Of a stretch of 64,000 nt of DNA, positions 1 through 64,000 are shown in pieces. Source of the DNA: Chloroflexota bacterium (lineage in GTDB: Bacteria; Chloroflexota; UBA11872). The position numbers and the translations under genes are program-made. Positions within the stretch are counted from its first letter, which is position 1, and each line of letters starts with the position of its first letter. The stretch spans positions 8,586 through 72,585 of the forward strand of contig JAJECS010000030.1 of assembly GCA_022821905.1 (NCBI GenBank). Direction: 5' to 3'. The notes under the pieces were generated by a model. The model saw only the letters and a program-made list of their open reading frames with translations. It had not been told where the DNA came from and did not search any database.

Positions 1-449
1 AGCCCGCGCTCGCGTCCACGTCGGCCGAGCAGGGTCGGCTGGCCGCGCGACATGCCCTGGGATTGGACTGCCCCAGCATCGACGACGAGTTGCCCATTGG
101 CATCTACACGATCCCCGAGATCGCCCTGGTCGGAAAAACCGAAGAGCAACTCACGATGGAAGGGGCGGCTTACGAGAGCGGCGTGGCGCGGTACAAGGAG
201 ATTGCGCGCGGCGCGATCATCGGCGACGACTTCGGCATTCTGAAGCTGCTGTTCGATCCCGATACGCGCAAGGTGCTGGGCGTCCATATCTTCGGCAACC
301 AGGCCAGCGAGCTGCTGCACATCGGCCAGGCCGTCATGCAGCTCGGCGGAACCATCGACTACTTCGTGGAGACGATCTTCAACTATCCGACGTTCGCCGA
401 GGCCTACAAGGTTGCCGGGCTGAACGGGGTGAACAAGCTGGTCCGGTAG
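1..449 (+). CDS. sthA: 3' part of a soluble pyridine nucleotide transhydrogenase / pyridine nucleotide-disulfide oxidoreductase (dimerisation domain); the 5' end lies outside the window
   Basis: The C-terminal sequence ...FNYPTFAEAYKVAGLNGVNKLVR matches the SthA/Lpd-family dimerisation domain; the reading frame is open from the window start. Confidence 0.6.
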   Translation, partial: PALASTSAEQGRLAARHALGLDCPSIDDELPIGIYTIPEIALVGKTEEQLTMEGAAYESGVARYKEIARGAIIGDDFGILKLLFDPDTRKVLGVHIFGNQASELLHIGQAVMQLGGTIDYFVETIFNYPTFAEAYKVAGLNGVNKLVR

Positions 450-552
450 GCCAGATGCCGCGTTCCGGAAGTGGGCGCCTTTCGCAAATGTGCGCCGCAC
501 GGTGACCCGGCACCGGCGGGCACACTTAAACCATGGGTTGCCGTGCGGGGGT

Positions 553-579
553 GGATTCCCGCCTCCGCGGGAATGACGG
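553..579. repeat. Copy of the dispersed palindromic repeat GGATTCCCGCC(T/C)CCGCGGGAATGACGG (hairpin ATTCCCGC/GCGGGAAT)
   Basis: The same 26-28 nt motif recurs near 21123, 45267, 54079, 56463 and 63639, always in intergenic DNA. Confidence 0.75.
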
Positions 580-662
580 ACTCAAAGTAGGCCACGCGTC
601 GTGGTCGGGCGGCTTGCAGTGGCACTATGGGCTGCCGCCGCTTGCCGTCGAGGTCACCCCGC

Positions 663-1724
663 ATGTCGGAGCCTGCCAACGCCCCCGCCGCTGAACGCCG
701 CCGCATCCTGACCGGGCTGCGCCCCTCCGGGCCGTCCCACGTGGGCCACTACGCCGGTGCGTTTTCGCAGTGGCTGGAGTTGCAGGACGAGTACGAATCG
801 TTCTTCCTGCTGGCGGATTACCAGGTCTCGGACTACGCCGACAACCTGCCCTGGATTCGCTGGGGGCTGTGGGAGGTGACGCTGGATTGGCTGGGCGTGG
901 GGCTGGACCCGGACCGGTCGCACTTCGTCATCGAAAGCGGCGTGCCGGAGTTTGCCGAGCTGACGCTGCATCTCAGCTGGTTTCTGGGGCTGGGTCACCT
1001 GCAGCGCAATCCGACGCTAAAGGCCGAGTTGGCGGACCTGGAAGCGACCACCAAGTCGGTGCCCGTGGCCTTTTTCAACTATCCCGTCATGCAGATCGCC
1101 AACATCCTGCTGCCGCTGGCGCACCTCGTGCCGGTGGGCGACGACCAGCTGCCGCACATCGAGATGACGCGCGACGTGGCCATCCGCTTCAACCGGCGGT
1201 TCGGAGACGTGTTCGTGGTGCCGGAGGCCCGGATCGGCGCGGTGCCGCGACTCGTCGGGATCGACGGCAAGGGCAAGATGGGCACGTCGGCCGGCAACGC
1301 GATCTTTCTGAAGGATTCCGAGGAGACGCTGCGGGCCAAGGTGCGCAGCATGTTCACCGACCCCAAGCGGCTGCGGGCCACCGATCCGGGCACCGTGGAG
1401 GGGAACCCCGTCTTCATGTATCACGACGCTTTTAACCCAAACACGGACGAGGTGGACGACCTCAAGGCCCGCTATCGGACCGGACGGGTGGGTGACGTGG
1501 AGGTCAAGGACCGGCTCTTCACCGCCATGAACGACTTCCTGGCGCCGATTCGCGACCGGCGGGAGCACTGGGCGGCGCGTCCCGACGACGTGCGCGACGT
1601 GCTGGCGGCCGGCACGGCCGCGACCAAGCGACGCGGCGAGGAGCTGGTGGAGCACGTCCGCACGGCGCTAAGCCTCGATTACCTGCGCGACGGGCCTCCG
1701 CCTCCGCCGGAGGGCGCGCCATAG
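663..1724 (+). CDS. trpS: Tryptophanyl-tRNA synthetase
   Basis: Class I aaRS motifs: HVGHY (HIGH-like) and KMGTSAGN (KMSKS-like); length about 353 aa; the ATG at 663 is preferred over the ORF-track start at 627. Confidence 0.85.
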   Translation: MSEPANAPAAERRRILTGLRPSGPSHVGHYAGAFSQWLELQDEYESFFLLADYQVSDYADNLPWIRWGLWEVTLDWLGVGLDPDRSHFVIESGVPEFAELTLHLSWFLGLGHLQRNPTLKAELADLEATTKSVPVAFFNYPVMQIANILLPLAHLVPVGDDQLPHIEMTRDVAIRFNRRFGDVFVVPEARIGAVPRLVGIDGKGKMGTSAGNAIFLKDSEETLRAKVRSMFTDPKRLRATDPGTVEGNPVFMYHDAFNPNTDEVDDLKARYRTGRVGDVEVKDRLFTAMNDFLAPIRDRREHWAARPDDVRDVLAAGTAATKRRGEELVEHVRTALSLDYLRDGPPPPPEGAP

Positions 1725-1805
1725 GGCCTGTCCGGCCGCCGCAGTGCGCCCGGCGCGGACGCGAACCGGTGGCAGCGACTGACGGCATCACCGGGCGGAA
1801 CGTGG

Positions 1806-2249
1806 ATGTCTGACAAGCGGAAGTCCCGGTCCCGCATCCGCCCGGTGGCGCTGGCGGTGATTCGCGACGGGTCGCGCCTGCTCGTGCGGCGGTACACCGC
1901 GCCCAACGGCGATCGCTACTACCGACCGCTGGGCGGCGCGATTGAGTTCGGCGAACGAGCGGCGCAAGCCGTGAAGCGGGAGATCCTGGAGGAAATCGAG
2001 GCGGAGATCGAGCAGGTGCGACACCTGACCACCGTCGAGAACATCTTCGAGCGGGAGGGCGAGCGCGCGCACCAGATCGAATTTCTCTTCGAGGCACGGT
2101 TCGTGGATCGGTCGCTCTACGGCGCCGAGCTAATCGACGGGACGGAGTCAAGCGGCAAGCGCATCGAGGCCGTTTGGCTCGACCTTTCCGAACCGCTCGA
2201 CGGCCCGTTGTATCCGGAGGGTCTGCGGGAAATGCTGACGACGGAATAA
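1806..2249 (+). CDS. NUDIX hydrolase
   Basis: NUDIX box GGAIEFGERAAQAVKREILEEIEAEI (GX5EX7REUXEEXGU pattern). Confidence 0.75.
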   Translation: MSDKRKSRSRIRPVALAVIRDGSRLLVRRYTAPNGDRYYRPLGGAIEFGERAAQAVKREILEEIEAEIEQVRHLTTVENIFEREGERAHQIEFLFEARFVDRSLYGAELIDGTESSGKRIEAVWLDLSEPLDGPLYPEGLREMLTTE

Positions 2250-2490
2250 CGCCGCCGTAGGAGTTGGCGAAGGTTCGCGAAGTTCACCGATCAATGCGGC
2301 GCTCGAATCGTCCGCCGACGGCATTCGGTTTGGCGAATTCAGGTAATCGAGCGGCAGATCATCGGGTACCCTCTTAGGCGCCTTTCGCGTGCCGCGGCCG
2401 AGGCGGCGTGCCTCGTTTGCCGCGTGACGGGCGCACCCGGGGAAGACTGACGAAATCCCTTCCCCGGCCTCCACTATCAAGGAGCAGCGA

Positions 2491-5055
2491 TTGATGGCGC
2501 ACAGCAACGGCAGCCAAGGCGTCACCGCCCGCGCGAGCGCGGTGCAGACGGTGGCGATCGACGACACGGTTGAGGTCCCGGCCTACGACCGCGAGCGGAT
2601 CGAGGACGTCGGGTTCATGACCGCGATGACGCTGGTGCTCCTGGGCAACTACGCCCAGACCGGGCACTTCGGCGGCCCGCTCGCCTATACGCCGTACAAC
2701 GTGGCGCTGCATCTGGGCGGACCCGAGAATGGCGCCCTCCGCTACGACTACCGCCGGCCCAAGCACCCCTTCTGCGACCGCTTCATGCTGGCCGGGGGGC
2801 ACAACATCCCGACGGCCTACGCCCTGTGGATGATCATGGGTGAGGCCATGGCGCAGAAGCACGCCGCGACGGGCGACGACCGCTATGCCGTCGACCCCAA
2901 CACCGGCATGCTGCCGATCGATGCGCTTGGATTCCGTCGGGGTCGCGGCGCGCTGGACACGCTGCTGCAGGACCACGGGCTCGAGGACCACCCGCTCTTC
3001 GCGCAGGCCAAGATCCGCGGTATCCGCTCGCTCGCCGGTCACTCCGAGACCACCGACGTGACCAACGACGTGAACGGCGGACCGTCGGGGATCGGCGTCG
3101 CCACGGCGGCGGGCAAGGCGGCCTTCTGGGACTTCGTCGGCGCCGACGACTCGCTCAAGGTGATCGCGCTCGAAGGCGAGTTCGCCATGACCGAGGGCCA
3201 CGCGCAGGAGCTGAAGACGCAGGCGCTGGCGCAGCAGGTGGGCAAGCGGCTGCGCGTGCTGCTCTCCTACAACAACGCCGGCATCGACGATTCGCTCGTC
3301 GGCGGCGTCATCGATCCATCGCTCACCCAGGGCTACGTGATCGAAGACCAGTGGACGTCCTACGGCTGGAACGTGATTTCGCTGGAGGACGGCAACGACT
3401 ACGACCAAGTCATGGCCGCGCTGCGGGCGATGGAAGAGTGGGACCCGAATGACCGCCGCCCGATCATCGTCGTCGGGACGACGACCAAGGGCTGGTGGCC
3501 GGCCGCCGACAACGGACACCTTCCCGGGTTCGGCGAGCAGCTCATCGGGTATCACAGCCATCCCTACGAGCTGAAGATGAACGAGCCGTATTTCGTGGCA
3601 CTGGCCGAGACGTTCGAGCGGCGCTACGGCGTGGAGTTCGACGGCATCCGCGACGGCCCGGTGGCCGACGAGCGCGAGCGGCTGATCCAGTTCAAGACCA
3701 ACATCGACGTGGCGATGTCCGTGCTGAACCAGAACGGCTTGGGCGACTGGCTGGCTGATCGGCTGGTCGAGATCGGCGACTCGCTGAACGACGAGCTGCC
3801 ACTGCGCATCGACGCGTCGGTCAATCCGTTTCTCGACGAGCGGCTGTGTCCCGAGAACATTCCGCTGGAGCCGCAGTCGGTCGAGGTCACCAACGAACTC
3901 ACCGGCGAGACGGCGACGGTGGACATCGACCTGGCCAAGAAGCCGGGCGAGGTTGCCGGAACCCGGCGCGCCATCTCCGAGCTGATCAAGTGGGTCAACT
4001 ACGTCACGGACAACCGGTTCATCACCCTGGCGGCGGACCTGTCCAGCTCGATCAACGTGGAGAAGGGCGCGATTTGGGGGCACTACGACCCGGTCGACAA
4101 CCCGCTGGGCACGCGCATGAAGGCCCCGATCGAGGAGGCCGGCAACGCTTCATCGGCCATCGGGCTGGTGAGCCAATCGGCGTCGCTCGATCCCGAGCGG
4201 CACGCGGGCGTCTGGGCCCTGAGCGGCACCTACGGCGCGTTCACGCCGCTGATGTATCTGCCGGCCCGCGTCTGGAGTCAGCAGAACCAGGACAGCCCGT
4301 TCCGGATGGGCGTGCTGCACATTCTGGCGGGGCACTCCGGACCCGAGACCGCCGCGGACGCGCGCACGCACTTCGGCATCTTCGCGCCGCAGGTGTGGAA
4401 GCTGTTCCCGCGTGACCAGGCCATCAACCTGAGTTTCTGGGACTACAACGACGTGGCGCCCGGATATTTCGCGGCGGCATCGTTGGCGGCGCGTGATCCC
4501 AAGGTTGGGCTCATCACCATCGAAGTGGCACGGCCCGACTTTCCGGTGGCGGACCGCAGCGCGTTCGCCGACTCCGATCCGCTGGCGGCGGCCAAGGGGA
4601 TGTATCTGATCCGCGATTGGGACGCGGGCAGCGAGCCGCAGGGCACGGTGTTCGTGCAAGGCTCGAACTCGACGGTCAACCTGATGCGCGTGCTGCCCCA
4701 GCTGGAAGCCGAGGGCGTGAACGTGCGGGTGATCGCCGTGGTGAGCGAGGAGCTTTTCGAGCGCCAGTCGCAGGACTACCGCGACAGCCTGATCCCGGCC
4801 GGATCCCGCTATGACGCGATGGTGGTATCCACGGGCACGCGGCGGATGCCGCCGGTGCGCGACCTCGGGCCGCTGACTGACGAATACTCCCTGTGGTCGG
4901 ATTGGGACAACCAGTGGCTCACGGGCGGGACCGAGCCGGACGTGATCGCCGAGGCGAATCTCGACGCCGAATCGATCCACGCCGGCATCAAGCGGTTCGC
5001 GGAGGCCCGATCCGAGCGGCTCGCACGGCAGCGCGAGGTGCTGGCGGCGCTGTAG
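2491..5055 (+). CDS. Transketolase-family thiamine-diphosphate-dependent enzyme, unusually long (854 aa)
   Basis: The N-terminal region resembles the transketolase TPP-binding domain (GHFGGPLAYTPY..., DRFMLAGGHNIPTAYALW, GGPSGIGVATAAGKA, IALEGEFAMTEGHAQE); specificity is unknown. Confidence 0.55.
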   Translation: MMAHSNGSQGVTARASAVQTVAIDDTVEVPAYDRERIEDVGFMTAMTLVLLGNYAQTGHFGGPLAYTPYNVALHLGGPENGALRYDYRRPKHPFCDRFMLAGGHNIPTAYALWMIMGEAMAQKHAATGDDRYAVDPNTGMLPIDALGFRRGRGALDTLLQDHGLEDHPLFAQAKIRGIRSLAGHSETTDVTNDVNGGPSGIGVATAAGKAAFWDFVGADDSLKVIALEGEFAMTEGHAQELKTQALAQQVGKRLRVLLSYNNAGIDDSLVGGVIDPSLTQGYVIEDQWTSYGWNVISLEDGNDYDQVMAALRAMEEWDPNDRRPIIVVGTTTKGWWPAADNGHLPGFGEQLIGYHSHPYELKMNEPYFVALAETFERRYGVEFDGIRDGPVADERERLIQFKTNIDVAMSVLNQNGLGDWLADRLVEIGDSLNDELPLRIDASVNPFLDERLCPENIPLEPQSVEVTNELTGETATVDIDLAKKPGEVAGTRRAISELIKWVNYVTDNRFITLAADLSSSINVEKGAIWGHYDPVDNPLGTRMKAPIEEAGNASSAIGLVSQSASLDPERHAGVWALSGTYGAFTPLMYLPARVWSQQNQDSPFRMGVLHILAGHSGPETAADARTHFGIFAPQVWKLFPRDQAINLSFWDYNDVAPGYFAAASLAARDPKVGLITIEVARPDFPVADRSAFADSDPLAAAKGMYLIRDWDAGSEPQGTVFVQGSNSTVNLMRVLPQLEAEGVNVRVIAVVSEELFERQSQDYRDSLIPAGSRYDAMVVSTGTRRMPPVRDLGPLTDEYSLWSDWDNQWLTGGTEPDVIAEANLDAESIHAGIKRFAEARSERLARQREVLAAL

Positions 5056-5211
5056 GCGCGGGGCGGGTGAGGCGGCCTGCTGGTCTCCCACCTCTGGGCG
5101 ACCGCCGGCATCGGTTCGGGCGGAGCGCGCCGCAGACCAGCTACGCAACCTTGACAATCAAAGTTGGAAGTAGCGATTGACGCGGCCGAGAGGCGCGAAT
5201 ACGGTATTTCC

Positions 5212-6105
5212 ATGGCTACAGCGACCGTAGAACGCGATCTTTCCGATCTCCTGATTCCCACCGACGGGATTCCGAAGGAGGTTCTGCGAAAGGTCAAGCG
5301 CGCCGGCCGCCGAAAGATCATCAGCGATTCCTATCCCTATGCCACCAAGATGGGTCGGCAGGCGTACGAACGTCGGAAGGCGGAGTTGCAGGTCGAGTTG
5401 CTAAAGATGCAGCGGTGGGTCAAGGAGACGGGGCAGCGCGTCGTGCTGCTCTTTGAAGGCCGCGACGCCGCCGGCAAGGGCGGCACCATCAAGCGCTTCA
5501 TGGAGCACCTCAATCCCCGCGGCGCAACCGTGGTGGCGCTGCCGGCCCCGTCCGAGCGCGAGCGCAGCCAGTGGTACTTCCAGCGCTACGTGCAGCACCT
5601 GCCGGCAGAGGGCGAGATCGTGTTCTTCGACCGCTCCTGGTACAACCGGGCAGTCGTCGAGCCCGTAATGGGCTTCTGCACGCCGGCCGAGACGGTGCGA
5701 TTCCTGCGCGACACCGTCTTGTTCGAGCAAATGTTGATCAACGAGGGCCTGCGGCTGTTCAAGTTTTGGTTTTCGGTGAGCCAGGAGGAGCAGCTCAGGC
5801 GCGTCATGTCCCGCGCCCAGGACAGCCTCAAGCAGTGGAAGCTGAGCCCCGTCGACATGCGGTCGCTGCCGCTGTGGGACGAGTTCACCGAGGCGAAGAA
5901 GCTGATGTTCGCGGGTACCGACACAAAGGCGTCACCCTGGGTGGTCGTCAAGTCGGACGACAAGAAACGCGCCCGCCTAAACTGCATGCGCTTCTTGCTG
6001 CGGAGCTTGGAGTACGACCCCGACGGCGCGCGGCGCGTGACCAAGCCCGATCCGAAGGTGATCGGGCCCGCGAAGTCTCTCTACGGCAAGGACGAGGTCT
6101 GGTAG
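5212..6105 (+). CDS. ppk2: Polyphosphate kinase 2 (PPK2 family polyphosphate:nucleotide phosphotransferase)
   Basis: Walker A GRDAAGKGG with the PPK2 signature ...FDRSWYNRAVVEPVMGF... and the lid region; the ATG at 5212 is preferred over the TTG at 5164. Confidence 0.8.
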   Translation: MATATVERDLSDLLIPTDGIPKEVLRKVKRAGRRKIISDSYPYATKMGRQAYERRKAELQVELLKMQRWVKETGQRVVLLFEGRDAAGKGGTIKRFMEHLNPRGATVVALPAPSERERSQWYFQRYVQHLPAEGEIVFFDRSWYNRAVVEPVMGFCTPAETVRFLRDTVLFEQMLINEGLRLFKFWFSVSQEEQLRRVMSRAQDSLKQWKLSPVDMRSLPLWDEFTEAKKLMFAGTDTKASPWVVVKSDDKKRARLNCMRFLLRSLEYDPDGARRVTKPDPKVIGPAKSLYGKDEVW

Positions 6106-6174
6106 CTCAGGCCACGGCGGCGTAGCCGGCGGGAACAGTCGGGCAGGCGGCGGTTTACCGGCGGGGCCGATGCG

Positions 6175-7077
6175 CTAGGCAGGCTCGGGAAACGTCAGGC
6201 ACAGACCGTCGGCACCGCCGATGACGCAGCCGTCGAATACCTCGCGCGCCTCGGCAATCATGGCGTTCATATACGCCGGTTCGTCCGCTTCCGTCATGAC
6301 GTGCACCAACACCAGCCGTTGGACACCCGCCGCGGCGGCGATCTCTCCGGCGCCGCGGGCCGTGGTGCAGGCGGCGTAGATGTCGGGCCAGCGTTCGCGC
6401 GCCGCGTCGACCTCCATGGCCATGTGGACGAGCGTGTGGGCCCCGCGCGCCAGCTCGACGATCTCCGGCAATGGGCGCGTGTCCCCGGAGATGACAATCG
6501 AGCCGCCCTCGGCGTCGAGCCGGTAAGCCAGCGACGTGAGGTAGGGCTGCGCGTGCCGGGCATGCCCCACGCGAACCGTCCACCCTTCGGCTGTGACCGT
6601 GTCTCCGACGGCAAGCTCTCGAACGTGGAACCGCGGGCGCTGGCGGGGCATCACGCCGCCCCGATTGCGGTAGGCCTGCAGGCTCATGGGATGGTTGGTG
6701 CGCGCGACGAGATCGGGACCGAACGCACCGTCGTGGCCGAACAGGCGCTGCGTCATGCGCTCCAGCGGTCGCGGGCCAAAGACCGAGAGGTCGTCGCCGC
6801 GTCCAGCGCCCTGATCCCAGCGTGACAGCGCGAAGTGCGGGTAGTCGGTGGAGTGGTCGAAGTGCAGGTGGGTGAAGAACACATGGCCAATCGTGGCGAG
6901 ATCGATGCCCGCCGCCGCTAGATTCCGCGTCGCCCCGGGTCCCAGATCGAAGACCACGCCGGCGTCACCCACGCCGACGTAGGTGGACGACCCGCCGCGA
7001 TGCGGTCGCGGGTCGGGCGTTCCGGTGCCCAGAAGCACCATTCGCAGCGGCTGGCTCATGCGCGGGGCCTTTCGCAC
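6175..7077 (-). CDS. MBL-fold metallo-hydrolase
   Basis: THLHFDHSTD HxHxDH metal-binding motif; the start may instead be at MSQPL (7059). Confidence 0.7.
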   Translation of the reverse strand: MRKAPRMSQPLRMVLLGTGTPDPRPHRGGSSTYVGVGDAGVVFDLGPGATRNLAAAGIDLATIGHVFFTHLHFDHSTDYPHFALSRWDQGAGRGDDLSVFGPRPLERMTQRLFGHDGAFGPDLVARTNHPMSLQAYRNRGGVMPRQRPRFHVRELAVGDTVTAEGWTVRVGHARHAQPYLTSLAYRLDAEGGSIVISGDTRPLPEIVELARGAHTLVHMAMEVDAARERWPDIYAACTTARGAGEIAAAAGVQRLVLVHVMTEADEPAYMNAMIAEAREVFDGCVIGGADGLCLTFPEPA

Positions 7078-7115
7078 AATGCGGGCAGCTTGCGAACGCT
7101 GGAGGCACTGCCCGC

Positions 7116-8264
7116 ATGTCTGACTGGGACGTCATCGTAGTTGGCGCGGGCGCCATGGGCAGCGCCGCGACCTTCCACCTGGCGCGGCGGGGCGTGCGCG
7201 TGCTGGCGCTGGAACAGTTCGATCTTGCCCACGACCAGGGCAGCTCCCACGGCTACACCCGCATCATGCGGCACGCGTACTACAACGCCCCCGGGTACGT
7301 GCCGCTGGTGCAGCGGGCGCAAACGCTATGGCGCGAGCTCGAGGAAATCAGCGGCGAGACGCTGTTTGTCCACACGGGCGGTGTCTCGCTGGGGCGGCCC
7401 GATGCGCTCGTGGTGCGCGGCGCGCTGTTGGCCGCCGAGCGGTTTGGGCTGGATCACGAGGTGCTGGACGCCGCCGGAGTCCACCAGCGGTTCCCCGCCA
7501 TTCATCTCTCGGACGACATGATCGGCGTGCACGATCCGGCCGCCGGATTCTTGCTCCCGGAGCGGGCGATTCTGGCGCACGCGGCGGCGGCTCGGTCGCA
7601 CGGGGCAGAGGTGCGGACGCGGGAAGCCATCACCGGCTGGCAAGCCACGAGCGACGGCGTGGAGGTCCACACCGAGCGCCACGTTTACCGGGCGGAGCGA
7701 CTGGTTCTGACGGCCGGAGCGTGGATGGGGGAATTGCTGGCGGACCTGAAGCTGCCACTCGAAGTGACACGTCAGGTCGTCGGATGGTTCGAGCCGGATG
7801 ACCCGGCGCTCTGCGAGCCGCACCGTCTGCCGGTGTGGCTGCTGCAACCTCCGGGAGACGAGGAGTATTTCTACGGCCTGCCTCGATACGGCCCGCCGGG
7901 GCTCAAGCTTGGACGCATGTTCCATTTGCAACCGGCCGTCACGCCAGCTGAGCTGAGGCGGACGACGGACGACCCGGACGAGGCGCTGTTGCGCACGTGC
8001 CTGGCTCCCTACTTTCCGGGAGCCAACGGCCGCGCGCTGGAGCTGATGACCTGCATGTTCACCAGCACGCCGGACGGCCACTTCATCATGGATGCGCATC
8101 CACGACACCCAAACGTGACGCTGGTGTCGGCGTGTTCCGGGCACGGCTTCAAGTTCGCGTCGGTGGTTGGTGAGATCGCGGCTGAGTTGGCGCTGGACGG
8201 CCAATCCCAGCACGACATCGAAATGTTCCGTCTGGGCCGCTTCGAGAACGGCGCGACTCGATAG
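7116..8264 (+). CDS. Monomeric sarcosine oxidase / N-methyl-L-tryptophan oxidase family FAD oxidoreductase
   Basis: N-terminal dinucleotide-binding motif DVIVVGAGAMGSA; C-terminal CSGHGFKF (the covalent FAD cysteine motif of MSOX/MTOX). Confidence 0.75.
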   Translation: MSDWDVIVVGAGAMGSAATFHLARRGVRVLALEQFDLAHDQGSSHGYTRIMRHAYYNAPGYVPLVQRAQTLWRELEEISGETLFVHTGGVSLGRPDALVVRGALLAAERFGLDHEVLDAAGVHQRFPAIHLSDDMIGVHDPAAGFLLPERAILAHAAAARSHGAEVRTREAITGWQATSDGVEVHTERHVYRAERLVLTAGAWMGELLADLKLPLEVTRQVVGWFEPDDPALCEPHRLPVWLLQPPGDEEYFYGLPRYGPPGLKLGRMFHLQPAVTPAELRRTTDDPDEALLRTCLAPYFPGANGRALELMTCMFTSTPDGHFIMDAHPRHPNVTLVSACSGHGFKFASVVGEIAAELALDGQSQHDIEMFRLGRFENGATR

Positions 8265-8267
8265 CCG

Positions 8268-10136
8268 CTAGACCGGCCACACGATCGGCACGACGATCAG
8301 CGACGTGACCAGGATCAGCAGCGTCAGCGGCGCGCCCACCTTCAGGAAATCCACGAAGCGGTAGCCGCCGGCGTTGTAGACGAGCAGGTTGGCCTGGTGG
8401 CCGATGGGTGTGAGAAAGGCCGTCGAGGCCGAAATGGCCACCATCATGAGGGCCGGTTGCGGGGCGATGCCCGCGCCGGCGGCAATCTCGAGCGCCAACG
8501 GAGCGATGAGCACGACGGCGGCGGCGTTGGACATGAGCTGCGTCAGCAGCGCGGTGGCGACGAACAGCCCGGCGAGGACGGCCAGCGGCCCCATGGGGCT
8601 CACATATTCCGCGGCCCACTGCGCCGCGAGATCGGCCAGGCCCGTGGTGGTGACCGCGTCGCCCAACGGAATGAGCGTGCCGATGAGCACGATAGTGCGC
8701 CAGTCGACGGCCGTGTAGAGACGCTGGTATGGCAGCACGCGAAAGAGCAGCATCAAGATGATGCCGGCGGCAGCCGTCACGGCGATCGGCGCGATGCCCG
8801 CCGCAGCCAGGCCAACGACCGCCCCGAGAATGAGCACCGCCACGGCCATATGCGGTCGAACGGCCGGCCTCGCCGGCCGGCGGCCAAGCAGGATGAACTC
8901 GGGCGAGCGAGCGAAGGAATTGACGCGCTCGACGGGCACCCGGACGATCAGCACGTCGCCCGGCCGGATCTGCACATTGCGGATCGCACGGCCCAAGCGC
9001 TGCCCCTGACGCCAGATGCCCAACACCACGCCGCCATATCGCCGTCGAAAATTCATCTGGACGAGCGTCTGGTGCGCAAACCTGAATCCCGGCCCCGCGA
9101 CGAGCTCGACCACCGCGGTTCGCTCGCTCGCGTCGTCAAGCGTCAGCTCGGAGTCCTCACCGGCAAAACGCAGGCGCTGGGACTGGGCAAGGCGAGTGAC
9201 GGCTTCCAGCTCGCCTTCGACGATCAGCCGGTCGCCGGCATAGATCGCGTCCGACGGACCGGGAATTCGATTGCGGACGCCAAGGTGGGTGATTTCAACC
9301 ACGCCGATGTCGAAGCGCGACCGCCAGCGGAGCTGGGCCAACGTGCGCCCGGCGAGATCCGAATCGCCCGGCACCTCGAGCTCGACCATGAACTCGCGCG
9401 TCTGTTCGATTTCTCGATCGACGTCGGCGCCTTCGCGGGCGGGAATGAGCCGCGGCCCGGCAAGCAGGAGGTAGAGCAGCCCGACCGCCATGACCGCCAG
9501 GCCGGTCGGCGCGTAATCGAACATGCCGAACGGGGTCTCGCCGGCCCGCGCGAGCGCCTCGCTCACCAGCAGGTTTGGCGGCGTGCCGATGAGCGTGACC
9601 AGACCGCCCAGGAGGGAGCCGAATGAGACCGGGATGAGCAGCTTGGAGGGAAAGGACTTGGCGCCGAGCGCAAGGGTTGTGGCCGCGGGAATCAGGATCA
9701 CGGTGGCGGCAATGTTGTTCATCACGGCCGACATCACGCCCACGATCAGCACCAGCAGCGCCATGCGCAGGCGCAGGCCGCCGCCGAGACGCGCGATGAG
9801 GGCGGCGATCGCGGCCGGGACCCGGGCCTCGACGAGACCGGCGCTCAAGACGAACATTCCCGCCACCGTGATCACCGCGGGACTGCCAAACCCGCTGAAC
9901 ACCCGATCCGGCGTGACGAGGCCGGCGAAGGCCACCGCCAGCAGCGCCAGCACGCCGACCAGGTCGGGGCGCACGCGTTCGCTGGCGAAGAGCGCCAGGG
10001 CGCCGCCCAGCACGCCGATGAGAATCCAGGCGTCGGCTGTCATCGCGCTTCCGTGGTCATCCCGAGAGCGGGCAATGGGATAGGCTAAGGCCCGCGCATC
10101 GCAAATCGCCGCCGCGAGCGGGAGGAGTGAGGGCAA
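8268..10136 (-). CDS. SLC13/DASS (ArsB/NhaD superfamily) permease with two central TrkA-C (RCK_C) domains
   Basis: Multiple transmembrane segments at both ends and a central soluble region with a duplicated TrkA-C-like fold; 622 aa. Confidence 0.65.
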   Translation of the reverse strand: MPSLLPLAAAICDARALAYPIARSRDDHGSAMTADAWILIGVLGGALALFASERVRPDLVGVLALLAVAFAGLVTPDRVFSGFGSPAVITVAGMFVLSAGLVEARVPAAIAALIARLGGGLRLRMALLVLIVGVMSAVMNNIAATVILIPAATTLALGAKSFPSKLLIPVSFGSLLGGLVTLIGTPPNLLVSEALARAGETPFGMFDYAPTGLAVMAVGLLYLLLAGPRLIPAREGADVDREIEQTREFMVELEVPGDSDLAGRTLAQLRWRSRFDIGVVEITHLGVRNRIPGPSDAIYAGDRLIVEGELEAVTRLAQSQRLRFAGEDSELTLDDASERTAVVELVAGPGFRFAHQTLVQMNFRRRYGGVVLGIWRQGQRLGRAIRNVQIRPGDVLIVRVPVERVNSFARSPEFILLGRRPARPAVRPHMAVAVLILGAVVGLAAAGIAPIAVTAAAGIILMLLFRVLPYQRLYTAVDWRTIVLIGTLIPLGDAVTTTGLADLAAQWAAEYVSPMGPLAVLAGLFVATALLTQLMSNAAAVVLIAPLALEIAAGAGIAPQPALMMVAISASTAFLTPIGHQANLLVYNAGGYRFVDFLKVGAPLTLLILVTSLIVVPIVWPV

Positions 10137-11251
10137 TGGCCGAGAAAGGCGTGGCCGCCGCGTTCCTAGGTTCGCGCAAGCCCTTCGAGTTGCGCGAGTT
10201 TCCGATCCCGGACCCGGGGCCGGGGGCGGCCGTGGTCAAAATGAGCCTCGCGAACGTCTGCGGCTCGGACATGCACTACTGGCGCGGCGAGATGGACATG
10301 GTGAAGATGGGCCGGCCGATGCCGGCGGCGCTGGGGCACGAAGGCACCGGCGAGATCTATCGGCTGGGCGCCGGCGTGACGACCGACTCGATGGGCGATC
10401 CGCTCGAGGAAGGCGATCGAGTTCTCTTCTCATACCTCTACCCCGACCTGCAATGTCCCACCTGCCTCAAAGGCTATACCTTTGCCTGTCCAACGCGGCA
10501 GCATGATCGCCTGGGTGGGCTGGAAGAGTGGCCGCACTTCCGGGGCACGTTTGCACAGTACTACTACCTGCACCCCAACCACACGATGTACAAGGTGCCC
10601 GACCACCTCACGGACGACATGGTGGCGGGACTCAACTGCGCGTTGGTGCAGGTCATTTCCGGTTTGCGCCGCGCCGGCCTGTCGTTCAACGAAACGGTGG
10701 CCATCCAGGGCGCGGGAGGACTCGGCGTCTACGCGGCGGCGGTGGCCAAGGCCCACGGGGCCTCGAAAGTCATCGCCATCGACGGCGTGGATGAGCGCAT
10801 CGACCTGGTCCGCTCTTTCGGCGCGGACGAGATCGTGGACATGCGCGAGTTCGAGACGCCGGAGCAGCGCGTGGACCGCGTGCGCGAGCTCACCGATGGG
10901 CTGGGCGCCGACGTGACGCTGGAGCTCGTGGGACATCCGGGAGTGGTCACCGAGGGTCTGCAGATGACGGCGCCGGGCGGTCGATATCTCGAGATCGGCA
11001 ACATCAACGTCGGCTGGCATACCGAGTTCGATCCGTCGTGGATCGTCTTCCGCAGCATCTCGATCATCGGCGTGGCGCATTACACGTCGCAGGACCTGCG
11101 GCATGCCCTGGATTTCCTGAAGGACAACGTGTCGCGCTTGCCGTTCGACCGGGTGCTGTCGCATCACTTCCCGCTGGCCGACATCAACGAAGCGTTTGCG
11201 CAGCAGGACTCCGGGCGGATCACGCGCGGCGCCCTGGTGCCGCACGCCTAG
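10127..11251 (+). CDS. Zinc-dependent alcohol dehydrogenase family (MDR) oxidoreductase
   Basis: CGSDMHYW catalytic zinc motif, a structural-zinc Cys cluster (CPTCLKGYTFAC) and a GAGGLGVYA NAD(P)-binding motif. Confidence 0.8.
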   Translation: MRAMAEKGVAAAFLGSRKPFELREFPIPDPGPGAAVVKMSLANVCGSDMHYWRGEMDMVKMGRPMPAALGHEGTGEIYRLGAGVTTDSMGDPLEEGDRVLFSYLYPDLQCPTCLKGYTFACPTRQHDRLGGLEEWPHFRGTFAQYYYLHPNHTMYKVPDHLTDDMVAGLNCALVQVISGLRRAGLSFNETVAIQGAGGLGVYAAAVAKAHGASKVIAIDGVDERIDLVRSFGADEIVDMREFETPEQRVDRVRELTDGLGADVTLELVGHPGVVTEGLQMTAPGGRYLEIGNINVGWHTEFDPSWIVFRSISIIGVAHYTSQDLRHALDFLKDNVSRLPFDRVLSHHFPLADINEAFAQQDSGRITRGALVPHA

Positions 11252-11266
11252 GAAGAACCGCGTTCG

Positions 11267-11295
11267 CCTTAGCTAATATTCGGCATTAGCCAAGG
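11267..11295. promoter_or_regulatory. Candidate metal-box operator: imperfect AT-rich inverted repeat CTTAGCTAA-N9-TTAGCCAAG in the promoter of the ABC ATPase gene
   Basis: This is the only AT-rich palindrome in an otherwise GC-rich intergenic region and resembles DtxR/IdeR-type iron boxes (TTAGGTTAGGCTAACCTAA); a DtxR-family gene lies 1.2 kb downstream on the same strand. Confidence 0.35.
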
Positions 11296-11316
11296 CTTGC
11301 GCGGTAGGATGCGCGG

Positions 11317-12420
11317 ATGATGCCGGAAGCGCCGCCGATCGCGCTGCACTGCGAGGGCCTGAGCAAGAGCTTTGGCGCCGTCACGCCCGTGGGTGACGCG
11401 ACTTTCCATGTGACCGCCGGCGCCATCCTGGCGCTGCTGGGACCGAGCGGCTGCGGCAAGACCACGACGCTGCGCCTGATTGCGGGCCTGGATCAGCCCG
11501 ACGCCGGGACCATCGTGCTGGACGGCTCGGTCGTTCAGGGCCCCGACGTGAGCGTGCCGCCGGAGCGCCGGCGGGTTGGCCTGGTGTTCCAGGACTATGC
11601 GCTGTTTCCCCACCTCGACGTGCAGGCCAACGTAGGGTTCGGCTTGTCGCGGCGGAACGGTCGCGCGGCCAGGGTTGCGGAGACGCTGGAGCTGGTGGGG
11701 CTCTCGGCGCTGGCGTCACGCATGCCGCACGAGCTGTCGGGCGGGCAGCAGCAGCGCGTGGCTCTGGCCCGGGCGCTGGCGCCGGAGCCGCGCGTCGTGC
11801 TGCTGGACGAGCCGTTCTCGAACCTCGACGCGGCGCTGCGCAACGACCTGCGGAATGACGTGCGTCGCGTGCTGCGTGAATCCGGCGCGACCGCCGTGTT
11901 CGTGACCCATGATCAGGAAGAGGCGCTGAGTCTGGCCGATCAGGTGGCCGTCATGATCGACGGCCGGGTGCTTCAGGTCGCGCCGCCGTATGACGTCTAC
12001 TGCCATCCCGTCAGCCGCGTGGTGGCGGATTTCATCGGCCATTACAACGTCATCCACGGCGCCGCGATGGGCCGGATGGTGGTCTGCGAGCTCGGGACCG
12101 TGCGAATTCAAGACGCCATGAGCGGCCCGGTCGATCTCTACGTGCGGCCCGAAGCGTTGCAGGTCACCAGCGATCGCAACGGGCAAGGCGTGATCGAGGC
12201 GCGCCAGTTCTTCGGACACGACCAACTCTTGCACGTACGGCTTGACTCGGGATTGGTCGTGGCGTGCCGGGTGGAACCGACGTTCATCGCGCCAGAGGGC
12301 GTGCGCGCTCGGATTCAAATCAACGGCGACGTCGTGGCCTTCACGCGCGCTGGCACAGACGCGCGCGGCCGCCGGGGCGCCCCGGTCACGCCTCCAGCCG
12401 CGCGCCCGCGGCTGGCCTAG
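11317..12420 (+). CDS. ABC transporter ATP-binding protein (FbpC/PotA/ModC type) with a C-terminal TOBE domain
   Basis: Walker A GPSGCGKTT, signature LSGGQQQRVALARAL and Walker B VVLLDEPFSNLD; the C-terminal 120 aa are TOBE-like. Confidence 0.85.
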   Translation: MMPEAPPIALHCEGLSKSFGAVTPVGDATFHVTAGAILALLGPSGCGKTTTLRLIAGLDQPDAGTIVLDGSVVQGPDVSVPPERRRVGLVFQDYALFPHLDVQANVGFGLSRRNGRAARVAETLELVGLSALASRMPHELSGGQQQRVALARALAPEPRVVLLDEPFSNLDAALRNDLRNDVRRVLRESGATAVFVTHDQEEALSLADQVAVMIDGRVLQVAPPYDVYCHPVSRVVADFIGHYNVIHGAAMGRMVVCELGTVRIQDAMSGPVDLYVRPEALQVTSDRNGQGVIEARQFFGHDQLLHVRLDSGLVVACRVEPTFIAPEGVRARIQINGDVVAFTRAGTDARGRRGAPVTPPAARPRLA

Positions 12421-12564
12421 CGCGGAGCGGGCGGCCGCGGGCGGGGATTGCGCTGGTCCAGGCGTCGCGCGGACGGCGGTGGGAATCCACAACCGGCATG
12501 GGCGGGAGTCCGGTCGAGGGGCGGAGCGCCGCCCGCCCCGCCCTTCGTGGCAGAATGCAGGACT

Positions 12565-13227
12565 ATGGCATTGACTAGTACGGCTGAAGACTATCTGCTT
12601 GCGATCTATGGGTTGCGCGCCGAGGGCGGGCCTGTCATCGCCGCCCGTCTTGCGGAGCGCCTGGGCGTTTCGGCCCCGACGGTGTCGGCATCGCTGGACC
12701 GGCTGGTGCGCGACGCGCATGTGTGGATCAATCCGCAGCGCGAGGTCTACCTGACGCTTGGCGGCGAGCGCACCGCCGAGAAGCTGGCCCGCCGCCACCG
12801 GCTCATCGAGCACTGGCTGATCCGGACTCTCGGGCTCGGCTGGGCCGAGGTGCACCACGAGGCCGACCGCCTGGAGCACGCCATCTCGCCCGAGCTGACG
12901 GACCGCATCTCGGAGGCGCTGGGCCATCCGCCGACCTGCCCGCATGGGCTGCCGATCCCGGGCAACTACCCGGAAACCGACGTGGGCAACCTTTTCAAGC
13001 TGTCGTCGGCCGACATCGGGTCCAAAGTGCGGGTCGTGCGACTCTCGGAGCCCGCCGAGGACGACAGCGACCTGCTGCACTATTTCGAGGACAAGCAACT
13101 CGTGCCCGGCCGCGTGATCGATGTGGTGGAGAAGACGCCGGCCGGGCATATCGTGGTGCAGGTGGACGACCAGGCGGCCGTGGTTGACGACACGGTCGCC
13201 GACAATTTGTGGGTGATGGCGGGCTAG
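12565..13227 (+). CDS. DtxR/MntR-family metal-dependent transcriptional repressor with a C-terminal FeoA/SH3-like domain
   Basis: An N-terminal HTH (AEDYLLAIYGL...) and a metal-binding/dimerisation region (HRLIEHWL...CPHG); the C-terminal SH3-like domain is typical of IdeR/DtxR; the start at MALTS (12565) is preferred over the ORF-track start at 12448. Confidence 0.8.
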   Translation: MALTSTAEDYLLAIYGLRAEGGPVIAARLAERLGVSAPTVSASLDRLVRDAHVWINPQREVYLTLGGERTAEKLARRHRLIEHWLIRTLGLGWAEVHHEADRLEHAISPELTDRISEALGHPPTCPHGLPIPGNYPETDVGNLFKLSSADIGSKVRVVRLSEPAEDDSDLLHYFEDKQLVPGRVIDVVEKTPAGHIVVQVDDQAAVVDDTVADNLWVMAG

Positions 13228-13323
13228 CCGCCCGTCGCACATTCCCCGCCCCATGACCATTCGTCGGTCGCCGCACGCCGCGCCGATGCGCCGACGTTTC
13301 ACCCGACGCGAGCAACCCCGAGC

Positions 13324-15906
13324 ATGACGGCCGAGGTCCGGCCAAGCCGCATTTTCACCGTGAGGCCCGCGCTTCCGCAGCGGCTCGAGCGCCTGCGCGA
13401 TCTGGCCTACAACGTGTGGTGGGCGTGGACGCCCGCGGCGCAGGACCTGTTTCGACGCATCGACGCCGAATCCTGGCACGCCTCGCAGGGGAATCCGGTG
13501 GCCGTGCTCACCCGAGCTGCTCCGGGCCAACTCCAAATGCTGGCCGAGGACCCGATTTTCACCGCCGACCTTGACCGCGTGGCTGAAGCCTATGACCAGT
13601 ATCTGAGCCGCCCCACGTGGTTCGAGCAAACGCACGGGCATCTCGAGGGACTGCGCGTGGCCTACGTCTCGATGGAGTTCGGGGTGGCGGAGTCGGTGCC
13701 CCTGTATTCAGGCGGCCTGGGGGTGCTGGCGGGTGATCAGCTCAAGGCCGCCAGCGATCTCGGTGTGCCGCTGGTCGGCGTCGGCATGCTCTATCGCCAG
13801 GGGTACTTCCGGCAGTCGATCGATCCCTCCGGCGCGCAGCGCGAGCAGTTTCCGGAAAACGACGTGGAGGTCCTGCCGGTGGTTGCGTTGCGCTCCGCCG
13901 ACGGGCAGCCGCTGACGGTTCGCGTGCCGATTGACGGGCATGAGATCGCGGTTCGGCTGTGGCGAATGGACGTGGGCCGCGTGCCGCTGATTCTGCTCGA
14001 TGCCAACACGCCGGAGAACAGCCCGGCCGACCGTGAGCTGACGTCCCGGCTGTACATCGGCGACAGCGACATTCGCATTCGGCAGGAGTTGCTGCTGGGC
14101 GTCGCCGGCATGCGCGCGTTGGACGCGCTCGATCTCACGCCGACCGTGGCGCACTTGAACGAGGGGCACAGCGCGTTTCTCATTCTCGAGCGCTTCCAGG
14201 CGCTCCGCGCACAGACCGGTCTCAGCGAGGCCGCGGCGATGCAGATCGTGCGCGCGACCAATGTCTTCACCACCCACACCCCGGTCGCGGCCGGCCACGA
14301 CGAGTTTTCGGCGGATCAGGTGAAGCGTCATGCCGGCGCCTACCTGGAGGCATCGAACATTGACGTCGAGCATGCACTGACCCTGGGCCGGGTGGACGGC
14401 GCCAACGATGGCGAGCCGTTCGGCATCACCACCCTGGCCATGCGCGGGTCCGCCTGGCGCAACGGCGTGAGCGCGCTTCACGGCACCGTGAGCCGCCGGA
14501 TGTGGGAACGGCTGTGGCCGGGCGTGCCGGTCAGCGAGGTTCCGATCGGCCACGTGACCAATGGCGTGCATCTGCGCACCTGGGTGTCTCGAGAGTTGAA
14601 CGGCCTGCTCCAGCGCTACATGGGGCGCCATTGGGCCGAGCGCACCGATCCGCAGGGCATCGAGGAGGGCTTGGCGGCCATTCCCGACGACGAGCTTTGG
14701 CGGGTCCATACGCAACGTCGCGAGCGCCTGGTGGCCAACGTCCGGCGACGCCTGCGAGCGCAAGCGGAGCATCGAGGCGCCGCCGCGCACGAGCTGGCGC
14801 AGGCGTCCGCCGCCCTGCACAGCGACGTGCTCACGGTCGGGTTCGCGCGCCGCTTCGCGCTCTACAAGCGCCCAACTCTGCTGCTGCACGACGTGGAACG
14901 GCTCAAGGCCATCGTCGCGAACTCTCACCGACCGGTGCAGATCATCTTCGCGGGCAAGGCCCATCCCAACGACGATCTGGCCAAGGACCTGCTGCGCGAA
15001 ATCACGGCCATCAGCCGCGATCCGGCCTTCGACGGGCGGCTGGTATTCGTCGAGGACTACGACATGGGACTGGCGCGCGACCTGGTGCAGGGTTGCGACG
15101 TGTGGCTGAACCTGCCGATTCCACCGCAGGAGGCCAGCGGCACGAGCGGCATGAAGGCGGCGGCCAACGGCGTGCTCAACGCCAGCGTTCTCGACGGTTG
15201 GTGGGACGAGGCCTATACCCCGGAAGCGGGTTGGGCGATTGGCCGGGCAGACGTTGACGACGACCGGCAGCGGGATGCAAGCGACGCCGCGGCCATTTAC
15301 GACCTGCTCGAGCACACGGTGGCGCCGTTGTTCTACGACGTCGGCGCGGGAGAGACACCGATTGCCTGGATCCGAATGGCTCGACGCTCAATGGCCCTGG
15401 CGCTGACGGGCTACAGCGCGAATCGAATGGTCCAGAATTATGTCGAGTCGTTTTATGGACCCGCGCATCTGCTCGGCCGGAGCCTGCGCGAGCACCACGG
15501 CGGCGCGGCCACCGACCTTGCCCATTGGCTCGACCACCTGGTGGCCCAGTGGCCCCACGTGCGCGTATTGGAGGTGCACGCAGACGGACCCAGCCAGGTT
15601 GACGCGGGCGTGGTGGTGCCCATTCGGACCCAGGTGGCCCTGGCGGGCCTCAGTCCCGATGACGTGACGGTCGAGGTGTTCGTGGGTCACGTGGACTTCG
15701 AGGGAACGCTGATCGGCGGTCGGGCCGAGGTGGCGGGGCATGCGAGCGCGGAGGCGGACGGCGCCCACTGGTTCACCGGACGCGCGGTGCTGGCCCAAAG
15801 CGGACGCCTCGGCATCGCCGTCCGGGTAGTCCCGCGCCATGCCTTGCTGGCCGGGCCGTACGACGCCGGGCTGATTCGCTGGAGCGAGGCGGCCGGCGCG
15901 ACCTGA
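13324..15906 (+). CDS. glgP: Alpha-glucan (glycogen/maltodextrin) phosphorylase, GT35, alpha-glucan phosphorylase subfamily
   Basis: An N-terminal DUF3417-like segment (AYNVWWAWTP), the GT35 core (GGLGVLAGD, EGHSAFL) and the pyridoxal-phosphate region FAGKAHPNDDLAKDL. Confidence 0.85.
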   Translation: MTAEVRPSRIFTVRPALPQRLERLRDLAYNVWWAWTPAAQDLFRRIDAESWHASQGNPVAVLTRAAPGQLQMLAEDPIFTADLDRVAEAYDQYLSRPTWFEQTHGHLEGLRVAYVSMEFGVAESVPLYSGGLGVLAGDQLKAASDLGVPLVGVGMLYRQGYFRQSIDPSGAQREQFPENDVEVLPVVALRSADGQPLTVRVPIDGHEIAVRLWRMDVGRVPLILLDANTPENSPADRELTSRLYIGDSDIRIRQELLLGVAGMRALDALDLTPTVAHLNEGHSAFLILERFQALRAQTGLSEAAAMQIVRATNVFTTHTPVAAGHDEFSADQVKRHAGAYLEASNIDVEHALTLGRVDGANDGEPFGITTLAMRGSAWRNGVSALHGTVSRRMWERLWPGVPVSEVPIGHVTNGVHLRTWVSRELNGLLQRYMGRHWAERTDPQGIEEGLAAIPDDELWRVHTQRRERLVANVRRRLRAQAEHRGAAAHELAQASAALHSDVLTVGFARRFALYKRPTLLLHDVERLKAIVANSHRPVQIIFAGKAHPNDDLAKDLLREITAISRDPAFDGRLVFVEDYDMGLARDLVQGCDVWLNLPIPPQEASGTSGMKAAANGVLNASVLDGWWDEAYTPEAGWAIGRADVDDDRQRDASDAAAIYDLLEHTVAPLFYDVGAGETPIAWIRMARRSMALALTGYSANRMVQNYVESFYGPAHLLGRSLREHHGGAATDLAHWLDHLVAQWPHVRVLEVHADGPSQVDAGVVVPIRTQVALAGLSPDDVTVEVFVGHVDFEGTLIGGRAEVAGHASAEADGAHWFTGRAVLAQSGRLGIAVRVVPRHALLAGPYDAGLIRWSEAAGAT

Positions 15907-16033
15907 GGCGCGGGCGTCGTGCAATGGCCGCGCCTTTTGTGAGTGACCGTTCAAGCGTTTACCCTGAGGTACGGTTCCGACCGGCAGTCCGGTCGGACAG
16001 CGCTTGCGCCGACACAGGAGGAATCCCCCGTCG

Positions 16034-16291
16034 ATGACGTACGTAATTGCCGAGCCATGCATCGGTACGAAGGACGCCTCGTGCGTGGACGTTTGCCCTG
16101 TTGACTGCATCCATCCGGGACCAGACGCACCCGAACATGAGGCGGCCGAAATGCTCTACATCGATCCCGTGGAGTGCATCGACTGCGGCGCCTGCGAGCC
16201 GGTTTGCCCCGTAACCGCGATCTTTCCGGACTTCGACGTGCCGGATGAGTGGGAGCACTACACCAAGATCAACGCGGACTATTTCGCGTAG
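16034..16291 (+). CDS. fdxA: 7Fe ferredoxin ([3Fe-4S][4Fe-4S], FdxA type)
   Basis: The MTYVIAEPC start with Cys motifs [17 protein letters not shown] and [12 protein letters not shown]; a GGAGG ribosome-binding site lies 12 nt upstream. Confidence 0.85.
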
Positions 16292-16306
16292 CCGAACGCT
16301 CGGCGG

Positions 16307-17644
16307 CTAGGCGGCGCCCTTGTGCATGACTGCCAGCGCCTCATAGGAGGGCCTGGGCGTGCCGTCGGGGCGCAGCACGCCGAAGGGGAACTTCTCGTCT
16401 TCCGGGCCCACGACGGACTGGAAGTTGAGATTCCAGACGAACGCGTGGGTGATGTAGTCGTATTGCTCGCGCACGAGCCGAATGGCATCGACGAGAAACT
16501 CCGCCTGATCGGCCTCGGAATTGTCGACGCCGTAGCCGTAGGCCGGGTCCTGATTGGCGGTTGACCAGCCAAACTCAGTGATCCAGATGGGCTTGGCCCC
16601 GTCGCCAAATTCCTCCATGACGGCCCGGTGCTGCGTGAAGCGCTGAAAGTAGAAGCTCGCGTGACCGTTCCAGCCGTCCCCACGGGGAGACCCGATCTCC
16701 TGGCGCGGGGCATTGTTGAATCCCCCGGGGTGGATGCCCCATGCGTCGAAGCCGTCGCGCACGATCCCATCGTTGTACTCATACATGCGGCGGAGGAATG
16801 ACACATCGTCCACGGCCTGCACCTGCTGGTCGGGAATGTCGACGTCACCGGCGGGTGTGAGCGCGCCGCCAATGGTCACGGCGGCGGGATCGCCGGCGCG
16901 CACGCCGCGGCGGCCGGCCAAGAGCAGATCCACGAACCCTCCGGCGTTGATGCGGCCATAGCCCCACTCGCGCGAGAGATTGGCCTCGTTCCACAGCTCA
17001 TAGGCCTGTACCGCGCCCCGATACCGGGACGAGATAGTGCGCATAAAGTCTTCAAAGTCCTGGGGGTCGGCCGGCGGGCCGTGCGCCCCCTCGCCGAGCG
17101 CCCAACCGGGCGCGCGGACCACGCTGAGCAGCAGATTCAGGCCAGCGGAGGCTACGGCCGCCACCACTTTGTCGAGTTCCCGCCAGTCGTAGCCGCCCTT
17201 CTCGATCGGCTCGGTTTGACTCCATTCCACCTGCTGCTTGAGCCAGTTGAATCCCGCGTCGAGCGTCTTGCCGACAATGAAGTCGCGGTCCTGGTTGTAG
17301 ATATGGGCCTGAAAGCCATAGCCCTCCAGACGGCGAAGCGCCGCGTCGGGGTCGTTGGGATCGGGAGTCGGCAGCCCCGGGCTCGGCGCGACCGGCGCCG
17401 GTGTGACGGGGCTCGGCGTGGCCGGGCTCGGCGTGGCGGAACTCGGCGTGAGGACTCGAGGCGTCTGCACGCCCGCGGTGGCCTGGGGGTCCGCCCGCGT
17501 CGGTGTTGGCTCGGAAGGTGCGGCGACCGTGACCGCTTCGGTCACGTTGTCGCCGGACTCGCCACAGGCGAGGGTGACGGCTCCGGCCGCGAGGAGGGTC
17601 AGCAATCGCCGCCGCGACCACTGGCGCGGCATGGAATCTGGCAA
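16307..17644 (-). CDS. Secreted lipoprotein glycoside hydrolase, clan GH-A (GH5-like) TIM barrel
   Basis: A Tat/Sec-like signal with lipobox (RRRLLTLLAAGAVTLAC) followed by a Pro/Thr/Ser-rich linker; the catalytic acid/base motif ELWNEAN and the nucleophile motif ITEFGWS. Confidence 0.65.
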   Translation of the reverse strand: MPDSMPRQWSRRRLLTLLAAGAVTLACGESGDNVTEAVTVAAPSEPTPTRADPQATAGVQTPRVLTPSSATPSPATPSPVTPAPVAPSPGLPTPDPNDPDAALRRLEGYGFQAHIYNQDRDFIVGKTLDAGFNWLKQQVEWSQTEPIEKGGYDWRELDKVVAAVASAGLNLLLSVVRAPGWALGEGAHGPPADPQDFEDFMRTISSRYRGAVQAYELWNEANLSREWGYGRINAGGFVDLLLAGRRGVRAGDPAAVTIGGALTPAGDVDIPDQQVQAVDDVSFLRRMYEYNDGIVRDGFDAWGIHPGGFNNAPRQEIGSPRGDGWNGHASFYFQRFTQHRAVMEEFGDGAKPIWITEFGWSTANQDPAYGYGVDNSEADQAEFLVDAIRLVREQYDYITHAFVWNLNFQSVVGPEDEKFPFGVLRPDGTPRPSYEALAVMHKGAA

Positions 17645-17757
17645 CGTGCGACGTATCCTTGAGTACAGACCGCATGGATGGTATCAAGGCAGGGATGAGG
17701 CGCCGACGACCGCCAAGCTGGCGCCTCCCAACCAACCGTCGCTAGAGGAAGGTCCGC

Positions 17758-18621
17758 ATGGCCCAGCGCAGATACGGGAATTCAGTCCTAGGCATAGGCG
17801 TGATCGTGGTGATCGCCGTGATCATCATCGGGCTGTTCAGCGTCCGCTTCGTGGGCGTTGGCGAAGTCGGCGTGATTCACACGTTCGGCGTCGTGGACCC
17901 GATACCAAAGCCACAGGGACTGCTGCTGAAGCTCCCGTGGGCGACGCTGGACACCTACAGCGTGCGGACGCAGTCGATCACGATGAGCTCGCGAGCCGAG
18001 GAGGTGGGCGCCTCCGACCAAACCGTCCGTACGCTCACCTCGGAGGGGTTGTCCGTCGGGCTCGACATCACCACGCTCTTCGTGCTCACGTTCGACAATG
18101 CCCCGAGCGTCCGCAATAACGTCGGGCCGGAAGGCGTCTATCAGGAAATCATCGTGCGACCGGCAATTCGCGATGCCATTCGCGACGTGGTGGCGCAGTT
18201 CACCGCCGAGGCGCTGTATACGACGGCTCGTGAGGAGATCAGCACGCTCATCGAGCAGCAGCTCGACGAGTCCCTCAATCCGCGCGGGGTGGCGATCCAA
18301 AACGTGCTGCTGCGCGATGTGACGCTGCCGGCGGTGATCACCCAGGCCATCGAGAACAAGCTGGCCGCCGAGCAAGCGATTCAGGAACGGCGCTTCCGGG
18401 TCGACGAGGCCAAGGAGGAGGCGCAGCGCCGGATCGAAGAGGCGAACGGTATCGCCGAAGCCAACCGGCGCATCAACGAATCGCTCACCGCGGCCGTGCT
18501 GCAGGACAAATACATCCAGGCTTTGCGCGACATGGGCTCGGGCAGCGTGGTGTACGTGCCCACGAACCCGGAAACCGGGTTGCCGGTGATCCTGGGGACC
18601 CCGGAGCTCGGATCGAACTGA
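17758..18621 (+). CDS. SPFH/band-7 (stomatin/prohibitin/HflKC-like) membrane protein
   Basis: An N-terminal transmembrane helix followed by an SPFH domain and a coiled-coil Ala/Glu-rich region. Confidence 0.75.
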   Translation: MAQRRYGNSVLGIGVIVVIAVIIIGLFSVRFVGVGEVGVIHTFGVVDPIPKPQGLLLKLPWATLDTYSVRTQSITMSSRAEEVGASDQTVRTLTSEGLSVGLDITTLFVLTFDNAPSVRNNVGPEGVYQEIIVRPAIRDAIRDVVAQFTAEALYTTAREEISTLIEQQLDESLNPRGVAIQNVLLRDVTLPAVITQAIENKLAAEQAIQERRFRVDEAKEEAQRRIEEANGIAEANRRINESLTAAVLQDKYIQALRDMGSGSVVYVPTNPETGLPVILGTPELGSN

Positions 18622-18682
18622 CCGCCGGCGGGAGCGACCGAGCCGTAGGGTAGGATGCCGCCGGGCTCGACCCGGCGGCGAT

Positions 18683-18755
18683 GGGCGATTAGCTCAGCTG
18701 GGAGAGCGCTACGTTTACACCGTAGAAGTCGCAGGTTCGAGTCCTGCATCGCCCA
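18683..18755 (+). tRNA. tRNA-Val (anticodon TAC)
   Basis: A manual cloverleaf: acceptor GGGCGAT, D-arm GCTCAGCTGGGAGAGC, anticodon loop TTTACAC and T-arm GCAGGTTCGAGTCCTGC. Confidence 0.85.
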
Positions 18756-18792
18756 CCGGCATCGCGCGATCGCCCTTCGGGGCCGTGCGCAT

Positions 18793-18868
18793 GGCGAGAT
18801 AGCTCAGTCGGTAGAGCAGTGGACTGAAAATCCATGTGTCGCCAGTTCGATTCTGGCTCTCGCCACCA
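18793..18868 (+). tRNA. tRNA-Phe (anticodon GAA), canonical copy with an encoded CCA
   Basis: GGCGAGATAGCTCAGTCGGTAGAGCAGTGGACTGAAAATCCATGTGTCGCCAGTTCGATTCTGGCTCTCGCCACCA closely matches bacterial tRNA-Phe. Confidence 0.9.
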
Positions 18869-19216
18869 AGCCGTCTCCGTCGGGGGAAGCTCGCCCCGGA
18901 TTAGCCCGCCGATTCTCCGGCGCCTGATTGCCAGGCCGGCTGACCGATTTCAAGCGCGCAACTCCGCAGGGTATGGTCAGGGCAGCGCGACAAGCATCAG
19001 CGATCCATAGTCGGACTCCGGCGCGGCCTCCGTGAACGCGATGCTGCCTGCGGGGCGTTGCCATCCGGCGCCAGCGCCGTCCTCACGTCGTACCAGTTGC
19101 TGCCCGAAGCCCCACGAGACCCTGGGGTAAACTTGGCGGGTACGGGGGCAAACCGCTAACCCATAGTCACCTCCCGCAAGCATCTGCCCCTCCTGGCAGC
19201 AACCCTCCTGTCCCTG

Positions 19217-20698
19217 GTGGTCATCGCCGCCCTGTACGTCCGCACACTCGACAACTACTTCCAATCCGACGACTTCGACTGGCTGTATACGTATGGCGCG
19301 CGTGCAGCGGCGGCAGGGACGGTGCAGGCGGTGCTGGCCCCGCCCGACCCGGCCTTGGTCGATCCGGCGGATCCCTTCACGTGGAATTACCGGCCCACTA
19401 CTGCCTTGCTCGTCAACGGGCTGTTCCGCCTGTTCGGGGTTGGTGCGCCGGCTGGGTATCACGCGATTCTGATTGCGGGACGCCTGGTGGCGTCGGCGCT
19501 GGCAGGCATGCTGGCGGGCCGCCTCACAGGCCGTGCCTGGATCGGCGCGGCTGTGGTGGCGGTGTTCGGGCTCCACTTCGCGCATGTCGAGACGGTGGCG
19601 TGGTTCGGCTCGATCGCTGAAGTCGTCGCCGGCGTGCTGGGGCTCGCGGCGGTGCTTGCGTTTCTGCACTACCGAGAATCAGGCCGTGCGCGCTGGGCGT
19701 GGACCGCAATTGTGATGTACGGCTTAGCGCTGGGCGCCAACCCCACGGCAGCGCCGATTATCGGAGTCTTTGTGCTGCTGGACCTTTGGCGGTCCGCTCG
19801 CGGAGCCGGACGCCGCTGGAATGCGCATTGGGTCTACTTGCCACTACTAGCGCTAGCGGGCGCGTACCTCGCCATAGAGGCGGCCGCTCTGAGTGTGGCG
19901 GCCGGGAGCGGCGGCTATGGGTATAGCCTCGGTTCGCATGTGCTGCTGAATGCGCTCTGGTACCCCGCAGTTCTTGTTGCCCCCTTCACTGAGCCAGAAC
20001 TGTTCGATGTGCACCGCGCACTGCTTGCCGCAGTCGATGGAAGCGGGTCACTCGCCGACCTCGCGGTGACAGCGAGATTTGCGCCGGTGCTTGTCGCACA
20101 CGTCGCAGTCATCGGCGCGGCTGGCTGGATTGCGGTTCGCGGTCCGGGATGGGCCCGCGTGGCTGTTGCCGCCGCGCTCTGCCTCGAAGCGCCCTTTGTC
20201 CTGCTCGGTGGAACGATGTTCCACTTTGCCTATCTGCCGGCAGCCTTTGTTCTGACCTTAGGCGTCGCCGCCCTGATGGTCAGTTCCCACGCGATGGCCA
20301 GGATGCTGCCGTGGTCCCGGGCGGTTGGTGCGGCGCCGGTGCTTGTTGCTGCAGGTCTCCTGGCCTGGCAGACGCATGGCCGCCTCGACGACTGGGAGTT
20401 TGCCGCCGGCCTCAGCCATCGACTGGTCCAGAGCGCTCACGCGGAGCTGGGCGACATACCCACGGGATCGACCGTAATTGCCGGGGGCCTGCCCAACACG
20501 GTCAACGGCGCCTATGTGTTTCGCGAAGGATTTCCGGCAGCGCTCAAAGTGACATACGGCCGCTCTGACTTTGAGGTTCAGACGTTTAGCCCGCCGGTCG
20601 TCATGCGCTTGATGTCGGAGTCGGACGCTAGCGACAGGCGTTATTTCCTGACCTATGAACCGTCAGCCATGGCCCTTCAGCGTGCAACCCACCGCTAG
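19217..20698 (+). CDS. Polytopic integral membrane protein, possibly a GT-C fold (ArnT/PMT/GT39-87-like) glycosyltransferase
   Basis: 493 aa with 10-12 predicted transmembrane helices and loop motifs such as HFAHVETVAWFG; GTG start; lies between two tRNA-Phe copies. Confidence 0.45.
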   Translation: MVIAALYVRTLDNYFQSDDFDWLYTYGARAAAAGTVQAVLAPPDPALVDPADPFTWNYRPTTALLVNGLFRLFGVGAPAGYHAILIAGRLVASALAGMLAGRLTGRAWIGAAVVAVFGLHFAHVETVAWFGSIAEVVAGVLGLAAVLAFLHYRESGRARWAWTAIVMYGLALGANPTAAPIIGVFVLLDLWRSARGAGRRWNAHWVYLPLLALAGAYLAIEAAALSVAAGSGGYGYSLGSHVLLNALWYPAVLVAPFTEPELFDVHRALLAAVDGSGSLADLAVTARFAPVLVAHVAVIGAAGWIAVRGPGWARVAVAAALCLEAPFVLLGGTMFHFAYLPAAFVLTLGVAALMVSSHAMARMLPWSRAVGAAPVLVAAGLLAWQTHGRLDDWEFAAGLSHRLVQSAHAELGDIPTGSTVIAGGLPNTVNGAYVFREGFPAALKVTYGRSDFEVQTFSPPVVMRLMSESDASDRRYFLTYEPSAMALQRATHR

Positions 20699-20883
20699 CG
20701 AACAACGTCGTCGGCCATGGCAGGTGACTCATCCGATCCCGGACCTGAACACCGTGCCAACCGGCCCGGCCGCGAATTTGAGGATGGGTAGCGGCCGACG
20801 ACGCAATCTCCATCCCGAGAGTCCGTAGCACGGGACAAGCCAGCCCACCGGCGTCGCCGATTCCGGCCACGGACCGAGCGCAT

Positions 20884-20956
20884 GGCGAGATTGCTCAGTC
20901 GGTCGAGCAGTGGACTGAAAATCCATGTGTCGCCAGTTCGATTCTGGCTCTCGCCA
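20884..20956 (+). tRNA. Second tRNA-Phe (GAA) copy with 2 substitutions (T9, C21) and no encoded CCA
   Basis: Identical to the 18793 copy except A9>T and A21>C; the 7 nt upstream (GCGCATG) are also shared; it may be a functional variant or a decaying duplicate. Confidence 0.7.
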
Positions 20957-21122
20957 CCTGGAACAACGCGTTTGCCCATCGCGCCCGGGGCGTGTGGGGA
21001 AGGGCCGCGCCACGTGGACGCATCGAAAGCCTGGATTCCGGCCGTCGGAGACCCCTGCAGAATCCAGCCGGGCTTGGGGATGACCGGGCGATTCCTGTCC
21101 GCCCCTAGGTTCAGTGAAGGGT

Positions 21123-21148
21123 GGATTCCCGCCTTCGCGGGAATGACG
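21123..21148. repeat. Copy of the GGATTCCCGCCTTCGCGGGAATGACG dispersed repeat
   Basis: Exact motif; intergenic, between the second tRNA-Phe and the cyclophilin gene. Confidence 0.75.
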
Positions 21149-21224
21149 AAGGGTTACGCACAGGTCCGTCCATCGCGGGAGTGCCGCGCCAGATGGTCGA
21201 CTCGCCGACCCCGAACCGGCGGTC

Positions 21225-21869
21225 TTAGCAGCCGCTGTAGATGGTCATGCTGGGGAGGCACCCGAAGTTGATCTGCACGGTCTGCACCGTGACCTCCTCC
21301 AGCGGCGCCGAGTCTCCACCAAGGGCGACGCCGCCAATCTTGTCCAGCGTCGTCTGCGACGGCGTGTGGTTCTCCTTGACGCGCGCGAAGATTGTGGCGT
21401 TCGCCGGCAATTCGTCTTCCGACACGTCGCTGAGCAGAATGTAGAACCGCGACCCATTGGAGTTCGGCGCGCCCGAGTTCGCCATCACCAAATCGCCGCG
21501 CCGGTAGGGCTGCTGCGGCGGCTCGATCTCGAACGTATAGCCGGGGTCACCGGTACCGGTGCCGGTGGGATCGCCGGTCTCGACGAGCACGCCGGGGACC
21601 ACGCGGTGCACCGTCATGCCGTCGTAATAGCCCTCCTGGGCCAGAAACAGGAAGCTGTTCACCGCCCGAGGCGCCTCCTGCGGCACGAGGTTGAAGGTCA
21701 TGCGCCCGAGGCTGGTGGTGAACACGGCGCTGTAGGGTCGAAGCTCCTCAACCGTCATCTCGGGCTCGGCCGCGAACGTCGGCGGACCCTCGGGTTCCGG
21801 CTCGCCACACGCGGCCACCGCAACCGCGGCGATCGCCACGACCAACGCAATCACGATTGCTCGCCACAT
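21225..21869 (-). CDS. Cyclophilin-type peptidyl-prolyl cis-trans isomerase, lipoprotein
   Basis: Cyclophilin core (FHRVVPGVLVETGDP...MANSGAPNSNGSRFYI) with a signal peptide and lipobox (AVAACGEP); a paralog (about 60% identity) of the tandem pair at 36126-37660. Confidence 0.8.
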   Translation of the reverse strand: MWRAIVIALVVAIAAVAVAACGEPEPEGPPTFAAEPEMTVEELRPYSAVFTTSLGRMTFNLVPQEAPRAVNSFLFLAQEGYYDGMTVHRVVPGVLVETGDPTGTGTGDPGYTFEIEPPQQPYRRGDLVMANSGAPNSNGSRFYILLSDVSEDELPANATIFARVKENHTPSQTTLDKIGGVALGGDSAPLEEVTVQTVQINFGCLPSMTIYSGC

Positions 21870-22022
21870 GGCCCGAAGCTCCGAATCCAACCGTCGACTC
21901 ACCCTCTATTTTGCCGCGTTGGCCGCTCTATCGCCATGCAAGGCCCGCTGAGTTGTCCGAGGGGTCGCATGCGCTACGGTTTGGGGCCGTGCCGGTCACG
22001 CCGCTTGGCGTGAGGGGACCTC

Positions 22023-22787
22023 GTGAGCGTCGACATCGACGAATGCGTCGCCGACATCCTGGACGTCGGGCACTGCGTCGTGCCGAATCACTTTCCCAAG
22101 GCGGCGATCGACGCCTTTCACGAGGGATTCCTGCCGCTGCTGGCGAAAGTCGCCTCCCGCATTCCCGAGGGAAACCGGCGGGCAAACCGCTGGGCCATCG
22201 GCCTGCCCTTCGCCCCGCCGTACTATCAGTCCGCGTTCTTCGGCGACGACACGGTCAACGAAATCGTTGGCCGCATCCTGGGCGAAAACATGTTCATCGC
22301 CTACTACGGCACGGACACACCGGTCGCGGGATCGGAGGACCAGCAGGTGCACTCGGACATTCGCCCGCTGTTTCCCGAGCAGCCGGACCTGCGCTATCCG
22401 CCGCCTACGCTCTCGGTGCGGTTCACGAGCGTGGACATGACTCTCGAAAATGGGCCCTACAGCACGTCCGAACGCACGCAGCACCTCACCCGGGACGAGG
22501 CGCGGGCGAAGCTGGCCGCCGGGGAGATCGAGCTCGCGCCGTTGCTGCTCCGGGCGGGCGACGTGCTCATCAGCGATGCCCGCACGCTGCACCGGGGCAC
22601 GGCGAATCGCACGAACGCGCCGCGTCCCTTCGCGGTGATCGTCTACAACCGCGACTGGTACCACCTGGAGAGCGAGTTTCGGCTGGAGGCCAACGAGGAG
22701 ACGCCGATGCTGCTGGAGTCCTTCTACTGGACGCTGCCGACGGCCGAGCAGCAGCTCCTCAGGCGAGTGCCAAGGACGGATGGCTGA
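22023..22787 (+). CDS. Phytanoyl-CoA dioxygenase (PhyH) family Fe(II)/2-oxoglutarate-dependent oxygenase
   Basis: An HSD...H(RG) facial-triad pattern (QQVHSDIRP...TLHRGTAN) in a PhyH-like fold. Confidence 0.65.
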   Translation: MSVDIDECVADILDVGHCVVPNHFPKAAIDAFHEGFLPLLAKVASRIPEGNRRANRWAIGLPFAPPYYQSAFFGDDTVNEIVGRILGENMFIAYYGTDTPVAGSEDQQVHSDIRPLFPEQPDLRYPPPTLSVRFTSVDMTLENGPYSTSERTQHLTRDEARAKLAAGEIELAPLLLRAGDVLISDARTLHRGTANRTNAPRPFAVIVYNRDWYHLESEFRLEANEETPMLLESFYWTLPTAEQQLLRRVPRTDG

Positions 22788-23334
22788 GGGAAAGCGCCCG
22801 ATAGTTCGAGTGCCGGCGGAGACTCGCCTCGTCGTCGTTCCCTACGATCCGGAATGGCCGGCCATGTACGAGCGCGAACGGGCAGAGATTGCCGCGTGCA
22901 TCGATCAGCACATCCTGCGCATCGAGCACGCGGGGAGCACCTCGATCCCCGGCATGGCCGGCAAGCCAACGATCGACATCCTGGTGGGTGTCCAGGATTG
23001 GGACGCGGCGAGGGTCACCTTGGGGCCGCTGGCCGAGATCGGATGGGAGTTTCGCGGCGAGCGCGGCATGCCCCGCCGCCACTTGTTTCGCCGGCTCAAT
23101 GCCCGGGGCCGCCGCACGCACCAGCTGCACATGCTGGAGGTGACCCACCCGGCATGGGACGCGATGCTGCTCTTTCGCGATCATTTGCGCAGCCATTCGG
23201 ATGTTGCGGCGCAGTACCAGCGGCTCAAGCTCGACCTGGCGCGGCGGTTTCCCGACAGCCGGGGCGAGTACACGGCGGGGAAAGAAGCGTTTGTGCGGGG
23301 AGTGCTGGCGCAGGCGCGGCGAGCGCGAATCTGA
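22780..23334 (+). CDS. GrpB-family protein (UPF0157, minimal nucleotidyltransferase-like fold)
   Basis: VVVPYDPEWPAMYERERAEI...HAGSTSIPGMAGKPTIDILVGV is the GrpB signature; overlaps the upstream gene by 8 nt, suggesting co-transcription. Confidence 0.7.
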   Translation: MAEGKRPIVRVPAETRLVVVPYDPEWPAMYERERAEIAACIDQHILRIEHAGSTSIPGMAGKPTIDILVGVQDWDAARVTLGPLAEIGWEFRGERGMPRRHLFRRLNARGRRTHQLHMLEVTHPAWDAMLLFRDHLRSHSDVAAQYQRLKLDLARRFPDSRGEYTAGKEAFVRGVLAQARRARI

Positions 23335-23406
23335 ACGGGCGATTCGTCGGGCCACCCTGTCGATAGACTTGAGGCCGTGCGATCGCGTGAATGACGGGCC
23401 GGCACC

Positions 23407-24255
23407 ATGACGCTTTCCGACCAACAATTGGCGTTCTTCGAGACCTTCGGCTACCTGACCTTTCCGGGAGCCTTCGCCGACGAAGCCGAGAGGATCGCCG
23501 ACGAGTTCGAGCGGGTGTGGGCGGATCATGGCGGCGGCCACAACCGTCAGGCGCACGACCATGAACGCCGCTCAGCCCTGGTGCCGTTCATCGACCAGAA
23601 CGAGTATCTGAGCGCGCTGCTGGACGATCCGCGCGTGGACGGCGTCGTCAGCGCGCTGCTCGGAGACGACTACAACTACACCGGGAGCGACGGCAACTTC
23701 TACGTGGGCGACACGCGCTGGCACTCCGACGGCTTCGCCCGATCGAAATACCGCTCCATCAAGATCGCGTTCTACCTGGACCCGGTCACGCGAGACTCGG
23801 GATGCCTGCGGGTGATTCCCGGCAGCCATCATCGCGGCGACGACTATGCCGAGTCGCTGCAGCGGATCATGCCAAGCAGCCGGTCGGCGTCGGTCCAGGA
23901 GCGACTGGGCATCGACGGTCGCGACGTGCCCGACCTGGCCCTGGAATCGCAACCGGGCGACATGGTGCTGTTCATTCACGACCTGAAGCACGCGTCGTTC
24001 GGGGGCGGAACCCGGCGGCGCATGTTCACCATCAATATGTCCGAGCGCTTCCGTGACGACGACATCGATGAGCTGCGCGAGGACGTCGCGACCCTCGTCA
24101 GGTTCTGGGCCGAGCGGGCGTACGGCGACGTGATGATCCGCACGGCCGGCCCGCGCCGAATGCGGCACCTGGAGCAACGGCTCGCTAACGACGATCACTT
24201 GCCTGAACTGGTCCGCCAGGCGCGCCAGGAGATGATCGAGCCGTCGCGCAGCTAG
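23407..24255 (+). CDS. Second PhyH-family Fe(II)/2OG dioxygenase
   Basis: PhyH-like: ...GDTRWHSDGF... and a downstream His in LKHASFGG. Confidence 0.65.
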   Translation: MTLSDQQLAFFETFGYLTFPGAFADEAERIADEFERVWADHGGGHNRQAHDHERRSALVPFIDQNEYLSALLDDPRVDGVVSALLGDDYNYTGSDGNFYVGDTRWHSDGFARSKYRSIKIAFYLDPVTRDSGCLRVIPGSHHRGDDYAESLQRIMPSSRSASVQERLGIDGRDVPDLALESQPGDMVLFIHDLKHASFGGGTRRRMFTINMSERFRDDDIDELREDVATLVRFWAERAYGDVMIRTAGPRRMRHLEQRLANDDHLPELVRQARQEMIEPSRS

Positions 24256-24351
24256 CCCGCTGCTCGCCCGTCCAACGGTCGGAGGCAGTTGTCGCGGCGT
24301 GCCGCTAGGCTGTGACCATGGCCTCAGCGACAAGCCCGCAATGGTGAAGCA

Positions 24352-25647
24352 ATGACAAAGACGATCCCCGGCGACCACCAATGCTTCAGCGAGGACTGGC
24401 GGCGCACCGACCCTGACCTGGTGCTCTATCTGCCCAAGGAGCCCTCGTACTGGATCGAGGCGGTGGATCACGTGTTGGTGGACGTCACGCCGGGCGGCGA
24501 CCTGCTGGCGATCTTCGCGCTGGCCAGCCAGCCGCACGGGGCGGACTACCGCGTCGCCTACTCACGCAGCGCGGACGGCGGCCGGACGTGGTCGCCGGTG
24601 GGCATCATCGACGGCCCTGGCGACAAGCCGGGACAGGTGAGCGCGTTCGGGTTCCCCATCATCAGCCGGCAGGGTCGTATCTACTGCTACTACAACCACG
24701 GCCGGGCCATCGGCGACAGCTATCAGACCAGCTTCCTGCGCTGCAAGTACTCCGACGACGACGGCCGAACCTGGATCGACGGGGAGGTCGTGATTCCCTA
24801 CCGCTCCAGCGCCAACGACCACCCGGACCGCTCCATCGGCGCCAACTGCGTGGTCTGGCAAAAGCCCATCCGCGACGCGCGGGACCGTCCCATCATCGGC
24901 TTCACTCGCTGGACGAACTCGTACGTCAAGACGGCGCGGCGCGAGGACGACTTCACCATGTCCCGCCGCGACAGCCAGGCCGAGTTCATGCGATTCGAGA
25001 ACATCGACGAGTCACCGCATCCGCGTGACGTTCGGATCACCTGGCTGCAGGACGACGACACGGCCATTCGGGTGCCCGTGCCCTACGAGCCCGAGGCCTC
25101 GCGCAACTATTCCTATTGCGAGGAGCCGAGCGCGGTGCTGCTGCCGGACGGCCGGCTCTTCACGGTGGCGCGCACGGCGACGGGTCAGATCTGGTACACG
25201 GTTTCGACCGACGACGGCGTCACCTGGCGCACGACGGAACCGCTGCGCAACCGGGACGACGGGTCGCCCATGCTCAATCCCGTATCCCCGTGTCCGATCT
25301 TCGCGCTGGACGACGGACGGTTCTTGCTCATGTTGCAGAACCATGACGGCCACGGTTACGGCGGGCGCGGCCCCCGCGACTTTCATGCGCGGCGCCCGCA
25401 GTTCGTCGCCGTGGGTGAGTATCGACCCAACGCCCACCAGCCGATCTGGTTCAGCCAGCCGCAACTGCTGTTCGACACCCAGAACATCGGAGTGTTTCCG
25501 TTCTATATGAAGTGGCTGTCGATGTACGCCAGCGTCACCGAGCACCAGGGCGAGCGCATCCTGTGGTACGCCGACCGCAAGATCTTCGGCCTGGGCCGCT
25601 ACATTACGGATGAGCTGCTGGCGCCCATGGAGGCGCCGTCCGCCTAG
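24352..25647 (+). CDS. BNR/Asp-box repeat protein (sialidase/exo-alpha-sialidase-like beta-propeller), cytoplasmic
   Basis: At least three SxDxGxTW Asp-box motifs (SADGGRTW, SDDDGRTW, STDDGVTW); no signal peptide. Confidence 0.6.
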   Translation: MTKTIPGDHQCFSEDWRRTDPDLVLYLPKEPSYWIEAVDHVLVDVTPGGDLLAIFALASQPHGADYRVAYSRSADGGRTWSPVGIIDGPGDKPGQVSAFGFPIISRQGRIYCYYNHGRAIGDSYQTSFLRCKYSDDDGRTWIDGEVVIPYRSSANDHPDRSIGANCVVWQKPIRDARDRPIIGFTRWTNSYVKTARREDDFTMSRRDSQAEFMRFENIDESPHPRDVRITWLQDDDTAIRVPVPYEPEASRNYSYCEEPSAVLLPDGRLFTVARTATGQIWYTVSTDDGVTWRTTEPLRNRDDGSPMLNPVSPCPIFALDDGRFLLMLQNHDGHGYGGRGPRDFHARRPQFVAVGEYRPNAHQPIWFSQPQLLFDTQNIGVFPFYMKWLSMYASVTEHQGERILWYADRKIFGLGRYITDELLAPMEAPSA

Positions 25648-25731
25648 CGGCCTCGCCGCCAGGGCCGCTGCTACGATTGCCGCCCAACGTCCCGCAGGTT
25701 GTGCGGGTCTTCCCGAGATCGAGACGGCTCC

Positions 25732-26586
25732 ATGGCGATTGAGGTCAGTCCGATTTCGCCCGCCCTGGGCGCCGAGATCACGGGCGCCGATTTGACGCAG
25801 CCGGACGACGACGAGCAGTTCGAGATCATTCACCAGGCGCTGCTGGACCACAACGTGGTCGTCATCCGCGATCAGCAAATCTCGCCGGCGGACCACGCGG
25901 CGTTCAGCGGACGGTTCGGCGTGCTCGAGCTCCACGTGCTGAACCAGTTCCTTTTACCCGAGCAGCCCGAGGTCCTGGTGCTTTCCAACAAGCAGGTGAA
26001 CGGCGTGCCCGTCGGGCTGCAAGACGCGGGCCGCGAGTGGCATAGCGACCTCTCCTATATGAGACTCCCCTCGCTGGGCTCGCTGCTCTACGCGCTGGAG
26101 ATCCCGCCGACCGGCGGCGACACGCTCTACGCCAACCTCTATTCGGCCTACGAGGCGTTGTCGCCGGAAATGAAGGAACGAATCGACGGGCTCCGCCTCC
26201 GGCACTCCTACGCCGACTTCATCAATCGCCGGTTTCAGGAATCCGCGATGGAGCGGCCCACCCTCACCGCGGAGCAGGCGGCCAAGGTGCCCACGGCCGT
26301 ACATCCGCTGGTGCGCACGCATCCTGAGACCGGTCGCAAGGCGCTGTACGTGAGCCCGTCGCTCGTGGCCGGAATCGACGGCATGGACGACGCCGAGGGC
26401 GCGGCGCTGCTGCAAGAGCTCAACGACCACGCCACGCAGCCCGAGTTCGTCTACCGGCACGTGTGGCAGCTCCACGACATCGTGTTCTGGGACAACCGCT
26501 GCACGCTGCACCAGGCCACCGGATTCGACCCGAAATACACGCGCCACATGCACCGCACCACCATCCAGGGCGATTTGCCGGTCTGA
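25732..26586 (+). CDS. TauD/TfdA-family Fe(II)/2-oxoglutarate-dependent dioxygenase
   Basis: WHSDLSY (HxD) and a C-terminal His (HRTT) in a TauD-like fold; the ATG at 25732 (MAIEV) is preferred. Confidence 0.75.
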   Translation: MAIEVSPISPALGAEITGADLTQPDDDEQFEIIHQALLDHNVVVIRDQQISPADHAAFSGRFGVLELHVLNQFLLPEQPEVLVLSNKQVNGVPVGLQDAGREWHSDLSYMRLPSLGSLLYALEIPPTGGDTLYANLYSAYEALSPEMKERIDGLRLRHSYADFINRRFQESAMERPTLTAEQAAKVPTAVHPLVRTHPETGRKALYVSPSLVAGIDGMDDAEGAALLQELNDHATQPEFVYRHVWQLHDIVFWDNRCTLHQATGFDPKYTRHMHRTTIQGDLPV

Positions 26587-26587
26587 A

Positions 26588-28324
26588 CTAGCGCGTTGGA
26601 TCCACCGCCGACCCACCCGCCTGGGCGCGGCGCAAACCGGCGAACCGGCCACCGGCTTGAAGCAGCGCGTCCGGCGTTCCCTGCTCGAGCACCCGGCCGC
26701 GGTCCATCACGACGATCCGATCCGCGCCGATCACCGTTTCGATCCGGTGGGTGACCACAATCAGGCTTCGGCCACGTCTCGACGATGCCAGGGCGTCTCG
26801 CAGCGCTTGCTCGGTGACCACGTCCAACGAGGCCGTGGCTTCGTCGAGAATCAGCAGGCGCGGGTCTCTCAGCAGCGCGCGGGCGATGGCGATGCGCTGC
26901 CGCTCGCCGGCCGAAATCTGGTGACCCTGCTCGCCAACGGTGGTTTCGAGTCCGTGCGGAAGCCTGGCAATGAATTCGTCAAGCTGCGCATCCCGCAGCG
27001 CCTGCTCCAACTCGTCGGCACCAGCCTCCCCGGTTGGATAGCGGATGTTGTCGGCGATGGTCGCATCCCACAGCTTGGGCTCCTGGGGCACGTAGCCGAC
27101 TTGCCGGCGCAGCCACGAGAGGTCGAGCTCGCGCGTGTCGATGCCGTCGACATGCACCGATCCCGCGTGCGGCGCATAGAGGCCGATCATCAAATCCAGC
27201 AGCGTCGACTTGCCGCTGCCGGTTTCCCCCACGATGCCGAGGAATTCGCCCGGCCGGACCGAGAACGAGACATCGAAGACGCCCGCGTCTTCACGCGCAT
27301 AGCGAAAGGTGGCCTCTCGAAACTCGATCCGAGATCCCGAATCAGCCGCCGGTAGCCGCGGTGCTGTCAGGCCGCCAACTCGCTCCGGAGCCAGGCGGAA
27401 CAGGGCGTCCACGCGCTCATACTCCGCTTCAATCCGCGCCCGGTTGGCTTGCAGGGTCAGGAGACTCTGCACGGAGACGTAGATCCGCGGCACGAGCGCC
27501 ACGGCCGCGATCAGCCCACCGAGCGACAGATGTCCCCCCGCAATGAGGACGGCGCCAACCCCGAATACCGCCGCCGTCACCAGCGCCTGGGCCGCCGGAC
27601 CGACGTGAGCGATCAGCAGATCGTGCAGGACGACGGTCTTGACCTTGGCGCGCCAATGATCGTCAAGCCATTGAAGCCATCGCCGTCGCTCGTGCGCCGT
27701 GGCGTCGAACACCCGGACAACGCGAATGCCCGCAAGCACCTCCTGCAGGAATCCTTGGCCGCGTTCGAGGTGCCGCAAGAGCCGTCGCTCGAGTTGCGTC
27801 GCCGGCGGCCCAAGGCGGCCGACGCCCAGCGTCAGGGCTGGCACGGCCACCAGCGCCAAGAGTCCCAGCGGCCAGGCAACCACCAGCATGGCCGCCATCG
27901 CAGCGACCAGAACCAGAGCGTGCGAAACGGAAGGAAGCAGCGACACCGTGACGTACCACTCACCGATTCGCCCACAGGATCGGGTGATTCGAAACACCAG
28001 TTGAGGAGAGGGGATCTGCTCAAGCTCCACGAGTTGGGCAGCGGTGACGCAATCGAACGCTCGGTTGCGGAGGCGTCGCGATACCGCTTCGCCAATCGAG
28101 AACCGCATGTAGCTCTCGCTCGACGAGAGGAGGAGTTGCACAAGAGCCGCTCCGGCCATCCCGCCGGCGAGGGCCGCCGCCAGCCCGAGGTCACCGCCGG
28201 GGAGGGCGTGATCGACGAGAGCGCCAACCAGCAGAGCCGGAACAGTGCCGACGGCCGCGCCAGCCAGCATCAGCCCGACCGTCAGTGCAATGGTTCGCCA
28301 ACGACGACGAAGCTCCTGCCGCAC
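26588..28324 (-). CDS. ABC exporter, fused transmembrane and ATP-binding domains (MsbA/type I exporter-like)
   Basis: An N-terminal 6-TM domain; the NBD has Walker A GETGSGKST, signature ISAGERQRIAIARAL and Walker B LLILDEATASLD. Confidence 0.85.
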   Translation of the reverse strand: MRQELRRRWRTIALTVGLMLAGAAVGTVPALLVGALVDHALPGGDLGLAAALAGGMAGAALVQLLLSSSESYMRFSIGEAVSRRLRNRAFDCVTAAQLVELEQIPSPQLVFRITRSCGRIGEWYVTVSLLPSVSHALVLVAAMAAMLVVAWPLGLLALVAVPALTLGVGRLGPPATQLERRLLRHLERGQGFLQEVLAGIRVVRVFDATAHERRRWLQWLDDHWRAKVKTVVLHDLLIAHVGPAAQALVTAAVFGVGAVLIAGGHLSLGGLIAAVALVPRIYVSVQSLLTLQANRARIEAEYERVDALFRLAPERVGGLTAPRLPAADSGSRIEFREATFRYAREDAGVFDVSFSVRPGEFLGIVGETGSGKSTLLDLMIGLYAPHAGSVHVDGIDTRELDLSWLRRQVGYVPQEPKLWDATIADNIRYPTGEAGADELEQALRDAQLDEFIARLPHGLETTVGEQGHQISAGERQRIAIARALLRDPRLLILDEATASLDVVTEQALRDALASSRRGRSLIVVTHRIETVIGADRIVVMDRGRVLEQGTPDALLQAGGRFAGLRRAQAGGSAVDPTR

Positions 28325-28585
28325 GATGGCGGCCGACTCCGATGCTCTGGGAGCTTCTGGCTTGGTGGCGATTTCGGGTGAAGGAATCCGGGGCGCCGGA
28401 ACCTCACGAGTTTGGAGGCAATCGCCGCCGCCGTCAGTGCCGATTCCCGCCGAGAATCCGAAAAATCAGGGTTATAATGAAGTGCGGAAAAAGAGCGGTC
28501 GCCTTCCGCGCGCCAACCACCTTCTCGATCCGAGCGCGGTCGTCGCGGCAATGTTGCCAAACACGAAACACCCAGCGAGGGCGCC

Positions 28586-29434
28586 GTGAAGCTCGGCTAT
28601 TTCCACAACGGCCATTTTCCGCCGATCGACTTCGAGGAGTTCGTGCGCTGGGGCGCGGCCAACGGCTATCAGGCCATCGACGTGCCGCTGTTCCAGCCCG
28701 ACGCCCGGGCCATTTGTGAGCGTCACGGCCTGGAGCCGACGTCGACCACGGGCATGGTCTGCCAACCCATCGCCACCGACGCGGCGACACGGACCGAGCA
28801 AGCGGCTGAGGCCCGCCGGGCGTTGGACTACGCCGCGACCGAGCACATCCCGCTTGCGTGGCTGGGCCACCAGATGGCGCCGGACCTCGGGTTCGACGCC
28901 AACGTGCGGCTTTTCGCGGAGGGCGTGGCGCCGGTACTGGACCACGCGCAGCGGGTGGGCGTGCGCCTGGTGATGGAGAACTGGGCCGACGGCGGCCGGA
29001 ACCTGGCCTATGCCCCGGCGCACTGGGAGGCGATCTTCGACGCGGTGCCGCACGAGGCGCTGGGGCTGTGCTTCGATCCATCGCACCTGGCCTGGCTGGG
29101 CATCGACTACCTGCGCGCGGCGCGGGAGTTCGGCCCGCGCATCTATCACGCCCACGCCAAGGACACCGAGTTCCTGCCGGAGGCGCGCTACCAATACGGT
29201 GTCATTGGCCCCGAGCGCGGGCGGATCGGCCAGGGAACCTACCGGTTTCGGATTCCCGGATTCGGCGTGATCGACTGGCCCGCCTATATCACCGCGCTGC
29301 TCGAAATCGGCTACGACGGTCCTCTCGTCGTTGAGCACGAGGACCCGTTCTGGAGCGCCAGGATCGATCCCAGGAACGACGCGCTGAAGGGGCTGACGCT
29401 AGCCCAACAGTTTCTGGCGCCGCTGCTGATCTAG
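28586..29434 (+). CDS. Sugar phosphate isomerase/epimerase (xylose isomerase-like TIM barrel) family protein
   Basis: Family hallmarks MKLGYF...GYQAIDV and the internal motifs MENWADGG and HAHAKD. Confidence 0.65.
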   Translation: MKLGYFHNGHFPPIDFEEFVRWGAANGYQAIDVPLFQPDARAICERHGLEPTSTTGMVCQPIATDAATRTEQAAEARRALDYAATEHIPLAWLGHQMAPDLGFDANVRLFAEGVAPVLDHAQRVGVRLVMENWADGGRNLAYAPAHWEAIFDAVPHEALGLCFDPSHLAWLGIDYLRAAREFGPRIYHAHAKDTEFLPEARYQYGVIGPERGRIGQGTYRFRIPGFGVIDWPAYITALLEIGYDGPLVVEHEDPFWSARIDPRNDALKGLTLAQQFLAPLLI

Positions 29435-29460
29435 GCGTTCAGCCAGAGGCGCCGGTTCGG

Positions 29461-30486
29461 CTATTCGTTCGTCCAGCCGTCGGGAATCTCGTTGGCATCC
29501 AGCGCGGATTTGATGGCTTCGGCGGCCTCGGGTGTAACCCAGGCCGTCCATACGCTCACGTGGCTCTTCAGCCACCAGAGCGCTGTTTCATTGATGCTGG
29601 CATCTCGGTTCTCCAACCGCCATTTGCCGACTTCCTTGTAGCGCTCGAGATCCAGATTCCAGGCTCGGAGCATCTCGACGACTTCCGGCGCCCTATCAGG
29701 AATATCTCGATGCACGGCAATCGAAATCGTCGCGTACCGGTAGGCGCAGGCCTTGGTCGTCTCCCAGCATTCGTCCGTGTACTCAGGCTCCTCGAGACGG
29801 ACCAAGTCAAGCTCGGCCGCGGGGTCATTGGTTCCCCACTGGTAGCCGAGCCACGGCTCCCGTCGCTCGTATGCACCGTAGAGGTCGGCATTCGCCGCCG
29901 CGCCGTCTCCCGGATTGATGATGTGGATGTGGTCCGAAAGTCCGTACGCCTCGATTTGCTGCGCATTGATTTCTTCGCACACCCAGCCGATGACGCAGGA
30001 CACGAGACGTGCCTTTCCGCGCGTTTCGGTGGTGGCGAACAGGGCCTTGTACTTCTCATCTTTCAGATCTTCGACACTGTCCAACTCAGGGTATTGCTCC
30101 TGCAGGTAGGCGGGGATGACGAAGGCGGACTGCCAGTCTCGGCCGAGACTTTCGCCAACCAACTCCACATCGCCCGCTGCCAGAGCATCCACCCAGGCAT
30201 CCTCTTGGTTCGGCAGCCAGATCTCCATGGTTACCTGGGTGTCGCCTCGGCGCAGACCCTGCAACAACGGCAGCGTGGCGCCGAACACCAGATCGGTGGG
30301 ATAGCCGTAGCCCTTTTCAACGATGTATTGGGCGACGCGATTCTGGAACTGCGCGCTGGTCCAATTCAGGTCGCTGAAGACGATGGGGGCTTTCTCCTCA
30401 ACCATGTCGTCCGGGCCGCAGGCAGTCGCGAAAACGACAGCGAGCAGCGTCAATGCCAAAATTGACAGTCTGGCCATAGTCAACAT
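29461..30486 (-). CDS. ABC-type glycine betaine/choline (ProX/OpuAC-like) substrate-binding lipoprotein; orphan, no adjacent permease
   Basis: A signal peptide with lipobox (FATACGPDD); the SBP domain has an aromatic-rich pocket (W/Y residues) typical of ProX-like proteins. Confidence 0.55.
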   Translation of the reverse strand: MLTMARLSILALTLLAVVFATACGPDDMVEEKAPIVFSDLNWTSAQFQNRVAQYIVEKGYGYPTDLVFGATLPLLQGLRRGDTQVTMEIWLPNQEDAWVDALAAGDVELVGESLGRDWQSAFVIPAYLQEQYPELDSVEDLKDEKYKALFATTETRGKARLVSCVIGWVCEEINAQQIEAYGLSDHIHIINPGDGAAANADLYGAYERREPWLGYQWGTNDPAAELDLVRLEEPEYTDECWETTKACAYRYATISIAVHRDIPDRAPEVVEMLRAWNLDLERYKEVGKWRLENRDASINETALWWLKSHVSVWTAWVTPEAAEAIKSALDANEIPDGWTNE

Positions 30487-30760
30487 GCGGCAGTTCCCCC
30501 TGGTAATTCCTTCAGGCTGTTTGCGGCGCATTCGATGGAGTTGTGGTCAACGTGCACGTGCGAATGCCCGTCCAATCTGTAGGAAACAATCGGCCGAGCC
30601 AATGCGCGTGCCGTCCGGCCTCATTTGCACGGTGGCAGGCTCTGGGAGGCTCGCGGACCCATCCCCAATTCGCGGATGGTATCGCCTAGGGCCAGGTCAG
30701 GCCAGCCGTCAGGGACGGAACGGCACGCCAGGTTGCGTCGAGTGATCCGAGCCGGTCCGG

Positions 30761-31186
30761 CTACAGCACGCCCTTGGTCAGGACCAGGTTGCCGTAGGGC
30801 CGCCGCTCGCCCGTGGCCACGATGGCGAAGGCCCGGCGCGCGCGCTCGTAGAACGCGAAGCGCTCCACCCGCTCGAACGTCACCGGCTGCCGGTGCGCCA
30901 CCGCGGCAATCCGCCGAAACTCGGCAACGATTGGAACCTCAGCGTCCGGGTTCTCAACCACCGCCATGACCGCAGCCGGAGCGTCGACATATTCATCGAG
31001 GGGCAGCACCGAGAGGATCGCTTCGGCGGCCCGCGTGGCGTCGACGCCATCGAGGCGCACCAGCCGCCGGGCGTTGGCTTCAGCCGGAAAATTCGCGTCG
31101 GCAATCACGATCTCATCGCCGTGCCCCATAGCCGCAAGCACGCGCAGCAGGTCCGGTCCCAGAAGCGGATCGATGCCTTTCAACAT
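30761..31186 (-). CDS. RbsD/FucU-family sugar mutarotase (D-ribose pyranase / L-fucose mutarotase)
   Basis: MLKGIDPLLGPDLLRVLAAMGHGDEIVIADANFPA is a characteristic RbsD/FucU N-terminus. Confidence 0.75.
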   Translation of the reverse strand: MLKGIDPLLGPDLLRVLAAMGHGDEIVIADANFPAEANARRLVRLDGVDATRAAEAILSVLPLDEYVDAPAAVMAVVENPDAEVPIVAEFRRIAAVAHRQPVTFERVERFAFYERARRAFAIVATGERRPYGNLVLTKGVL

Positions 31187-31275
31187 GAGGGCGTCCCCTA
31201 CCGTCGACGCGGCGGCATCGTGGCACATGCGGGCGGCGACCATGCCACTAATCAAGATCCCTAACCCGGCGCGAA

Positions 31276-32535
31276 GTGCTCGCTATGCTCGGCGCAATGG
31301 CCCCAGGAAACTCAACCCACCCTGCAAGACCCGGCAGCCTGCTTCACATTCGGGGATTTCCCGACGCGCATTTCGAGCCTGGCGATGCCCAGGGGTCCGG
31401 CGCACGCCGGGAGGAGGTGTGGGACGGGGATCAGCTTCGCGAGGTCTGGCTAATCCCGGGGAATTCCCAGCCCGCCGTCGGTCGCCTCTGGGTGGAGGCG
31501 GACGGCGAGATGGTCAGCGAACTGTGGCTGGTCGACGTCACCGTCCGGGCATGGGGCGTCACGCTGCGCAGTGCGGGCGTGGCCGGCGTGGCGACGCCCT
31601 TGCCGCATCGCATGAAGGGCCATGCGCGGCGTCTGATGGAGGCCTGTGAGTGGTTCGCCGCCGACCGGGGGTACGAGATCTGCACCCTGTTCGGGATTTC
31701 GGACTTCTATCACCGCTGGGGATACGCCACGATCTGTCCCGAATATGAGATTCGCATTGCGCTCGATGTGCTTGGTACGAAGAGTCCGTCCGCCCCTCTC
31801 GAAGAGGTCCGTCCAACCGATTGGGACGGCATCGCCCGTCGGTACAACGCGGTCTGCGCGGCGCTGGACGGCTCGGTTGTCCGGCCGGAAGGCATGTGGC
31901 AAGGCCCCAAGCTGGGCTCGGGTTGGTATCGAACGCCACGCCCCCTCGTGAGTCGAGACAGTCACGGGAGGCTGGTGGCCTATGCCGTGGTCGACCACGA
32001 ACTGACGGACGGCTGGCTGGCGGTGTCGGACGCAGCGGCAAGCAGCGAGGCGGCCGCGGAGGACTTGATCGACGGGCTTGCCGGGATCGCAAGATCGCGC
32101 GGCGCGTCGGGTCTGCTGGCCCGCCTTCACCCTAAGACCGGGCTGGGACCGCTCCTGACGCGGCGAGGCGGCTCGGCCGTCGTCACGCGCCCCGACAACG
32201 CCGGCTACATGGCGTGCATCGTCAACCTGGACGCCGTGTTGGAGAAATGCGCGCCGGCGCTGGTGAACCGGTCAGGCGCCAGCGATTTTCCGGTCCCCGA
32301 GACGTTGCACATTCGGACCGACATCGGCGATGGGCGGATTGCGCTCCGCGGCGCAGCGCCGCCCGCCGAGCTATCGATAGCTCGGCTCGGGCTCGCCCAA
32401 CTTCTTTTCGGTTATCGGACGTTTCGCGAGCTTCGGGAAACTGGCAACGCCAACGTCCGCGGAGTCTCCGACGAGGTGCTCGCCGCGCTGTTCCCGCGCA
32501 GTCACGGCTACTGCTTCTGGCCGGATCGATATTGA
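31276..32535 (+). CDS. GNAT-family N-acetyltransferase, two-domain (Eis-like architecture)
   Basis: A GNAT acetyl-CoA-binding region (HRMKGHARRLMEACEWFAADRGYEICTLFG) followed by a roughly 250-aa C-terminal extension. Confidence 0.5.
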   Translation: MLAMLGAMAPGNSTHPARPGSLLHIRGFPDAHFEPGDAQGSGARREEVWDGDQLREVWLIPGNSQPAVGRLWVEADGEMVSELWLVDVTVRAWGVTLRSAGVAGVATPLPHRMKGHARRLMEACEWFAADRGYEICTLFGISDFYHRWGYATICPEYEIRIALDVLGTKSPSAPLEEVRPTDWDGIARRYNAVCAALDGSVVRPEGMWQGPKLGSGWYRTPRPLVSRDSHGRLVAYAVVDHELTDGWLAVSDAAASSEAAAEDLIDGLAGIARSRGASGLLARLHPKTGLGPLLTRRGGSAVVTRPDNAGYMACIVNLDAVLEKCAPALVNRSGASDFPVPETLHIRTDIGDGRIALRGAAPPAELSIARLGLAQLLFGYRTFRELRETGNANVRGVSDEVLAALFPRSHGYCFWPDRY

Positions 32536-32751
32536 CGCGGTCTCCTCGGTGGTGGGCGAGGCCTGCGAGAAGTGCTCGATCGCCTCGGGCAGCGGCCTGA
32601 GCGCCGCGTAGAGGCAATCTCCAATCTCGCGCATGAGTCCCGGGTTGCCGCGCTCGTCGTCCAGAAACGCGTTGACAAAGTAGGTGTTCAGGCACACGAA
32701 ATCCGCGAGCCGCAGATCGAATAGTCGGATCGGATCGATCGCCATGCGCGG

Positions 32752-33321
32752 TCAGCCGCGCGCCGTACCCCTCGGCGCCTGCGGGGAGCGTTCGAACTCG
32801 CGGCGCAGCAGTCCGAATCGCACCTCGTCCGCGGGCGGGTCCGATTCCGCCAGATGCTCGCGCAGCGTGCCCTCGTAGCGCATGCGCAGCTTTTGCAGGA
32901 CTCGGATTGAGGCCCGGTTGTTCGCGTCAGCCCTGGCCGCGACGCGGTTCAGGTCCGGTTCACCGGCGAACGCAGCCTCTATAACTGCCCTCGCAGCCTC
33001 CGAGGCGATCCCGCAACTTCGATGGGCGCTTGCCACCTCATAGGCGATCTCCGCCCGCCGGTTGGCGTGGTCGACCCGCAGGCTCACGCCGCCGACCAGC
33101 TCCCGGTCCAGCCACACGCCCCAATGTGGCTCGGTGCGCCAGTCGAGCCGCTGCGCGCGCGCCAGCCAGTCCCGCGCGGCCGCCGCCGGGTCGGACTTCG
33201 GAGATGCAGCCGCATCTTCAGAGAACTTGGGATCCGCCATATAGCGGGACATTGCCTCGATGTCGTCCAGCCGATGCGGTCGAAGGTTGAGCCGTTTGGT
33301 GCGAATGGTTCGAGGCACCAT
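32752..33321 (-). CDS. GNAT-family N-acetyltransferase (RimJ/RimL-like)
   Basis: KRLNLRPHRLDDIEAM... and a Q/R-x-x-G-x-A-like region (HRSCGIASEAARAVIEAAF). Confidence 0.7.
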   Translation of the reverse strand: MVPRTIRTKRLNLRPHRLDDIEAMSRYMADPKFSEDAAASPKSDPAAAARDWLARAQRLDWRTEPHWGVWLDRELVGGVSLRVDHANRRAEIAYEVASAHRSCGIASEAARAVIEAAFAGEPDLNRVAARADANNRASIRVLQKLRMRYEGTLREHLAESDPPADEVRFGLLRREFERSPQAPRGTARG

Positions 33322-33334
33322 GCCGCGTTGGCCG

Positions 33335-34039
33335 TCAGCCCTTGCGAACCAACGCCGGCAGCTCGGAGAGGCTCGCTATGCGGGTGACCCCGGCCGGTCC
33401 GGGCCCTGCATCGTGACGGTCGAGCCACACGCCCCAGAGCCCCGCGTCGCGGGCGCCGATCGCGTCCGCCTCCAATCGATCGCCCACGTGCAGGCACGCG
33501 GAGGGCGGCGCTCCCATCGCTTGGCAGGCGGCCGCGAAGATTCCGGGATCGGGCTTCGCGACTCCGACTTCATCCGAGACCACGACCGCCGCGAAGCGAT
33601 CCGCGACGCCAATCCCCGCAAGCTTCTTCCGCTGGTGCACCGAACCTCCGTTAGTGATGACACCGAGGCGGAAACCGCGCAGCGCCTCCAGGGTGTCGAT
33701 GACATCCGTGAACAGCGTCAGGTTGAGGTCGTAATGGTCGCTGTAGACGGCGTACGCCCGATCGGCTTCGGCGTCGGGCAATTCGCCTGGTGTGAGACCG
33801 AATAGGCCACGGACCCGCCCACGGCGCTGGCCTACCAACGTGGTTTCCCCGCGGAGGTAGCGATCGAAGTGCAGTTCCGTCAACTCTTCCCAGCGCCGTA
33901 CGAGACGCTCATCACTATCCGTCAGCCGGTCTCGGTACCTGCTGATCATGCCGAGCGCTCCGGCGCGAGTGGCCGCGTCGTGGTCCAGCAGCGTGCCATC
34001 GAGGTCGAAGAACACGGCTTGGATCGGTGAACCGGGCAT
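33335..34039 (-). CDS. HAD-superfamily hydrolase (subfamily IA)
   Basis: Motif I FFDLDGTLLD and the distal motifs (VVSDEVGVAKPDP, HVGDRLEADAIGA). Confidence 0.8.
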   Translation of the reverse strand: MPGSPIQAVFFDLDGTLLDHDAATRAGALGMISRYRDRLTDSDERLVRRWEELTELHFDRYLRGETTLVGQRRGRVRGLFGLTPGELPDAEADRAYAVYSDHYDLNLTLFTDVIDTLEALRGFRLGVITNGGSVHQRKKLAGIGVADRFAAVVVSDEVGVAKPDPGIFAAACQAMGAPPSACLHVGDRLEADAIGARDAGLWGVWLDRHDAGPGPAGVTRIASLSELPALVRKG

Positions 34040-34232
34040 GTGACGTGGTGCGGAAATGGATCTCTGCGACCAATTGGCCCGCGAAGCATATCGCGATGAT
34101 TCCCGACGACAGATAATTGGGGGCGAACTCTCGAATCGACGCGCGGTGAGATTGCGGACGGTGCGGAGACGGACTTCCGAAATCAGCGCGGCACATCCCG
34201 CCCGACATGCCGGACAGGCGGTCGGCTAAACC

Positions 34233-35156
34233 ATGTCCGCTCTCAGCGCAACATGGACCGGGTCCCTCGGCTACACGCGGCGGGGACTGCGCGTCCTGGG
34301 CGAGACTCCCTGGCTGTATGTCCAGATCCTGAGCGCCTTTGCGGCGCCGGCGGCGGTGGCTGCCTACGTGACCGCGTCGGATCTGCCGGAGGGCTTCGGT
34401 CGGTCGGCCTCGCTCTATGCGCTCAACGCCATCTCGGCGTCGGCCGCGCCGGTGGTGGTGATGACGGCTGTGGCCGCCGGCTATCACGGCGTCAACCTGG
34501 GCTTCGTCAACGCCATGCGGCAGGGCCTCTGGTGGCTGCTGCGCTATCTCTGGACCAACGTGCACACGACCGTGATTTTCTGGGCGCCGATTCTCGTCTT
34601 GTTGAATCTATTCGAGTGGCAGCGGAATGAGGCGCCGGTGGAAGGCGCGGCCGGACTGGCCGCCACCGCAGCCTGGGTGGTGCTGATCGGCGTCGTTGCC
34701 CTCTACATCCATTCGCGCACGCTGCTGGCACCGTTCTTCGCGGTGCACGGCAACATGCCCGCCACGCTTGCGACGATCGAGTCGTGGCGCATGAGCGGCC
34801 GCCGCTTTCCCATCGTGTTTGGCACCTTCATCGTGTCGTCGGCGCCCACGGCGGTGCCGCTGGCGATTGTGTTGACGACGCTGGCGTTCACGCTGAACGA
34901 AGCGGACGGGACCCGGGCGGTGTTCGCGGCCATGCTGCCCTCGCTGGTGTGGATGGCCATCAAGATCGTGCGGCCCTTCCTTATCACGGCGACCTACGGG
35001 CTCTATGTGGACCTCTGGACCGAGGAAGAGCAGCGGCGGGTGACACACGGAGCGCCGCCGGTGCCGCTGCTGGCACGGCCGTTGCTTGCGTTTTCGCGCT
35101 GGGTCCCGCGTTTGTTCGGCCGGGCCATCGGGCGGCGCATCGAGTGGACCGCGTGA
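34233..35156 (+). CDS. Hypothetical integral membrane protein (about 7 TM)
   Basis: Several hydrophobic segments and no recognisable motif; the stop overlaps the start of the next gene (GTGA). Confidence 0.5.
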   Translation: MSALSATWTGSLGYTRRGLRVLGETPWLYVQILSAFAAPAAVAAYVTASDLPEGFGRSASLYALNAISASAAPVVVMTAVAAGYHGVNLGFVNAMRQGLWWLLRYLWTNVHTTVIFWAPILVLLNLFEWQRNEAPVEGAAGLAATAAWVVLIGVVALYIHSRTLLAPFFAVHGNMPATLATIESWRMSGRRFPIVFGTFIVSSAPTAVPLAIVLTTLAFTLNEADGTRAVFAAMLPSLVWMAIKIVRPFLITATYGLYVDLWTEEEQRRVTHGAPPVPLLARPLLAFSRWVPRLFGRAIGRRIEWTA

Positions 35157-36064
35157 GCCAAGAAGCGACGCGGCTGCGGCTGGCGCTGTCCCTGGACTCC
35201 CGGCGACGCGTGCGCGGCGGCAGCTTCGAGGCCCTGGCCGACGCCATTCGACGCGGCGCCGACCTGCACATCGGTACCGAGTTTCGCCACAACGAGCACG
35301 TCGATACGTCGTCCGACAGCCCGGAGATCGTGCGTGAGCTGGCGGAGTTTCGGACGACCTATCTGATCGAGGATCGCTGGTCGGCGGGCATCATGACGCT
35401 CAGGCAGCCGGTGAGCCTGCCGGGCGCCTTTGGCCCGCGGCCGTCGATGTCGTTCTTCCTCTACAACCAGGACGGGACCCAGGCCATCGCGCGACCGCAC
35501 CTCGACGGGGCGTCAAGCGCCGACGCGACCGGCGCGGCGCCGATCGACAGCCATCCCGACATGCCCAAGTACCACCCGCTGGATAGCTGGGACGCCGAGA
35601 CCAACGCCCCGAGCAGCACCTTCATCTACGACTTCGAGCACTTCGACTTCCTCGTGCGAGACAACTGGACGGAGGTCCTGGCGCACGACGCCGGCGGCAC
35701 GGTGCTCCACGGATCCTCGGATGCGCTGGGCGATGTCTGCGGCGCCGGTGGCGAGGTGAAGGCAGCGGTGCGGGGTCTGTGTGCGGACCTTGCCGAGCCT
35801 GAAATGGACGCCATCGACCACGAAGTGTTCGTCCAGATCGGGTCGAGCTACTACTACACCGAGCAGCGGCTCTTCATCGGGGGCACGCACCCGCTGCCCA
35901 GAGTCCGGGCGTCTATGCCGCTGCGGTACGCGACCCGGGCCTGGGACTTTGGCTGGTTGATCTTGCGCACCGACGGCCGCGTGATCCGCCGCCTGTGCAA
36001 TCCGTACACGCTGCGCTTTCACGACAGCGAATCGCGCCACGCGATCCGCTGGTTCGTGCGGTGA
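35153..36064 (+). CDS. Hypothetical soluble protein translationally coupled to the upstream membrane protein
   Basis: The long ORF (34784-36064) overlaps the membrane-protein gene, so the start was set at the in-frame GTG (35153) overlapping the upstream stop; no recognisable domain. Confidence 0.45.
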   Translation: MSQEATRLRLALSLDSRRRVRGGSFEALADAIRRGADLHIGTEFRHNEHVDTSSDSPEIVRELAEFRTTYLIEDRWSAGIMTLRQPVSLPGAFGPRPSMSFFLYNQDGTQAIARPHLDGASSADATGAAPIDSHPDMPKYHPLDSWDAETNAPSSTFIYDFEHFDFLVRDNWTEVLAHDAGGTVLHGSSDALGDVCGAGGEVKAAVRGLCADLAEPEMDAIDHEVFVQIGSSYYYTEQRLFIGGTHPLPRVRASMPLRYATRAWDFGWLILRTDGRVIRRLCNPYTLRFHDSESRHAIRWFVR

Positions 36065-36075
36065 GCGAGGCGCGC

Positions 36076-36096
36076 GGGCGGGTTTGAAACCCGCCC
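36076..36096. terminator. GC-rich hairpin GGGCGGGT-TTGAA-ACCCGCCC between convergent genes; candidate bidirectional terminator; member of repeat family 2
   Basis: A perfect 8-bp G/C stem with a 5-nt loop; similar elements occur at 36925 and 56402, each followed by CCCTAC(C)CCGC. Confidence 0.45.
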
Positions 36097-36125
36097 CTAC
36101 CCCGCCTCCCTGAGCGCCTAGCGGC

Positions 36126-36803
36126 TCAGGGCCGGCAGTTGAATCCAGCGGCGGTTGAACCGTCGCCGGAGCAGTTGAGCGTCACGCCGGTCTTCATCTC
36201 CGAAATCGTGATCTCCTGCTGCGGCGCCGACGACTCGCCGTCCGCGGCCGTGCCAACGGGCACCGCTTCGATCTTGGCCAGGGTGTCGAACGATGCCTGA
36301 TGCCCTTCCTTGATCTGGCCAAAGAGCGTGAAGTCCGGCGACAGCCGGCCCTGCTCCGTCAGGTCATCCAGAATGATGAAGAACTGTGAGCCGTTGGAGT
36401 TGGGCACTCCCTTGTTGGCCATCGCCAGCCCGCCGCGGACATAGGGCCGCTGCGGCGGCTCGATCTCGAAGGTGTAGCCCGGGTTCCCCGTCCCCGTTCC
36501 GCTGGGATCGCCGCCCTGCACCATGAATCCCGGGATCAGCCGGTGGAAGGTCACCCCGTCGAAATAGCCCTCGTTGGCCAGGAAGAGAAAATTGTTCACC
36601 GCCAGCGGCGCCTCTTCCGAGAAGAGCGTGAAGGTCATGCGCCCCAGGCTGGTGGTGACGATCACCCACGGCTCACCGGCGGGAATGTCCATGGCCGGAT
36701 AGGCGGCGTAGGTCTTGGGTCCCTCGGGTTCCGCTTCGCCGCATCCCACGGCCACAACAACCACCAGCAACGCCACCAGTGTGAGTCGCAACATTTCACT
36801 CAC
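36126..36803 (-). CDS. Cyclophilin-type peptidyl-prolyl isomerase lipoprotein, tandem copy 1
   Basis: Cyclophilin core and lipobox (VAVGCGEAEPEGP); about 95% identical to the copy at 36977. Confidence 0.85.
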   Translation of the reverse strand: MSEMLRLTLVALLVVVVAVGCGEAEPEGPKTYAAYPAMDIPAGEPWVIVTTSLGRMTFTLFSEEAPLAVNNFLFLANEGYFDGVTFHRLIPGFMVQGGDPSGTGTGNPGYTFEIEPPQRPYVRGGLAMANKGVPNSNGSQFFIILDDLTEQGRLSPDFTLFGQIKEGHQASFDTLAKIEAVPVGTAADGESSAPQQEITISEMKTGVTLNCSGDGSTAAGFNCRP

Positions 36804-36924
36804 TCCTTCACCCGCATCCGTGCCGTGCCCATTGTTGCAATCCCATTGGCGCCCTGTCGCACGCGGATGACGCGTCGGACGGTCTGTGCCGCGTGCGGTT
36901 CGCGAACTGCCGTGTGAGTCGCGG

Positions 36925-36949
36925 AGGGGCGGGTTTTGGATCCGCCCCT
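36925..36949. terminator. GC-rich hairpin (AGGGGCGG...CCGCCCCT) downstream of cyclophilin copy 2; repeat family 2
   Basis: An 8-bp stem; the flanking CCCTACCCCGCTTCCCTGCGCGGCTAGCG parallels the 36076 element. Confidence 0.4.
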
Positions 36950-36976
36950 ACCCCGCTTCCCTGCGCGGCTAGCGCC

Positions 36977-37660
36977 CTATGGCTTGCAGGTGAACCCGAT
37001 GGCTCCCTCGCCGGAGCAGTTGAGCGTCACGCCGGTCTTCATCTCCGATATCGTGATCTCCTGCTGCGGCGCCGACGACTCCCCGTCCGCGGCCGTGCCG
37101 ACGGGCACCGCTTCGATCTTGGCCAGGGTGTTGAACGATGCCTGATGCCCTTCCTTGATCTGGCCGAAGAGCGTGAAGTCCGGCGACAGCCGGCCCTGCT
37201 CGGTGAGGTCGTCCAGAATGATGAAGAACTGCGAGCCGTTGGAGTTTGGCGTGCCCTTGTTGGCCATCGCCAGCCCGCCGCGGACGTAGGGCCGCTGCGG
37301 CGGCTCGATCTCGAAGGAGTAGCCCGGTCCACCGGTGCCGGTGCCGCTGGGATCGCCGCCCTGCACCATGAATCCCGGGATCAGCCGGTGGAAGGTCACC
37401 CCGTCGAAATAGCCCTCGTTGGCCAGGAAGAGGAAGTTGTTCACGGCCAGGGGCGCCTCCTCCGAGAAGAGGGTGAAGGTCATGCGCCCCAGGCTGGTGG
37501 TGACGATCACCCATGGCTCGCCGGCGGGAATGTCCATGGCCGGATAGGCCGTGTAGGTCTTGGGGCCCTCGGGCTCGGCTTCGCCGCATCCCACGGCCAC
37601 AACGACCAGCAGCAACGCCACCAGGGCGAGTCGCAACATTTCCCACGCTCCTTTGACCAC
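36977..37660 (-). CDS. Cyclophilin-type peptidyl-prolyl isomerase lipoprotein, tandem copy 2
   Basis: As for copy 1; 227 aa. Confidence 0.85.
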   Translation of the reverse strand: MVKGAWEMLRLALVALLLVVVAVGCGEAEPEGPKTYTAYPAMDIPAGEPWVIVTTSLGRMTFTLFSEEAPLAVNNFLFLANEGYFDGVTFHRLIPGFMVQGGDPSGTGTGGPGYSFEIEPPQRPYVRGGLAMANKGTPNSNGSQFFIILDDLTEQGRLSPDFTLFGQIKEGHQASFNTLAKIEAVPVGTAADGESSAPQQEITISEMKTGVTLNCSGEGAIGFTCKP

Positions 37661-37775
37661 CGCCGCGCCGGCTGCATTGTCCCAATCACCGCCTCAGGTT
37701 GTCGCGCGGCGCCGGTGGGATTGCCGTCCTAAACTGGGCCTACGACGAGGGCAAACACCGACAGAAGGACGCGCC

Positions 37776-38207
37776 ATGACCCACCGTCTCTATCGGAGCC
37801 AGGCTGATCGGATGCTCACCGGCGTCGCCGGCGGCATGGCGGAATACCTGCGCATCGATCCGGTAATCGTCCGCCTGCTGTGGGTGCTGGCCGTCGTGCT
37901 CTCGAGCGGTCTGGGTCTGCTGGTCTATCTGGCGTTGGCCGTGATCACGCCGTCACTACCCCGGCAGGAGTCTGATGCGGACAGCGCTTCCGACGACGCC
38001 GAGGGCGGCGCCCCAGCCGATGCCCCATCCGCGCCGGCGGACTATGCGCCGGGCCGCAACGGCGCCGCGGTCGTCATCGGCTCTGCCCTAATCGTGATCG
38101 GCGCCGTGGCCCTGGCGAGCCAGTTTGGGTGGTTCGACGCCTGGCGGCTCTGGCCGCTCGCGTTGATCGCGATCGGCGGGGTGTTGATTCTCAACCAGCG
38201 GCGCTAG
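37776..38207 (+). CDS. PspC-domain membrane protein (phage-shock protein C family)
   Basis: MTHRLYRSQADRMLTGVAGGMAEYLRIDPVIVRLLWV is the PspC-domain signature, followed by a TM helix and an acidic tail; the start at 37776 is preferred over the ORF-track start at 37560. Confidence 0.8.
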   Translation: MTHRLYRSQADRMLTGVAGGMAEYLRIDPVIVRLLWVLAVVLSSGLGLLVYLALAVITPSLPRQESDADSASDDAEGGAPADAPSAPADYAPGRNGAAVVIGSALIVIGAVALASQFGWFDAWRLWPLALIAIGGVLILNQRR

Positions 38208-38213
38208 GCCATC

Positions 38214-39116
38214 GTGGATCAGCGGGGGTTTGGCTTCGGCGGAGCGCTGATCCTGGTCGGGATCGTTGCCCTGCTCTGGAACTTCGACGTGCTTCCCGAC
38301 CGGTTCTGGCCCGCGGCGTGGTCGTTGTGGCCGGTTGCGCTGGTGGCTGTCGGCGCCGGCCTGGCGCTCTCGCGGGTGCGCGCCTGGCTGGGATCGACGG
38401 CGTTTCTGGTCGTCCTGGTCGCCGGATTTGGCGCGGCGTGGGGGCTGGCGGCAACCGACCAAGGGTCGGCACTTCACCGCAAAACGATCGCCGTGAACCT
38501 GGGCGAAGCCACGGAGGCGCGCCTGGAGCTGCACGTGGGGGCGGGCTCGCTCACCCTCGACGCGGATGCGCCGCGCGATCTGCTGCTTTCGGGCGAACTG
38601 GAATCGCGCACGGTCGGCGACGCCTATTCGATCAGCACATCACACAATGCCGGCGGCCGAAGCGTAATCAGGCTCAGAAATGCGCCCGACTGGGAATTCT
38701 CGTTTTGGCCAGGCCAGGGCCCGTCCGAGGACTGGACGCTGCATCTCACGCCGGACATTCCCACCGAGATCCGCGTAGAGGCCGGCGCCGCGGACATCGA
38801 CCTGGATCTGCGCGACCTCAGCCTCCGAAGCCTCAAGATCGAGGCCGGCGCCGCCGACGTGAACGTCACGATGCCCGCCGCCGGCGGAAAAACGGAAGCC
38901 AGCATTGAGGTGGGCGCCGCGAGCCTGCGGATCACCGTTCCCGATGGAGTAGCCGCACGGATCGAAGTCGATGCCGGGCTCTCCAGCGTGCAAATCAATG
39001 AGGACCGATTTCCGCAAGCGTCCGACGACGTTTACATTTCGCCAGGATTCGATCGCGCCGCCAACCGCATTGACATCTCCATCGACGCCGGCGCCAGCCA
39101 CGTCGAGATTCGCTGA
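38214..39116 (+). CDS. LiaF-like / DUF4097 putative cell-wall-active-antibiotic response membrane protein
   Basis: N-terminal TM helices plus a C-terminal beta-rich repetitive domain (EAGAADIDL..., EVGAASLRI...) as in LiaF/DUF4097 proteins; adjacent to the PspC-domain gene. Confidence 0.55.
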   Translation: MDQRGFGFGGALILVGIVALLWNFDVLPDRFWPAAWSLWPVALVAVGAGLALSRVRAWLGSTAFLVVLVAGFGAAWGLAATDQGSALHRKTIAVNLGEATEARLELHVGAGSLTLDADAPRDLLLSGELESRTVGDAYSISTSHNAGGRSVIRLRNAPDWEFSFWPGQGPSEDWTLHLTPDIPTEIRVEAGAADIDLDLRDLSLRSLKIEAGAADVNVTMPAAGGKTEASIEVGAASLRITVPDGVAARIEVDAGLSSVQINEDRFPQASDDVYISPGFDRAANRIDISIDAGASHVEIR

Positions 39117-39129
39117 GGGAGCACCCGCC

Positions 39130-39843
39130 GTGACGAACTTGCCCGACTCGGACATCAAAGAGCTGTTGTCTGCCACGTCCACGCCCACACTCACGCACCT
39201 CTTGCAGCTGCGCGGATATCGCAACGTCTACTTCTGCGGGCTGACCCCGGTCGGTCCGGCCGTGCGGGCGGTGGGACGGGCGCGCACGCTGCGCTACACG
39301 CCGCACCGGCCCGACCTCTATCCGGACGACCTATCGCGCAATCCGCAGCGCCTGGCGATCGAATCGATCGAGCCCGGCGAAGTGCTGGTGGCGGAGGCCG
39401 GTGGCCATCTGGGGGCGGGGGTACTGGGCGACATCCTCCTCACGCGAGTGGCCAAGCGAGGCGGCGCGGCGTTCGTGGTCGATGGAGCGGTACGCGACCC
39501 CGACGCCATCGGGGAGCTTGAGATGCCGGTGTTCGTGCGGGGCATTCACGGTGCGGCGCACATGCGCGACCTGGTGCCCATCGGACACGACGTGCCGGTT
39601 CGCTGCGCCGGGTGCACGGTTGTCCCGGGCGACTGGATCGTGTGCGATGCGAACGGCGCGGCCGTGGTGCCGCCAGACGTTGCCGCCGAAGTCGCCGCCG
39701 AGGGTGCGGAGATGGACCTCAAGGAGGAGTACGTCCTCGAACTGATCGACGGGGGCGCCTCCACCGTCGACGTCTATCCGCCCACCGACGACAACATGCA
39801 GGGCTTCCCCGCGTGGAAGGCGGCGCGGGGCGACAAGTCGTAG
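39130..39843 (+). CDS. RraA-family protein (4-hydroxy-4-methyl-2-oxoglutarate aldolase / oxaloacetate decarboxylase or RNase E regulator-like)
   Basis: RraA/MenG-like fold motifs (VLVAEAGGHLGAGVLGDILLTRVAKRGGAAFVVDGAVRD); the GTG at 39130 follows a GAGGGAG ribosome-binding site. Confidence 0.65.
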   Translation: MTNLPDSDIKELLSATSTPTLTHLLQLRGYRNVYFCGLTPVGPAVRAVGRARTLRYTPHRPDLYPDDLSRNPQRLAIESIEPGEVLVAEAGGHLGAGVLGDILLTRVAKRGGAAFVVDGAVRDPDAIGELEMPVFVRGIHGAAHMRDLVPIGHDVPVRCAGCTVVPGDWIVCDANGAAVVPPDVAAEVAAEGAEMDLKEEYVLELIDGGASTVDVYPPTDDNMQGFPAWKAARGDKS

Positions 39844-39909
39844 CGCGCGCCGCGCAGTGATACTCGCGGTCGCAGGCGGCGACGGCATCAGGCAGTTGGA
39901 CCCCGACGC

Positions 39910-40347
39910 ATGACGCAGCAGTCGATCGTGGGCGTGTGGCGGCTCGTGTCGTACGAGTCGCGACCGGAATCGGGAGCGACTCGGCTGCCCTATGGCCAGC
40001 GGGTCAGTGGATACCTGATCTATACCCCGCAGGGCTACATGTCGGTGACGATCATGGGCGCCAATCGGCCAAACCTCGCCTCCGAGGACCGTCTCTCCGG
40101 CACGCCCGACGAGTACGCGCGGGCCATGAAGACGTACGTCTCCTACTGCGGTCGCTACACCGTGGAATCCGACCGCGTCGTCCATCACATCGAGCTCAGC
40201 CACTTTCCGAACTGGTGTGGCAGGGACCAGGTGCGTTTCTACCAACTCGAGGGTGATTGCCTGCGGCTGCGAACGCCGCCGTTCGTGCTCGGCGGCGTCC
40301 AGCAGACCGCGCATCTCGTCTTGGAGCGCGTGCAGGTCGGCGAGTAG
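39910..40347 (+). CDS. Bacterial lipocalin-like domain protein
   Basis: An N-terminal GVWRLVSYE motif and size (145 aa) typical of the Lipocalin_5-like family. Confidence 0.5.
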   Translation: MTQQSIVGVWRLVSYESRPESGATRLPYGQRVSGYLIYTPQGYMSVTIMGANRPNLASEDRLSGTPDEYARAMKTYVSYCGRYTVESDRVVHHIELSHFPNWCGRDQVRFYQLEGDCLRLRTPPFVLGGVQQTAHLVLERVQVGE

Positions 40348-40421
40348 CGCCGCCCGAGCGACGCTCGCGACGGGCGGCCAACTCGGGCGGGCGCGTACGA
40401 TGCGTTGCGGCTTGAGTCAGG

Positions 40422-41585
40422 GTGTCCTCGATGAGCTATCCACGAGCCTTTTCCAAGGCTGAATTCGAGCGCCGCGCCTCCGCGGTTACCGCGCGCATGC
40501 GCGATGCGGGATTGGACGCGCTCATTGCGTACTCGGTTCGCAACAGCCAGGGGCCCGTGGCCTATCTCGGCGGCTACGAGCCCGACCTCGGCCTGCACGA
40601 CGTTTCGTATTTCCTATTGATCCCGGGAGGAACGCCCGAGGCCATCCTGGTGACCAATGGTTTCTGGGACGATCCGGCCTCGCGCACGTGGGTCGATGAC
40701 GTCGTGATCTCCTACAAGTTCGAGTCGAGCCTGCCGGAGCTGCTGCCGAGCACGGCAGCGCGGATCGGAGTGGCGGGCTTCGATTACCTGCCGGCTCCGG
40801 TCTATCTGGGCCTACAGTCGGCGCTGCCCCGCTGCGAGATCGTGGACGCCACGCGGCTGGTGATGGAAGTGGCGCAGATCAAGAGTCCGGCCGAGATCGA
40901 GGTCATTCGCACCGGCATGTCGATCAACGATTGCGGCGGACGGGCGTTCCTGGCGAACGTCCACGAGGGCGCAAACGAGCGGTTGCTGCAAGTCGCCGTC
41001 GAACAGGCGCTCATGCAGGCGGGAGCGGACGGCCTCTACTACAACCCGCAGATCTACAGCGGGGCGAGCGTCGCGCACGGCATGGGCATGCGAACGGACC
41101 GCGTCCTCCGGGCGGGCGACCAGGTCCAGGTGGACTGTGGGGCGATGTATCGCGGCTATCGCGGCGACCTCTCGCGGGTGACCACCGTCGGCCGTGGGTC
41201 ACCGAAGGTCAGGCACATCATGGAGGCCACGGCGCTCATGTACGAAGACATGGTGGACGCCCTGCGTCCGGGGACGGCCGCGGCCGACGTGGCCCGCGCC
41301 GGGATTCGCGTGGCCGAAGCGAACGGACTCGGCGACGGGCTGTATCGCCCGACGCCGGACCATCCGCCCGGCATGCTCGGCCACGGCATCGGCTGCTGGA
41401 TCCATGAGTTGCCGGACATTCAACTCGATTCAACCGACGTGATTGAGCCCGGCATGGTGGTGGTGCTCGAGACCATCCTGGGGCAACCGGGGACCGGCGG
41501 GGCGAAGATCGAAGACGCGGTGCTGGTGACCGACGGCGCGCCCGAACGGCTCTCCAGCCTCCCGGTGCGCACGTGGCCGTTGTGA
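40422..41585 (+). CDS. M24-family metallopeptidase (Xaa-Pro aminopeptidase/creatinase-like)
   Basis: A creatinase/prolidase N-terminal domain and a pita-bread catalytic domain with conserved D/H/E metal ligands (DCGAMYRGYRGDLSR, HGIGCWIHE). Confidence 0.75.
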   Translation: MSSMSYPRAFSKAEFERRASAVTARMRDAGLDALIAYSVRNSQGPVAYLGGYEPDLGLHDVSYFLLIPGGTPEAILVTNGFWDDPASRTWVDDVVISYKFESSLPELLPSTAARIGVAGFDYLPAPVYLGLQSALPRCEIVDATRLVMEVAQIKSPAEIEVIRTGMSINDCGGRAFLANVHEGANERLLQVAVEQALMQAGADGLYYNPQIYSGASVAHGMGMRTDRVLRAGDQVQVDCGAMYRGYRGDLSRVTTVGRGSPKVRHIMEATALMYEDMVDALRPGTAAADVARAGIRVAEANGLGDGLYRPTPDHPPGMLGHGIGCWIHELPDIQLDSTDVIEPGMVVVLETILGQPGTGGAKIEDAVLVTDGAPERLSSLPVRTWPL

Positions 41586-41636
41586 AATCGGTGGTAGCGT
41601 ACGCGTCGGCCACCCGCGCCGTTTGAAGGTCTCCGC

Positions 41637-43289
41637 ATGACAACCACCGACGCCATTGCACACATCCTGCAGGCCGAGGGCATCGAGTTCCTCAGCGTGT
41701 ACCCGACCACACCCATCATCGAATCGGTGGCGGAGATCGGCATCCGTCCCGTCCTCTGCCGCCAGGAGCGGGTGGGCGTGGACATTGCGGACGGATTCTC
41801 CCGCGTCACCAACGGCAATCCGCCCGGCGTGTTCGCCATGCAATATGGTCCGGGCGCCGAGAATGCGTTTTCCGGAATCGCCACCGCGTTTACGGATGGA
41901 GCGCCGCTGCTCGTCCTGCCGCTGGGACAGCCGGGAGACCGCGATGGCGTGGACCCGCTGTTCAGCTCGATGCGGTCATACGCCTCGGTCACGCGGTCCA
42001 TCCAGCGCATCAACAGCCCCGCGGAGGTCGCGGACCGGATGCGCCGCGCCTTTGCCGCGCTTCGCGCGGGACCCGGCGGACCGGTCATGGTCGAGATTCC
42101 GGCCGACGTGGCCGAGGCCGAGGTCGACGAGGCCGTTCCCGCAGGCTATCGGCCCGTGCGCCCAGTTCTTTCGGCCGCGAACCCCGACGATGTCCGCAGT
42201 GCGGCGCAGACCCTGCTCGACGCCCGGCATCCGGTGCTGCTCGCCGGGCAGGGGGTGCTCTATGCGGGCGCAAGCCGCGAGCTGATCGAGCTGGCGGAGC
42301 TGCTCGGCGTGCCCGTGGCGACGACCATGGCCGGCAAGAGCGCGTTTCCCGAAAAGCACCCGCTGGCCCTGGGAAGCGTTTCCAGCGTATCGAGCGAGCC
42401 CGCACGGCACTTCGTCGAGCAGGCCGACCTCATTTGCGGGATTGGCACCAGCTTTACCAGGCACATCATGAGCATGCCGATCCCCGCCGGGAAGACGATC
42501 GTTCAGCTCACCGGCAACCCGCGCGACATCGCCAAGGACTACGACATCGACGTGGCGGCGGTCGGCGACGCAAAGCTCGTGCTTCGCCAACTCATCGAAG
42601 CCTGCCGCGACCTCACAGGCGGCCAGCCGACCGGAGCCAATGGCGCGCCGGGCGGCGAGATCGAGGCCATTCGTCGCGAGTGGCTGGCCGACTGGATGCC
42701 CAAGCTGGCTTCAGACGCCAAGCCGATCAATCCTTACCGAGTGATCTGGGAATTCATGCAGCGGGTCGATCCCTCCGAAGCCATCGTGACCCACGATTCG
42801 GGCAGCCCGCGCGATCAGATCATGCCGTTCTACCAGGCCGGCGGGCCGCGCACGTATCTCGGCTGGGGCAGGTCGCACGCGCTGGGGACAGGCCTGGGCT
42901 TGAGCATTGGCGCGAAGCTCGCGGCCCCGGACAAGTTCGTCGTCAACTACATGGGTGACGCGGCGTTTGGGATGACCGGGCTCGACATCGAGACGGCCGT
43001 GCGCTGCAAGATTCCGATTCTGACGATCGTGCTCAACAACTCGTCGATGGCCATCGAGGCCCGCCACTTGCCGCGGTCGCACGCCAAATACCGCACGCGA
43101 GACATCGGCGGGGAATACGCGGAGATGGCGGCAGCCATGGGGGCGTGGACCGAGCGCGTGGACGAGCCCGACGACGTCGGCCCGGCCCTCGAGCGGGCCA
43201 GACGCGCCACGGAGGACGGCCGCACGGCGCTGCTGGAATTCATCACCAGCGAGGAGATCACGTTCTCGAACAAGAACGCGATTAGCTAG
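41637..43289 (+). CDS. Thiamine-diphosphate-dependent enzyme of the acetolactate synthase/benzoylformate decarboxylase family
   Basis: Three-domain TPP-enzyme architecture and the TPP-binding motif GDAAFGMTGLDIETAVRCKIPILTIVLNN. Confidence 0.75.
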   Translation: MTTTDAIAHILQAEGIEFLSVYPTTPIIESVAEIGIRPVLCRQERVGVDIADGFSRVTNGNPPGVFAMQYGPGAENAFSGIATAFTDGAPLLVLPLGQPGDRDGVDPLFSSMRSYASVTRSIQRINSPAEVADRMRRAFAALRAGPGGPVMVEIPADVAEAEVDEAVPAGYRPVRPVLSAANPDDVRSAAQTLLDARHPVLLAGQGVLYAGASRELIELAELLGVPVATTMAGKSAFPEKHPLALGSVSSVSSEPARHFVEQADLICGIGTSFTRHIMSMPIPAGKTIVQLTGNPRDIAKDYDIDVAAVGDAKLVLRQLIEACRDLTGGQPTGANGAPGGEIEAIRREWLADWMPKLASDAKPINPYRVIWEFMQRVDPSEAIVTHDSGSPRDQIMPFYQAGGPRTYLGWGRSHALGTGLGLSIGAKLAAPDKFVVNYMGDAAFGMTGLDIETAVRCKIPILTIVLNNSSMAIEARHLPRSHAKYRTRDIGGEYAEMAAAMGAWTERVDEPDDVGPALERARRATEDGRTALLEFITSEEITFSNKNAIS

Positions 43290-43303
43290 GCGACCCTGGC
43301 AAT

Positions 43304-44116
43304 CTAGTCGCCGGGCTCGATGTCCACGACCAGCAGCGATTCCTCGTTTCCGGCGTTCGCCGCCAGCAACTCGCCGCCCGGGGCGAAGACGGCGGCCCGG
43401 CCGGTCACGCGGTGGGGCCACCCGGGACGCTCATCGAAGTCGCCGCGCGGGTCCTTGGCGTCGAGGTAGAGCGCAAACACGCCCAGCCGTTCGGCCAGGT
43501 CCTCGGCGCGGCGCTTGAGCGTGTCGCGCTGGTTGAAGTCCAAGATTTCGGCCCATGAGTCCCCGGCATCCTGGAAGTCCTTGATGCAGTCGAAGTGCGG
43601 CTCGACGATGAGGCGAGCGCCGAGACCCACGAGGGTGTCGTGGATTGCGGGCGACTCGTTGTCGGCGCAGATGGTCACGCCGATCGTGAGGCGGCCAAGC
43701 CGAAACGGCGTCATGTCGTCGCCGCCGCCCCGGTAGAAGTCCATCTCGCTGGTGGTCGGCTGCAGCTTGCGCTGGACGTGCCGCACACCGTCGCCGTCAA
43801 CAATGACGTACGCATTGAACGGCTTGGGCGCGAGGCCGCGTTCGGCAATGCCGGCGCCGATGGCCAGTCCAAACTGCGCGGCCATGCGCGTCAGCCGCTC
43901 GGTCGAGGGACCGGGAATCGGCTCGGCTCGCGTCTCCAGTTCGACAGGGTCGGCGTCGGCGTCGTAGGTCACCCAGGGACCGTGCACGGAGAACTCGGGG
44001 AAGAGCACCAGGTCGCATCCCGCGGCGGCCGCCTGCTCGGCGAACGCCTCGATCCTCTCCAGGTTCGCATCCCGCTGCCCCCGCAGGGAGCACAGGGTGA
44101 CCATGCCAATTCGCAT
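43304..44116 (-). CDS. Carbon-nitrogen hydrolase (nitrilase superfamily) protein
   Basis: The catalytic-triad context EFSVHGPW (Glu), a conserved Lys region and Cys in TICADNESP. Confidence 0.75.
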   Translation of the reverse strand: MRIGMVTLCSLRGQRDANLERIEAFAEQAAAAGCDLVLFPEFSVHGPWVTYDADADPVELETRAEPIPGPSTERLTRMAAQFGLAIGAGIAERGLAPKPFNAYVIVDGDGVRHVQRKLQPTTSEMDFYRGGGDDMTPFRLGRLTIGVTICADNESPAIHDTLVGLGARLIVEPHFDCIKDFQDAGDSWAEILDFNQRDTLKRRAEDLAERLGVFALYLDAKDPRGDFDERPGWPHRVTGRAAVFAPGGELLAANAGNEESLLVVDIEPGD

Positions 44117-44566
44117 CGACGCCTCAGTCGCGGCTCTTCCGAAACCCACCAAGCCTCACACAGGCCGAGATGCCGCGCGTTGCGGGAACTCCGCCGAGCG
44201 CTTCGCCACGCACCACTCCCGGTGGGGGTTTGAGACGCGCGGCCGTGTGCGGGCTGCGACTCGAGGGGCGCGGCGCGTCGTCCATGGTTTTCCGCGCGAC
44301 AGTGGCTATGCTTACAGTCAAATCGGCCGATGTGCGGCGACCCTGAGGCTGGGTGGGCACGGCTGGGCCCCATTCCACCCGCGCGAGCGGTGCCGGATGG
44401 GCTCCGGGGCAGATCATCAGATCGATCCGGCGGCTTCGAGACGACGAATGGTCCACGCGGCGAAGCGCGGACCCGCAACCAGCCGGGAATATCCCGCCGC
44501 ACGTCACGTAGAGGTTTCTTGGCCGGGGCGAACGGCCCCTGCCGTTTCATGGACGGAGCATGTCCT

Positions 44567-45205
44567 ATGGCCCGCCTGGCGATATTCATCGATGGCGCAT
44601 ACCTGGAGTCGGTGCTCAAGTACGAGTTCGGCGGCGTCCGCATCGATTTGACGAAGCTGGTCGACGAGATCCAGGACCACGTCGAGGAGAACAGTCCTGA
44701 GCCCATTGAAGTCCTGCGGACGTACTACTACAACTGCCGGCCCTACCAAAGCGACCCCCCGACGCCGGAGGAGATGGACCGATACTCGAACTCGCGGCGC
44801 TTCGAGGACGCGCTGCGGTATCTGCCCCGCTTCGAGGTGCGGCTGGGGTATCTCCGCAAGAGCGGCATCGACGAGTGGGGCAATCCGGTCTTCGAGCAGA
44901 AGCAAGTCGATCTGCTGCTCGGCCTCGACATGGCGCTGCTCGCCAGCAAGAAGCAGGTGCAGCACGTGGCGCTGGTGGCGGGCGACGGGGATCTCTACCC
45001 GGCGGTGCAGGTCCTCAAGAGCGAGGGTTCGGTCGCCTGGTTGATCCACGGGCCGCGGCAGGGCAGTGACGGACGCCCGATGTACTCGTCCAATCTCTTC
45101 AAGGCCGCCGACGAGCGATTTGAGCTGGATGAAGAGCTGATCGACCGCCTGCGAATGTCTGCCCCGCGATTGGCCGGTGGCGCTGCGCCGGAGACGCTTG
45201 GGTAA
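44567..45205 (+). CDS. NYN-domain (LabA/PIN-like) protein
   Basis: MARLAIFIDGAYL and ...VALVAGDGDLYPAVQ are NYN/LabA hallmarks; an alternative in-frame ATG lies at 44549. Confidence 0.7.
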   Translation: MARLAIFIDGAYLESVLKYEFGGVRIDLTKLVDEIQDHVEENSPEPIEVLRTYYYNCRPYQSDPPTPEEMDRYSNSRRFEDALRYLPRFEVRLGYLRKSGIDEWGNPVFEQKQVDLLLGLDMALLASKKQVQHVALVAGDGDLYPAVQVLKSEGSVAWLIHGPRQGSDGRPMYSSNLFKAADERFELDEELIDRLRMSAPRLAGGAAPETLG

Positions 45206-45266
45206 CTCGGTCGTCCCATCGACGGGCAAGGCGAAGCTGGCGTAGGGGTCGAAATCGAAAAGGCTG

Positions 45267-45290
45267 GGATTCCCACGCTCGCGGGAATGG
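45267..45290. repeat. Variant copy of the dispersed GGATTCCC...GCGGGAATG repeat
   Basis: GGGATTCCCACGCTCGCGGGAATGG in the NYN-RCC1 intergenic region. Confidence 0.6.
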
Positions 45291-45370
45291 AGCGGGCTCA
45301 GACGAGACTACGAGTGACCGGTCCGACGCTGCCTGCAACCCGGGCCAGCAGGCAACCCTAGATTGTTGTC

Positions 45371-45393
45371 GGGGCAGCCATTGTGGCTGCCCT
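45371..45393. terminator. Perfect 9-bp hairpin GGGCAGCCA-TTG-TGGCTGCCC downstream of the NYN gene
   Basis: Seen directly in the sequence; no U-tract, which is common in high-GC taxa. Confidence 0.3.
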
Positions 45394-45591
45394 GGTTGAT
45401 CCCGACGGGCGCCTCCGCGCGGACATACCGGCGCGAATCTGGTGTGACCTGAGTGGGGTATAGGAACGGCGGAGCCCACGCTGCACGCAGCGCGGGCCGC
45501 CGAGCACGAGAAAATTGCAAGATCTTGGGAACGATTGGCCCGCGGGCCGCGTACTGTCTCCAAAGGGACCGCTGCGTCTGGAGCCCGTTGC

Positions 45592-48500
45592 ATGCCTGGG
45601 CGACCATTGACCGACGAGCCACGTCGCCGGCGGCTGCAAGCCATTCGCGTGGTCACGGCTGCGTTGGCCCTGGCGCTGATCATCGCCGCGCCGCCAGCCG
45701 CCGAGGCCGAGGACCCGCCCGCGACGACCGGGCCGCGGTTCGTCGCCGTCGGCAGCGGGGAGTACCACTCGTGTGCGCTGCGAGCCGACGGCGAAGCCGT
45801 GTGCTGGGGCGCTCAACCCGTTGATCCCGACGCCGAACTCGATCCGGTTGACTTCGGCCAGGCCTCGCCACCAACCGGCGAACGGTTCACGGCCATCAGC
45901 AGCGGCGGCTGGCACACCTGCGGCCTGCGTGAAGACGGTTCCGCCGTGTGCTGGGGCCGCGATGAACACGGGCAGGCCTCACCGCCGATAGACGAGCGGT
46001 TCTCGGCCATCAGCAGCGGCGGCCGTCACACGTGTGCCCTGCGCGAAGACGGAACCGCGGTGTGCTGGGGGAACAATCAGGAAGGCCAGGCTTCGCCGCC
46101 TGAGGGCGAACGCCTAGCCACGGTCAGCAGCGGCGGCTACCACACCTGCGGGTTGCGCGAGGACGGACAGGCCGTGTGTTGGGGGCCGGAGCCTGGGTCG
46201 GACGGCCACACCGGATGGTCGGCGCCGCCCGACGAGCCGCTGGTCGCACTGTCCAGCACCTGGGGCAGGTCATGCGGCCTGACGGCTGATGGCGGGGCGG
46301 TCTGCTGGGGCGCATGGTCGGACGTGGTCTATGAAGGCACGTCGCCGCCCAGCGATCAGTTTGTCACCTTGACCGTGGACGCTGAGGGCGGCTGCGGTCT
46401 CTGGACCAATCGCACGGCGGTGTGCTGGGGCTTCGGCTACTTCTATCCCACGCCCGAACGTGTGCGCTTTGCGGCGATCAGTCGCGCCAACAACCACATT
46501 TGCGCGATCCGAGAGGCTGACGGCGGGTTGGTGTGCTGGGGCGACAACGACTATGGGCAAGCGACGCCTCCAGACGGCGAGCGATTCGTCAAGGCCGAGC
46601 CCCGCGTCAAGCCGCCCAAGCCCGTGGTGCCCTTTGTTGCCGTCAGCAGTGGCTCGAACCATGCGTGCGGCCTCACCGGCAGTGGCAGCGTCTGGTGCTG
46701 GGGCGACGATGAGTACGGAAAGGCGTCACCGCCCGAAGGCGAGACATTCGCGGCCATCGCCAGTGGATCGGATCACACCTGCGGGATCCGCCTGGACGGC
46801 ACACTGGTCTGTTGGGGAAGAGATCACCGGGCCCAGGCATCGCCGCCGGAAGGTGGCGGATTCGCCGCCGTCACCAGCGGGCTGAGCCACTCCTGCGCAT
46901 TGCGCGAGGACGGCACGGCCGTCTGCTGGGGCGGCTTCGTTGACGATGAGAGCCTGGAAACGCTGAGCGAGCAGCAACTCAGCGCCATCAGCAGCGGGGC
47001 GTTTGGGTTCTGCGCGCTGCGAACCGACGGCAGCCTGATTTGCTCCCAATCCGTCGGCGCGCCGCCGGAGGGCGAGACGTTTGCGGCAATCAGCGTGGGG
47101 TGGGACCACGCCTGCGGGCTGCGCGAGGACGGCTCGCCGGTCTGCTGGGGGGAGCGCTTTTCCTGGACGTCGCGCGGCCAGGCCTCGCCGCCGGAGGGTG
47201 AGCGGTTCGTGGCCATCAGCAGCGGGTTCGACCACACCTGCGCCGTGCGGGCGGACGGCACCCCTGTGTGCTGGGGCGGCGAGGATCCCCAATCCGATCG
47301 CGGCCAGGCCTCACCGCCGCCAATCGAACGGCTAGTCGCCGTCAGCAGCGGATCCGGATTCACCTGCGGCCTGCGCAGGGACGGCACGGAGGTCTGCTGG
47401 CGCTTCACACCCTCGGGCGTGGCTATCGACTCCGAAGCCATTCGCGCCCACTACCGATACAGGAGCGCGCGGCCGTCGCTTGTCAGCGGCGGCGACTGGC
47501 ACTCCTGCGGCGTCCTGGAGGCGGGCGGCTTCGCGTGCGTCCATACCAATCCTGGGAGCGACATACCGCTAGGCATCAGCAGCCGCGGATTCGAGGAGGT
47601 CAGCAACCGTGTCTTCACGTCGATGAGCACCGGCAATCGATTCACCTGCGCGCTCGATCCGGACGGCGCACCGGTGTGCTGGGGCATCGACGACTACGGC
47701 CAGGCGTCGCCGCCCGCCGATGAGCGATTCACCGCCCTCAGCAGTGGGGAACGGCATGTCTGTGCGCTTCGCGGGGACGGCACGCCGGTGTGCTGGGGCG
47801 ACCCGGCGCAAGGCCGCACCACGCCGCCCGCAGGGGAATCGCTCACCACCATCAGCAGTGGCTGGGCCCACACCTGTGCGCTCCGTGCGGACGGCACGCC
47901 CATCTGCTGGGGCCGCGACTACTACGGCCAGGCATCGCCGCCCGACGGTGAGCAGCTCGTCACCATCAGCAGCGGGCACGCGCACACGTGCGGCTTGAGA
48001 GCAGATGGCGCACCGGTCTGCTGGGGACGGAACGACAGCGAGCAGGCATCACCGCCTGCGGGTGCGCAGTTCGTATCGATCAGCAGTGGCCCGGCCCACA
48101 CCTGCGCCCTTCACGCCGACGGCAGCCCGTTCTGTTGGGGCGATGAAGATAGCGAGGTTCTGAGAGCGCCGAGCGTCGACCAGTACAGCTCGGTTTACAG
48201 TGGCGAGGTGCACGCCTGCGGACTGCGGGCGGACGGGACTCTTGTCTGCTGGGGCGACAGCTACTCGGCCGCCCCGAAGGGCGAGGCACTCGCGACGGTG
48301 AGCCTCGGGCTGGCGCACAGCTGCGGCCTACGCCAGGACGGCCGCCCTGTCTGTTGGGGCGATGGCTACGAGACGCCGGTTGTCTCGGCCCGCCAGTCGA
48401 TCTACCAGATCATCAGTGCGCAGAGTGTCCGCGCCATCGCCAGCGGCTATGACCATGCGTGTGTGCTGCGCCAGGACGGCACCCCGGTGTGCTGGTCGCT

Positions 48501-51500
48501 CAGGGGCGCCTATGGCAACCGGCACGGCGAATTGTCGCCGCCCTACGGCGAGCGCTTCGCCTCGATCCGCAGTGGCAACGAGCACACCTGCGGATTGCGT
48601 GAGGACGGCGTGGCGATTTGCTGGGGCGCCAGCGAGCAACCACCGGAGGGCGAACGCTTCTCGGTCATCAACCCTGGCGCGTATCACACCTGCGGATTGC
48701 GTGAGGACGGCACCGCGGTCTGCTGGGGATTCAATGAGCAGGGCCAAGCCGATCCGCCGTCAGACGAGCGATTCACGGACATCAGCAGCGGCTACACCCA
48801 CACCTGCGCCTTGCGGGCGGACGGTGAGGCCGTGTGCTGGGGCGCCGAGGATCCCGCGAGAGACCGCGGTCAGGCCTCGCCGCCGCCCGGCGAGGAATTC
48901 GCAGCCATTAGCAGCGGGCAGGACCATACCTGCGCGCTGCGTCGAGACGGAACGACCGTCTGTTGGGGCGATATTGGGGCGGGGCGCGTCTCGCCGCCCC
49001 ACAGCGAGCGCTTCACGGCGCTCAGCAGCGGGACCGCTCACACTTGCGCCCTGCGCGAGGACGGCACAGCCGTGTGCTGGGGCTACAACCAAAGCGACTT
49101 CGGCGCCGCCCGCGACTTCGGCGGCCAAGCATCGCCCCCACACGGCGTAGAGTTCTCCCAGATCAGCAGTGGTGACGAGTTCACCTGCGCCCTGCGCAAG
49201 GACGGAACGGGCGTCTGCTGGGGATTCTGGCTCGTGCCGGAAGCGCCACGCTACGCGCCGATTGACGTCGGTCCGTTCGCGGCCGTCAGCGGCGGCGCGC
49301 AGCACACCTGCGCCTTGCGCCGCGACGGTACCGCCTTCTGCTGGGGCGACAACACCCAGGGTCAGGCCACGCCGCCTGCCGGTGAGCGGTTCGCGGCCAT
49401 CAGCAGCGGAACCAATCACACCTGCGCGCTCCGCACGGACGGCACGGCCGTCTGTTGGGGATCCGATGAAGGCGGTCGGGCTTCGCCCCCTGCGGACGAG
49501 ACGTTCACGACGATCAGCAGCGGAGCGGGGCACACATGCGCCTTGCGGCAGGACGGCTCGGCGGTTTGCTGGGGACAGGACTTCGCGCGCCAGTCGTCGC
49601 CACCCGCCGAAGATCGATTCACCGCCATCAGCAGCGGCCGCGCACATACGTGCGCCCTGCGCGAGGATGGCAGCGCCGTCTGCTGGGGTCAGATTGACTT
49701 CTATGACCTCAGGGCGCCGGAGGACGAACGCTTCGTCGCCATCACGGCCGGTCCGGACTACGTCTGCGCCCTGCGGGCGGATGGCACGGTCTGGTGTCGG
49801 GGTGGCGACAAATATTGGCTGCCCCGGTCGATCCCCGAGCATGAGCGACTCGTAACCATCAGTGGCGGCCACGCCCACGCCTGCGGGCTCCGCGAGGACG
49901 GCTCCGTTGCCTGTTGGAGCGAGCAGGACATTGACGGCCGAACGTTCCCACCGCGTCGCGAGCGCTTCGTATCCGTCAGCAGCGGCGGTCGGCACACCTG
50001 CGGCTTGCGCGAGGACGGCGACATCCTCTGCTGGGGCGAGGACATTCACGGTCAGTCGTCGCTCGAGGGTCCGCCGCGAACCTCGCTGTTCGGCGAGCGG
50101 TTCACGGACATCGCCGCCAGCACCTATCCCTGCGCCCTCCGGCAAGATGGGACGGCATTCTGCTGGCCGGCTCCCAAGGCTCCCTTTTCCTATTCCGCCG
50201 CGGAGCCAACGATGCCGCCGAACGAGCGACTCGCGTCCATAAGCGCCGGCTACGATCACCACTGCGGGCTGCGCGACGACGGTGCCCCCGTCTGCTGGAG
50301 CGACGAAGACGCGTGGGAGCCGAACCTCTGGGGCCAAGCCACGCCGCCGGAGGGCGAGCGCTTCGTGACGCTGAGCAGCGGCGGCGGTCACACCTGCGCG
50401 TTGCGGGAGGACGGAAGCGCCGTCTGCTGGGGCCGAAACACGGATGCTTACCTTAATGAGCCGGTCGGCCAGGCAACGCCGCCCGCCGATGAGCGATTCG
50501 TGGCGATCAGCAGCGGCGGAACGCACACATGCGCCCTGCGAGCGGACGGGACCGCCGTCTGCTGGGGCGACAATCGCGATAGCTACGGCAATTGGATTGG
50601 TCAGGCGATCCCTCCCGAAGGCGAGCGCTTCACAGCGATTGCCAGCGGCGGCGACCGCACGTGCGCCATTCGCCTGGACGGAACCGTCGCCTGCTGGGGC
50701 TATAACCCCTACGGCCGACATGCGCCGCCCGAGAACGAGACGTTTGCCTCGATCTCCAGCGGAAGCAACCACGCCTGCGGCATTCGCACCGACGGCACGG
50801 CCGTCTGTTGGGGCACGACGGGCGAACACGCCTCGGTGCCAGCGGGAGAGACGTTTGCGTCAATCAGCGCAGGCCGGTACCTCACCTGCGGCCTACGCGA
50901 CGACGGCACCGCCCTGTGCTGGGGCGGTGGATATCCGGTCGCGAGACCGGCTACGCCGCCCTATGTTCCGCCGCCGCCGACCATCCCCCCGCCACCGAGA
51001 CCTCTCCCTCCGCTCACCGCCATCAGCAGCGGCTTTCGACACACCTGCGCCCTTAGCGACGAGGGTCTCGCCATCTGCTGGGGCGAGAACAATTACGGAC
51101 AGGCGACTCCGCCGGAAGGCGTGCGATTCAAAGCCATCAGCAGCGGTCGCCAGAGCACCTGCGGGATTCGAGTGGACGGCATTCCCATCTGCTGGGCGTA
51201 TCAAGACCGCATGGAAGCCCAGACGCTATCGAATGGAACATTCGAGTCGATCAGCACGGGCTGGGGTCACGTGTGCGCCCTGCGCGACGACGGCACCGCC
51301 GCCTGCTGGGGAGCCGACGGCTATGGTCAGATCCGAGTGCCCGACGGCGAGCGCTTCATCGCCATCGGCTGCGGGGACTTTCACACCTGCGGGCTGCGCC
51401 ACGATGGCTCGGTGGCGTGCTGGGGGCGCAATGACCTGGCTGTGACCACGCCGCCGGAGGGCGAGCGGTTCGTCGCCATCAGCGTCGCCGGCTATCACGC

Positions 51501-51807
51501 CTGCGGCTTGCGCCAGGACGGAACGCGGGTGTGCTGGGGCAGCGAGTTCCAGGGCCAGAGCTATCCGCCAGCTGGCAAGCGGTTCACGGCGATCAGCGGC
51601 GGCGGCTCCCACACCTGCGGCCTCGACGAGAACGGCGCGGCCGTCTGCTGGGGGCTCAACGAAAACGACCAGGCCACGCCGCCACCGGGCGAACGGTTCA
51701 GCATCATCAGCAGCGGCGGCTCCCACACCTGCGCCATTCGCCCGGACGGCACTGCCGTCTGTTGGGGGCTGGACGATGATGGCCAAGCTTCGCCGCCACG
51801 GCCATAG
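45592..51807 (+). CDS. Giant secreted protein (2071-2090 aa) made of about 50 tandem RCC1-like (regulator of chromosome condensation / beta-propeller blade) repeats
   Basis: An N-terminal signal (PRRRRLQAIRVVTAALALALIIAAPPAAEA) followed by the recurring unit ...F(T/V)AISSG..HTC(A/G)LR.DGTAVCWG....GQA(S/T)PP.GERF... about 50 times, with a Pro-rich linker (PPYVPPPPTIPPPPRPLPP) near residue 1810. Confidence 0.85.
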   Translation: MPGRPLTDEPRRRRLQAIRVVTAALALALIIAAPPAAEAEDPPATTGPRFVAVGSGEYHSCALRADGEAVCWGAQPVDPDAELDPVDFGQASPPTGERFTAISSGGWHTCGLREDGSAVCWGRDEHGQASPPIDERFSAISSGGRHTCALREDGTAVCWGNNQEGQASPPEGERLATVSSGGYHTCGLREDGQAVCWGPEPGSDGHTGWSAPPDEPLVALSSTWGRSCGLTADGGAVCWGAWSDVVYEGTSPPSDQFVTLTVDAEGGCGLWTNRTAVCWGFGYFYPTPERVRFAAISRANNHICAIREADGGLVCWGDNDYGQATPPDGERFVKAEPRVKPPKPVVPFVAVSSGSNHACGLTGSGSVWCWGDDEYGKASPPEGETFAAIASGSDHTCGIRLDGTLVCWGRDHRAQASPPEGGGFAAVTSGLSHSCALREDGTAVCWGGFVDDESLETLSEQQLSAISSGAFGFCALRTDGSLICSQSVGAPPEGETFAAISVGWDHACGLREDGSPVCWGERFSWTSRGQASPPEGERFVAISSGFDHTCAVRADGTPVCWGGEDPQSDRGQASPPPIERLVAVSSGSGFTCGLRRDGTEVCWRFTPSGVAIDSEAIRAHYRYRSARPSLVSGGDWHSCGVLEAGGFACVHTNPGSDIPLGISSRGFEEVSNRVFTSMSTGNRFTCALDPDGAPVCWGIDDYGQASPPADERFTALSSGERHVCALRGDGTPVCWGDPAQGRTTPPAGESLTTISSGWAHTCALRADGTPICWGRDYYGQASPPDGEQLVTISSGHAHTCGLRADGAPVCWGRNDSEQASPPAGAQFVSISSGPAHTCALHADGSPFCWGDEDSEVLRAPSVDQYSSVYSGEVHACGLRADGTLVCWGDSYSAAPKGEALATVSLGLAHSCGLRQDGRPVCWGDGYETPVVSARQSIYQIISAQSVRAIASGYDHACVLRQDGTPVCWSLRGAYGNRHGELSPPYGERFASIRSGNEHTCGLREDGVAICWGASEQPPEGERFSVINPGAYHTCGLREDGTAVCWGFNEQGQADPPSDERFTDISSGYTHTCALRADGEAVCWGAEDPARDRGQASPPPGEEFAAISSGQDHTCALRRDGTTVCWGDIGAGRVSPPHSERFTALSSGTAHTCALREDGTAVCWGYNQSDFGAARDFGGQASPPHGVEFSQISSGDEFTCALRKDGTGVCWGFWLVPEAPRYAPIDVGPFAAVSGGAQHTCALRRDGTAFCWGDNTQGQATPPAGERFAAISSGTNHTCALRTDGTAVCWGSDEGGRASPPADETFTTISSGAGHTCALRQDGSAVCWGQDFARQSSPPAEDRFTAISSGRAHTCALREDGSAVCWGQIDFYDLRAPEDERFVAITAGPDYVCALRADGTVWCRGGDKYWLPRSIPEHERLVTISGGHAHACGLREDGSVACWSEQDIDGRTFPPRRERFVSVSSGGRHTCGLREDGDILCWGEDIHGQSSLEGPPRTSLFGERFTDIAASTYPCALRQDGTAFCWPAPKAPFSYSAAEPTMPPNERLASISAGYDHHCGLRDDGAPVCWSDEDAWEPNLWGQATPPEGERFVTLSSGGGHTCALREDGSAVCWGRNTDAYLNEPVGQATPPADERFVAISSGGTHTCALRADGTAVCWGDNRDSYGNWIGQAIPPEGERFTAIASGGDRTCAIRLDGTVACWGYNPYGRHAPPENETFASISSGSNHACGIRTDGTAVCWGTTGEHASVPAGETFASISAGRYLTCGLRDDGTALCWGGGYPVARPATPPYVPPPPTIPPPPRPLPPLTAISSGFRHTCALSDEGLAICWGENNYGQATPPEGVRFKAISSGRQSTCGIRVDGIPICWAYQDRMEAQTLSNGTFESISTGWGHVCALRDDGTAACWGADGYGQIRVPDGERFIAIGCGDFHTCGLRHDGSVACWGRNDLAVTTPPEGERFVAISVAGYHACGLRQDGTRVCWGSEFQGQSYPPAGKRFTAISGGGSHTCGLDENGAAVCWGLNENDQATPPPGERFSIISSGGSHTCAIRPDGTAVCWGLDDDGQASPPRP

Positions 51808-51837
51808 CCGGACGCTTAGGGCTGGGTCGCCACGACG

Positions 51838-52983
51838 CTAGGCTCCGACCGCTCGCTGGCGCGCCAGGCCGCGCCGGGCAAGGACGGTGACCAGTACCAG
51901 CGAGCCGGCGAGCGCGGCGGCGCCGACCCAGTTCATGCCGCCCGCGCTGAACACCGGGCCCGTCGCCAGGCTGCCGGTGGCCGCGGCTACCGCCGCAAGC
52001 GCGTCGCCGGCGCCCTGAGTGCGTCCGCGCTCGCGAGGGGACAAACCGTCGATCAGCAGGGCCGATCCGGCGACGAAGCACATGTTCCAGCCGTAGCCGA
52101 CCAGGAACATCGCCAGCAGCATCACTCCCAGATCGGCCGAGAACGGCGTGAGGACGCTGGCGGCGATCAACTGCACCGAACCAAGCACGATCACCGGCAT
52201 GCGGCCGTAGCGGTCCACCAGGCGACCGGTGAGCGCCGCCAGCCCGAACATGCCGACGGTATGGACGGCCACGGCGATGGAGATGGTGGTCGGTACGTGG
52301 CCGTGATTGTGCAAGTGCAGCGGCGCAATGGTCATCACCATCACCATGACAAGCTGTCCGACCAACATGGCGAGCACGGCCACCTGGACGTTGACCGCGC
52401 GAAAGATCTCGCGCAGGGGGCGCACAGAACCGTCCGAGCCTCCGCGCCCAACGGCCTCAAACGGCGTCTGGACGGCCATGTCGCGCGGATCGGGTCGCAC
52501 GAACGTCAGGATCAGGGCCACGGCCACGCCAACGAGCACGGCGGCGGCCAGCCATGGCCCGGCGAATTGCTCGATCCCCGCTCCCTCGGCGAGGTCCGTC
52601 GATGCGCGGACGATCAGCGGACCGGCGATGGCCCCGATGGTGCCGGCGAAGACCATGCGGCCGATGATGCGTCCCCGGCGCCGCGCCGGATGCACTTCGG
52701 CGGCGACGTAGCGCGACTGGTCGCTGGCCGTTCGCGACATGCCAAAGATCGCCGCGCCCGCCACCAACCCGGCGTATGACCCGCCCATGATGGCAAGGGC
52801 TCCCACCACCGCGCCGGCGACGCCCATCAGGTAGCCGAGCGCGAGCGCCGGCCGGCGGCCGGCACGGTCCATCAGCCAGCCGATCGGATAGGCCGCCAGC
52901 GCCCGCCCGAAGAGCATGGCGGCGCCCGGTATCCCAGCGTAGGCGGCGTTCCCGGCCAGGTTCGCCGCGCTGATGGTCAACAC
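51838..52983 (-). CDS. MFS transporter
   Basis: 12 predicted transmembrane segments and the MFS motif region (GWLMDRAGRRPAL). Confidence 0.75.
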   Translation of the reverse strand: MLTISAANLAGNAAYAGIPGAAMLFGRALAAYPIGWLMDRAGRRPALALGYLMGVAGAVVGALAIMGGSYAGLVAGAAIFGMSRTASDQSRYVAAEVHPARRRGRIIGRMVFAGTIGAIAGPLIVRASTDLAEGAGIEQFAGPWLAAAVLVGVAVALILTFVRPDPRDMAVQTPFEAVGRGGSDGSVRPLREIFRAVNVQVAVLAMLVGQLVMVMVMTIAPLHLHNHGHVPTTISIAVAVHTVGMFGLAALTGRLVDRYGRMPVIVLGSVQLIAASVLTPFSADLGVMLLAMFLVGYGWNMCFVAGSALLIDGLSPRERGRTQGAGDALAAVAAATGSLATGPVFSAGGMNWVGAAALAGSLVLVTVLARRGLARQRAVGA

Positions 52984-53177
52984 CGCGAAGCTGGCGATAC
53001 CGGCGGCCGAAAACGCGGCCTGAGAGGCAAAGAGCGTCGCGGTGATGCGCTGAGGGGCGGTCAGCGACGGAATGATGGACGTGAGCCTGTCTCCCCGCGT
53101 GGGCGTGCGGGCATTCTAGGCGGGCGCGGCACGGGCTATCGTGGACCCACTGGCGGGGCCACAAGGAGCGGGCACAG

Positions 53178-53978
53178 GTGGGCACATTCGACGGGAAATC
53201 AGTCGTGGTGACGGGCGGCGCTCAGGGCATCGGCGGCGGGGTGAGCAAGGGCTTCGCCCGGGCCGGCGCGTCGGTGACGGTGGTGGATATCGACGAAACG
53301 GCTTCCGCGGCGCTTACCGGCGGCCTGGAGGACGAAGGGTGCACGGCGCAGTACGTGATTGCCGACGTGAGCAGCCATGCGGACGCGAAACGGGCGATCG
53401 ACCAGGCCGTGTCCGCCTTCGGCGGAGTCGACGTGCTGGTGAACAACGCGGGCATTCAGCCGATGGGGTCTTATGTCAAGCTCGACGCCGAGACCGAGGA
53501 GGGTTGGGACCGGATCATCGGGGTGAACCTCAAGGCCTGCTTCCTGATGTCGAAGTACGCCATTCCCTCGATGCGCGAGCGCGGCGGGGGCACGATCATC
53601 AACGTCGCCAGCGTGCAGGGGCTGCAATCGCAACCGATGGTGCCAGCGTACGCGGCATCGAAGGGCGGGTTGCTATCCCTGACGCGAAACATGGCGCTGG
53701 ATTACGCGCCGGAGAACATCCGGGTGGTGGCGATCAACCCGGGCTCGATCGATACGCCGATGCTGCGCACGCAGGCACGGGCCGCCGGCGACGAGGACGC
53801 CATGGTGGAAACCTGGGGACGCACACACCCCATCAAGCGCATTGGCCAGCCGGCGGACATCGCCAACGCGGCGATGTTTCTCGCCAGCGATCAGGCCAGC
53901 TTCATCACGGGCGAATACCTGTGCGTGGACGGCGGGTACATGGCCCAGGGCGCCTGGGCGGGGAACTACGACGAGTGA
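53178..53978 (+). CDS. SDR-family oxidoreductase (short-chain dehydrogenase)
   Basis: TGGAQGIGGG cofactor motif, NNAG, and the catalytic S...YAASK. Confidence 0.85.
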   Translation: MGTFDGKSVVVTGGAQGIGGGVSKGFARAGASVTVVDIDETASAALTGGLEDEGCTAQYVIADVSSHADAKRAIDQAVSAFGGVDVLVNNAGIQPMGSYVKLDAETEEGWDRIIGVNLKACFLMSKYAIPSMRERGGGTIINVASVQGLQSQPMVPAYAASKGGLLSLTRNMALDYAPENIRVVAINPGSIDTPMLRTQARAAGDEDAMVETWGRTHPIKRIGQPADIANAAMFLASDQASFITGEYLCVDGGYMAQGAWAGNYDE

Positions 53979-54078
53979 CCGAGAGTTGTCACGCCCGGAC
54001 GCGGGGGCTCTGGGCCCACACGGACAAGTCAGGGACGGCCGGGGAAAGCCGTGTGCGGCCGCAAGTTGGATGACGGGT

Positions 54079-54143
54079 GGATTCCCGCCTTCGCGGGAAT
54101 GACGGAAGGGGGCGGGAATGACGGATGCGGCAGGAATGACGGA
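54079..54143. repeat. Dispersed-repeat copy extended by three tandem GGGAATGACGGA-like units
   Basis: GGATTCCCGCCTTCGCGGGAATGACGGAAGGGGGCGGGAATGACGGATGCGGCAGGAATGACGGAGG. Confidence 0.7.
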
Positions 54144-54162
54144 GGGATGACTCCGAGGTCTC

Positions 54163-56391
54163 TTACGGCGGCAGGGTCTGGAGGAAGTTGACCAGGTTCC
54201 AGATGTCGAACACGGTCAGCGTCTCGCCGAATGCCGGCATGGCCGTGTCGGCGATGCCCTGTTCGATGAAGCCGTAGAGCTCGCCGTCGGGGTGCAGCGG
54301 CACGTGAATGGTCAGGTCCAGCGGCGGCGGATCGAGTCCAGCCGCCAGCGGGCCGTCGCCCTGTCCGCCCGGACCATGGCAGCTGACGCAGTGCGCCTCG
54401 AAGTGCATGCGTCCGGCATCGACGGATTTCTGGTCGGGCGGAACGGGGTTCACGGCGCTCAAGGAGCTTGGAGCGAACTCGGGGGTGGTGACCAGCAGCG
54501 CCAGCCCAGCCGCGGCAGCGCCGAAGCCGACGACCGTCACGCCCCGCCGCGCCCAGTCCGCCCAGGCCACCGGCTGCAACATGCCGAAGGCGAGGAGGAG
54601 ACCCAGGCCGGCGAGCGCAATGGCCCACACGCGGCGCACATCGTCGGCGGCCGGGGGCGGTGCGCCGCCCGCCGCTGAGCCGCCCGGCGTCACGTCGAAC
54701 CGGAAGGGCGCGCGCGCGTCGAACTCGCCCGGGCGCCGCACGATTGCGAGCGCCTGCCAGCGACCGACGAGGCCGATGAAGTCGCCCGCCACGACGTAGC
54801 GTCCGTCAGCGTCCCCTTCCAGACGCAGATCTCGCTGCCCGATGTCCGAGTCGAGGAACTTGAACTGCAGCTCGACGTCGGCGTCCTTCACGGGCTGCCC
54901 ACGGTCCTGAAGCGTCAGGGTGGCGGTGTTGTTGCCGGGCGTGCCGGGCTGAATGCTCAACTCCAAGTCGAGATCGTCGATTCGGGTCGCCAGGTTTATG
55001 CCTCGCGCATCGCCCAACGCGACCTGGCGCGCAGGTTCGAGACTGGTCAGCAGGCCGACCGCCGCAACGACGGCGACGCCAAACAGCACCTCGGCGGCCA
55101 CCAGGCGCGGCGCCCACCGGCCGGCAGCCGTGGGCAGCACATCGTGCAGGCGACGCCGCGTCCAGAGCAGGTTGACGCCGCCCAGGCCAAGGAGCGGCGC
55201 CACGAGCGCGAGCTTGGCCACCAGCACCCGTCCGTAGTCGGTTTGCACCAAGCGCGGCAGCTCGACGACTTGAATCCAGGTGGCAAACGCGCCGGTGATG
55301 ACAAGCGCGCCGACCGAGATCGTGGCAATGGTCGAAAATCGCGCCAGCAGCGCCCCCAGCAGGCGGCGGCGCAAGGCGCCGTCGAGCGTCCGGCGGGCAT
55401 GCAGGAGCGACAGCAGCAGCGGGGCGAGGCCACCGGCCCAAAGAGCGGCCGTGAGCAAATGCAGCACGTCGGCGCTGGTGGCCGCCGTCGTGGACTCGAG
55501 CAGCGCCGCGGCGTGGCTGCCCAATGAAATCGTGACGAGCACAGCCGCGGCCAATGCCACGACCGGCAACCAGGCTCGAAGCAGCCGCGGCTCGCGGCCG
55601 GCGCGCATCAGGGCCAGGGCCAACCCGCCGACCACGATGGCCCGCACGACCCACAGCGTGCCCCACTGCCCCAAGCCGAGCGCGCTGCCGACAGCACCCA
55701 CCAGATCCGCCTCGGCATCGCCCGCCAGGCCCGCGGCCTGGGTCACCAGCAGTCCCACATGGGCGCCGGCGGCCAGACCGAAGCCGATCCATCCGAGCTC
55801 CAGGTAGCGCGATCCCGCAGTGCCGACGCCGACCGCGCGGGCGGCGGGCGCGAAGATCAGAGGCACGTGCACCGCGGTGCCCAGCACGAGCATGGCGCCA
55901 ACGAGCAGCGCGGCTCGCAGCACGGGCTCGGCGGGGCTGAGCACGAGCGCGGACGCCGGAGTGCTCGCCACGTCAGCGTCGATGGGCTCGCCTACGCTGA
56001 AGGCGTACGAGCCGCGGATCACGTGACCATCAACAACCGACAAGGTGCGCCAGGTCACGACGTAGGTGCCGTCGGCGAGCGGCGGCACGCGGACCAACAT
56101 GGCGGAACGGTTCGACGGGTCGACCTGGCTGGGGCCGTCGGTCACCGACGACCCGGAGGCATCCAGGACATCGATGCGGCTGAATTCAGGTTCGATTCGC
56201 TCGGAGAACTCGGCGGCGACGATTTGTGGCGGCTTGTCAACCGTCGAGCCCGCGGCGGGTATTGCCCGCACGAGGTTGGCATGGGCGGCGACCGGCATGA
56301 GCCCGAGGCATGCGAGCAACGCGGCAAGCGCGGTGGCCAATGCCCAGCGGCGGGCCGGCGCGTGGGTCAGACGGCGGAGCGACCGTTGCAT
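54163..56391 (-). CDS. CopC-CopD fusion copper-resistance/transport protein with a C-terminal mono-haem cytochrome c domain
   Basis: A signal peptide, then a CopC-like domain (HANLVRAIPAAGSTV...GTYVVTWRTLSVVDGH), an 8-10 TM CopD-like region and a C-terminal CVSCHG (CxxCH) haem motif. Confidence 0.75.
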   Translation of the reverse strand: MQRSLRRLTHAPARRWALATALAALLACLGLMPVAAHANLVRAIPAAGSTVDKPPQIVAAEFSERIEPEFSRIDVLDASGSSVTDGPSQVDPSNRSAMLVRVPPLADGTYVVTWRTLSVVDGHVIRGSYAFSVGEPIDADVASTPASALVLSPAEPVLRAALLVGAMLVLGTAVHVPLIFAPAARAVGVGTAGSRYLELGWIGFGLAAGAHVGLLVTQAAGLAGDAEADLVGAVGSALGLGQWGTLWVVRAIVVGGLALALMRAGREPRLLRAWLPVVALAAAVLVTISLGSHAAALLESTTAATSADVLHLLTAALWAGGLAPLLLSLLHARRTLDGALRRRLLGALLARFSTIATISVGALVITGAFATWIQVVELPRLVQTDYGRVLVAKLALVAPLLGLGGVNLLWTRRRLHDVLPTAAGRWAPRLVAAEVLFGVAVVAAVGLLTSLEPARQVALGDARGINLATRIDDLDLELSIQPGTPGNNTATLTLQDRGQPVKDADVELQFKFLDSDIGQRDLRLEGDADGRYVVAGDFIGLVGRWQALAIVRRPGEFDARAPFRFDVTPGGSAAGGAPPPAADDVRRVWAIALAGLGLLLAFGMLQPVAWADWARRGVTVVGFGAAAAGLALLVTTPEFAPSSLSAVNPVPPDQKSVDAGRMHFEAHCVSCHGPGGQGDGPLAAGLDPPPLDLTIHVPLHPDGELYGFIEQGIADTAMPAFGETLTVFDIWNLVNFLQTLPP

Positions 56392-56401
56392 GACCCTGCC
56401 C

Positions 56402-56422
56402 GGGCAGGTTTGAAACCTGCCC
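56402..56422. terminator. GC-rich hairpin GGGCAGGT-TTGAA-ACCTGCCC between the cupredoxin-like gene and the copCD start; repeat family 2; possible terminator or attenuator
   Basis: Same architecture and loop as the 36076 element; ends about 10 nt upstream of the copCD ATG. Confidence 0.35.
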
Positions 56423-56462
56423 CTACGCCTGATTTCCGCCGCGCTTCCAAGATTGACCGGAC

Positions 56463-56489
56463 TGGATTCCCGCCTTCGCGAGAATGACG
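56463..56489. repeat. Copy of the GGATTCCCGCCTTCGCG(A/G)GAATGACGG dispersed repeat
   Basis: Intergenic, immediately downstream of the cupredoxin-like gene. Confidence 0.75.
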
Positions 56490-56493
56490 GAAC

Positions 56494-57510
56494 TTAGGCA
56501 CGGCGCCGACTCCGAACCGCCAGCGCGATCGCAGCAGCGGCGGTCACCAGGCCCAGGGCGCCCACGACTATGCCGACGATGCCAATGACCCGCGCGCCGG
56601 CCGCCTCGTCGAGCGCCTCGTCCGCCGACGCCTGCGAGCTGCGCACCACTCCCTCGAGCTCTCGCACGCTGGGAAGCGTGACGGGGAATTGCGCGGCGGC
56701 GCGAGACTGAACGGCATCAAAAGTGTTGGCGCCCGACTCGAAGGACTCGTCGAACGGCTGCCCCTCGATGCTGCCAACGAATCGGAACCGATAGCCGCCG
56801 GGTTGCGTCGGGATGAAGTCCGCCGTGTAAGCGCCGGGGTGCTCGAACAGCGGCGCGAGCGCCATGACCGTCGACTGCCCCGACGAGATGTGGGTGACCT
56901 CGACTTGCAGGGTGTCCTCCAGGCCGGTCACGGGCCCGCCCAGGCCGGCGGCGGCGTGGGCCTCATCCGTATGCATGCCGCTCGCGATGAGCTGGGGCTC
57001 GCCGGTGCGGTTCACAAACACGACGGTGGTTTCAGGCTGCACCCGAAGCATGGGCGGCACGGCGCCGTCGGCGTGCAATTCGATCTCGACGCGGCTTGCC
57101 TCCGGCGCGTCGCGCGTGACTTCAATCGATCCGGCAATGTCGGGATCGATATGGCTGTGGTAGGGAATGGTCATGCCGTCGAGGCCGTGGGGAATCTCCG
57201 CCTCGAAGGATTCGCCATCCTCGAAGGGCGTGGACACGAAGATTCCGCCGTGGGCCGTGACGTCCGACATCTGGCCGCCGGCCATATCGTGTGACTCCTG
57301 GGCCCCTGGCTGGCTCTCGCCTTTGGTCACCTCGAGGAACACGGCGTTGAGATAGCCCTCGTAGGCGGGTTCGTTGAGGAAGCCGACGACCACGTCGTAG
57401 CCGGCGGATTCCCGGCCCTCGTGCGCCAGCGCGCCCGCGGTCGCGGTGGCGGTGAGGGCGACCGCCGCCGCCAGTGCGCGCGCCACGGCGCGCGCGGATA
57501 TCAATTTCAT
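56494..57510 (-). CDS. Secreted, C-terminally membrane-anchored Met/His-rich protein with a cupredoxin-like segment (candidate copper-binding protein, YcnI/CopC-neighbourhood type)
   Basis: A signal peptide with cleavage giving an N-terminal His (ALA/HEG); an HDMAGGQMSDVTAHGG Met/His motif; VVFVNRTGEPQLIASGMHTDEAH is cupredoxin-like; a C-terminal TM helix plus basic tail. Confidence 0.45.
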   Translation of the reverse strand: MKLISARAVARALAAAVALTATATAGALAHEGRESAGYDVVVGFLNEPAYEGYLNAVFLEVTKGESQPGAQESHDMAGGQMSDVTAHGGIFVSTPFEDGESFEAEIPHGLDGMTIPYHSHIDPDIAGSIEVTRDAPEASRVEIELHADGAVPPMLRVQPETTVVFVNRTGEPQLIASGMHTDEAHAAAGLGGPVTGLEDTLQVEVTHISSGQSTVMALAPLFEHPGAYTADFIPTQPGGYRFRFVGSIEGQPFDESFESGANTFDAVQSRAAAQFPVTLPSVRELEGVVRSSQASADEALDEAAGARVIGIVGIVVGALGLVTAAAAIALAVRSRRRA

Positions 57511-57588
57511 GTGAGTTCTCCTGAGGGCATGTGCCCGGCGGCGCGAGACAAGATGCTGCGCCAGCCGTGAAGGTCATCGACGAGTCGA

Positions 57589-57936
57589 CTAGCTCCGAGG
57601 CGGTGGATGCGCGGCCTGCGGCGCCCACTCGGTCACGCGTTGGGTCGTTTGCGTGGTTCGTCGCGAGGCGATGAGCAGTAGGGCCGTGGCCATCAGCGCC
57701 GGGAGCACGCCGGCGAGCAGACCAAAGGCGCCCTCGGGAAATTCGCCCGACGACGCCTCCGATTCAGTTTCCAGCGGCGCGTCGCCGGTCGCGAAATGCA
57801 CGTGGCGGTGCCCCTCGTGCCCGGGCGGAACCTCGATGCCAATGGCCTGCGCGAGCCACACGGTCAGCAGGGGCGCGGCCAGGGCAAGCAGCGCCGCGCG
57901 CGCGAGCATGCGCCCGCCGAGGCTGGATGGGGTCAT
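57589..57936 (-). CDS. Small His-rich bitopic membrane protein (about 115 aa) in the copper gene neighbourhood
   Basis: An N-terminal signal/TM segment, a PPGHEGHRHVHF His cluster, an acidic linker and a C-terminal TM helix; the start is uncertain (57936 or 57906). Confidence 0.4.
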   Translation of the reverse strand: MTPSSLGGRMLARAALLALAAPLLTVWLAQAIGIEVPPGHEGHRHVHFATGDAPLETESEASSGEFPEGAFGLLAGVLPALMATALLLIASRRTTQTTQRVTEWAPQAAHPPPRS

Positions 57937-58021
57937 GGCAGTCACGATTCGCGGAAACCGTTCACGCGCACCAGCCAAGCTTACTGCCGCCGGAGGACGG
58001 TAACGCGAACGGCTTCCTCGG

Positions 58022-58294
58022 CTAGACGCGCGCCGACATGTCGACGGGAAGGACAACCAGCATGGTGGAGCCGGCGCTGCCGGCAGACGCACCATCGCTG
58101 CCAGCGGCAACATTGGCCCGGATGTGGTCGATGACCGTTTCGACTTCCCGTTCGGCCACGCCGACCAGCAGGGTCACGTTGCCGCGCCTGAGGAAACCGC
58201 CCGTGGTGTTGATGCGCGTGACGCGGAAATCGTCCGCAACCAGCGCCGCCTGGACCGTGTTGGCGTCGTCGTTCGACAACACGGCGAGCACCAT
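58022..58294 (-). CDS. darA: PII-like cyclic-di-AMP receptor (DarA/PstA, DUF970 family)
   Basis: MVLAVLSNDDANTVQAALVADDFRVTRINTTGGFLRRGNVTLLVGV aligns with B. subtilis DarA (YaaQ). Confidence 0.7.
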   Translation of the reverse strand: MVLAVLSNDDANTVQAALVADDFRVTRINTTGGFLRRGNVTLLVGVAEREVETVIDHIRANVAAGSDGASAGSAGSTMLVVLPVDMSARV

Positions 58295-58377
58295 GCGTTC
58301 AACCGGAATCTCGGGAAGCACCAGTCAGCAGCAGGGGATGGGCAGCGCGCGACGCTAGCACCGGCTGAATCTAGGGG

Positions 58378-59205
58378 TCAATCTCCCGGTGGCGGGAACG
58401 CCACGTGCAAGTCGTGCGCATGCGCAAGCTCGATCATGGCTTGATGGATGCGCCCGTTGCTAATCACACAGCGCCGGCTGTCGGGGCCCATGGGACGCCA
58501 ATAAATGTCCGTGGCGCGACCGCCGGCCCGCTCGACGATCAGCGACGCCGCCGCCTGGTCCCACCACTTGACGTTGCCAAGGAGCGCGCCGTCGAAGCGG
58601 CCGGCACCCACCCACGCCATCTCGAGAGCGGCGCTGCCGGTCAGGCGGACGCGATGGAAGGTGGAGGCCGCAGCGGCCAGCGCCACGTGAAGGCGCTGGG
58701 AGTCCTCGCGCGACATACCCGCCTGCGCCCACGCGACGGCTGATTCGGCGGGGTCGTCGCGGTCCGTGACGCGCACTGTTGTTCCGTTGCACTCCGCGGA
58801 CCCGTCGGAGGTGGCCGTGAACAGCTCGTCGCGCACCGGATCGAAAATCACGCCGACGTCCACCCGCCCGTGGGATGCATGCGCCACGCTGACGCAAAAC
58901 TGCGGCTGGCCGCGTGAGTAATTGTCGGTGCCGTCGAGCGGATCGATGACCCAAACGTCGGGTCCCAGCGTGTCGTCGTGAGGCACTTCCTCGGAGAGAA
59001 TCACATGGCCGGGGAACCGGGCGAGCAGCACCTCGCGAATGGCGCGGTCGGCAGCCATATCGGCGTCCGTGACGACCGTTGTCTCCCCTTGATAGGTCTT
59101 CCAGCGAATGTCGATGACGCCGACCAACCGCCGGACGAGCTCGTCGCCGGCCGCCCGAGCCGCGTCGATGGCGGCCTCGAGCATCGCAGCGGAGTCCGCG
59201 GTCAT
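58378..59205 (-). CDS. Inositol monophosphatase family protein (SuhB/CysQ-like)
   Basis: IMPase motifs ...EE.. , VWVIDPLDGTDNY and WDQAAASLIV. Confidence 0.8.
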   Translation of the reverse strand: MTADSAAMLEAAIDAARAAGDELVRRLVGVIDIRWKTYQGETTVVTDADMAADRAIREVLLARFPGHVILSEEVPHDDTLGPDVWVIDPLDGTDNYSRGQPQFCVSVAHASHGRVDVGVIFDPVRDELFTATSDGSAECNGTTVRVTDRDDPAESAVAWAQAGMSREDSQRLHVALAAAASTFHRVRLTGSAALEMAWVGAGRFDGALLGNVKWWDQAAASLIVERAGGRATDIYWRPMGPDSRRCVISNGRIHQAMIELAHAHDLHVAFPPPGD

Positions 59206-59438
59206 GACTTGCAAGCGGCACGCCGACCGAACGGCATCGAGCTGGTCGTAGGCGCTGGGCGCATATGCGTGGGGGATTGCCGTCCGTTCTGCCTGACGGC
59301 GGCATGATAGACGGCGGCTCAGCCAGGGACCACGGCGCACGGTGTGGTTCGACGAGCTCACCACCTACGGCGCGGTGGACCATGGCGCGCACGGGGTACG
59401 CTAGCGGCCATGCCCCGCACGCATCGAGAGCGCACTGC

Positions 59439-60614
59439 ATGCATCCGCTGACGTTTGCCGATCAAGAGCTCACCGACCTCCGCGGCCAGGGCCTCTGGCG
59501 GCCCCTGCGCGTCCTGGAGTCCCCGCAAGGTCCGCGTATTCGCATCGGCGGGCACGACCTGCTGAACATGTCGTCGAACGACTATCTCGGGCTGGCCAAT
59601 GACCCGGAAATGCGCGCCGCCGCTCAGGCCGCGGTGGAGGAGTTCGGCGCGGGCGCCGGCGCGGTGCGGACCATCGCCGGGACGATGGAAATCCACGAGG
59701 CGCTGGAACGCGAGATCGCCGAGTGGAAGGGCGTGGAAGCGACCCTGGTCCTGCAATCCGGATTCGCCGCCAATCTGGGCGCGGTGGCTTCGCTGGTGGG
59801 GCGCGACGACGTGATCCTCAGCGACGAGCTCAACCACGCCAGCATCATCGACGCCTGCCGGCTCAGCCGCGCCACGGTCCGCCGCTTCGCCCATGGCGAC
59901 GCGGATTCGTTGCGCACCGAGCTGCGGCAGTGCGAGAGCTATCCGCGCAAGCTGGTAGTGACCGACGGGGTGTTCAGCATGGACGGCGACATCGCGCCGC
60001 TGCCCGATCTGGTCGAGGTTGCCGAGGAATTCGGCGCGATGGTGATGGTGGACGATGCTCACGGCAGCGGCGTGCTCGGGCGGGGCGGGCGCGGCAGCGT
60101 GGACCACTTCGGCCTCAAGGGGCGCGTCCACGTGCAAATGGGCACGCTTTCCAAGGCCATCGGATCCATGGGCGGTTACCTGGCAGGCTCTCAAACGCTG
60201 CGCGACTACCTGATCCACCATGCCCGGCCGTTCCTGTTTTCGACCTCGCATCCGCCGGCGGTGGTGGGCGCCACGCGGGCCGCCATCGCCATTCTGTCGC
60301 GGGACACGCAACGGGTGGAGCGGCTGTGGGAAAACGCCCGCCACTTCAAGGCCGGCCTGGCGGACCTCGGGCTAAACACGGGACGAAGCGAGACGCCGAT
60401 CACGCCGGTGATCGTGGGTGAGGCGGAGACGGCCCACGCCCTGAGCGACAAGCTCCGCAGTCTGGGGATATTCGTCCAGAGCGTGGCGTATCCGACGGTG
60501 GCTCGTGACGCCGCGCGGGTGCGCGTGATGGTGAGCGCCGCCCACAGTCGCGACGACCTGGACGAGGCCATCCGCGCGTTTGCCCAGGCAGCCGACGATC
60601 TTGGCCTCAACTGA
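59439..60614 (+). CDS. kbl: 2-amino-3-ketobutyrate CoA ligase (glycine C-acetyltransferase), PLP-dependent, class II aminotransferase fold
   Basis: AVRTIAGTMEIHEALEREIAEW and DELNHASIIDA match the Kbl signature better than BioF; the PLP lysine lies in GTLSKAIG. Confidence 0.75.
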   Translation: MHPLTFADQELTDLRGQGLWRPLRVLESPQGPRIRIGGHDLLNMSSNDYLGLANDPEMRAAAQAAVEEFGAGAGAVRTIAGTMEIHEALEREIAEWKGVEATLVLQSGFAANLGAVASLVGRDDVILSDELNHASIIDACRLSRATVRRFAHGDADSLRTELRQCESYPRKLVVTDGVFSMDGDIAPLPDLVEVAEEFGAMVMVDDAHGSGVLGRGGRGSVDHFGLKGRVHVQMGTLSKAIGSMGGYLAGSQTLRDYLIHHARPFLFSTSHPPAVVGATRAAIAILSRDTQRVERLWENARHFKAGLADLGLNTGRSETPITPVIVGEAETAHALSDKLRSLGIFVQSVAYPTVARDAARVRVMVSAAHSRDDLDEAIRAFAQAADDLGLN

Positions 60615-60701
60615 GGGGCACATGTCAGGGATCGATGTCGAAGAACATGGTGGGAATCGAGCCGCAATCGCCGGGTCCCGGTCGATGCTCAACACGGGCA
60701 G

Positions 60702-61835
60702 TTGCGGAGTGGCCCGGTGCTAGAATCCCGCTCACCTGCGACGGAGGACTTGGCGGCGGTGGCCGATCAGCTCGAAGAGCTCCGGCGCGCGGTGGACGCG
60801 TCGGATGATGAGTTGATTCGGCTGCTGAGCGAGCGGGCGTCCGTGGTCCGCCGAATCGGCACCCTCAAGTCCGCGGCCTCGAGCCCGTCATATGCCCCGG
60901 ATCGCGAGCGCGCGATCCTGGACCGGGTCGCGGCGCAAAATCCGGGTCCCCTGACCGCGGCGCACATCCGAGACATCTTTCGCGAGATCATCTCGGCGTG
61001 CCGCAGCCTCGAGGAGCCCGAGCGGGTGGTGTTCCTCGGGCCCGCCTACACCTTCAGCCATGAGGCCGCGCGCGCCCACTTCGGACGCTCAGCCGGCTAT
61101 CTCCCCGCCGAGTCGTTTCGCGAGGTCTTTGCTCACGTCGAACGTGGCGATGCGGCCTATGGCCTCGTGCCAGTTGAAAACTCAACCAGCGGAACGATTG
61201 GGGAAACCCTGGATCTGTTTGCCGAGCACGATGTAGCGATTTGCGGGGAAGTGGTGGTGCCCATCTCGCACAACCTCATCGCCGCGACCATCGAGGACAC
61301 CTACACGACGGTCTTCTCACACGCTCAGGCTCTGCACCAGTGCCGCGACTGGCTCGCGCGCCAATTGCCGGCAGCCACGCGACACGAGGTGGCAAGCACC
61401 TCGGAGGCCGCTCAGCGCGCCAGCGGACAGCCCGGAACGGCCGCCATCGGCACCGTGGCCGCCGCCGAGGCCTATGGGCTGACGGTGGTGCGGCGGCACA
61501 TCCAGGACCTTGCGGCCAACCGGACCCGCTTCTACGTGCTCGCGCGCCGGCCCGCGAGCCGCACCGGGAGGGACCGGACCGCGCTGCTGGTTTCCATCCG
61601 CGACCGCGTGGGAGCGCTGCACGACATGCTGGGCATGCTACGCAGCCACGACGTGAATCTGAACTTCATCCAGTCGCGTCCATCCCGCACAAAGCCCGGC
61701 GACTACCTGTTCTTCCTCGAACTGACCGGGCACCCGGACGACCCGAACGTGGAGCCAGCGCTGACCGAGCTTGCCCGCACGAGCGTGCTCGCGCGCGTGC
61801 TCGGCGCCTGGCCGGTCAGCCCGGCGCCTGACTAA
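60702..61835 (+). CDS. pheA: Bifunctional chorismate mutase / prephenate dehydratase (P-protein)
   Basis: An N-terminal chorismate mutase helix (LEELRRAVDASDDELIRLLSERASVVRRIGTLK), a PDT domain (VVFLGPAYTFSHEAA...) and a C-terminal ACT domain (ALLVSIRDRVGALHDML). Confidence 0.85.
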   Translation: MRSGPVLESRSPATEDLAAVADQLEELRRAVDASDDELIRLLSERASVVRRIGTLKSAASSPSYAPDRERAILDRVAAQNPGPLTAAHIRDIFREIISACRSLEEPERVVFLGPAYTFSHEAARAHFGRSAGYLPAESFREVFAHVERGDAAYGLVPVENSTSGTIGETLDLFAEHDVAICGEVVVPISHNLIAATIEDTYTTVFSHAQALHQCRDWLARQLPAATRHEVASTSEAAQRASGQPGTAAIGTVAAAEAYGLTVVRRHIQDLAANRTRFYVLARRPASRTGRDRTALLVSIRDRVGALHDMLGMLRSHDVNLNFIQSRPSRTKPGDYLFFLELTGHPDDPNVEPALTELARTSVLARVLGAWPVSPAPD

Positions 61836-62068
61836 TCCGGGCCTACGGCGCCGGCGCGGTGTTGGGCATGCAGACGACGCGCCAACTCTCGCCGCGCCAG
61901 AAAGATGCGGCGACCGCAGCCGGTGCAGCGGAGCCCGACGTCACCGCCCACCCGCGTCACGGTCCAGGTGTCCGCGCCGCACGGATGCGCCTTGCGCATG
62001 CGCACCGTTTCTCCGACGGTGAACTGGGGGACGTCTGCGGAATGCGAGGCGCTCGGCGGGTCGGTCAC
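61832..62068 (-). CDS. DUF951-family small protein
   Basis: FTVGETVRMRKAHPCG...WTVTRVGGDVGLRCTGCGRRIFLARRELARRL matches the DUF951 pattern; shares 4-nt overlaps with pyrF (upstream) and pheA (convergent). Confidence 0.6.
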   Translation of the reverse strand: MTDPPSASHSADVPQFTVGETVRMRKAHPCGADTWTVTRVGGDVGLRCTGCGRRIFLARRELARRLHAQHRAGAVGPD

Positions 62069-62952
62069 GCCGAGCGCACGGCGTTGATCCGGTCGCGCAT
62101 CTCGCGCACGGCGCCGCGCGCCGCCAGCGCATAGTCGGCGTCGGCGGACGCCCAGAGCGCGGAGCGCCCGGCGTTGATGAGCACTCCGGCAGGCGCATTG
62201 CCAAATCCGGCACGCACGACAGCTTCCAGGTCGCCACCCTGGACGCCGACGCCCGGCGCCAGCAATGGGACCGTTGGCGCCGCGGCGCGCACGCGCCGCA
62301 CGTCGTCGGCCCGGGTGGCGCCCACGACCGTCCCTATATTGCCGCTGCCCGCCCGTGCACCGATCTCACCAGCGAGTCGAACGTACAGCGGGTCAGAGTC
62401 TGCGGAACTGCCTTGGACCTCATCCGCGCCGGGATTGCTGCTGCGCGTCCACACGAACACCCCGCGGGACGGATCGGCCAGCATTGGCTCGACCGTTTCC
62501 CAGCCGCCGTAGACATCGACCGTCACCGCGTCGGCGTCGAAGGCATCGAACGCTGCCCGGGCGTATTGCTCGACCGAATCGGATATATCGCCAAACTTGC
62601 CGTCGAGAATCACGATGGCGCGATGATCGATATGTTCAATGATGTCGCTAAGCAACCGGATTCCATCAGATCCCATGGCAAGATAAAACGCGAGATTAGG
62701 CTTGAGAGCCGCCACATCTTCAACAGATGCGTCAACAACATTTCGCAGGAATATCCCAGCGCCTTCGATGGTGTGCGGGACATTTCGGGGCAACCGCTGG
62801 AGCAGGACATCCAGTCCGAGACACACCCACGACTGCTTGGCCTCAGCTTCGGTCCACAGCCTTGCCGAGAAACCCGGTGGATCGGCGGGAGTGCTGGCGG
62901 CTTCGACGTGATCGGCCGTCGACGGCGGACGATGGCTCATGCTGGGCGGCAA
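62065..62952 (-). CDS. pyrF: Orotidine 5'-phosphate decarboxylase, type 2
   Basis: VCLGLDVL..., ILDGKFGDISDS (the catalytic Lys/Asp region) and the length and profile of actinobacterial-type PyrF. Confidence 0.8.
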   Translation of the reverse strand: MPPSMSHRPPSTADHVEAASTPADPPGFSARLWTEAEAKQSWVCLGLDVLLQRLPRNVPHTIEGAGIFLRNVVDASVEDVAALKPNLAFYLAMGSDGIRLLSDIIEHIDHRAIVILDGKFGDISDSVEQYARAAFDAFDADAVTVDVYGGWETVEPMLADPSRGVFVWTRSSNPGADEVQGSSADSDPLYVRLAGEIGARAGSGNIGTVVGATRADDVRRVRAAAPTVPLLAPGVGVQGGDLEAVVRAGFGNAPAGVLINAGRSALWASADADYALAARGAVREMRDRINAVRSA

Positions 62953-62991
62953 TGGTAGCCTATCGTCCGCCGATCAGACCGCATCCGGTGA

Positions 62992-63228
62992 GTGCCGATG
63001 AATCTCCGCAAGCTGTTCCGGAGAGACCCGGCCCCCGGCGAGTTGCCGATCCGCCACACCATCAAGGTGATGCCAAGGGAAACGCTGCGGACGATCGCCG
63101 AGCGCGAATACGGCGACCAACATCAGTGGGAGATTATCTTCGAACGCAATAGGTGGCGATTCGACGGCGAGGATCCTCAGGCGGTTTATCCCGGAATGGA
63201 TCTCGACATCCCGGAACCCGCGACTTAA
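62992..63228 (+). CDS. Small LysM-domain protein
   Basis: HTIKVMPRETLRTIAEREYGD...IYPGMDLDIP follows the LysM consensus. Confidence 0.55.
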   Translation: MPMNLRKLFRRDPAPGELPIRHTIKVMPRETLRTIAEREYGDQHQWEIIFERNRWRFDGEDPQAVYPGMDLDIPEPAT

Positions 63229-63244
63229 GGCAACGCCGGCTTTC

Positions 63245-63331
63245 GGTGCCGAAGGTCGGGATCGAACCGACACGAGGAGTTACCTCACTGGTTTTTGAGA
63301 CCAGCGCGTCTACCAATTCCGCCACTTCGGC
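63245..63331 (-). tRNA. tRNA-Leu (anticodon CAA) with a long variable arm
   Basis: Reverse complement GCCGAAGTGGCGGAATTGGTAGACGCGCTGGTCTCAAAACCAGTGAGGTAACTCCTCGTGTCGGTTCGATCCCGACCTTCGGCACC. Confidence 0.85.
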
Positions 63332-63335
63332 GCGT

Positions 63336-63411
63336 GGCAGGAGTGGAGGGACTCGAACCCCCGACCTACGGTTTTGGAGACCGTTGCTCTAGCCAACTGA
63401 GCTACACTCCT
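63336..63411 (-). tRNA. tRNA-Trp (anticodon CCA)
   Basis: Reverse complement AGGAGTGTAGCTCAGTTGGCTAGAGCAACGGTCTCCAAAACCGTAGGTCGGGGGTTCGAGTCCCTCCACTCCTGCC; 4 nt from tRNA-Leu. Confidence 0.85.
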
Positions 63412-63638
63412 CTGCCCGGTTCACGGTAGCACAGGATTCGCGCGCCGCGGTCGCCGTCTTGAGCCCGGCGCGAGCCTGACGCTCGACCGACAACGCTTGC
63501 CTGAATACGTGCCATCGGCATCACCAAACGGGGCGATCTTTCCGTCATTCTGGTTACTGGGTCCATAGCCTAATTTAAACTTCCTATTAAACCCAATCGC
63601 GTAAGTAATCCAGTGAACCTTTGGGTCGATCCCGGCCT

Positions 63639-63686
63639 GGATTCCCGCTCCCCGCCTTCGCGGGGACAGGCTTCGCGGGAATGACG
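63639..63686. repeat. Expanded copy of the dispersed repeat with a nested inner hairpin (GGATTCCCGC-TCCCCGCCTTCGCGGGGACAGGCTTC-GCGGGAATGACG)
   Basis: Outer arms identical to the other copies; the inner CCCCGC-CTTC-GCGGGG is a second hairpin. Confidence 0.7.
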
Positions 63687-63766
63687 AGTGGCTAACTCTG
63701 GATCATTATCCAGAACTTATATCTTAATCACACTTGTGAGTTTCGAAGGGAACAGGTTGGTGCTTA

Positions 63767-64000
63767 TTACTTTCCGAATAGAAACTTCGCATACGTCAAT
63801 CTGCATCCACGGCGATCGAATTCCTGACCTCCGATCGGCCTGGGTGCGGACCGCTCGTCGTGCATCCAGCGCCTGTATTCGCTCCAAACGTCGTCTGCCC
63901 CGCTGTCCGGCTTGAAGACAATGCGGCCGTTCCAGCGGTACGTTTCGCCGGCCTGGCACTCCTTGATCACGATGCCGAAGTCCCACGCGGGGTTGCGCGG
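63767..64000 (-). CDS. 3' part of a gene of unknown function whose start lies beyond the window end
   Basis: The frame is open from position 64000 to the stop at 63767-63769 (...NPAWDFGIVIKECQAGETYRWNGRIVFKPDSGADDVWSEYRRWMHDE...). Confidence 0.4.
   Translation of the reverse strand, partial: PRNPAWDFGIVIKECQAGETYRWNGRIVFKPDSGADDVWSEYRRWMHDERSAPRPIGGQEFDRRGCRLTYAKFLFGK

Follow-up and report, generated by a model that had tools for sequence, protein, structure and literature searches.

Intergenic hairpin repeats of an uncultured Chloroflexota bacterium are an instance of the NTS/SRM family of Ssn nuclease targets

The analyzed window, a 64-kb stretch of DNA, contained six copies of a short repeat, GGATTCCCGC-N4-GCGGGAATGACG, at positions 553, 21123, 45267 (decayed), 54079, 56464 and 63639 (loop-expanded). 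The host is an uncultured member of the Chloroflexota represented by a MAG. A pattern search allowing up to 3 mismatches gave hits on the plus strand only, at 553-578 (1 mismatch), 21123-21148 (0), 54079-54104 (0) and 56464-56489 (1), and a looser stem pattern returned an additional variant at 45269-45288. The expanded copy (63639-63686) consists of GGATTCCCGC, 22 further nucleotides and CTTCGCGGGAATGACG. No motif match occurred in 100 shuffles of the window, for a chance expectation of 0, and the multi-copy occurrence is thus beyond chance. A sequence-only reading had described a dispersed, oriented, hairpin-forming intergenic family, and this description held: gene calls drawn from GC3, together with Pfam, place every one of the six copies between genes. 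Of its copy positions, 56463 was off by one base. The features of the window are listed in Table 1.

Table 1. Repeat copies and associated elements in the 64-kb window.
Feature	Position	Strand	Remarks
NTS copy 1, CGTCATTCCCGCGGAGGCGGGAATCCAC (minus-strand reading)	551..578	-	104 nt past Pyr_redox_dim stop, 85 nt ahead of TrpRS start
NTS copy 2	21121..21148	-	1 mismatch to NTS consensus; SRM regex match
Decayed NTS copy 3	45265..45292	-	stem mutated (GTGGGAAT arm); GTC cleavage determinant lost (TCC)
NTS copy 4	54077..54104	-	1 mismatch to consensus; SRM regex match
Two additional 5' half-sites in tandem, TCCGTCATTCC(C)GCC + spacer	54105..54143	-	period 18-19; cleavage side of copy 4
NTS copy 5	56462..56489	-	one stem mismatch (C to T); SRM regex match
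Nested (loop-expanded) NTS copy 6, 48 nt + CT flank	63637..63686	-	
22-nt insert TCCCCGCCTTCGCGGGGACAGG (plus-strand reading)	63649..63670	.	between 5' arm and loop of copy 6

The gene neighborhoods of the copies are as follows. Copy 2 is located 77 nt downstream of the stop of a cyclophilin gene, which has the same strand, and its distance from tRNA-Phe is 165 nt; tRNA genes are found near copy 6 as well. Copy 3 adjoins a variable locus with a gene for a 2090-aa RCC1-repeat protein that is absent from relatives. Copy 4 is situated between convergent SDR and CopC-CopD-cytochrome c genes, and copy 5 lies 4 nt past the stop of a 338-aa gene, with the CopCD start following 73 nt downstream.

When folded as single-stranded DNA, the perfect copies reached -8.9 kcal/mol (z -2.5 to -3.1); for the nested form at 63639 the value was -16.5 kcal/mol (z -3.3). 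Copies 3 and 5 folded more weakly; copy 3 (z -0.9) resembled the shuffles and is counted as a decayed copy on its sequence match alone. A further degenerate copy that had been proposed near 28443 is not retained, since its fold (-3.1 kcal/mol, z -1.0) is indistinguishable from shuffles and it has no GTC flank. An Rfam search of the window returned tRNAs only and no family matching the repeat. A resemblance to a tRNA T-arm (GATTCCCGCC) was dropped as coincidental.

All six copies are solo and share one strand (p about 0.03). At 91 single-orientation loci of other genomes the local GC skew was unbiased (51 vs 40, p = 0.29), and the strand bias of the window is therefore regarded as a local observation. 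The common orientation may reflect avoided cutting of the lagging-strand template.

The window was compared with 20-22-kb syntenic loci of four relatives (L124, L249, L250 and L251), giving five genomes in all. The orthologous repeat cores were 94% identical among the relatives, and the flanks at locus 6 were only 41-46% identical. Copy 5 was orthologous in all five genomes. These syntenic loci show the copies to be old and inherited vertically, and the window thereby adds comparative evidence that single copies persist over long evolutionary times under constraint. A MITE, as had been suggested, was rejected: the window holds solo 26-nt hairpins with no body bounded by inverted repeats, and the alignments with the relatives revealed neither such a body nor a target-site duplication.

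The hairpin repeat has already been described. It is the Neisseria Transformation Sequence (NTS), or Ssn-related motif (SRM), published by Chenal et al. 2025 in Nat Commun (PMC11893778), and the window is a clear Chloroflexota instance of it. With both the repeats and their nuclease in the literature since 2025, the basic observation is accounted for and is not a novelty. The NTS is a 26-28-nt DNA hairpin with the stem ATTCCCGC/GCGGGAAT, the loop GAAG and the non-palindromic flanks CGTC (5') and C (3'); it contains dRS3, and its single-stranded form is bound and cut by SsnA, a GIY-YIG nuclease of ~95 aa (PMC11893778). The Ssn proteins of Neisseria and Wolbachia are single-domain enzymes that bind the NTS only as ssDNA and cut a few nucleotides 5' of the hairpin, with GTC governing cleavage and the C after the palindrome governing binding; this strand-specific binding and cleavage was demonstrated for these two enzymes only (PMC11893778).

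Read on the minus strand, the motif of the window is CGTCATTCCCGCGAAGGCGGGAATCC and fits the 28-nt NTS consensus CGTCATTCCCGCGMAVGCGGGAATCYRG, within a limit of one mismatch at 21121, 54077 and 56462 (one each) and with two mismatches at 551. The SRM regular expression HGTCWYN(0-2)YYVSBRHN(0-5)WNVSBRGN(0-2)RNCYNB matched at the first three of these positions, compared with a mean of 0.86 matches in simulated windows. The GTC 5' of the stem and the C 3' of the palindrome are retained in five of the six copies, copy 3 being without GTC. A consensus built from 164 copies in 120 genomes of many phyla, CTGGATTCCCGC-yTkC-GCGGGAATGACG, was the same as the NTS. The exact motif had at least 120 matches each in genome, metagenome and viral collections, the last including at least 120 IMG/VR contigs, and because it spans many phyla it does not mark the lineage, as had been thought possible.

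The repeats were also found together with ssn genes elsewhere. In other genomes inverted motif pairs lie 20-110 bp apart, and the gene between inverted NTS pairs encodes a GIY-YIG nuclease. Such NTS-ssn-NTS units were seen directly in L056 (a Sphingorhabdus MAG), in L198 and L153, and in two Chloroflexota MAGs. In the latter two, L252 (Anaerolineae) and L376 (Chloroflexi bacterium), the ssn gene lies amid hairpin clusters that have the stem and flanks of the window's repeats, and the hairpins of L376 also have the GAAG/CTTC loops and the GGAATGACGGA tails of those repeats. Across phyla, Ssn proteins share 72-80% identity, which accounts for a target that is likewise identical from phylum to phylum. 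Searches with tblastn, jackhmmer and hmmsearch found no ssn gene (GIY-YIG of the cd10448 type) in any six-frame ORF of the 64-kb window, L121 or the 2.4 kb past the window end, nor in the syntenic loci of the four relatives, and two family-wide protein searches had no member on a contig of this lineage among the best 120 of about 8000.

For the repeats of the window, motif identity, hairpin potential, intergenic position, cross-phylum distribution, long vertical persistence accompanied by strong conservation, and ongoing remodelling through loop insertion and half-site duplication are established. Judging from sequence, we assign a probability of roughly 0.8 to the reading that they belong to the NTS/SRM family, that a cognate ssn gene is present elsewhere in this Chloroflexota genome, that the copies are cut as ssDNA and that the family has spread horizontally with ssn. 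The cleavable strand would be the minus strand of the window for every copy. Cutting would take place when the copies become exposed as ssDNA, on incoming transforming or conjugative DNA or on displaced strands, and could modulate recombination as in N. meningitidis, the one species in which a role in natural transformation was demonstrated (PMC11893778). In that spread the family would have travelled with ssn, a highly conserved gene, in the form of an IS-like NTS-ssn-NTS unit.

Two structural variants show that the repeat continues to change among close relatives. In copy 6 an outer stem ATTCCCGC/GCGGGAAT encloses an inner stem TCCCCGC/GCGGGGA. In L124, L251 and L249 the ortholog of this copy is canonical and does not have the 22-nt insert responsible; the identical insert was found at another locus, copy 4, in L124. 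Slippage deletion was rejected as the source of this polymorphism: the outgroups are canonical and the alignments revealed no microhomology at the insert borders, so the polarity is that of an insertion. The proposed self-insertion thus stands as a derived insertion into a canonical loop, but not as the insertion of a whole second copy; the insert nearly duplicates the upper stem and loop (TCCCCGC-CTTC-GCGGGGA) and adds a 4-nt linker, the lineage-specific CAGG. The alignments show independent entry of the identical 22-nt inner hairpin into the loop at two different loci of two sister strains. The 48-nt nested form was present in at least 120 metagenome contigs with 38-70% GC. Bearing on whether a copy's own hairpin gave rise to its insert de novo, inner and outer loop sequences agreed in 52 of 123 cases, a slight excess over the 40 expected by chance. 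The second variant is a tandem array. The three GGGAATGACGGA units noted earlier after 54079 are real (54095, 54114 and 54133; period 18-19), and across four related genomes the half-site array at copy 4 comprised 0, 1, 2 or 3 units.

Both variants, which differ between near-identical strains, are natural counterparts of what SsnA tolerates in vitro. The loop of the hairpin is dispensable and extendable and split halves are still cut (PMC11893778), and by analogy both the nested hairpin and the arrays of half-sites are expected to remain substrates. It is conceivable, if rather doubtful, that NTS are actively remodelled in vivo in Chloroflexota and that the recurrent 22-nt insertion and the stepwise arrays are scars of chromosomal Ssn cleavage and repair or of copy-choice. 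If true, the scars would give the first evidence on the diversification of the repeats and perhaps on their spread; as products of chromosomal Ssn action, the variants would offer a handle on the role of the system outside Neisseria and on repeat multiplication.

Among the alternatives, the one that survives best is that the copies are orphan relics of a past invasion by ssn elements, with Ssn gone and the copies persisting otherwise or by concerted evolution. The lack of ssn in about 66 kb of this genome and in the four 20-22-kb loci of relatives is in line with it, as are the decay of copy 3, the change of GTC to GTA in the copy-5 ortholog of L250 and the published observation that 19% of SRM-rich genomes have no detectable ssnA (PMC11893778). 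We nevertheless consider it unlikely. In a genome of >3 Mb, a lone ssn gene would rarely be expected inside 66 kb, conservation of the cores far exceeds that of the adjacent non-coding DNA among the 85-95% relatives, and the recent lineage-specific remodelling, with identical 22-nt insertions at two loci and stepwise arrays, argues for an active process.

An element acting in RNA, with the transcript hairpin serving as a 3'-end stabilizer or terminator as in some REP sequences, is improbable, although the repeat may have a secondary role in RNA. Four of the six copies (2, 4, 5 and 6) do follow a gene closely, on the strand whose transcript would carry the hairpin, and copy 5, so close to its stop codon, is kept in all five genomes. 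Against this, copies 1 and 3 have an antisense orientation relative to their neighboring genes, the repeat has no Rfam match, and the conserved asymmetric flanks (CGTC and C) govern how Ssn binds and cleaves DNA, SsnA being inactive on RNA (PMC11893778). The terminator function suggested earlier fails in particular, as no U-tract (T-tract in the DNA) follows any copy on either strand and an intrinsic-terminator scan reported none.

A role as attachment sites or targets of a site-specific recombinase or an IS110-type transposase, of the kind reported for dRS3 and the Nf prophages of Neisseria, is less probable still: dRS3 is cited as a phage recombinase target (PMC11893778), the motif occurs in viral contigs and tRNA genes neighbor two copies, but no integrase, transposase or prophage genes lie beside any copy of the window and the orthologous sites in the four relatives hold the hairpin alone. 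The least probable proposal, that of the sequence-only reading, is a REP/REPIN repeat mobilized by a RAYT (Y1 HUH transposase), for which a short GC-rich extragenic palindrome about once per 10 kb and the closely spaced inverted pairs of other genomes would speak, but about 40 window proteins included no transposase (Y1 or other), integrase or RAYT domain, the motif has no GTAG-type REP head, the window has six solo copies on one strand and no inverted doublets (REPINs/BIMEs), the gene between the inverted NTS pairs encodes a GIY-YIG nuclease, and the literature assigns the motif to Ssn (PMC11893778).

The assignment to NTS/SRM leaves the analogy with REP elements correct in one respect, namely that the repeat is tied to a dedicated DNA enzyme, which is Ssn. 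Like REP/REPIN-RAYT systems and the ends of IS200/IS605 elements, the NTS are short extragenic hairpins that a small enzyme dedicated to them recognizes in single-stranded form, and the gene of this enzyme has the repeats on either side, an IS-like domesticated architecture. They differ in that the enzyme is a GIY-YIG nuclease and not an HUH Y1 transposase, transposition is only putative, and the GTAG head is missing. With the dRS3/NIME repeats of Neisseria, defined by the core ATTCCC-N8-GGGAAT (Parkhill 2000; Bentley 2007, as cited in PMC11893778 and PMC1797815), the repeats of the window share an identical 20-bp palindromic core. In contrast to dRS3/NIME, the window copies are isolated, have no RS blocks between them and form no NIME mosaics, have no associated Nf prophage and belong to another phylum. 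The closest likeness is with the NTS/SRM-Ssn system (PMC11893778), in sequence, hairpin, oriented flanks, intergenic bias, multi-copy dispersion and occurrence in many phyla, and in other Chloroflexota the repeats of the window flank ssn genes. The window departs from the published system in its uncultured Chloroflexota host, in the location of all its copies on one strand, and in the 48-nt nested hairpin and the tandem 5' half-site arrays; the words "nested" and "tandem" are absent from the main text of the Ssn paper, which was the only relevant return of a literature search on the nested sequence.

The pattern GGATTCCCGC-N4-GCGGGAATGACG matched the window at copies 1, 2, 4 and 5 with zero to one mismatch, and gave no match in 100 shuffles. 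Gene calling based on GC3, combined with Pfam annotation, placed all six copies between genes, which confirmed that they are not parts of genes. When folded as single-stranded DNA (ssDNA), the perfect copies reached -8.9 kcal/mol and the expanded copy -16.5 kcal/mol, in both cases well under shuffles, while the sequences at 45267 and 28443 folded no better than shuffles. On the strength of the pattern matches, gene calls and folding, the dispersed family of intergenic hairpins proposed in the sequence-only reading was upheld, minus its degenerate copy near 28443, a weak look-alike. The coordinates of the copies and of other features are collected in the table.

Coordinates of the repeat copies and of other features (window coordinates unless a locus is named)
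Feature	Coordinates	Observation
Copy 1	551-578	Pattern match at 553, + strand
Copy 2	21121-21148	Pattern match at 21123, + strand; 165 nt after the second tRNA-Phe gene
Copy 3	45265-45292	Decayed; variant at 45269 recovered by a looser stem search of the window
Copy 4	54077-54104	Pattern match at 54079, + strand; followed by three GGGAATGACGGA units, period 18-19
Copy 5	56462-56489	Pattern match at 56464, + strand; 4 nt past a stop codon
Copy 6	63637-63686	Nested; expanded copy at 63639-63686 by direct sequence reading
Conserved hairpin/palindrome GGGCAGGTTTCAAACCTGCCC	56395-56430, minus strand	CopC-CopD-cytochrome c gene starts ~35 nt downstream, at 56391; GGTGCGGGTTTCAAACCCGCCC in L249 and L250, where an A:T pair is replaced by G:C (compensatory); possibly the operator of a metal regulator or a structure in a leader RNA
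tRNA-Phe(GAA), two near-identical genes	18793-18868; 20884-20958	2.1 kb apart; also identical over most of 13 nt upstream
ORFs between the tRNA-Phe genes	18977-19669; 19217-20698	No Pfam match
RCC1-repeat gene	45535-51807	2090-aa protein of ~36 RCC1 repeats; variable locus adjoining decayed copy 3; two short unannotated ORFs at this position in L248-L251
Insertion in L251	19156-19508	~340 bp between CN_hydrolase and TPP-enzyme genes (window gap 15 bp); holds a distinct SRM-like hairpin, GTCATTTCGAGC..GCGAGAAATC, with half-sites GGAATGACA in tandem, opposite orientation
Extra segment in L249	8078-8431	~240 bp with a half-site and a full NTS, between CdAMP_rec and 115-aa genes; missing in window, L124 and L251, partial in L250; insertion or deletion both possible
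ssn cluster in L252 (Anaerolineae MAG GCA_020433805.1)	2600-3700	ssn between 5 upstream and 5 downstream direct copies of an ~80-nt unit: NTS-type hairpin with 9-nt loop (CGTCATTCCCGC-N9-GCGGGAATCC) together with another hairpin, GGGTGCCCGATAAA..TTCGGGCAC

In minus-strand orientation the motif reads CGTCATTCCCGCGAAGGCGGGAATCC. The Neisseria Transformation Sequence (NTS) was defined as CGTCATTCCCGCGMAVGCGGGAATCYRG by Chenal et al. (2025; PMC11893778) and includes the older dRS3 repeat, ATTCCC-N8-GGGAAT. According to the same study, SsnA, a 94-aa single-domain GIY-YIG protein (cd10448), binds the NTS solely in single-stranded form and cleaves immediately upstream, leaving the reverse strand, dsDNA and RNA uncut; the three bases GTC 5' of the palindrome control cleavage, the C after it controls binding, and the ssn genes of many phyla are flanked by NTS-like "Ssn-related motifs" (SRM). 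Three window copies differed from the NTS consensus at no more than one position and also matched the published SRM regex, which gave a mean of 0.86 hits in simulated windows. Both the GTC and the C were kept in five of the six copies. The window repeats are NTS/SRM, the known Ssn nuclease target, in a new instance from an uncultured Chloroflexota genome. Two independent Logan contigs of the same sample (L123, L122) begin or end exactly at NTS copies, at window 553 and 54081, an indirect sign of many copies in the genome, as contig breaks are expected where a high-copy repeat disrupts the assembly graph.

A motif scan with one genome per species returned matches in at least 120 genomes. Those listed included isolates of Povalibacter, Azospirillum, Massilia, Duganella, Devosia, Sphingomonas and Neisseria lactamica, and MAGs of Dehalococcoidia (closed chromosomes included), Bacteroidota, Planctomycetota, Nitrospirota, Gemmatimonadota and others; the consensus of 164 copies among the listed matches, CTGGATTCCCGC-yTkC-GCGGGAATGACG, equaled the NTS. 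The motif also occurred in at least 120 IMG/VR contigs. With a motif present in so many phyla and in IMG/VR contigs, the suggested role as a lineage marker therefore had to be abandoned.

The main rival explanation, given that no ssn homolog was detected in the window or at the relatives' syntenic loci, is that the hairpins are orphan relics in a genome without Ssn. The window comes from a metagenome; locus L121 was 100% identical to it and reached 2.4 kb past its end, and the closest named homologs of the window CopC-CopD-cytochrome c protein came from Chloroflexi/Chloroflexota MAGs, with Dehalococcoidia more distant. Elsewhere, NTS-ssn-NTS units were recovered in L056, L198 and L153, and in two Chloroflexota MAGs, L252 and L376 ("Chloroflexi bacterium"), ssn lay within clusters of hairpins that share the stem and flanks of the motif; L376 further carried window-type GAAG/CTTC loops, half-sites and GGAATGACGGA tails. 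Protein searches gave E values of at most 1e-5 for nearly all 8000 scored Ssn candidates, mostly encoded on ~1-kb contigs, and among the best 120 of ~8000 the Anaerolineae, Endozoicomonas, Nitrosomonas and Riflebacteria proteins were 72-80% identical. These search results indicate that the repeat-flanked ssn gene has spread horizontally on a massive scale and very recently, and they explain why the target is identical across phyla. An additional RNA-level role may exist at copies 2, 4, 5 and 6, against which stands the lack of any Rfam match for the copies. The proposed terminator role was rejected, since the copies have no T tract and none was called by a terminator scan. The ~40 window proteins were ordinary metabolic genes and included no transposase, integrase, RAYT or GIY-YIG domain; a REP/RAYT system, suggested earlier with a TnpA-REP-type transposase partner, fails on this count and on its defining features, and the MITE-like and recombinase-target readings fail on theirs.

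The history of these NTS/SRM copies was traced in syntenic relatives: L124 (94% nt identity to the window), L251 (95% aa identity in CopCD), L249 (GCA_026706485.1; 90% aa identity) and L250 (closed 3.38-Mb contig; 85% aa identity). Copy 5 was present in all five genomes, with GTC changed to GTA in L250 and a different 24-nt loop expansion in L249, where stem changes were partly compensated. Copy 4 was a plain hairpin in L250, a hairpin with one degenerate half-site in L251, a hairpin with two half-sites in the window and a nested hairpin with three in L124; L249 had an unrelated 55-bp spacer instead. Hairpin cores were 94% identical among relatives, versus 41-46% for the locus 6 flanks and 72% for the non-coding flank of locus 5, and these alignments indicate that the copies are old, vertically inherited and either constrained or homogenised. 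Given the different hairpin in the L251 insertion, it appears that at least two SRM variants exist in the lineage.

Copy 6 was nested only in the window and canonical in L124, L251 and L249, which bore out the insertion into a hairpin loop suggested earlier; the alignments showed no microhomology at the insert borders that would favour precise deletion as the origin of the canonical form. Window copy 6 and L124 copy 4 contain the same 22-nt insert, TCCCCGCCTTCGCGGGGACAGG, and as outgroups were canonical at both loci, this indicates that sister lineages gained it independently, each at a different locus. The inner hairpin nearly duplicates the upper stem and loop of its host, with one C:G pair more, and also resembles sister SRM variants, CGTC[AG]TCCCCGC-N4-GCGGGGA[TC]CC, that co-occur in other genomes. 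The nested architecture was found on at least 120 metagenome contigs of 38-70% GC, with the consensus TGGATTCCCGCTCCCCGCyTTCGCGGGGACArGCTTCGCGGGAATGAC among those listed; in L198, a nested copy directly adjoins ssn. Both insert events share the lineage-specific linker CAGG, found in 12 of 123 listed copies elsewhere, which suggests that the insert was copied from a donor within the genome, by conversion or copy-choice, and was not generated de novo.

The cleavable strand was the window minus strand in all six copies (two-sided p ~0.03), and an extra copy in L249 had the same orientation. The mostly positive GC skew of the window and the location of about two-thirds of coding bases on the plus strand suggest that this is the leading strand, in which case the transiently single-stranded lagging-strand template would carry the non-cleavable strand. 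At 91 other loci, orientation was not significantly related to local GC skew.

In distant genomes (L023, L038, L040, L057, L060, L085, L100, L043 and L198), full hairpins likewise had 5' half-sites (CGTCATTCCCGC plus 7-11 nt) arranged in tandem on their upstream side. Across 360 loci, a solo 5' half-site lay just upstream of 30 of 514 full hairpins, and the mirror case, a solo 3' half-site downstream, occurred at only 2 of 514. The duplicated unit begins at about the reported cleavage site and extends to around the apex of the hairpin. We infer that the arrays may be linked to cleavage followed by repair, or else to slippage that starts on the cleavage side. Neither "nested" nor "tandem" appears in the main text of PMC11893778 and a literature search for the nested sequence returned nothing relevant; as far as could be found, the nested subtype, the occurrence of half-site arrays on one side only and the between-strain turnover of both are undescribed. 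Nested copies should still be Ssn substrates, because SsnA tolerates both loop removal and loop extensions (PMC11893778).

Follow-up and report, generated by a model that had tools for sequence, protein, structure and literature searches.

A tRNA-Val/tRNA-Phe insertion hotspot in Chloroflexota carrying a GT-C-fold membrane protein gene and a second, decaying tRNA-Phe gene, probably acquired together

Tandem arrays of genomic islands are found in Dehalococcoides (Chloroflexota) at the ssrA gene, for which these islands are specific; many of them have no integration module and are regarded as fixed or as moved in cis (McMurdie et al., 2011; PMC3146451). Integrated elements also give rise to tRNA fragments and pseudo-tRNAs that are wrongly scored as tRNA genes (van der Gulik et al., 2023; PMC9897764). 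Here, we consider a window of 64,000 nucleotides of a Chloroflexota genome (assembly GCA_022821905.1, contig JAJECS010000030.1), in which a tRNA-Val gene is followed by two tRNA-Phe genes enclosing a gene for a membrane protein. As in Dehalococcoides, a small stable-RNA gene serves as recurrent insertion point, the islands may occur in tandem with a number and content that vary between strains, and the 3′ end of the RNA gene is directly repeated on the far side, over 20 bp in Dehalococcoides and over 9–11 nt of tRNA-Val here. On the contrary, the Val-Phe islands encode no recombinase in 13 genomes, they are small (1–8 kb), the order of two of their modules (NUDIX and glycosyltransferase) is reversed between the genomes L009 and L028, and their repeat unit adds a complete neighbouring tRNA with its spacer, resulting in a full-length duplicate and not in a fragment. 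Similarly to the cases of van der Gulik et al., an extra, lower-scoring tRNA beside strain-specific DNA appears to be a by-product of insertion and no true addition to the tRNA set, whereas this copy is full length with an intact cloverleaf and would have become redundant through the import of a whole gene rather than through the duplication of an attachment site. The locus is organized as follows (positions are those of the window):

18683–18757, plus strand: tRNA-Val(TAC), found by ARAGORN (Rfam, 70.3 bits) and identical in L009
18758–18792, plus strand: Val-Phe spacer s1, of the resident type, near-identical in L012, with close counterparts in L013, L014, L015, and L008
18793–18868, plus strand: tRNA-Phe(GAA) copy 1, resident and functional, CCA encoded (ARAGORN; Rfam, 74.7 bits)
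18869–18874, plus strand: AAGCCG, the final bases common with the empty-site genome L012, whose blastn alignment stops at 18873
18875–19184, plus strand: left-hand, non-coding portion of the insert; a scar at 18965–19031 marks an internal deletion
19185–20698, plus strand: cargo, a gene for a membrane glycosyltransferase of GT-C fold, annotated with a GTG start at 19217; the start at 19185 is the likely one
20699–20840, plus strand: right arm of the island, a non-coding stretch of about 100–140 nt that shares homology with the right ends of relatives' Val-Phe islands
20841–20849, plus strand: CAGCCCACC, matching the 3′ end of tRNA-Val (TCGCCCACC) at 7/9 bases as a short direct repeat
20850–20883, plus strand: spacer s2, a diverged homologue of s1 (10 mismatches or gaps over the 44-nt upstream unit)
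20884–20958, plus strand: tRNA-Phe(GAA) copy 2, redundant and decaying, with A9T and A21C and no encoded CCA (ARAGORN; Rfam, 65.5 bits)
20959–21203, plus strand: downstream flank of copy 2, missing in L012, with a REP-like palindromic repeat at about 21115–21153
21225–21902, minus strand: gene for a cyclophilin-type peptidyl-prolyl isomerase (PF00160, E = 1.3e-29), the conserved right neighbour of the hotspot

Besides these three tRNAs, Rfam had no further match in the interval. The REP-like repeat has additional copies elsewhere in the window.

Both tRNA-Phe(GAA) genes announced by the original prediction were recovered by ARAGORN at 18793–18868 and 20884–20958, and a base-by-base comparison with copy 1 returned the expected differences of copy 2, i.e., A9T, A21C, and ACC-T replacing ACCA. 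The missing CCA, taken at first as a sign of decay, is not diagnostic and provides no evidence of it, because the only tRNA-Phe of L013, otherwise canonical and differing at position 76 alone, likewise ends in ACC-T. The duplicated upstream flank had been put at 7 nt, but the real repeat unit is about 118 nt long and consists of the last 7–9 nt of tRNA-Val (GCCCACC), the Val-Phe spacer, and tRNA-Phe. Indeed, a repeat search of the window yielded an 88-nt repeat (18780–18867 versus 20871–20958, 95% identity) and, with a 1-nt offset, a second block (18751–18765 versus 20843–20857). Identity between the two units reaches 97% in the tRNA parts and about 71–77% in the upstream spacer and unit.

The near-conspecific genome L012 aligns with the window at 97.2% nucleotide identity over 12575–18873 and at 95.4% over 21204–24096 (blastn), where homology restarts; 134 nt stand there in place of 18874–21203. 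The empty site of L012, L015, and L018 reads Band_7, tRNA-Val, 35 nt, tRNA-Phe, cyclophilin. The insertion half of an earlier reading as the footprint of an element holds, since the interval is absent from so close a genome, and the synteny comparison suggested along with it revealed no membrane gene between the Val-Phe pair and the cyclophilin gene in L012. We consider it probable that some 2.1–2.3 kb, bearing a gene for a membrane glycosyltransferase together with a tRNA-Phe of their own, were acquired at a Val/Phe hotspot and that the second tRNA-Phe is now decaying. An assembly artefact fusing two strains at the 76-nt tRNA repeat would be extremely improbable. The DNA does come from a metagenome, and the Logan unitig L002 breaks exactly at both Phe copies, as is usual for repeats in assembly graphs; however, the independent ENA scaffold L001 presents the same arrangement with identical sequence, the same junctions occur in L009, a long-read contig from a different sample, and the copies differ at positions 9 and 21 while the whole tRNA and both flanks fit one short read.

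The left junction lies at 18874/18875 (CCA-AAGCCG | TCTCCG), 6 nt past the CCA, and is the same in the window and L009 although their flanks differ by 10–18%, which may reflect either one old event followed by spread of the block or a site-specific junction. Two stretches of the insert, 18869–18964 and 19032–19216, match L009 at 93%; between them L009 harbors 340 nt, part of which is a remnant of a gene for an LRR/cadherin-type surface protein found complete in L008 and L016. Homology with L027 starts at about 19010. At the other end, the downstream flank of copy 2 (20959–21203) is similar to the Phe-downstream flanks of L014 and L013. Local composition, proposed as a check, gave a divided answer: the third-position G+C (GC3) of the cargo gene is indeed lower (0.73, against 0.83–0.90 in most neighbours), whereas overall G+C stays flat at about 0.65 across the region. 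Composition was rejected as a signal of foreign origin, and the low GC3 cannot date the transfer because it is a family trait, found in the cargo's family and in PMT_2 clusters everywhere.

Nine arrangements of the Val-Phe locus occur among 13 related Chloroflexota genomes, which makes it an insertion hotspot. Depending on the relative, Val and Phe lie 35 nt, 1.2, 3.2, 3.5, 6.7, or over 8 kb apart, and 23 nt apart in more distant relatives. The cargo varies as well (NUDIX, GSDH-cytochrome c, LRR/fn3 protein, membrane protein); membrane proteins of about 500 amino acids in the islands of L013 and L016, considered as possible relatives of the cargo protein, are 65% identical to each other and unrelated to it. 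The membrane protein gene of the window recurs in several orders: Val, gene, and a single intact Phe in L027; Val, gene, decayed Phe, NUDIX, and Phe in L028; Val, NUDIX, Phe, gene, and decayed Phe in L009; and Val-Phe followed by LRR, IS110, and gene, with the next Phe deleted, in L008. Islands start directly after the ...TCGCCCACCG(G) of tRNA-Val in L009, L013, L014, L016, L017, L019, L027, and L028. In the aligned relatives, their right end begins with a conserved arm of about 100 nt, followed by 9–11 nt that repeat the 3′ end of Val, and then by the spacer and tRNA-Phe. The arm of the window (20699–20840) is 94% identical to that of L009 and 80% to that of L008, the Val-end repeat is found at the right end of every relatives' island, and L009, L013, L014, and L028 carry TCGCCCACCGG twice, at the 3′ end of Val and ahead of the spacer, the repeat extending over 9–11 nt only. 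Only the window, L009, and L028 show spacer s2, each time beside the membrane gene.

Two other views of the arm were tried and abandoned. As a long decayed 3′ half of tRNA-Val (CCGTAG...GCAGG...TCGCCCACC), its similarity outside the 9-nt core gave p = 0.13–0.70 in 2000 shuffles; since similarity beyond the 9–11-nt core is not significant, the argument for an attachment site rests on the short repeat. As an attC-like conserved RNA or DNA structure, it gave -14.5 kcal/mol in RNAalifold (covariation term, -0.18) without a convincing helix.

Direct repeats containing a tRNA and bracketing a gene that is missing from a near-conspecific genome recall an integrative element inserted in the 3′ end of tRNA-Phe, with copy 1 regenerated, copy 2 being the displaced copy of the attachment site, and the integrase lost since. 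A left junction shared by two genetic backgrounds would also fit, as would the similar 3′ ends of tRNA-Phe (TCGCCACC) and tRNA-Val (TCGCCCACC). However, integrases that target tRNAs reportedly duplicate only the 3′ part of the gene, while the repeat here covers the whole tRNA, the 35-nt upstream spacer, and the Val 3′ end, and the junction lies 6 nt past the CCA, inside the flank shared with L012. In addition, the spacers are only about 71% identical, the island of L027 lies between Val and Phe and not after Phe, and no integrase is present in any of the nine arrangements. Regeneration of the tRNA by an integrase, as first envisaged, is quite unlikely.

Slippage or unequal crossing-over could have duplicated the tRNA-Phe region in tandem within this chromosome, the membrane gene being inserted later between the copies; this would account for a full-length duplicate including upstream sequence and for the uniform G+C. 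Nevertheless, the tRNAs are 97% identical and the co-duplicated spacers about 71%, implying a long divergence with both tRNAs under selection, i.e., in separate genomes; this speaks against the segmental duplication of the original prediction as a recent event in place. Furthermore, copy 2 is preceded by the conserved right arm known from islands of other genomes, L009, L028, and L027 have the gene, the arm, s2, and Phe as a block that travels as one, and no intermediate with two adjacent Phe, identical spacers, and no gene was observed among the 13 genomes. Such a duplication appears highly improbable.

The scenario that we prefer remains the import of an island segment with its own tRNA-Phe by recombination. 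The Val/Phe pair of this uncultured soil Chloroflexota clade acts as a hotspot collecting foreign or relocated DNA, and one of its islands carries the gene for the membrane glycosyltransferase of GT-C fold. The first island would have entered by site-specific recombination at the Val 3′ end. The right-hand part of that island (gene, arm, Val-end repeat, own spacer, and own tRNA-Phe) would then have been joined 6 nt past the resident tRNA-Phe, most likely through recombination with a related strain's DNA; homologous recombination would have made the join towards the cyclophilin gene, and illegitimate recombination, or recombination within the tRNA, the left-hand one. Alternatively, a circular fragment may have entered by a single crossover within tRNA-Phe. 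Homology-facilitated illegitimate recombination reportedly takes place during the uptake of relatives' DNA; the present case resembles it, as judged from the end points only, in its homologous cyclophilin-side end and in its other junction, which lies without homology 6 nt past the resident tRNA-Phe. By this join the chromosome would have gained a second complete tRNA-Phe and, selection keeping one copy only, the island-linked one (20884–20958) would drift at the neutral rate.

The original prediction of a degenerating second copy is borne out by comparative data. The copy 1 type is 100% identical over tRNA positions 1–75 in 12 related genomes, and the tRNA-Phe of a distant clade differs by compensatory stem changes only. 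The redundant copies display unique non-compensatory changes, two in the window, four in L009 (T20G, A37T, T54C, and C41A, a stem mismatch), and seven in L028, among which A31C, T39A, and C71G break the 31–39 and 2–71 pairs. The tRNA-Phe linked to the membrane gene is intact in L027, where it is the sole copy, and deleted in L008. Rfam scores decrease from 74.7 bits in copy 1 to 65.5 in copy 2 of the window and 53.1 in its counterpart of L009. Between the window and L009, copy 1 has 0 differences over its 76 positions, whereas copy 2 has 6 over 75 and the adjacent intergenic DNA 11 over 185, so that copy 2 departs from copy 1 (Fisher, p = 0.014) and not from intergenic DNA (p = 0.58); its divergence is near the intergenic level, copy 1 being unchanged, and in this comparison it bears no mark of purifying selection relative to neighbouring non-coding DNA. 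Copy 2 and its orthologues also depart from what a functional tRNA-Phe retains (A or another purine at position 9, A21, T54, A37, and intact stems). Because this gene is intact when sole, exhibits diverse substitutions or deletion when a second copy is present, and the other copy is invariant, sequence comparison designates copy 2 as a redundant, decaying gene and probable pseudogene. In the window it may retain residual function, since it has two substitutions only and its cloverleaf still folds.

The same intact cloverleaf, with its 65.5 bits, could suggest that copy 2 is maintained, either as an isodecoder or as a tRNA-like RNA with a non-translational role (regulation, processing signal, promoter or terminator), and one report on Bacillus cereus offers a precedent in a pseudo-tRNA that flanks an island and has a reported non-translational role (PMC3399842). 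This is contradicted by changes that break stems or touch invariant positions in the orthologues (C41A and T54C in L009; A31C, T39A, and C71G in L028), by the deletion of the copy in L008, and by its divergence at the intergenic pace, and we regard maintenance as very unlikely.

The open reading frame of 493 amino acids predicted with a GTG start does exist (19217–20698), but this start is doubtful as it lies inside the first transmembrane helix, which homologues encode completely. A start candidate at 19185 is CTG in the window and TTG in L027, downstream of an in-frame TAA at 19157–19159, and judging from these codons the true start is likely 19185 rather than 19217. The guess of a glycosyltransferase was sustained at the level of GT-C by a fold search and an exhaustive profile search, the protein displaying a conserved N-terminal module of transmembrane helices and long extracytoplasmic loops. 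Its closest known counterparts are GT-C glycosyltransferases of the PMT_2, ArnT, STT3, and TMTC type. Directly after the first helix (TM1), in the first extracytoplasmic loop, the protein has a nearly invariant acidic motif, SDDFDW; within NYFQSDDFDW, residues D37, D38, and D40 are at least 90% conserved in the homologue alignment and are predicted to have a catalytic role. No Pfam family was reached at threshold, including PMT_2 (PF13231) at its gathering threshold, and weak PMT_4TMC matches appeared in 10 of 20 homologues (best E = 0.0037). A sequence-profile search of the PDB found no similarity to solved structures, and hhalign against neighbouring PMT_2 proteins was not significant (probability 0.2%). 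A profile search starting from the cargo protein does reach bacterial proteins with transmembrane helices and TPR that contain PMT_2 above the Pfam cut-off; the link to PMT_2 is indirect, as it passes through these proteins. The cargo protein, unlike its nearest large family, lacks a C-terminal TPR domain, in place of which it has a small alpha/beta domain. In more distant relatives, the homologue mostly lies elsewhere in the chromosome beside PMT_2 glycosyltransferase genes, and homologues adjoin such genes in L003, L010, L011, L030, and L005. With dN/dS of 0.13–0.21 in all pairs, sequence divergence shows the cargo gene to be under purifying selection.

No mobilising enzyme can be named, as no integrase, transposase, or recombinase is present in or near the insert. 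The predicted absence of an integrase was confirmed among the called genes about 10 kb on either side (Pfam labels, ENA scaffold L001), recombinase families were likewise missing from the island open reading frames of L013, L014, L016, L017, and L019, and no island-encoded recombinase was found at the Val-Phe locus in the 13 genomes with their nine arrangements. An IS110 transposase in L008 and an rve fragment in L005 are unrelated insertions. Viral contigs scanned for the arm motif gave no match, a metagenome scan with the 20-mer of the left junction retrieved one unrelated contig only, and no donor was found in which s2 occupies its native place.

The opposite module order of L009 and L028, together with a left junction shared by two genetic backgrounds, could also suggest that the Val-Phe locus collects cassettes, integrase-less modules being captured and reshuffled by a putative recombinase encoded elsewhere. 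This is unlikely, as is its corollary that each module consists of cargo, an arm of about 100 nt, the Val-end core, the spacer, and a tRNA-Phe that is part of the recombination site.

The event as a whole is ordinary genome plasticity and leaves current concepts unchanged. Annotations should mark the second tRNA-Phe as a probable pseudogene, omit it from the tRNA set, and reconsider the start of the membrane gene. The window and its relatives form a natural series, from a sole intact copy through redundant copies with two, four, and seven substitutions to deletion, that bears on the pace at which a redundant tRNA gene decays. The cargo defines a clade-restricted GT-C branch devoid of TPR domain and of Pfam model. 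Finally, a strain-variable hotspot in poorly known soil Chloroflexota moves genes for the cell surface and glycosylation without a recognisable mobility gene.

The locus lies downstream of a Band_7 gene and is organized as follows (tRNAs called by ARAGORN, scores from Rfam):
18683-18757, tRNA-Val(TAC), 70.3 bits
18793-18868, tRNA-Phe(GAA), copy 1, 74.7 bits
19217-20698, open reading frame of a membrane protein, GTG start
20884-20958, tRNA-Phe(GAA), copy 2, 65.5 bits
21225-21902, minus strand, cyclophilin gene

Both predicted tRNA-Phe genes are thus present, and an Rfam scan of the interval gave no further RNA match besides the three tRNAs. Base comparison with copy 1 confirmed the changes A9T and A21C in copy 2 and its ending ACC-T in place of ACCA. 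The duplication proved larger than the 7 nt of upstream flank initially reported, since an 88-nt block (18780-18867 and 20871-20958, 95% identity) is accompanied by a second one (18751-18765 and 20843-20857, shifted by one base), so that the repeated unit spans the last 7-9 nt of tRNA-Val, the spacer and the whole tRNA-Phe (~118 nt). Within this unit, the tRNA part is 97% identical, whereas the 44 nt upstream contain 10 mismatches or gaps. Elsewhere in the window, ARAGORN places tRNA-Leu(CAA) and tRNA-Trp(CCA) only 3 nt apart (63245-63411, minus strand), and a 445-aa reading frame upstream of Band_7 (16307-17644, minus strand) gave only borderline glycoside-hydrolase matches, with Cellulase/GH5 narrowly missing the cut-off (E = 4.8e-5).

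The window sequence was also recovered in an independent soil metagenome scaffold from ENA (L001) and in a Logan unitig (L002). Relatives retrieved with the Band_7 protein were all genomes of uncultured Chloroflexota assembled from metagenomes, designated by L-numbers. The near-conspecific L012 matches the window at 97.2% identity over 12575-18873 and at 95.4% over 21204-24096, but has 134 nt in place of 18874-21203. Similarly, L012, L015 and L018 share the order Band_7, tRNA-Val, 35 nt, tRNA-Phe, ~130-160 nt and cyclophilin, and more distant relatives (Band_7 ~70% identical) have tRNA-Val, 23 nt and tRNA-Phe. Because relatives hold this arrangement without the membrane gene or the second tRNA-Phe, synteny identifies both as an insertion. 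The flank between tRNA-Phe and cyclophilin is variable and in most relatives occupied by repeat copies (GGATTCCGGC...GCCGGAATGACGG) related to a REP-like palindrome (GGTGGATTCCCGCCTTCGCGGGAATGACGAAGG), of which the window has no fewer than four copies (549-578, 21115-21153, 54071-54110 and 56463-56489). Two more cyclophilin-type genes, paralogous to the first at 53-57% identity, lie in tandem on the minus strand (36192-36662 and 36980-37507).

The Val-Phe locus evidently is an insertion hotspot in the close clade, as nine arrangements occur among 13 genomes when L013, L017 and L019 are merged as a single type (tRNA-Val, other cargo, tRNA-Phe).

Arrangements of the Val-Phe locus in the close clade (coordinates refer to the respective contigs; GSDH, glucose/sorbosone dehydrogenase)
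L012, L015, L018: empty site
L014: Val, NUDIX hydrolase (9001-10181), Phe
L017: Val, cytochrome c-GSDH fusion (9260-11707), Phe
L013: Val, cytochrome c-GSDH fusion (9542-12061), unannotated membrane protein (13309-14829), Phe
L019: Val, uncharacterized cargo, Phe
L016: Val, LRR/fn3 protein (11133-14687, 1184 aa) and more, including an unannotated membrane protein (14968-16461), >8 kb
L027: Val, membrane gene, Phe
L028: Val, membrane gene, decayed Phe, NUDIX hydrolase (~9625-10939), Phe
L009: Val, NUDIX hydrolase (4194-5259), Phe, membrane gene, decayed Phe
Window: Val, Phe, membrane gene, decayed Phe
L008: Val, Phe, LRR gene, IS110, membrane gene, Phe deleted

The NUDIX module (~1.1-1.3 kb, three genomes) precedes the membrane-gene module in L009 and follows it in L028. 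The ~500-aa membrane proteins of L013 and L016 are 65% identical to each other, unrelated to the window protein and without a Pfam match.

Every island begins directly 3' of ...TCGCCCACCG(G) of tRNA-Val and ends with a homologous ~100-nt non-coding arm, a copy of (TC)GCCCACC, a spacer and tRNA-Phe; the arm family includes window 20699-20849 in diverged form. A long tRNA-Val remnant within the arm and a conserved fold of the arm were both rejected on testing. About 50 nt upstream of tRNA-Phe, the arm carries the motif CGTAGTACAGTGCAGG (20820-20830 in the window, with equivalents in relatives), kept where the downstream tRNA-Phe is functional and degraded to TAGCAC, TCGCAC or TGGCAC where it is decaying or deleted. 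This motif might be a promoter element of a tRNA-Phe split from tRNA-Val.

Membrane gene, arm, short repeat, diverged spacer and tRNA-Phe are kept as one block in the window, L009 and L028, and the spacer before copy 1 and its tRNA-Phe are of the resident type found at empty sites. A recent local duplication, as in the segmental duplication first envisaged, is unlikely: divergence is much greater in the spacer than in the tRNA, implying that the two units parted in separate genomes with both tRNAs under selection. The interval being an insertion agrees with the other initial proposal, the footprint of an integrated element, but classical integration into tRNA-Phe is also unlikely: the repeat takes in the entire gene and the stretch preceding it, the left junction falls 6 nt beyond CCA within the flank shared with L012 (AAGCCG / TCTCCG...), and an integrase is absent. 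We infer a two-step import as the simplest reading. An island with the membrane gene would first have lain between tRNA-Val and tRNA-Phe, as in L027; its right-hand part, with its own spacer and tRNA-Phe, would then have recombined into an L012-like chromosome immediately downstream of the resident tRNA-Phe, through either a one-sided homologous and illegitimate event or a circular fragment and a single crossover inside tRNA-Phe. The island interior was later eroded: an intact LRR/fn3 gene (373-4131, 1252 aa) and IS110 separate tRNA-Phe from the membrane gene in L008, whereas of this LRR/PKD/fn3/cadherin-type surface-protein gene, which L016 also has intact, L009 retains only a fragment (5476-5815) and the window none. 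The left junction of the window recurs in L009, whose flanks are 82-90% identical (a different background), which may reflect either a single ancient event with later dissemination of the block or site-specific capture.

Functional tRNA-Phe is invariant over positions 1-75 in 12 genomes, the sole differences in the distant clade being three compensatory stem changes (7-66, 50-64, 52-62). The island-linked tRNA-Phe is intact, and the only copy, in L027; it carries A9T and A21C in the window, T20G, A37T, C41A and T54C in L009 (53.1 bits, stem mismatch) and seven changes in L028 (pairs 31-39 and 2-71 disrupted), and is missing in L008. As the substitutions all differ between lineages, decay proceeded separately in each. 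Copy 2 shows differences at 6/75 sites between the window and L009, like the adjacent intergenic DNA (11/185, p = 0.58) and unlike copy 1 (0/76, p = 0.014), which argues for a redundant gene drifting neutrally and bears out the suggestion of a degenerating copy. The absent CCA, although real, is no sign of decay since the one tRNA-Phe of L013, canonical in all other respects, likewise ends ACC-T. Surplus tRNA calls with low scores next to inserted DNA are a recognized difficulty in annotation (PMC9897764). A 97-nt "tRNA-???" call by ARAGORN with a four-base anticodon (gacg) in L021 (5892-5988) is probably a false positive.

The membrane gene has 37 close homologues (61-92% identity), confined to the clade of the window, and its low dN/dS (0.148 against L009, 0.13-0.21 in all other pairs) shows it to be functional and under purifying selection. 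A Pfam search with the protein gave no match. Its AF2 model (pLDDT 73.6, pTM 0.75) matched only GT-C glycosyltransferases in Foldseek (STT3, ArnT, PglB, DPY19). An exhaustive profile search (E <= 0.001) returned 45,106 representatives, with 570-630-aa TM+TPR proteins as the nearest matches, several above the PMT_2 threshold; both results favor the suspected glycosyltransferase. The SDDFDW motif following TM1 is nearly invariant. The expected 493-aa reading frame is present, but its annotated GTG is a doubtful start, lying inside TM1 with the helix encoded in frame upstream; no ATG, GTG or TTG occurs between an in-frame TAA (19157-19159) and this GTG, and position 19185 is CTG in the window and L009, TTG in L027. 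The low GC3 of the gene (0.73, the minimum among 16 neighboring genes) is a trait of the entire family. Most more distant relatives have the gene beside a PMT_2 gene (convergent in L003, L010 and L011, close in L030, just downstream in L005), L004 being an exception that lacks a PMT_2 neighbor, so that the gene at the tRNA locus seems to have been relocated.

The observation in the window is real and explained in outline. The closest known system is that of tandem islands at stable-RNA genes, which vary by strain and are bounded by a short repeat taken from the 3' end of the RNA gene; the well-studied ssrA islands of Dehalococcoides exemplify it in the same phylum, and some of these likewise lack integration genes (PMC3146451). 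The Val-Phe locus differs in that the tRNA duplicate is full length, module order is reversed between L009 and L028, and no island encodes a recombinase, in line with the lack of an integrase noted from the start. It is a long shot, as a candidate reading, that the Val-Phe locus may be a cassette-collecting site served in trans by an unidentified recombinase.

Follow-up and report, generated by a model that had tools for sequence, protein, structure and literature searches.

Five intact genes on one strand, three of them encoding Fe(II)/2-oxoglutarate (2OG) oxygenases, lie side by side in a metagenomic contig from an uncultured Chloroflexota bacterium (Table 1). With a probability of roughly 45%, we propose that the region encodes a cytoplasmic catabolic module restricted to this lineage, with an anionic glycoside or a sugar-acid derivative as the putative substrate. 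The conserved core is made up of PhyH1, a BNR protein with the sialidase fold, and a TauD/TfdA-family dioxygenase. GrpB and PhyH2 are within-clade additions, as is a small SAM-methyltransferase present in relatives. The window, that is, the whole stretch of DNA that was analyzed, is 64,000 nucleotides long, and many related MAGs bear isolate names that point to sponge microbiomes.

Table 1. Features of the cluster and of its flanks, in window positions.
Feature	Position	Strand	Support	Role
Cyclophilin gene, divergent from PhyH1	21225-21902	-		Upstream neighbor
Intergenic region, cyclophilin gene to PhyH1	21903..22022	.	Position only	Presumed promoter region of the cluster
PhyH1, PhyH-family Fe(II)/2OG oxygenase, 254 aa	22023..22787	+	Pfam PhyH 43.3 bits (cut-off 22)	Core
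GrpB (UPF0157, nucleotidyltransferase-fold), 184 aa	22780..23334	+	Pfam GrpB 165 bits	Clade-specific accessory
PhyH2, PhyH-family Fe(II)/2OG oxygenase, 282 aa	23407..24255	+	Pfam PhyH 56.7 bits	Clade-specific accessory
BNR, cytoplasmic six-bladed beta-propeller, sialidase fold, 431 aa	24352..25647	+	Pfam BNR_2 51.3 bits (cut-off 31.4)	Core
TauD/TfdA-family Fe(II)/2OG dioxygenase, 284 aa from ATG	25732..26586	+	Pfam TauD 253.6 bits	Core
Fused TMD-NBD ABC exporter, MsbA-like half transporter	26588..28324	-	Pfam ABC_membrane + ABC_tran	Neighbor only

Gene content and conservation of the cluster

All six ORFs delineated in the sequence-only reading were recovered, and its family assignments (PhyH, GrpB, BNR, TauD and ABC) proved correct by HMM, with Pfam scores above the cut-offs. 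None of the five same-strand genes is pseudogenized: their lengths match those of homologues and all are under purifying selection (dN/dS 0.06-0.24 against orthologues), BNR being the most constrained (0.06-0.09) and PhyH1 ranging from 0.09 to 0.24. The 8-nt overlap between the end of PhyH1 and the start of GrpB holds, provided that the ATG at 22780 is the start of GrpB. In the public annotation of the identical contig this start lies later, giving a protein of 156 aa; we favor the long form because the Pfam GrpB model already aligns from residue 18 and because orthologues begin -13 to +4 nt from the PhyH1 stop. The TauD-like ORF has an alternative TTG start at 25699, and here the public call agrees with the 284-aa form. 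The remaining gaps between same-strand genes (72-96 nt) are not tight, and the five genes may be co-transcribed. In the presumed promoter region, a scan for the sigma-70 consensus gave no match and a search for Rfam elements found none, and a promoter/terminator scan of the cluster gave no informative signal. Three tRNA genes lie just upstream of the cluster; among them is a duplicated tRNA-Phe, whose copies enclose a strain-specific orphan ORF.

The order PhyH1-GrpB-PhyH2-(methyltransferase)-BNR-TauD was observed in close relatives only, whose BNR is at least 92% and whose PhyH1 is at least 79% identical. The five genes were found together again in contigs L004-L010 and L079, and no more than a single narrow group of uncultured Chloroflexota was observed to carry the cluster. 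Shared descent alone might account for this synteny, given that the five-gene arrangement was not observed beyond close relatives. The more divergent contig L087 carries a reduced core in which PhyH1 (71%), BNR (82%) and TauD (70%) are contiguous, with just 18 nt between BNR and TauD and with dS values (1.2-1.9) near saturation; GrpB and PhyH2 are absent. The five genes had been taken as one unit, a view that needs correcting for these two clade-specific additions. GrpB is accessory, since L004 and L006 carry it in duplicate and L009 has a frameshifted copy. The other nearest BNR (83-84% identical) is solitary among housekeeping genes (shikimate, lysA-like, MurT), one TauD homologue, at 70% identity, likewise stands alone, and a 64%-identical one sits inside an amino-acid-type ABC importer/racemase/DAO cluster; the three core families are therefore not interdependent. 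Among the close relatives, the interval from the cyclophilin to the ABC gene varies, with a methyltransferase gene between PhyH2 and BNR, a second one after TauD, a giant S8/fn3/cadherin gene, or the duplication or frameshift of GrpB.

The ABC exporter had been read as part of the pathway. We regard it as a bystander because it is convergent and is set apart from TauD by unrelated genes in relatives. A single base separates the two stop codons in the window, as had been noted (26586 for TauD, 26588 for ABC). The distance is 1-7 kb in L004-L010, where methyltransferase genes or a gene for a 1,200-1,585-aa S8-peptidase/fn3/cadherin protein intervene, and in L079 and L087 no such exporter adjoins the cluster. 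It reached none of the NCBIfam equivalog cut-offs.

Core and accessory proteins

Direct reading of the BNR N-terminus (MTKTIPGDHQCFSEDWRRTDPD...) revealed no hydrophobic signal segment, bearing out the claim that a signal peptide is lacking, and this end lies within the confidently folded part of the AF2 model (pLDDT 87.8, pTM 0.90). The top Foldseek matches of the model were GH33 sialidases (TM about 0.6, identity 13-18%). The BNR family (643 matches) has many invariant residues, among them E258, R274 and Y392, and an equally invariant Asp39-His40 stands in place of the first catalytic Arg (RIP motif). The active site is non-canonical; with Asp-His in the position of the first Arg, the substrate is probably not canonical sialic acid. 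The family is rich in paralogues, with at least seven in one 3.1-Mb genome. Elsewhere, these paralogues are found among carbohydrate-catabolic genes encoding GH42, GH116, sugar SBP_bac_1 binding proteins, DHDPS/NanA-family lyases, GFO/IDH/MocA oxidoreductases, xylose-isomerase-like TIM barrels, a 3-keto-disaccharide hydrolase and more BNR_2 proteins. Three additional, independent contexts (group B, group D and L063) also place PhyH genes near them; in L063, a 41%-identical PhyH2 homologue is 4.4 kb from a BNR paralogue.

PhyH1 belongs to a small family (59 matches) in which D112 is invariant and H110 and H190 are nearly so. Its nearest solved relative is KanJ, the kanamycin B dioxygenase (E 3e-11 for the single sequence, falling to 6e-17 for the family profile). 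Homologues that are 55-67% identical neighbor genes for GH42, AP_endonuc_2/UxuA, glucuronoyl esterase, MR_MLE dehydratases, HpcH/HpaI aldolases and GFO/IDH/MocA, with another BNR_2 protein within ~3 kb in two of the five contexts. PhyH2, only distantly related to PhyH1, has invariant H106, D108 and H195, and its best PDB match, EvdO2, is weak (E 0.004). GrpB matches PDB entry 2nrk (E 4e-27) and also 6n39, the C-terminal domain of a mycobacterial dephospho-CoA kinase.

The TauD-like protein keeps the Fe/2OG ligands H99, D101, H255, T126 and R266 as well as the anion-binding (sulfonate-binding) H70 and R270. It scored 209 bits with Pseudomonas putida TauD, 200 bits with Escherichia coli TauD and 182 bits with RdpA. 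An identity as taurine dioxygenase was rejected: the NCBIfam score (249 bits) is below the cut-off (313), and the taurine amine-binding positions Y73, N95 and S158 are substituted in this protein and in its 120 nearest homologues.

A catabolic route and its alternatives

In the catabolic module that we propose, a compound of the anionic glycoside, ulosonic-acid or sugar-acid type, originating in the host or in dissolved organic matter, would be imported, although Pfam annotation found no importer genes, tauABC-type included, in the cluster. The BNR protein, which retains the sialidase Glu/Tyr pair and the second Arg and has Asp-His for the first Arg, could then cleave it in the cytoplasm. The 2OG oxygenases might strip substituents beyond the reach of hydrolases, hydroxylating the carbon beside a heteroatom, after which the bond would break spontaneously. 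Among known relatives, KanJ carries out oxidative deamination, and TauD, TfdA/RdpA and AtsK cleave C-S, ether or sulfate-ester bonds. The sequence-only reading had offered a small tailoring or catabolic pathway; the catabolic half is the better reading. No description of this gene combination was found in the literature searched, as had been anticipated.

A serious, if doubtful, alternative is that there is no shared pathway, and that independently acting enzymes from expanded families accumulated in a variable accessory region downstream of tRNA genes, the conserved order reflecting recent common ancestry only. This would fit the changing gene content between cyclophilin and ABC, the three tRNA genes with their duplicated tRNA-Phe around an orphan ORF, and the solitary state of the closest outgroup BNR and of one 70% TauD homologue. 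PhyH-domain genes are expanded in sponge symbionts, namely, Poribacteria (Kamke et al. 2014, PMC3909097), sponge MAGs are enriched in GH33 (Robbins et al. 2021, PMC8163846), and PhyH and GH33-like families, both highly expanded in sponge symbionts, are also laterally transferred in sponge-associated bacteria (PMC3909097, PMC8163846); such abundance raises the chance of accidental proximity. However, the PhyH1-BNR-TauD order is kept in L087 at dS 1.2-1.9 even without GrpB and PhyH2, PhyH-family and BNR_2-family genes come together again in several unrelated contexts, and the five genes run in the same direction, separated by short gaps and with a start/stop overlap in one pair.

Tailoring and export of a secondary metabolite, in which the oxygenases and GrpB would decorate a natural product and the ABC transporter would export it, is very unlikely. 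The solved structures nearest to PhyH1 and PhyH2 (KanJ, FtmOx1, AusE and EvdO2) do belong to natural-product enzymes and an exporter adjoins the cluster in the window, but no PKS, NRPS, terpene-synthase or glycosyltransferase core that could form a scaffold was found among the Pfam-annotated ORFs of the window, the exporter is convergent and not conserved in position, and PhyH1 and BNR homologues occupy catabolic rather than biosynthetic neighborhoods. Phytanoyl-CoA hydroxylase hydroxylates acyl-CoA, and in actinobacteria a GrpB domain is fused to dephospho-CoA kinase. A CoA-linked metabolism, with the PhyH enzymes hydroxylating acyl-CoA-type substrates and GrpB handling the CoA or nucleotide moiety, would agree with the dephospho-CoA kinase match of GrpB, the overlap of its start with the end of PhyH1, and the PhyH gene adjoining coaE in paralogous group-B loci. 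It is nevertheless highly improbable, as KanJ is a far nearer relative of PhyH1 than any acyl-CoA hydroxylase, GrpB is dispensable (absent in L087, frameshifted in L009), and the cluster holds no acyl-CoA ligase, dehydrogenase or thioesterase genes. Use of taurine or another organosulfonate, the TauD-family enzyme freeing sulfite from a host-supplied sulfonate and its neighbors processing the carbon skeleton, is very unlikely too: taurine dioxygenases are the best NCBIfam and PDB matches, and the sulfonate-binding residues and all Fe/2OG ligands are kept, but the score falls short of the equivalog cut-off, RdpA is nearly as close as TauD, the three amine-binding residues are replaced, no tauABC-type importer is present, and sponge MAGs show no enrichment of taurine catabolism (Robbins et al., PMC8163846).

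Comparison with known systems

The expansions described in sponge symbionts concern the same two families, PhyH and GH33-like/BNR, but these studies handle the families separately and describe neither their linkage nor a non-canonical BNR active site (PMC3909097, PMC8163846). The GH33 exo-alpha-sialidases (for example, Micromonospora viridifaciens 1EUR/1EUS; Porphyromonas gingivalis PG_0352) share with BNR the six-bladed beta-propeller with Asp-boxes. In alignment with the P. gingivalis enzyme, E258 and R274 fall on its catalytic Glu and second Arg, and in our own reading Y392 lies in a C-terminal M-Y-A-S motif resembling that of the nucleophile Tyr. Unlike these sialidases, BNR has Asp39-His40 for the RIP-motif Arg and no invariant acid at the general acid/base Asp position, and the overall likeness is limited to the identity and TM values given above. 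Clusters of a sialidase with a NanA lyase have a counterpart in the BNR paralogues of other lineages that directly adjoin DHDPS/NanA-family lyases; the BNR protein studied here, however, is cytoplasmic and flanked by 2OG oxygenases instead of nan genes.

In porphyran utilization loci, a cytochrome P450 reportedly demethylates 6-O-methyl-galactose oxidatively. There too an oxygenase within a glycan-catabolic locus removes a decoration that blocks glycoside hydrolases, although it is a P450 rather than an Fe/2OG enzyme, and the function is experimentally established there and drawn by analogy here. As a separate observation, contig L085 brings together PhyH paralogues, a P450 and a BNR_2 protein.

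TauD (tauABCD), TfdA, RdpA/SdpA and AtsK belong to the same family as the TauD-like protein, which has the full set of Fe/2OG ligands and the anion-binding His and Arg; heteroatom-adjacent hydroxylation followed by spontaneous cleavage would be the expected chemistry. It differs from TauD in its amine-binding residues and in adjoining BNR instead of a tauABC importer. KanJ, itself of the PhyH family, carries out the oxidative deamination of kanamycin B at the 2'-amino sugar carbon. Its similarity to PhyH1 is limited to the HxD...H 2OG-oxygenase core (the profile match spans residues 61-214), and PhyH1 has no kanamycin-type biosynthetic genes nearby and has homologues in catabolic contexts. KanJ nonetheless provides an example that the branch of the family to which PhyH1 belongs can act on amino-sugar carbons.

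Gene content of the cluster

The sequence-only reading had delimited six ORFs exactly as we find them, and every family that it named was borne out by Pfam (see table). The 8-nt overlap that it placed between PhyH1 and GrpB requires GrpB to begin at the ATG at 22780. On the identical contig, the public gene call puts this start later; we accepted the ATG because the Pfam model aligns from residue 18 and orthologue starts lie a few bases from the PhyH1 stop. The stop codons of the TauD-family and ABC genes likewise converge with a single base between them. Coding statistics of the region are typical of high-GC DNA (GC3 0.86-0.88). When compared with their orthologues, all five same-strand genes gave dN/dS values of 0.06-0.24, reflecting purifying selection, and none of the five is pseudogenised. 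Scans of the region for consensus promoters, terminators, Rfam elements and repeats did not help to place operon boundaries or the ends of an island. A BNR protein identical to that of the window is also encoded on an ENA metagenome scaffold, its closest genomic relatives being Chloroflexota bacterium MAGs; the isolate names of many related MAGs suggest a link to sponge microbiomes.

Coordinates and family assignments of the window features discussed
Feature	Position	Strand	Assignment
tRNA-flanked segment	18793-20958		two full-length tRNA-Phe(GAA), two differences
Orphan ORF	19217-20698		493 aa
Cyclophilin, left	21225-21902	-	cyclophilin-type peptidyl-prolyl isomerase
PhyH1	22023-22787	+	Pfam PhyH (PF05721), 43.3 bits, cut-off 22
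GrpB	22780-23334	+	Pfam GrpB (PF04229), 165 bits, cut-off 25.5
PhyH2	23407-24255	+	Pfam PhyH (PF05721), 56.7 bits, cut-off 22
BNR protein	24352-25647	+	Pfam BNR_2, 51.3 bits
TauD-family gene	25699/25732-26586	+	Pfam TauD (PF02668), 253.6 bits
ABC gene	26588-28324	-	Pfam ABC_membrane 82.5 bits, ABC_tran 123.1 bits
Genes past the ABC exporter	28586-30531		xylose-isomerase-like TIM barrel (AP_endonuc_2); orphan OpuAC-type substrate-binding protein
Cyclophilin, right	36977-37693	-	cyclophilin-type peptidyl-prolyl isomerase
RCC1-repeat protein	45448-51807	+	2,119 aa, about 29 RCC1_2 repeats (RCC1-like beta-propellers), Pfam total 975 bits

Several of these features lie around the cluster. The two cyclophilin paralogues are 15 kb apart, and in all relatives the left one borders the cluster on that side. 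Further upstream, the tRNA-Phe genes flank an ORF for which a mobile-element origin was rejected, as it had no Pfam hit and a negligible PHROG hit. In L005 and L006, two loci of close relatives, a Band7 gene is followed almost directly by the cyclophilin gene; the 2-kb tRNA-flanked segment of the window thus has the look of an insertion that is specific to this strain and was made at a tRNA gene. On the other side, the OpuAC-type protein has no adjacent permease or ATPase among the neighbouring genes, and AP_endonuc_2 genes also recur near BNR paralogues (neighborhood group D) and near a PhyH1 homologue (L080).

Conservation of gene order

To compare neighborhoods, 74 genomic loci around BNR homologues were fetched, their ORFs were compared with the window proteins and all neighbours were clustered. 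A minus-strand cyclophilin gene followed by PhyH1-GrpB-PhyH2-BNR-TauD was found again in L004-L010, where the BNR proteins are 92-95% identical to that of the window, and in L079 (PhyH1 79%, BNR 93%). Complete Chloroflexota chromosomes with the cluster include OZ253558.1, OZ244789.1 and CBDEVI010000002.1. Among the loci compared, this full order occurs only where BNR identity is at least 92%. Even within this clade the content varies: a gene for a 193-aa SAM-methyltransferase, missing from the window, sits between PhyH2 and BNR in L006, L008, L009 and L079 and precedes BNR on the short contig L003; a second methyltransferase gene follows TauD in four loci; and GrpB has a tandem second copy in L004 and L006 and a frameshift in L009. 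Outside the clade, PhyH1 (71%), BNR (82%) and TauD (70%) are directly adjacent on the JGI contig L087, at dS values of 1.2-1.9, and GrpB and PhyH2 are absent. We therefore regard PhyH1-BNR-TauD as the conserved core triad and GrpB, which varies in copy number and is missing from L087, as accessory.

The sequence-only reading had made the case depend on co-localisation in other genomes. This was found for all five genes in the clade and for the triad in L087, but the complete arrangement does not extend beyond close relatives among the loci compared; the synteny is limited but real. BNR homologues of 83-84% identity (L011, L077, L078) are solitary amid shikimate-pathway, lysA-like and MurT genes, the core triad not being kept around those of L011 and L077. 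A TauD homologue at 70% identity was also found solitary, and one at 64% is clustered with a polar-amino-acid ABC importer, an Asp/Glu racemase, DAO and an aminotransferase. A metagenome scan for further PhyH1 loci yielded two only, one of them a fragment, and an in-house PhyH HMM run over all fetched loci and the window revealed no PhyH genes beyond those already known. Of about 25 distinct BNR contexts, 5 have a PhyH gene within 10 kb (~0.1-6 kb away), a proximity that is no more than suggestive of a functional link.

Inclusion of the exporter in the unit, as first proposed, did not survive this comparison. In relatives the ABC gene is always convergent, lies 1-7 kb from TauD with unrelated genes between, and is absent beside the cluster in L079 and L087. 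The gap in three loci holds genes for a ~250-300-aa unannotated protein and a 1,200-1,585-aa S8-peptidase/fn3/cadherin protein. Because of this variable convergent position and these absences, the exporter was ruled out as a cluster member and is taken to be a bystander.

Active-site conservation in the encoded proteins

Both PhyH proteins carry the HxD...H facial triad. In PhyH1, D112 is invariant and H110 and H190 nearly so among 20 homologues, and in PhyH2 the iron ligands H106, D108 and H195 are all invariant. PhyH1 belongs to a small family (59 hits), and its nearest solved relative is KanJ (E 3e-11 with the single sequence, 6e-17 with the profile), followed by FtmOx1 and AusE at ~1e-8. 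However, the similarity to KanJ covers residues 61-214 only (65 bits), and no aminoglycoside genes were found nearby among the annotated window ORFs; a KanJ-type kanamycin B dioxygenase was rejected on these two grounds. Among solved structures PhyH2 has a weak match at best (EvdO2, E 0.004). PhyH genes only distantly related to it (~25-31% identity) lie 0.8-2.6 kb from BNR paralogues of neighborhood groups B and D, both of them conserved contexts, and in L063 a 41% identical homologue lies 4.4 kb from one.

The contexts of five PhyH1 homologues (55-67% identity) were also read. Their neighbours comprise GH42, AP_endonuc_2/UxuA and glucuronoyl esterase (L080); Iso_dh, MR_MLE, Amidohydro_2, MFS, a second PhyH and HpcH aldolase (L081); FGE-sulfatase, a 354-aa BNR_2 protein, MR_MLE, aminotransferase, GFO/IDH/MocA and PhyH (L083); HpcH and Amidohydro_2 (L084); and a seven-PhyH array with HpcH/HpaI aldolase, cytochrome P450 and a 365-aa BNR_2 protein (L085). 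Three of the seven PhyH genes in L085 (positions 1-14765, ENA BERG17-1 scaffold_133) encode tandem 254-aa PhyH1-like paralogues.

The TauD-family protein scores 249 bits against the NCBIfam taurine dioxygenase model NF007104, whose equivalog cut-off is 313, and it resembles RdpA (182 bits) almost as closely as TauD (200-209 bits). Its Fe ligands His99/Asp101/His255 and 2OG ligands Thr126/Arg266 are all kept; four of the five are invariant in the 120 nearest homologues and Thr126 is present in 119. The anion-binding residues His70 and Arg270 are also kept, but Tyr73, Asn95 and Ser158 (E. coli numbering) are replaced, and these positions are variable or different in the 120 nearest homologues. 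Residue roles, such as taurine amine binding by these last three, are taken from the E. coli TauD structures. With a score below the cut-off and the amine-binding positions not kept, a taurine dioxygenase was rejected, and the protein is assigned to the TauD/TfdA family only.

The BNR protein has 643 family hits at E <=1e-5, and the 120 best show more than 50% identity and dozens of invariant residues. Its AF2 model (pLDDT 87.8, pTM 0.90) is a six-bladed beta-propeller with the Asp-boxes SRSADGGRTW, SDDDGRTW and STDDGVTW, and Foldseek placed it nearest to GH33 sialidases (probability 1.0 to many, TM ~0.6, identity 13-18%). In a profile alignment, the catalytic Glu and second Arg of P. gingivalis sialidase align with invariant E258 and R274, and by our own reading a C-terminal M-Y-A-S around invariant Y392 resembles the nucleophile Tyr motif. 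By contrast, the Arg-Ile of the GH33 RIP motif, which supplies the first Arg of the triad, is replaced by invariant D39-H40, as judged from sequence register with the first beta-strand, and the loop corresponding to the general acid Asp219 of P. gingivalis holds no invariant acidic residue. R347 or R348 is a plausible candidate for the third Arg. In fold the protein thus resembles sialidases, but a canonical GH33 sialidase was rejected on these predicted differences. Its many invariant arginines suggest an anionic ligand.

Paralogues of this ~430-aa cytoplasmic family are also found in Acidobacteriota, Latescibacterota and Dehalococcoidia MAGs (loci L012-L076), each paralogue group having its own conserved carbohydrate-type neighborhood. 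The 3.1-Mb Chloroflexota chromosome OZ244806.1 holds at least seven copies (L011, L039, L043, L046, L047, L064, L072), and tandem triplets occur in L014 and L042. Their neighbours include GH42, GH116, sugar-binding SBPs, DHDPS/NanA-family lyases, GFO/IDH/MocA oxidoreductases, xylose-isomerase-like TIM barrels, 3-keto-disaccharide hydrolase, other BNR_2 proteins and MarR regulators, a setting that is consistently carbohydrate-catabolic. A ~530-590-aa family with no Pfam hit (c3), absent from the window, recurs beside BNR paralogues in groups C, D and F (e.g. L016:16790-20468, L040, L073-L076), which makes at least three unrelated contexts. The 526-aa protein encoded after the PhyH1 homologue of L083 (L083:7768-9348) is weakly similar to it (~21% identity, E 1e-6).

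For GrpB, the best structural matches were E. faecalis GrpB (2nrk, E 4e-27) and the C-terminal domain of mycobacterial dephospho-CoA kinase, and the literature searched held nothing informative on its function. In group-B loci (e.g. L032:13909-15636), a PhyH gene adjoins coaE (dephospho-CoA kinase) in a paralogous BNR neighborhood, while in the window GrpB, a domain fused to CoaE in mycobacteria (PDB 6n39), stands beside PhyH genes. This parallel may be a coincidence, as coaE there precedes a riboflavin operon.

Possible roles of the PhyH1-BNR-TauD triad

The sequence-only reading had proposed either a tailoring or a catabolic pathway. Biosynthetic tailoring with export is unlikely, and was rejected, as no scaffold-forming genes are present among the annotated window ORFs and the exporter is not linked; the catabolic half of the proposal is preferred. 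Most economically, the region can be read as a catabolic module, cytoplasmic and specific to this lineage, with PhyH1-BNR-TauD as its core and an anionic glycoside or sugar-acid-type compound as its substrate. Its 2OG oxygenases would hydroxylate positions adjacent to a heteroatom and so release substituents. This mechanism is an inference, whereas gene content, the limited synteny, purifying selection, the fold and the conserved cofactor ligands are shown. Nearly as likely, the genes have nothing to do with one another and occupy a variable accessory stretch, since the complete order is seen in close relatives only, every core family is also found alone, and sponge symbionts show a strong expansion of the PhyH and GH33-like families (PMC3909097 and PMC8163846, respectively); the recurrence of the five genes in the clade and of the triad in L087 stands on the other side. 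Were proximity all that the genes share, the region would be no more than a variable accessory segment of the ordinary sort. If the triad does form a unit, the use of host or dissolved organic matter by these families could be tested through a set of just three enzymes.

A more specific version of the catabolic module, which we consider improbable, is a glycan "de-decoration" module that has gone unrecognised, in which a remodelled cytoplasmic sialidase-fold enzyme would act with Fe(II)/2OG oxygenases that oxidatively strip amino, methyl, ether or sulfate groups from a host-specific anionic sugar. If true, it would explain the PhyH-domain and "GH33 sialidase" expansions in sponge symbionts, neither of which is biochemically explained. 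In addition, "sialidases" or "taurine dioxygenases" counted in MAG surveys may have other substrates.

That the combination is not a described operon agrees with the literature searched, where no paper links these families and none has phytanoyl-CoA dioxygenase, BNR and sialidase together. Within that literature neither the combination nor the altered BNR active site has been described; the components themselves come from known superfamilies. Release of substituents through heteroatom-adjacent hydroxylation is the chemistry of KanJ, TauD, TfdA/RdpA and AtsK.
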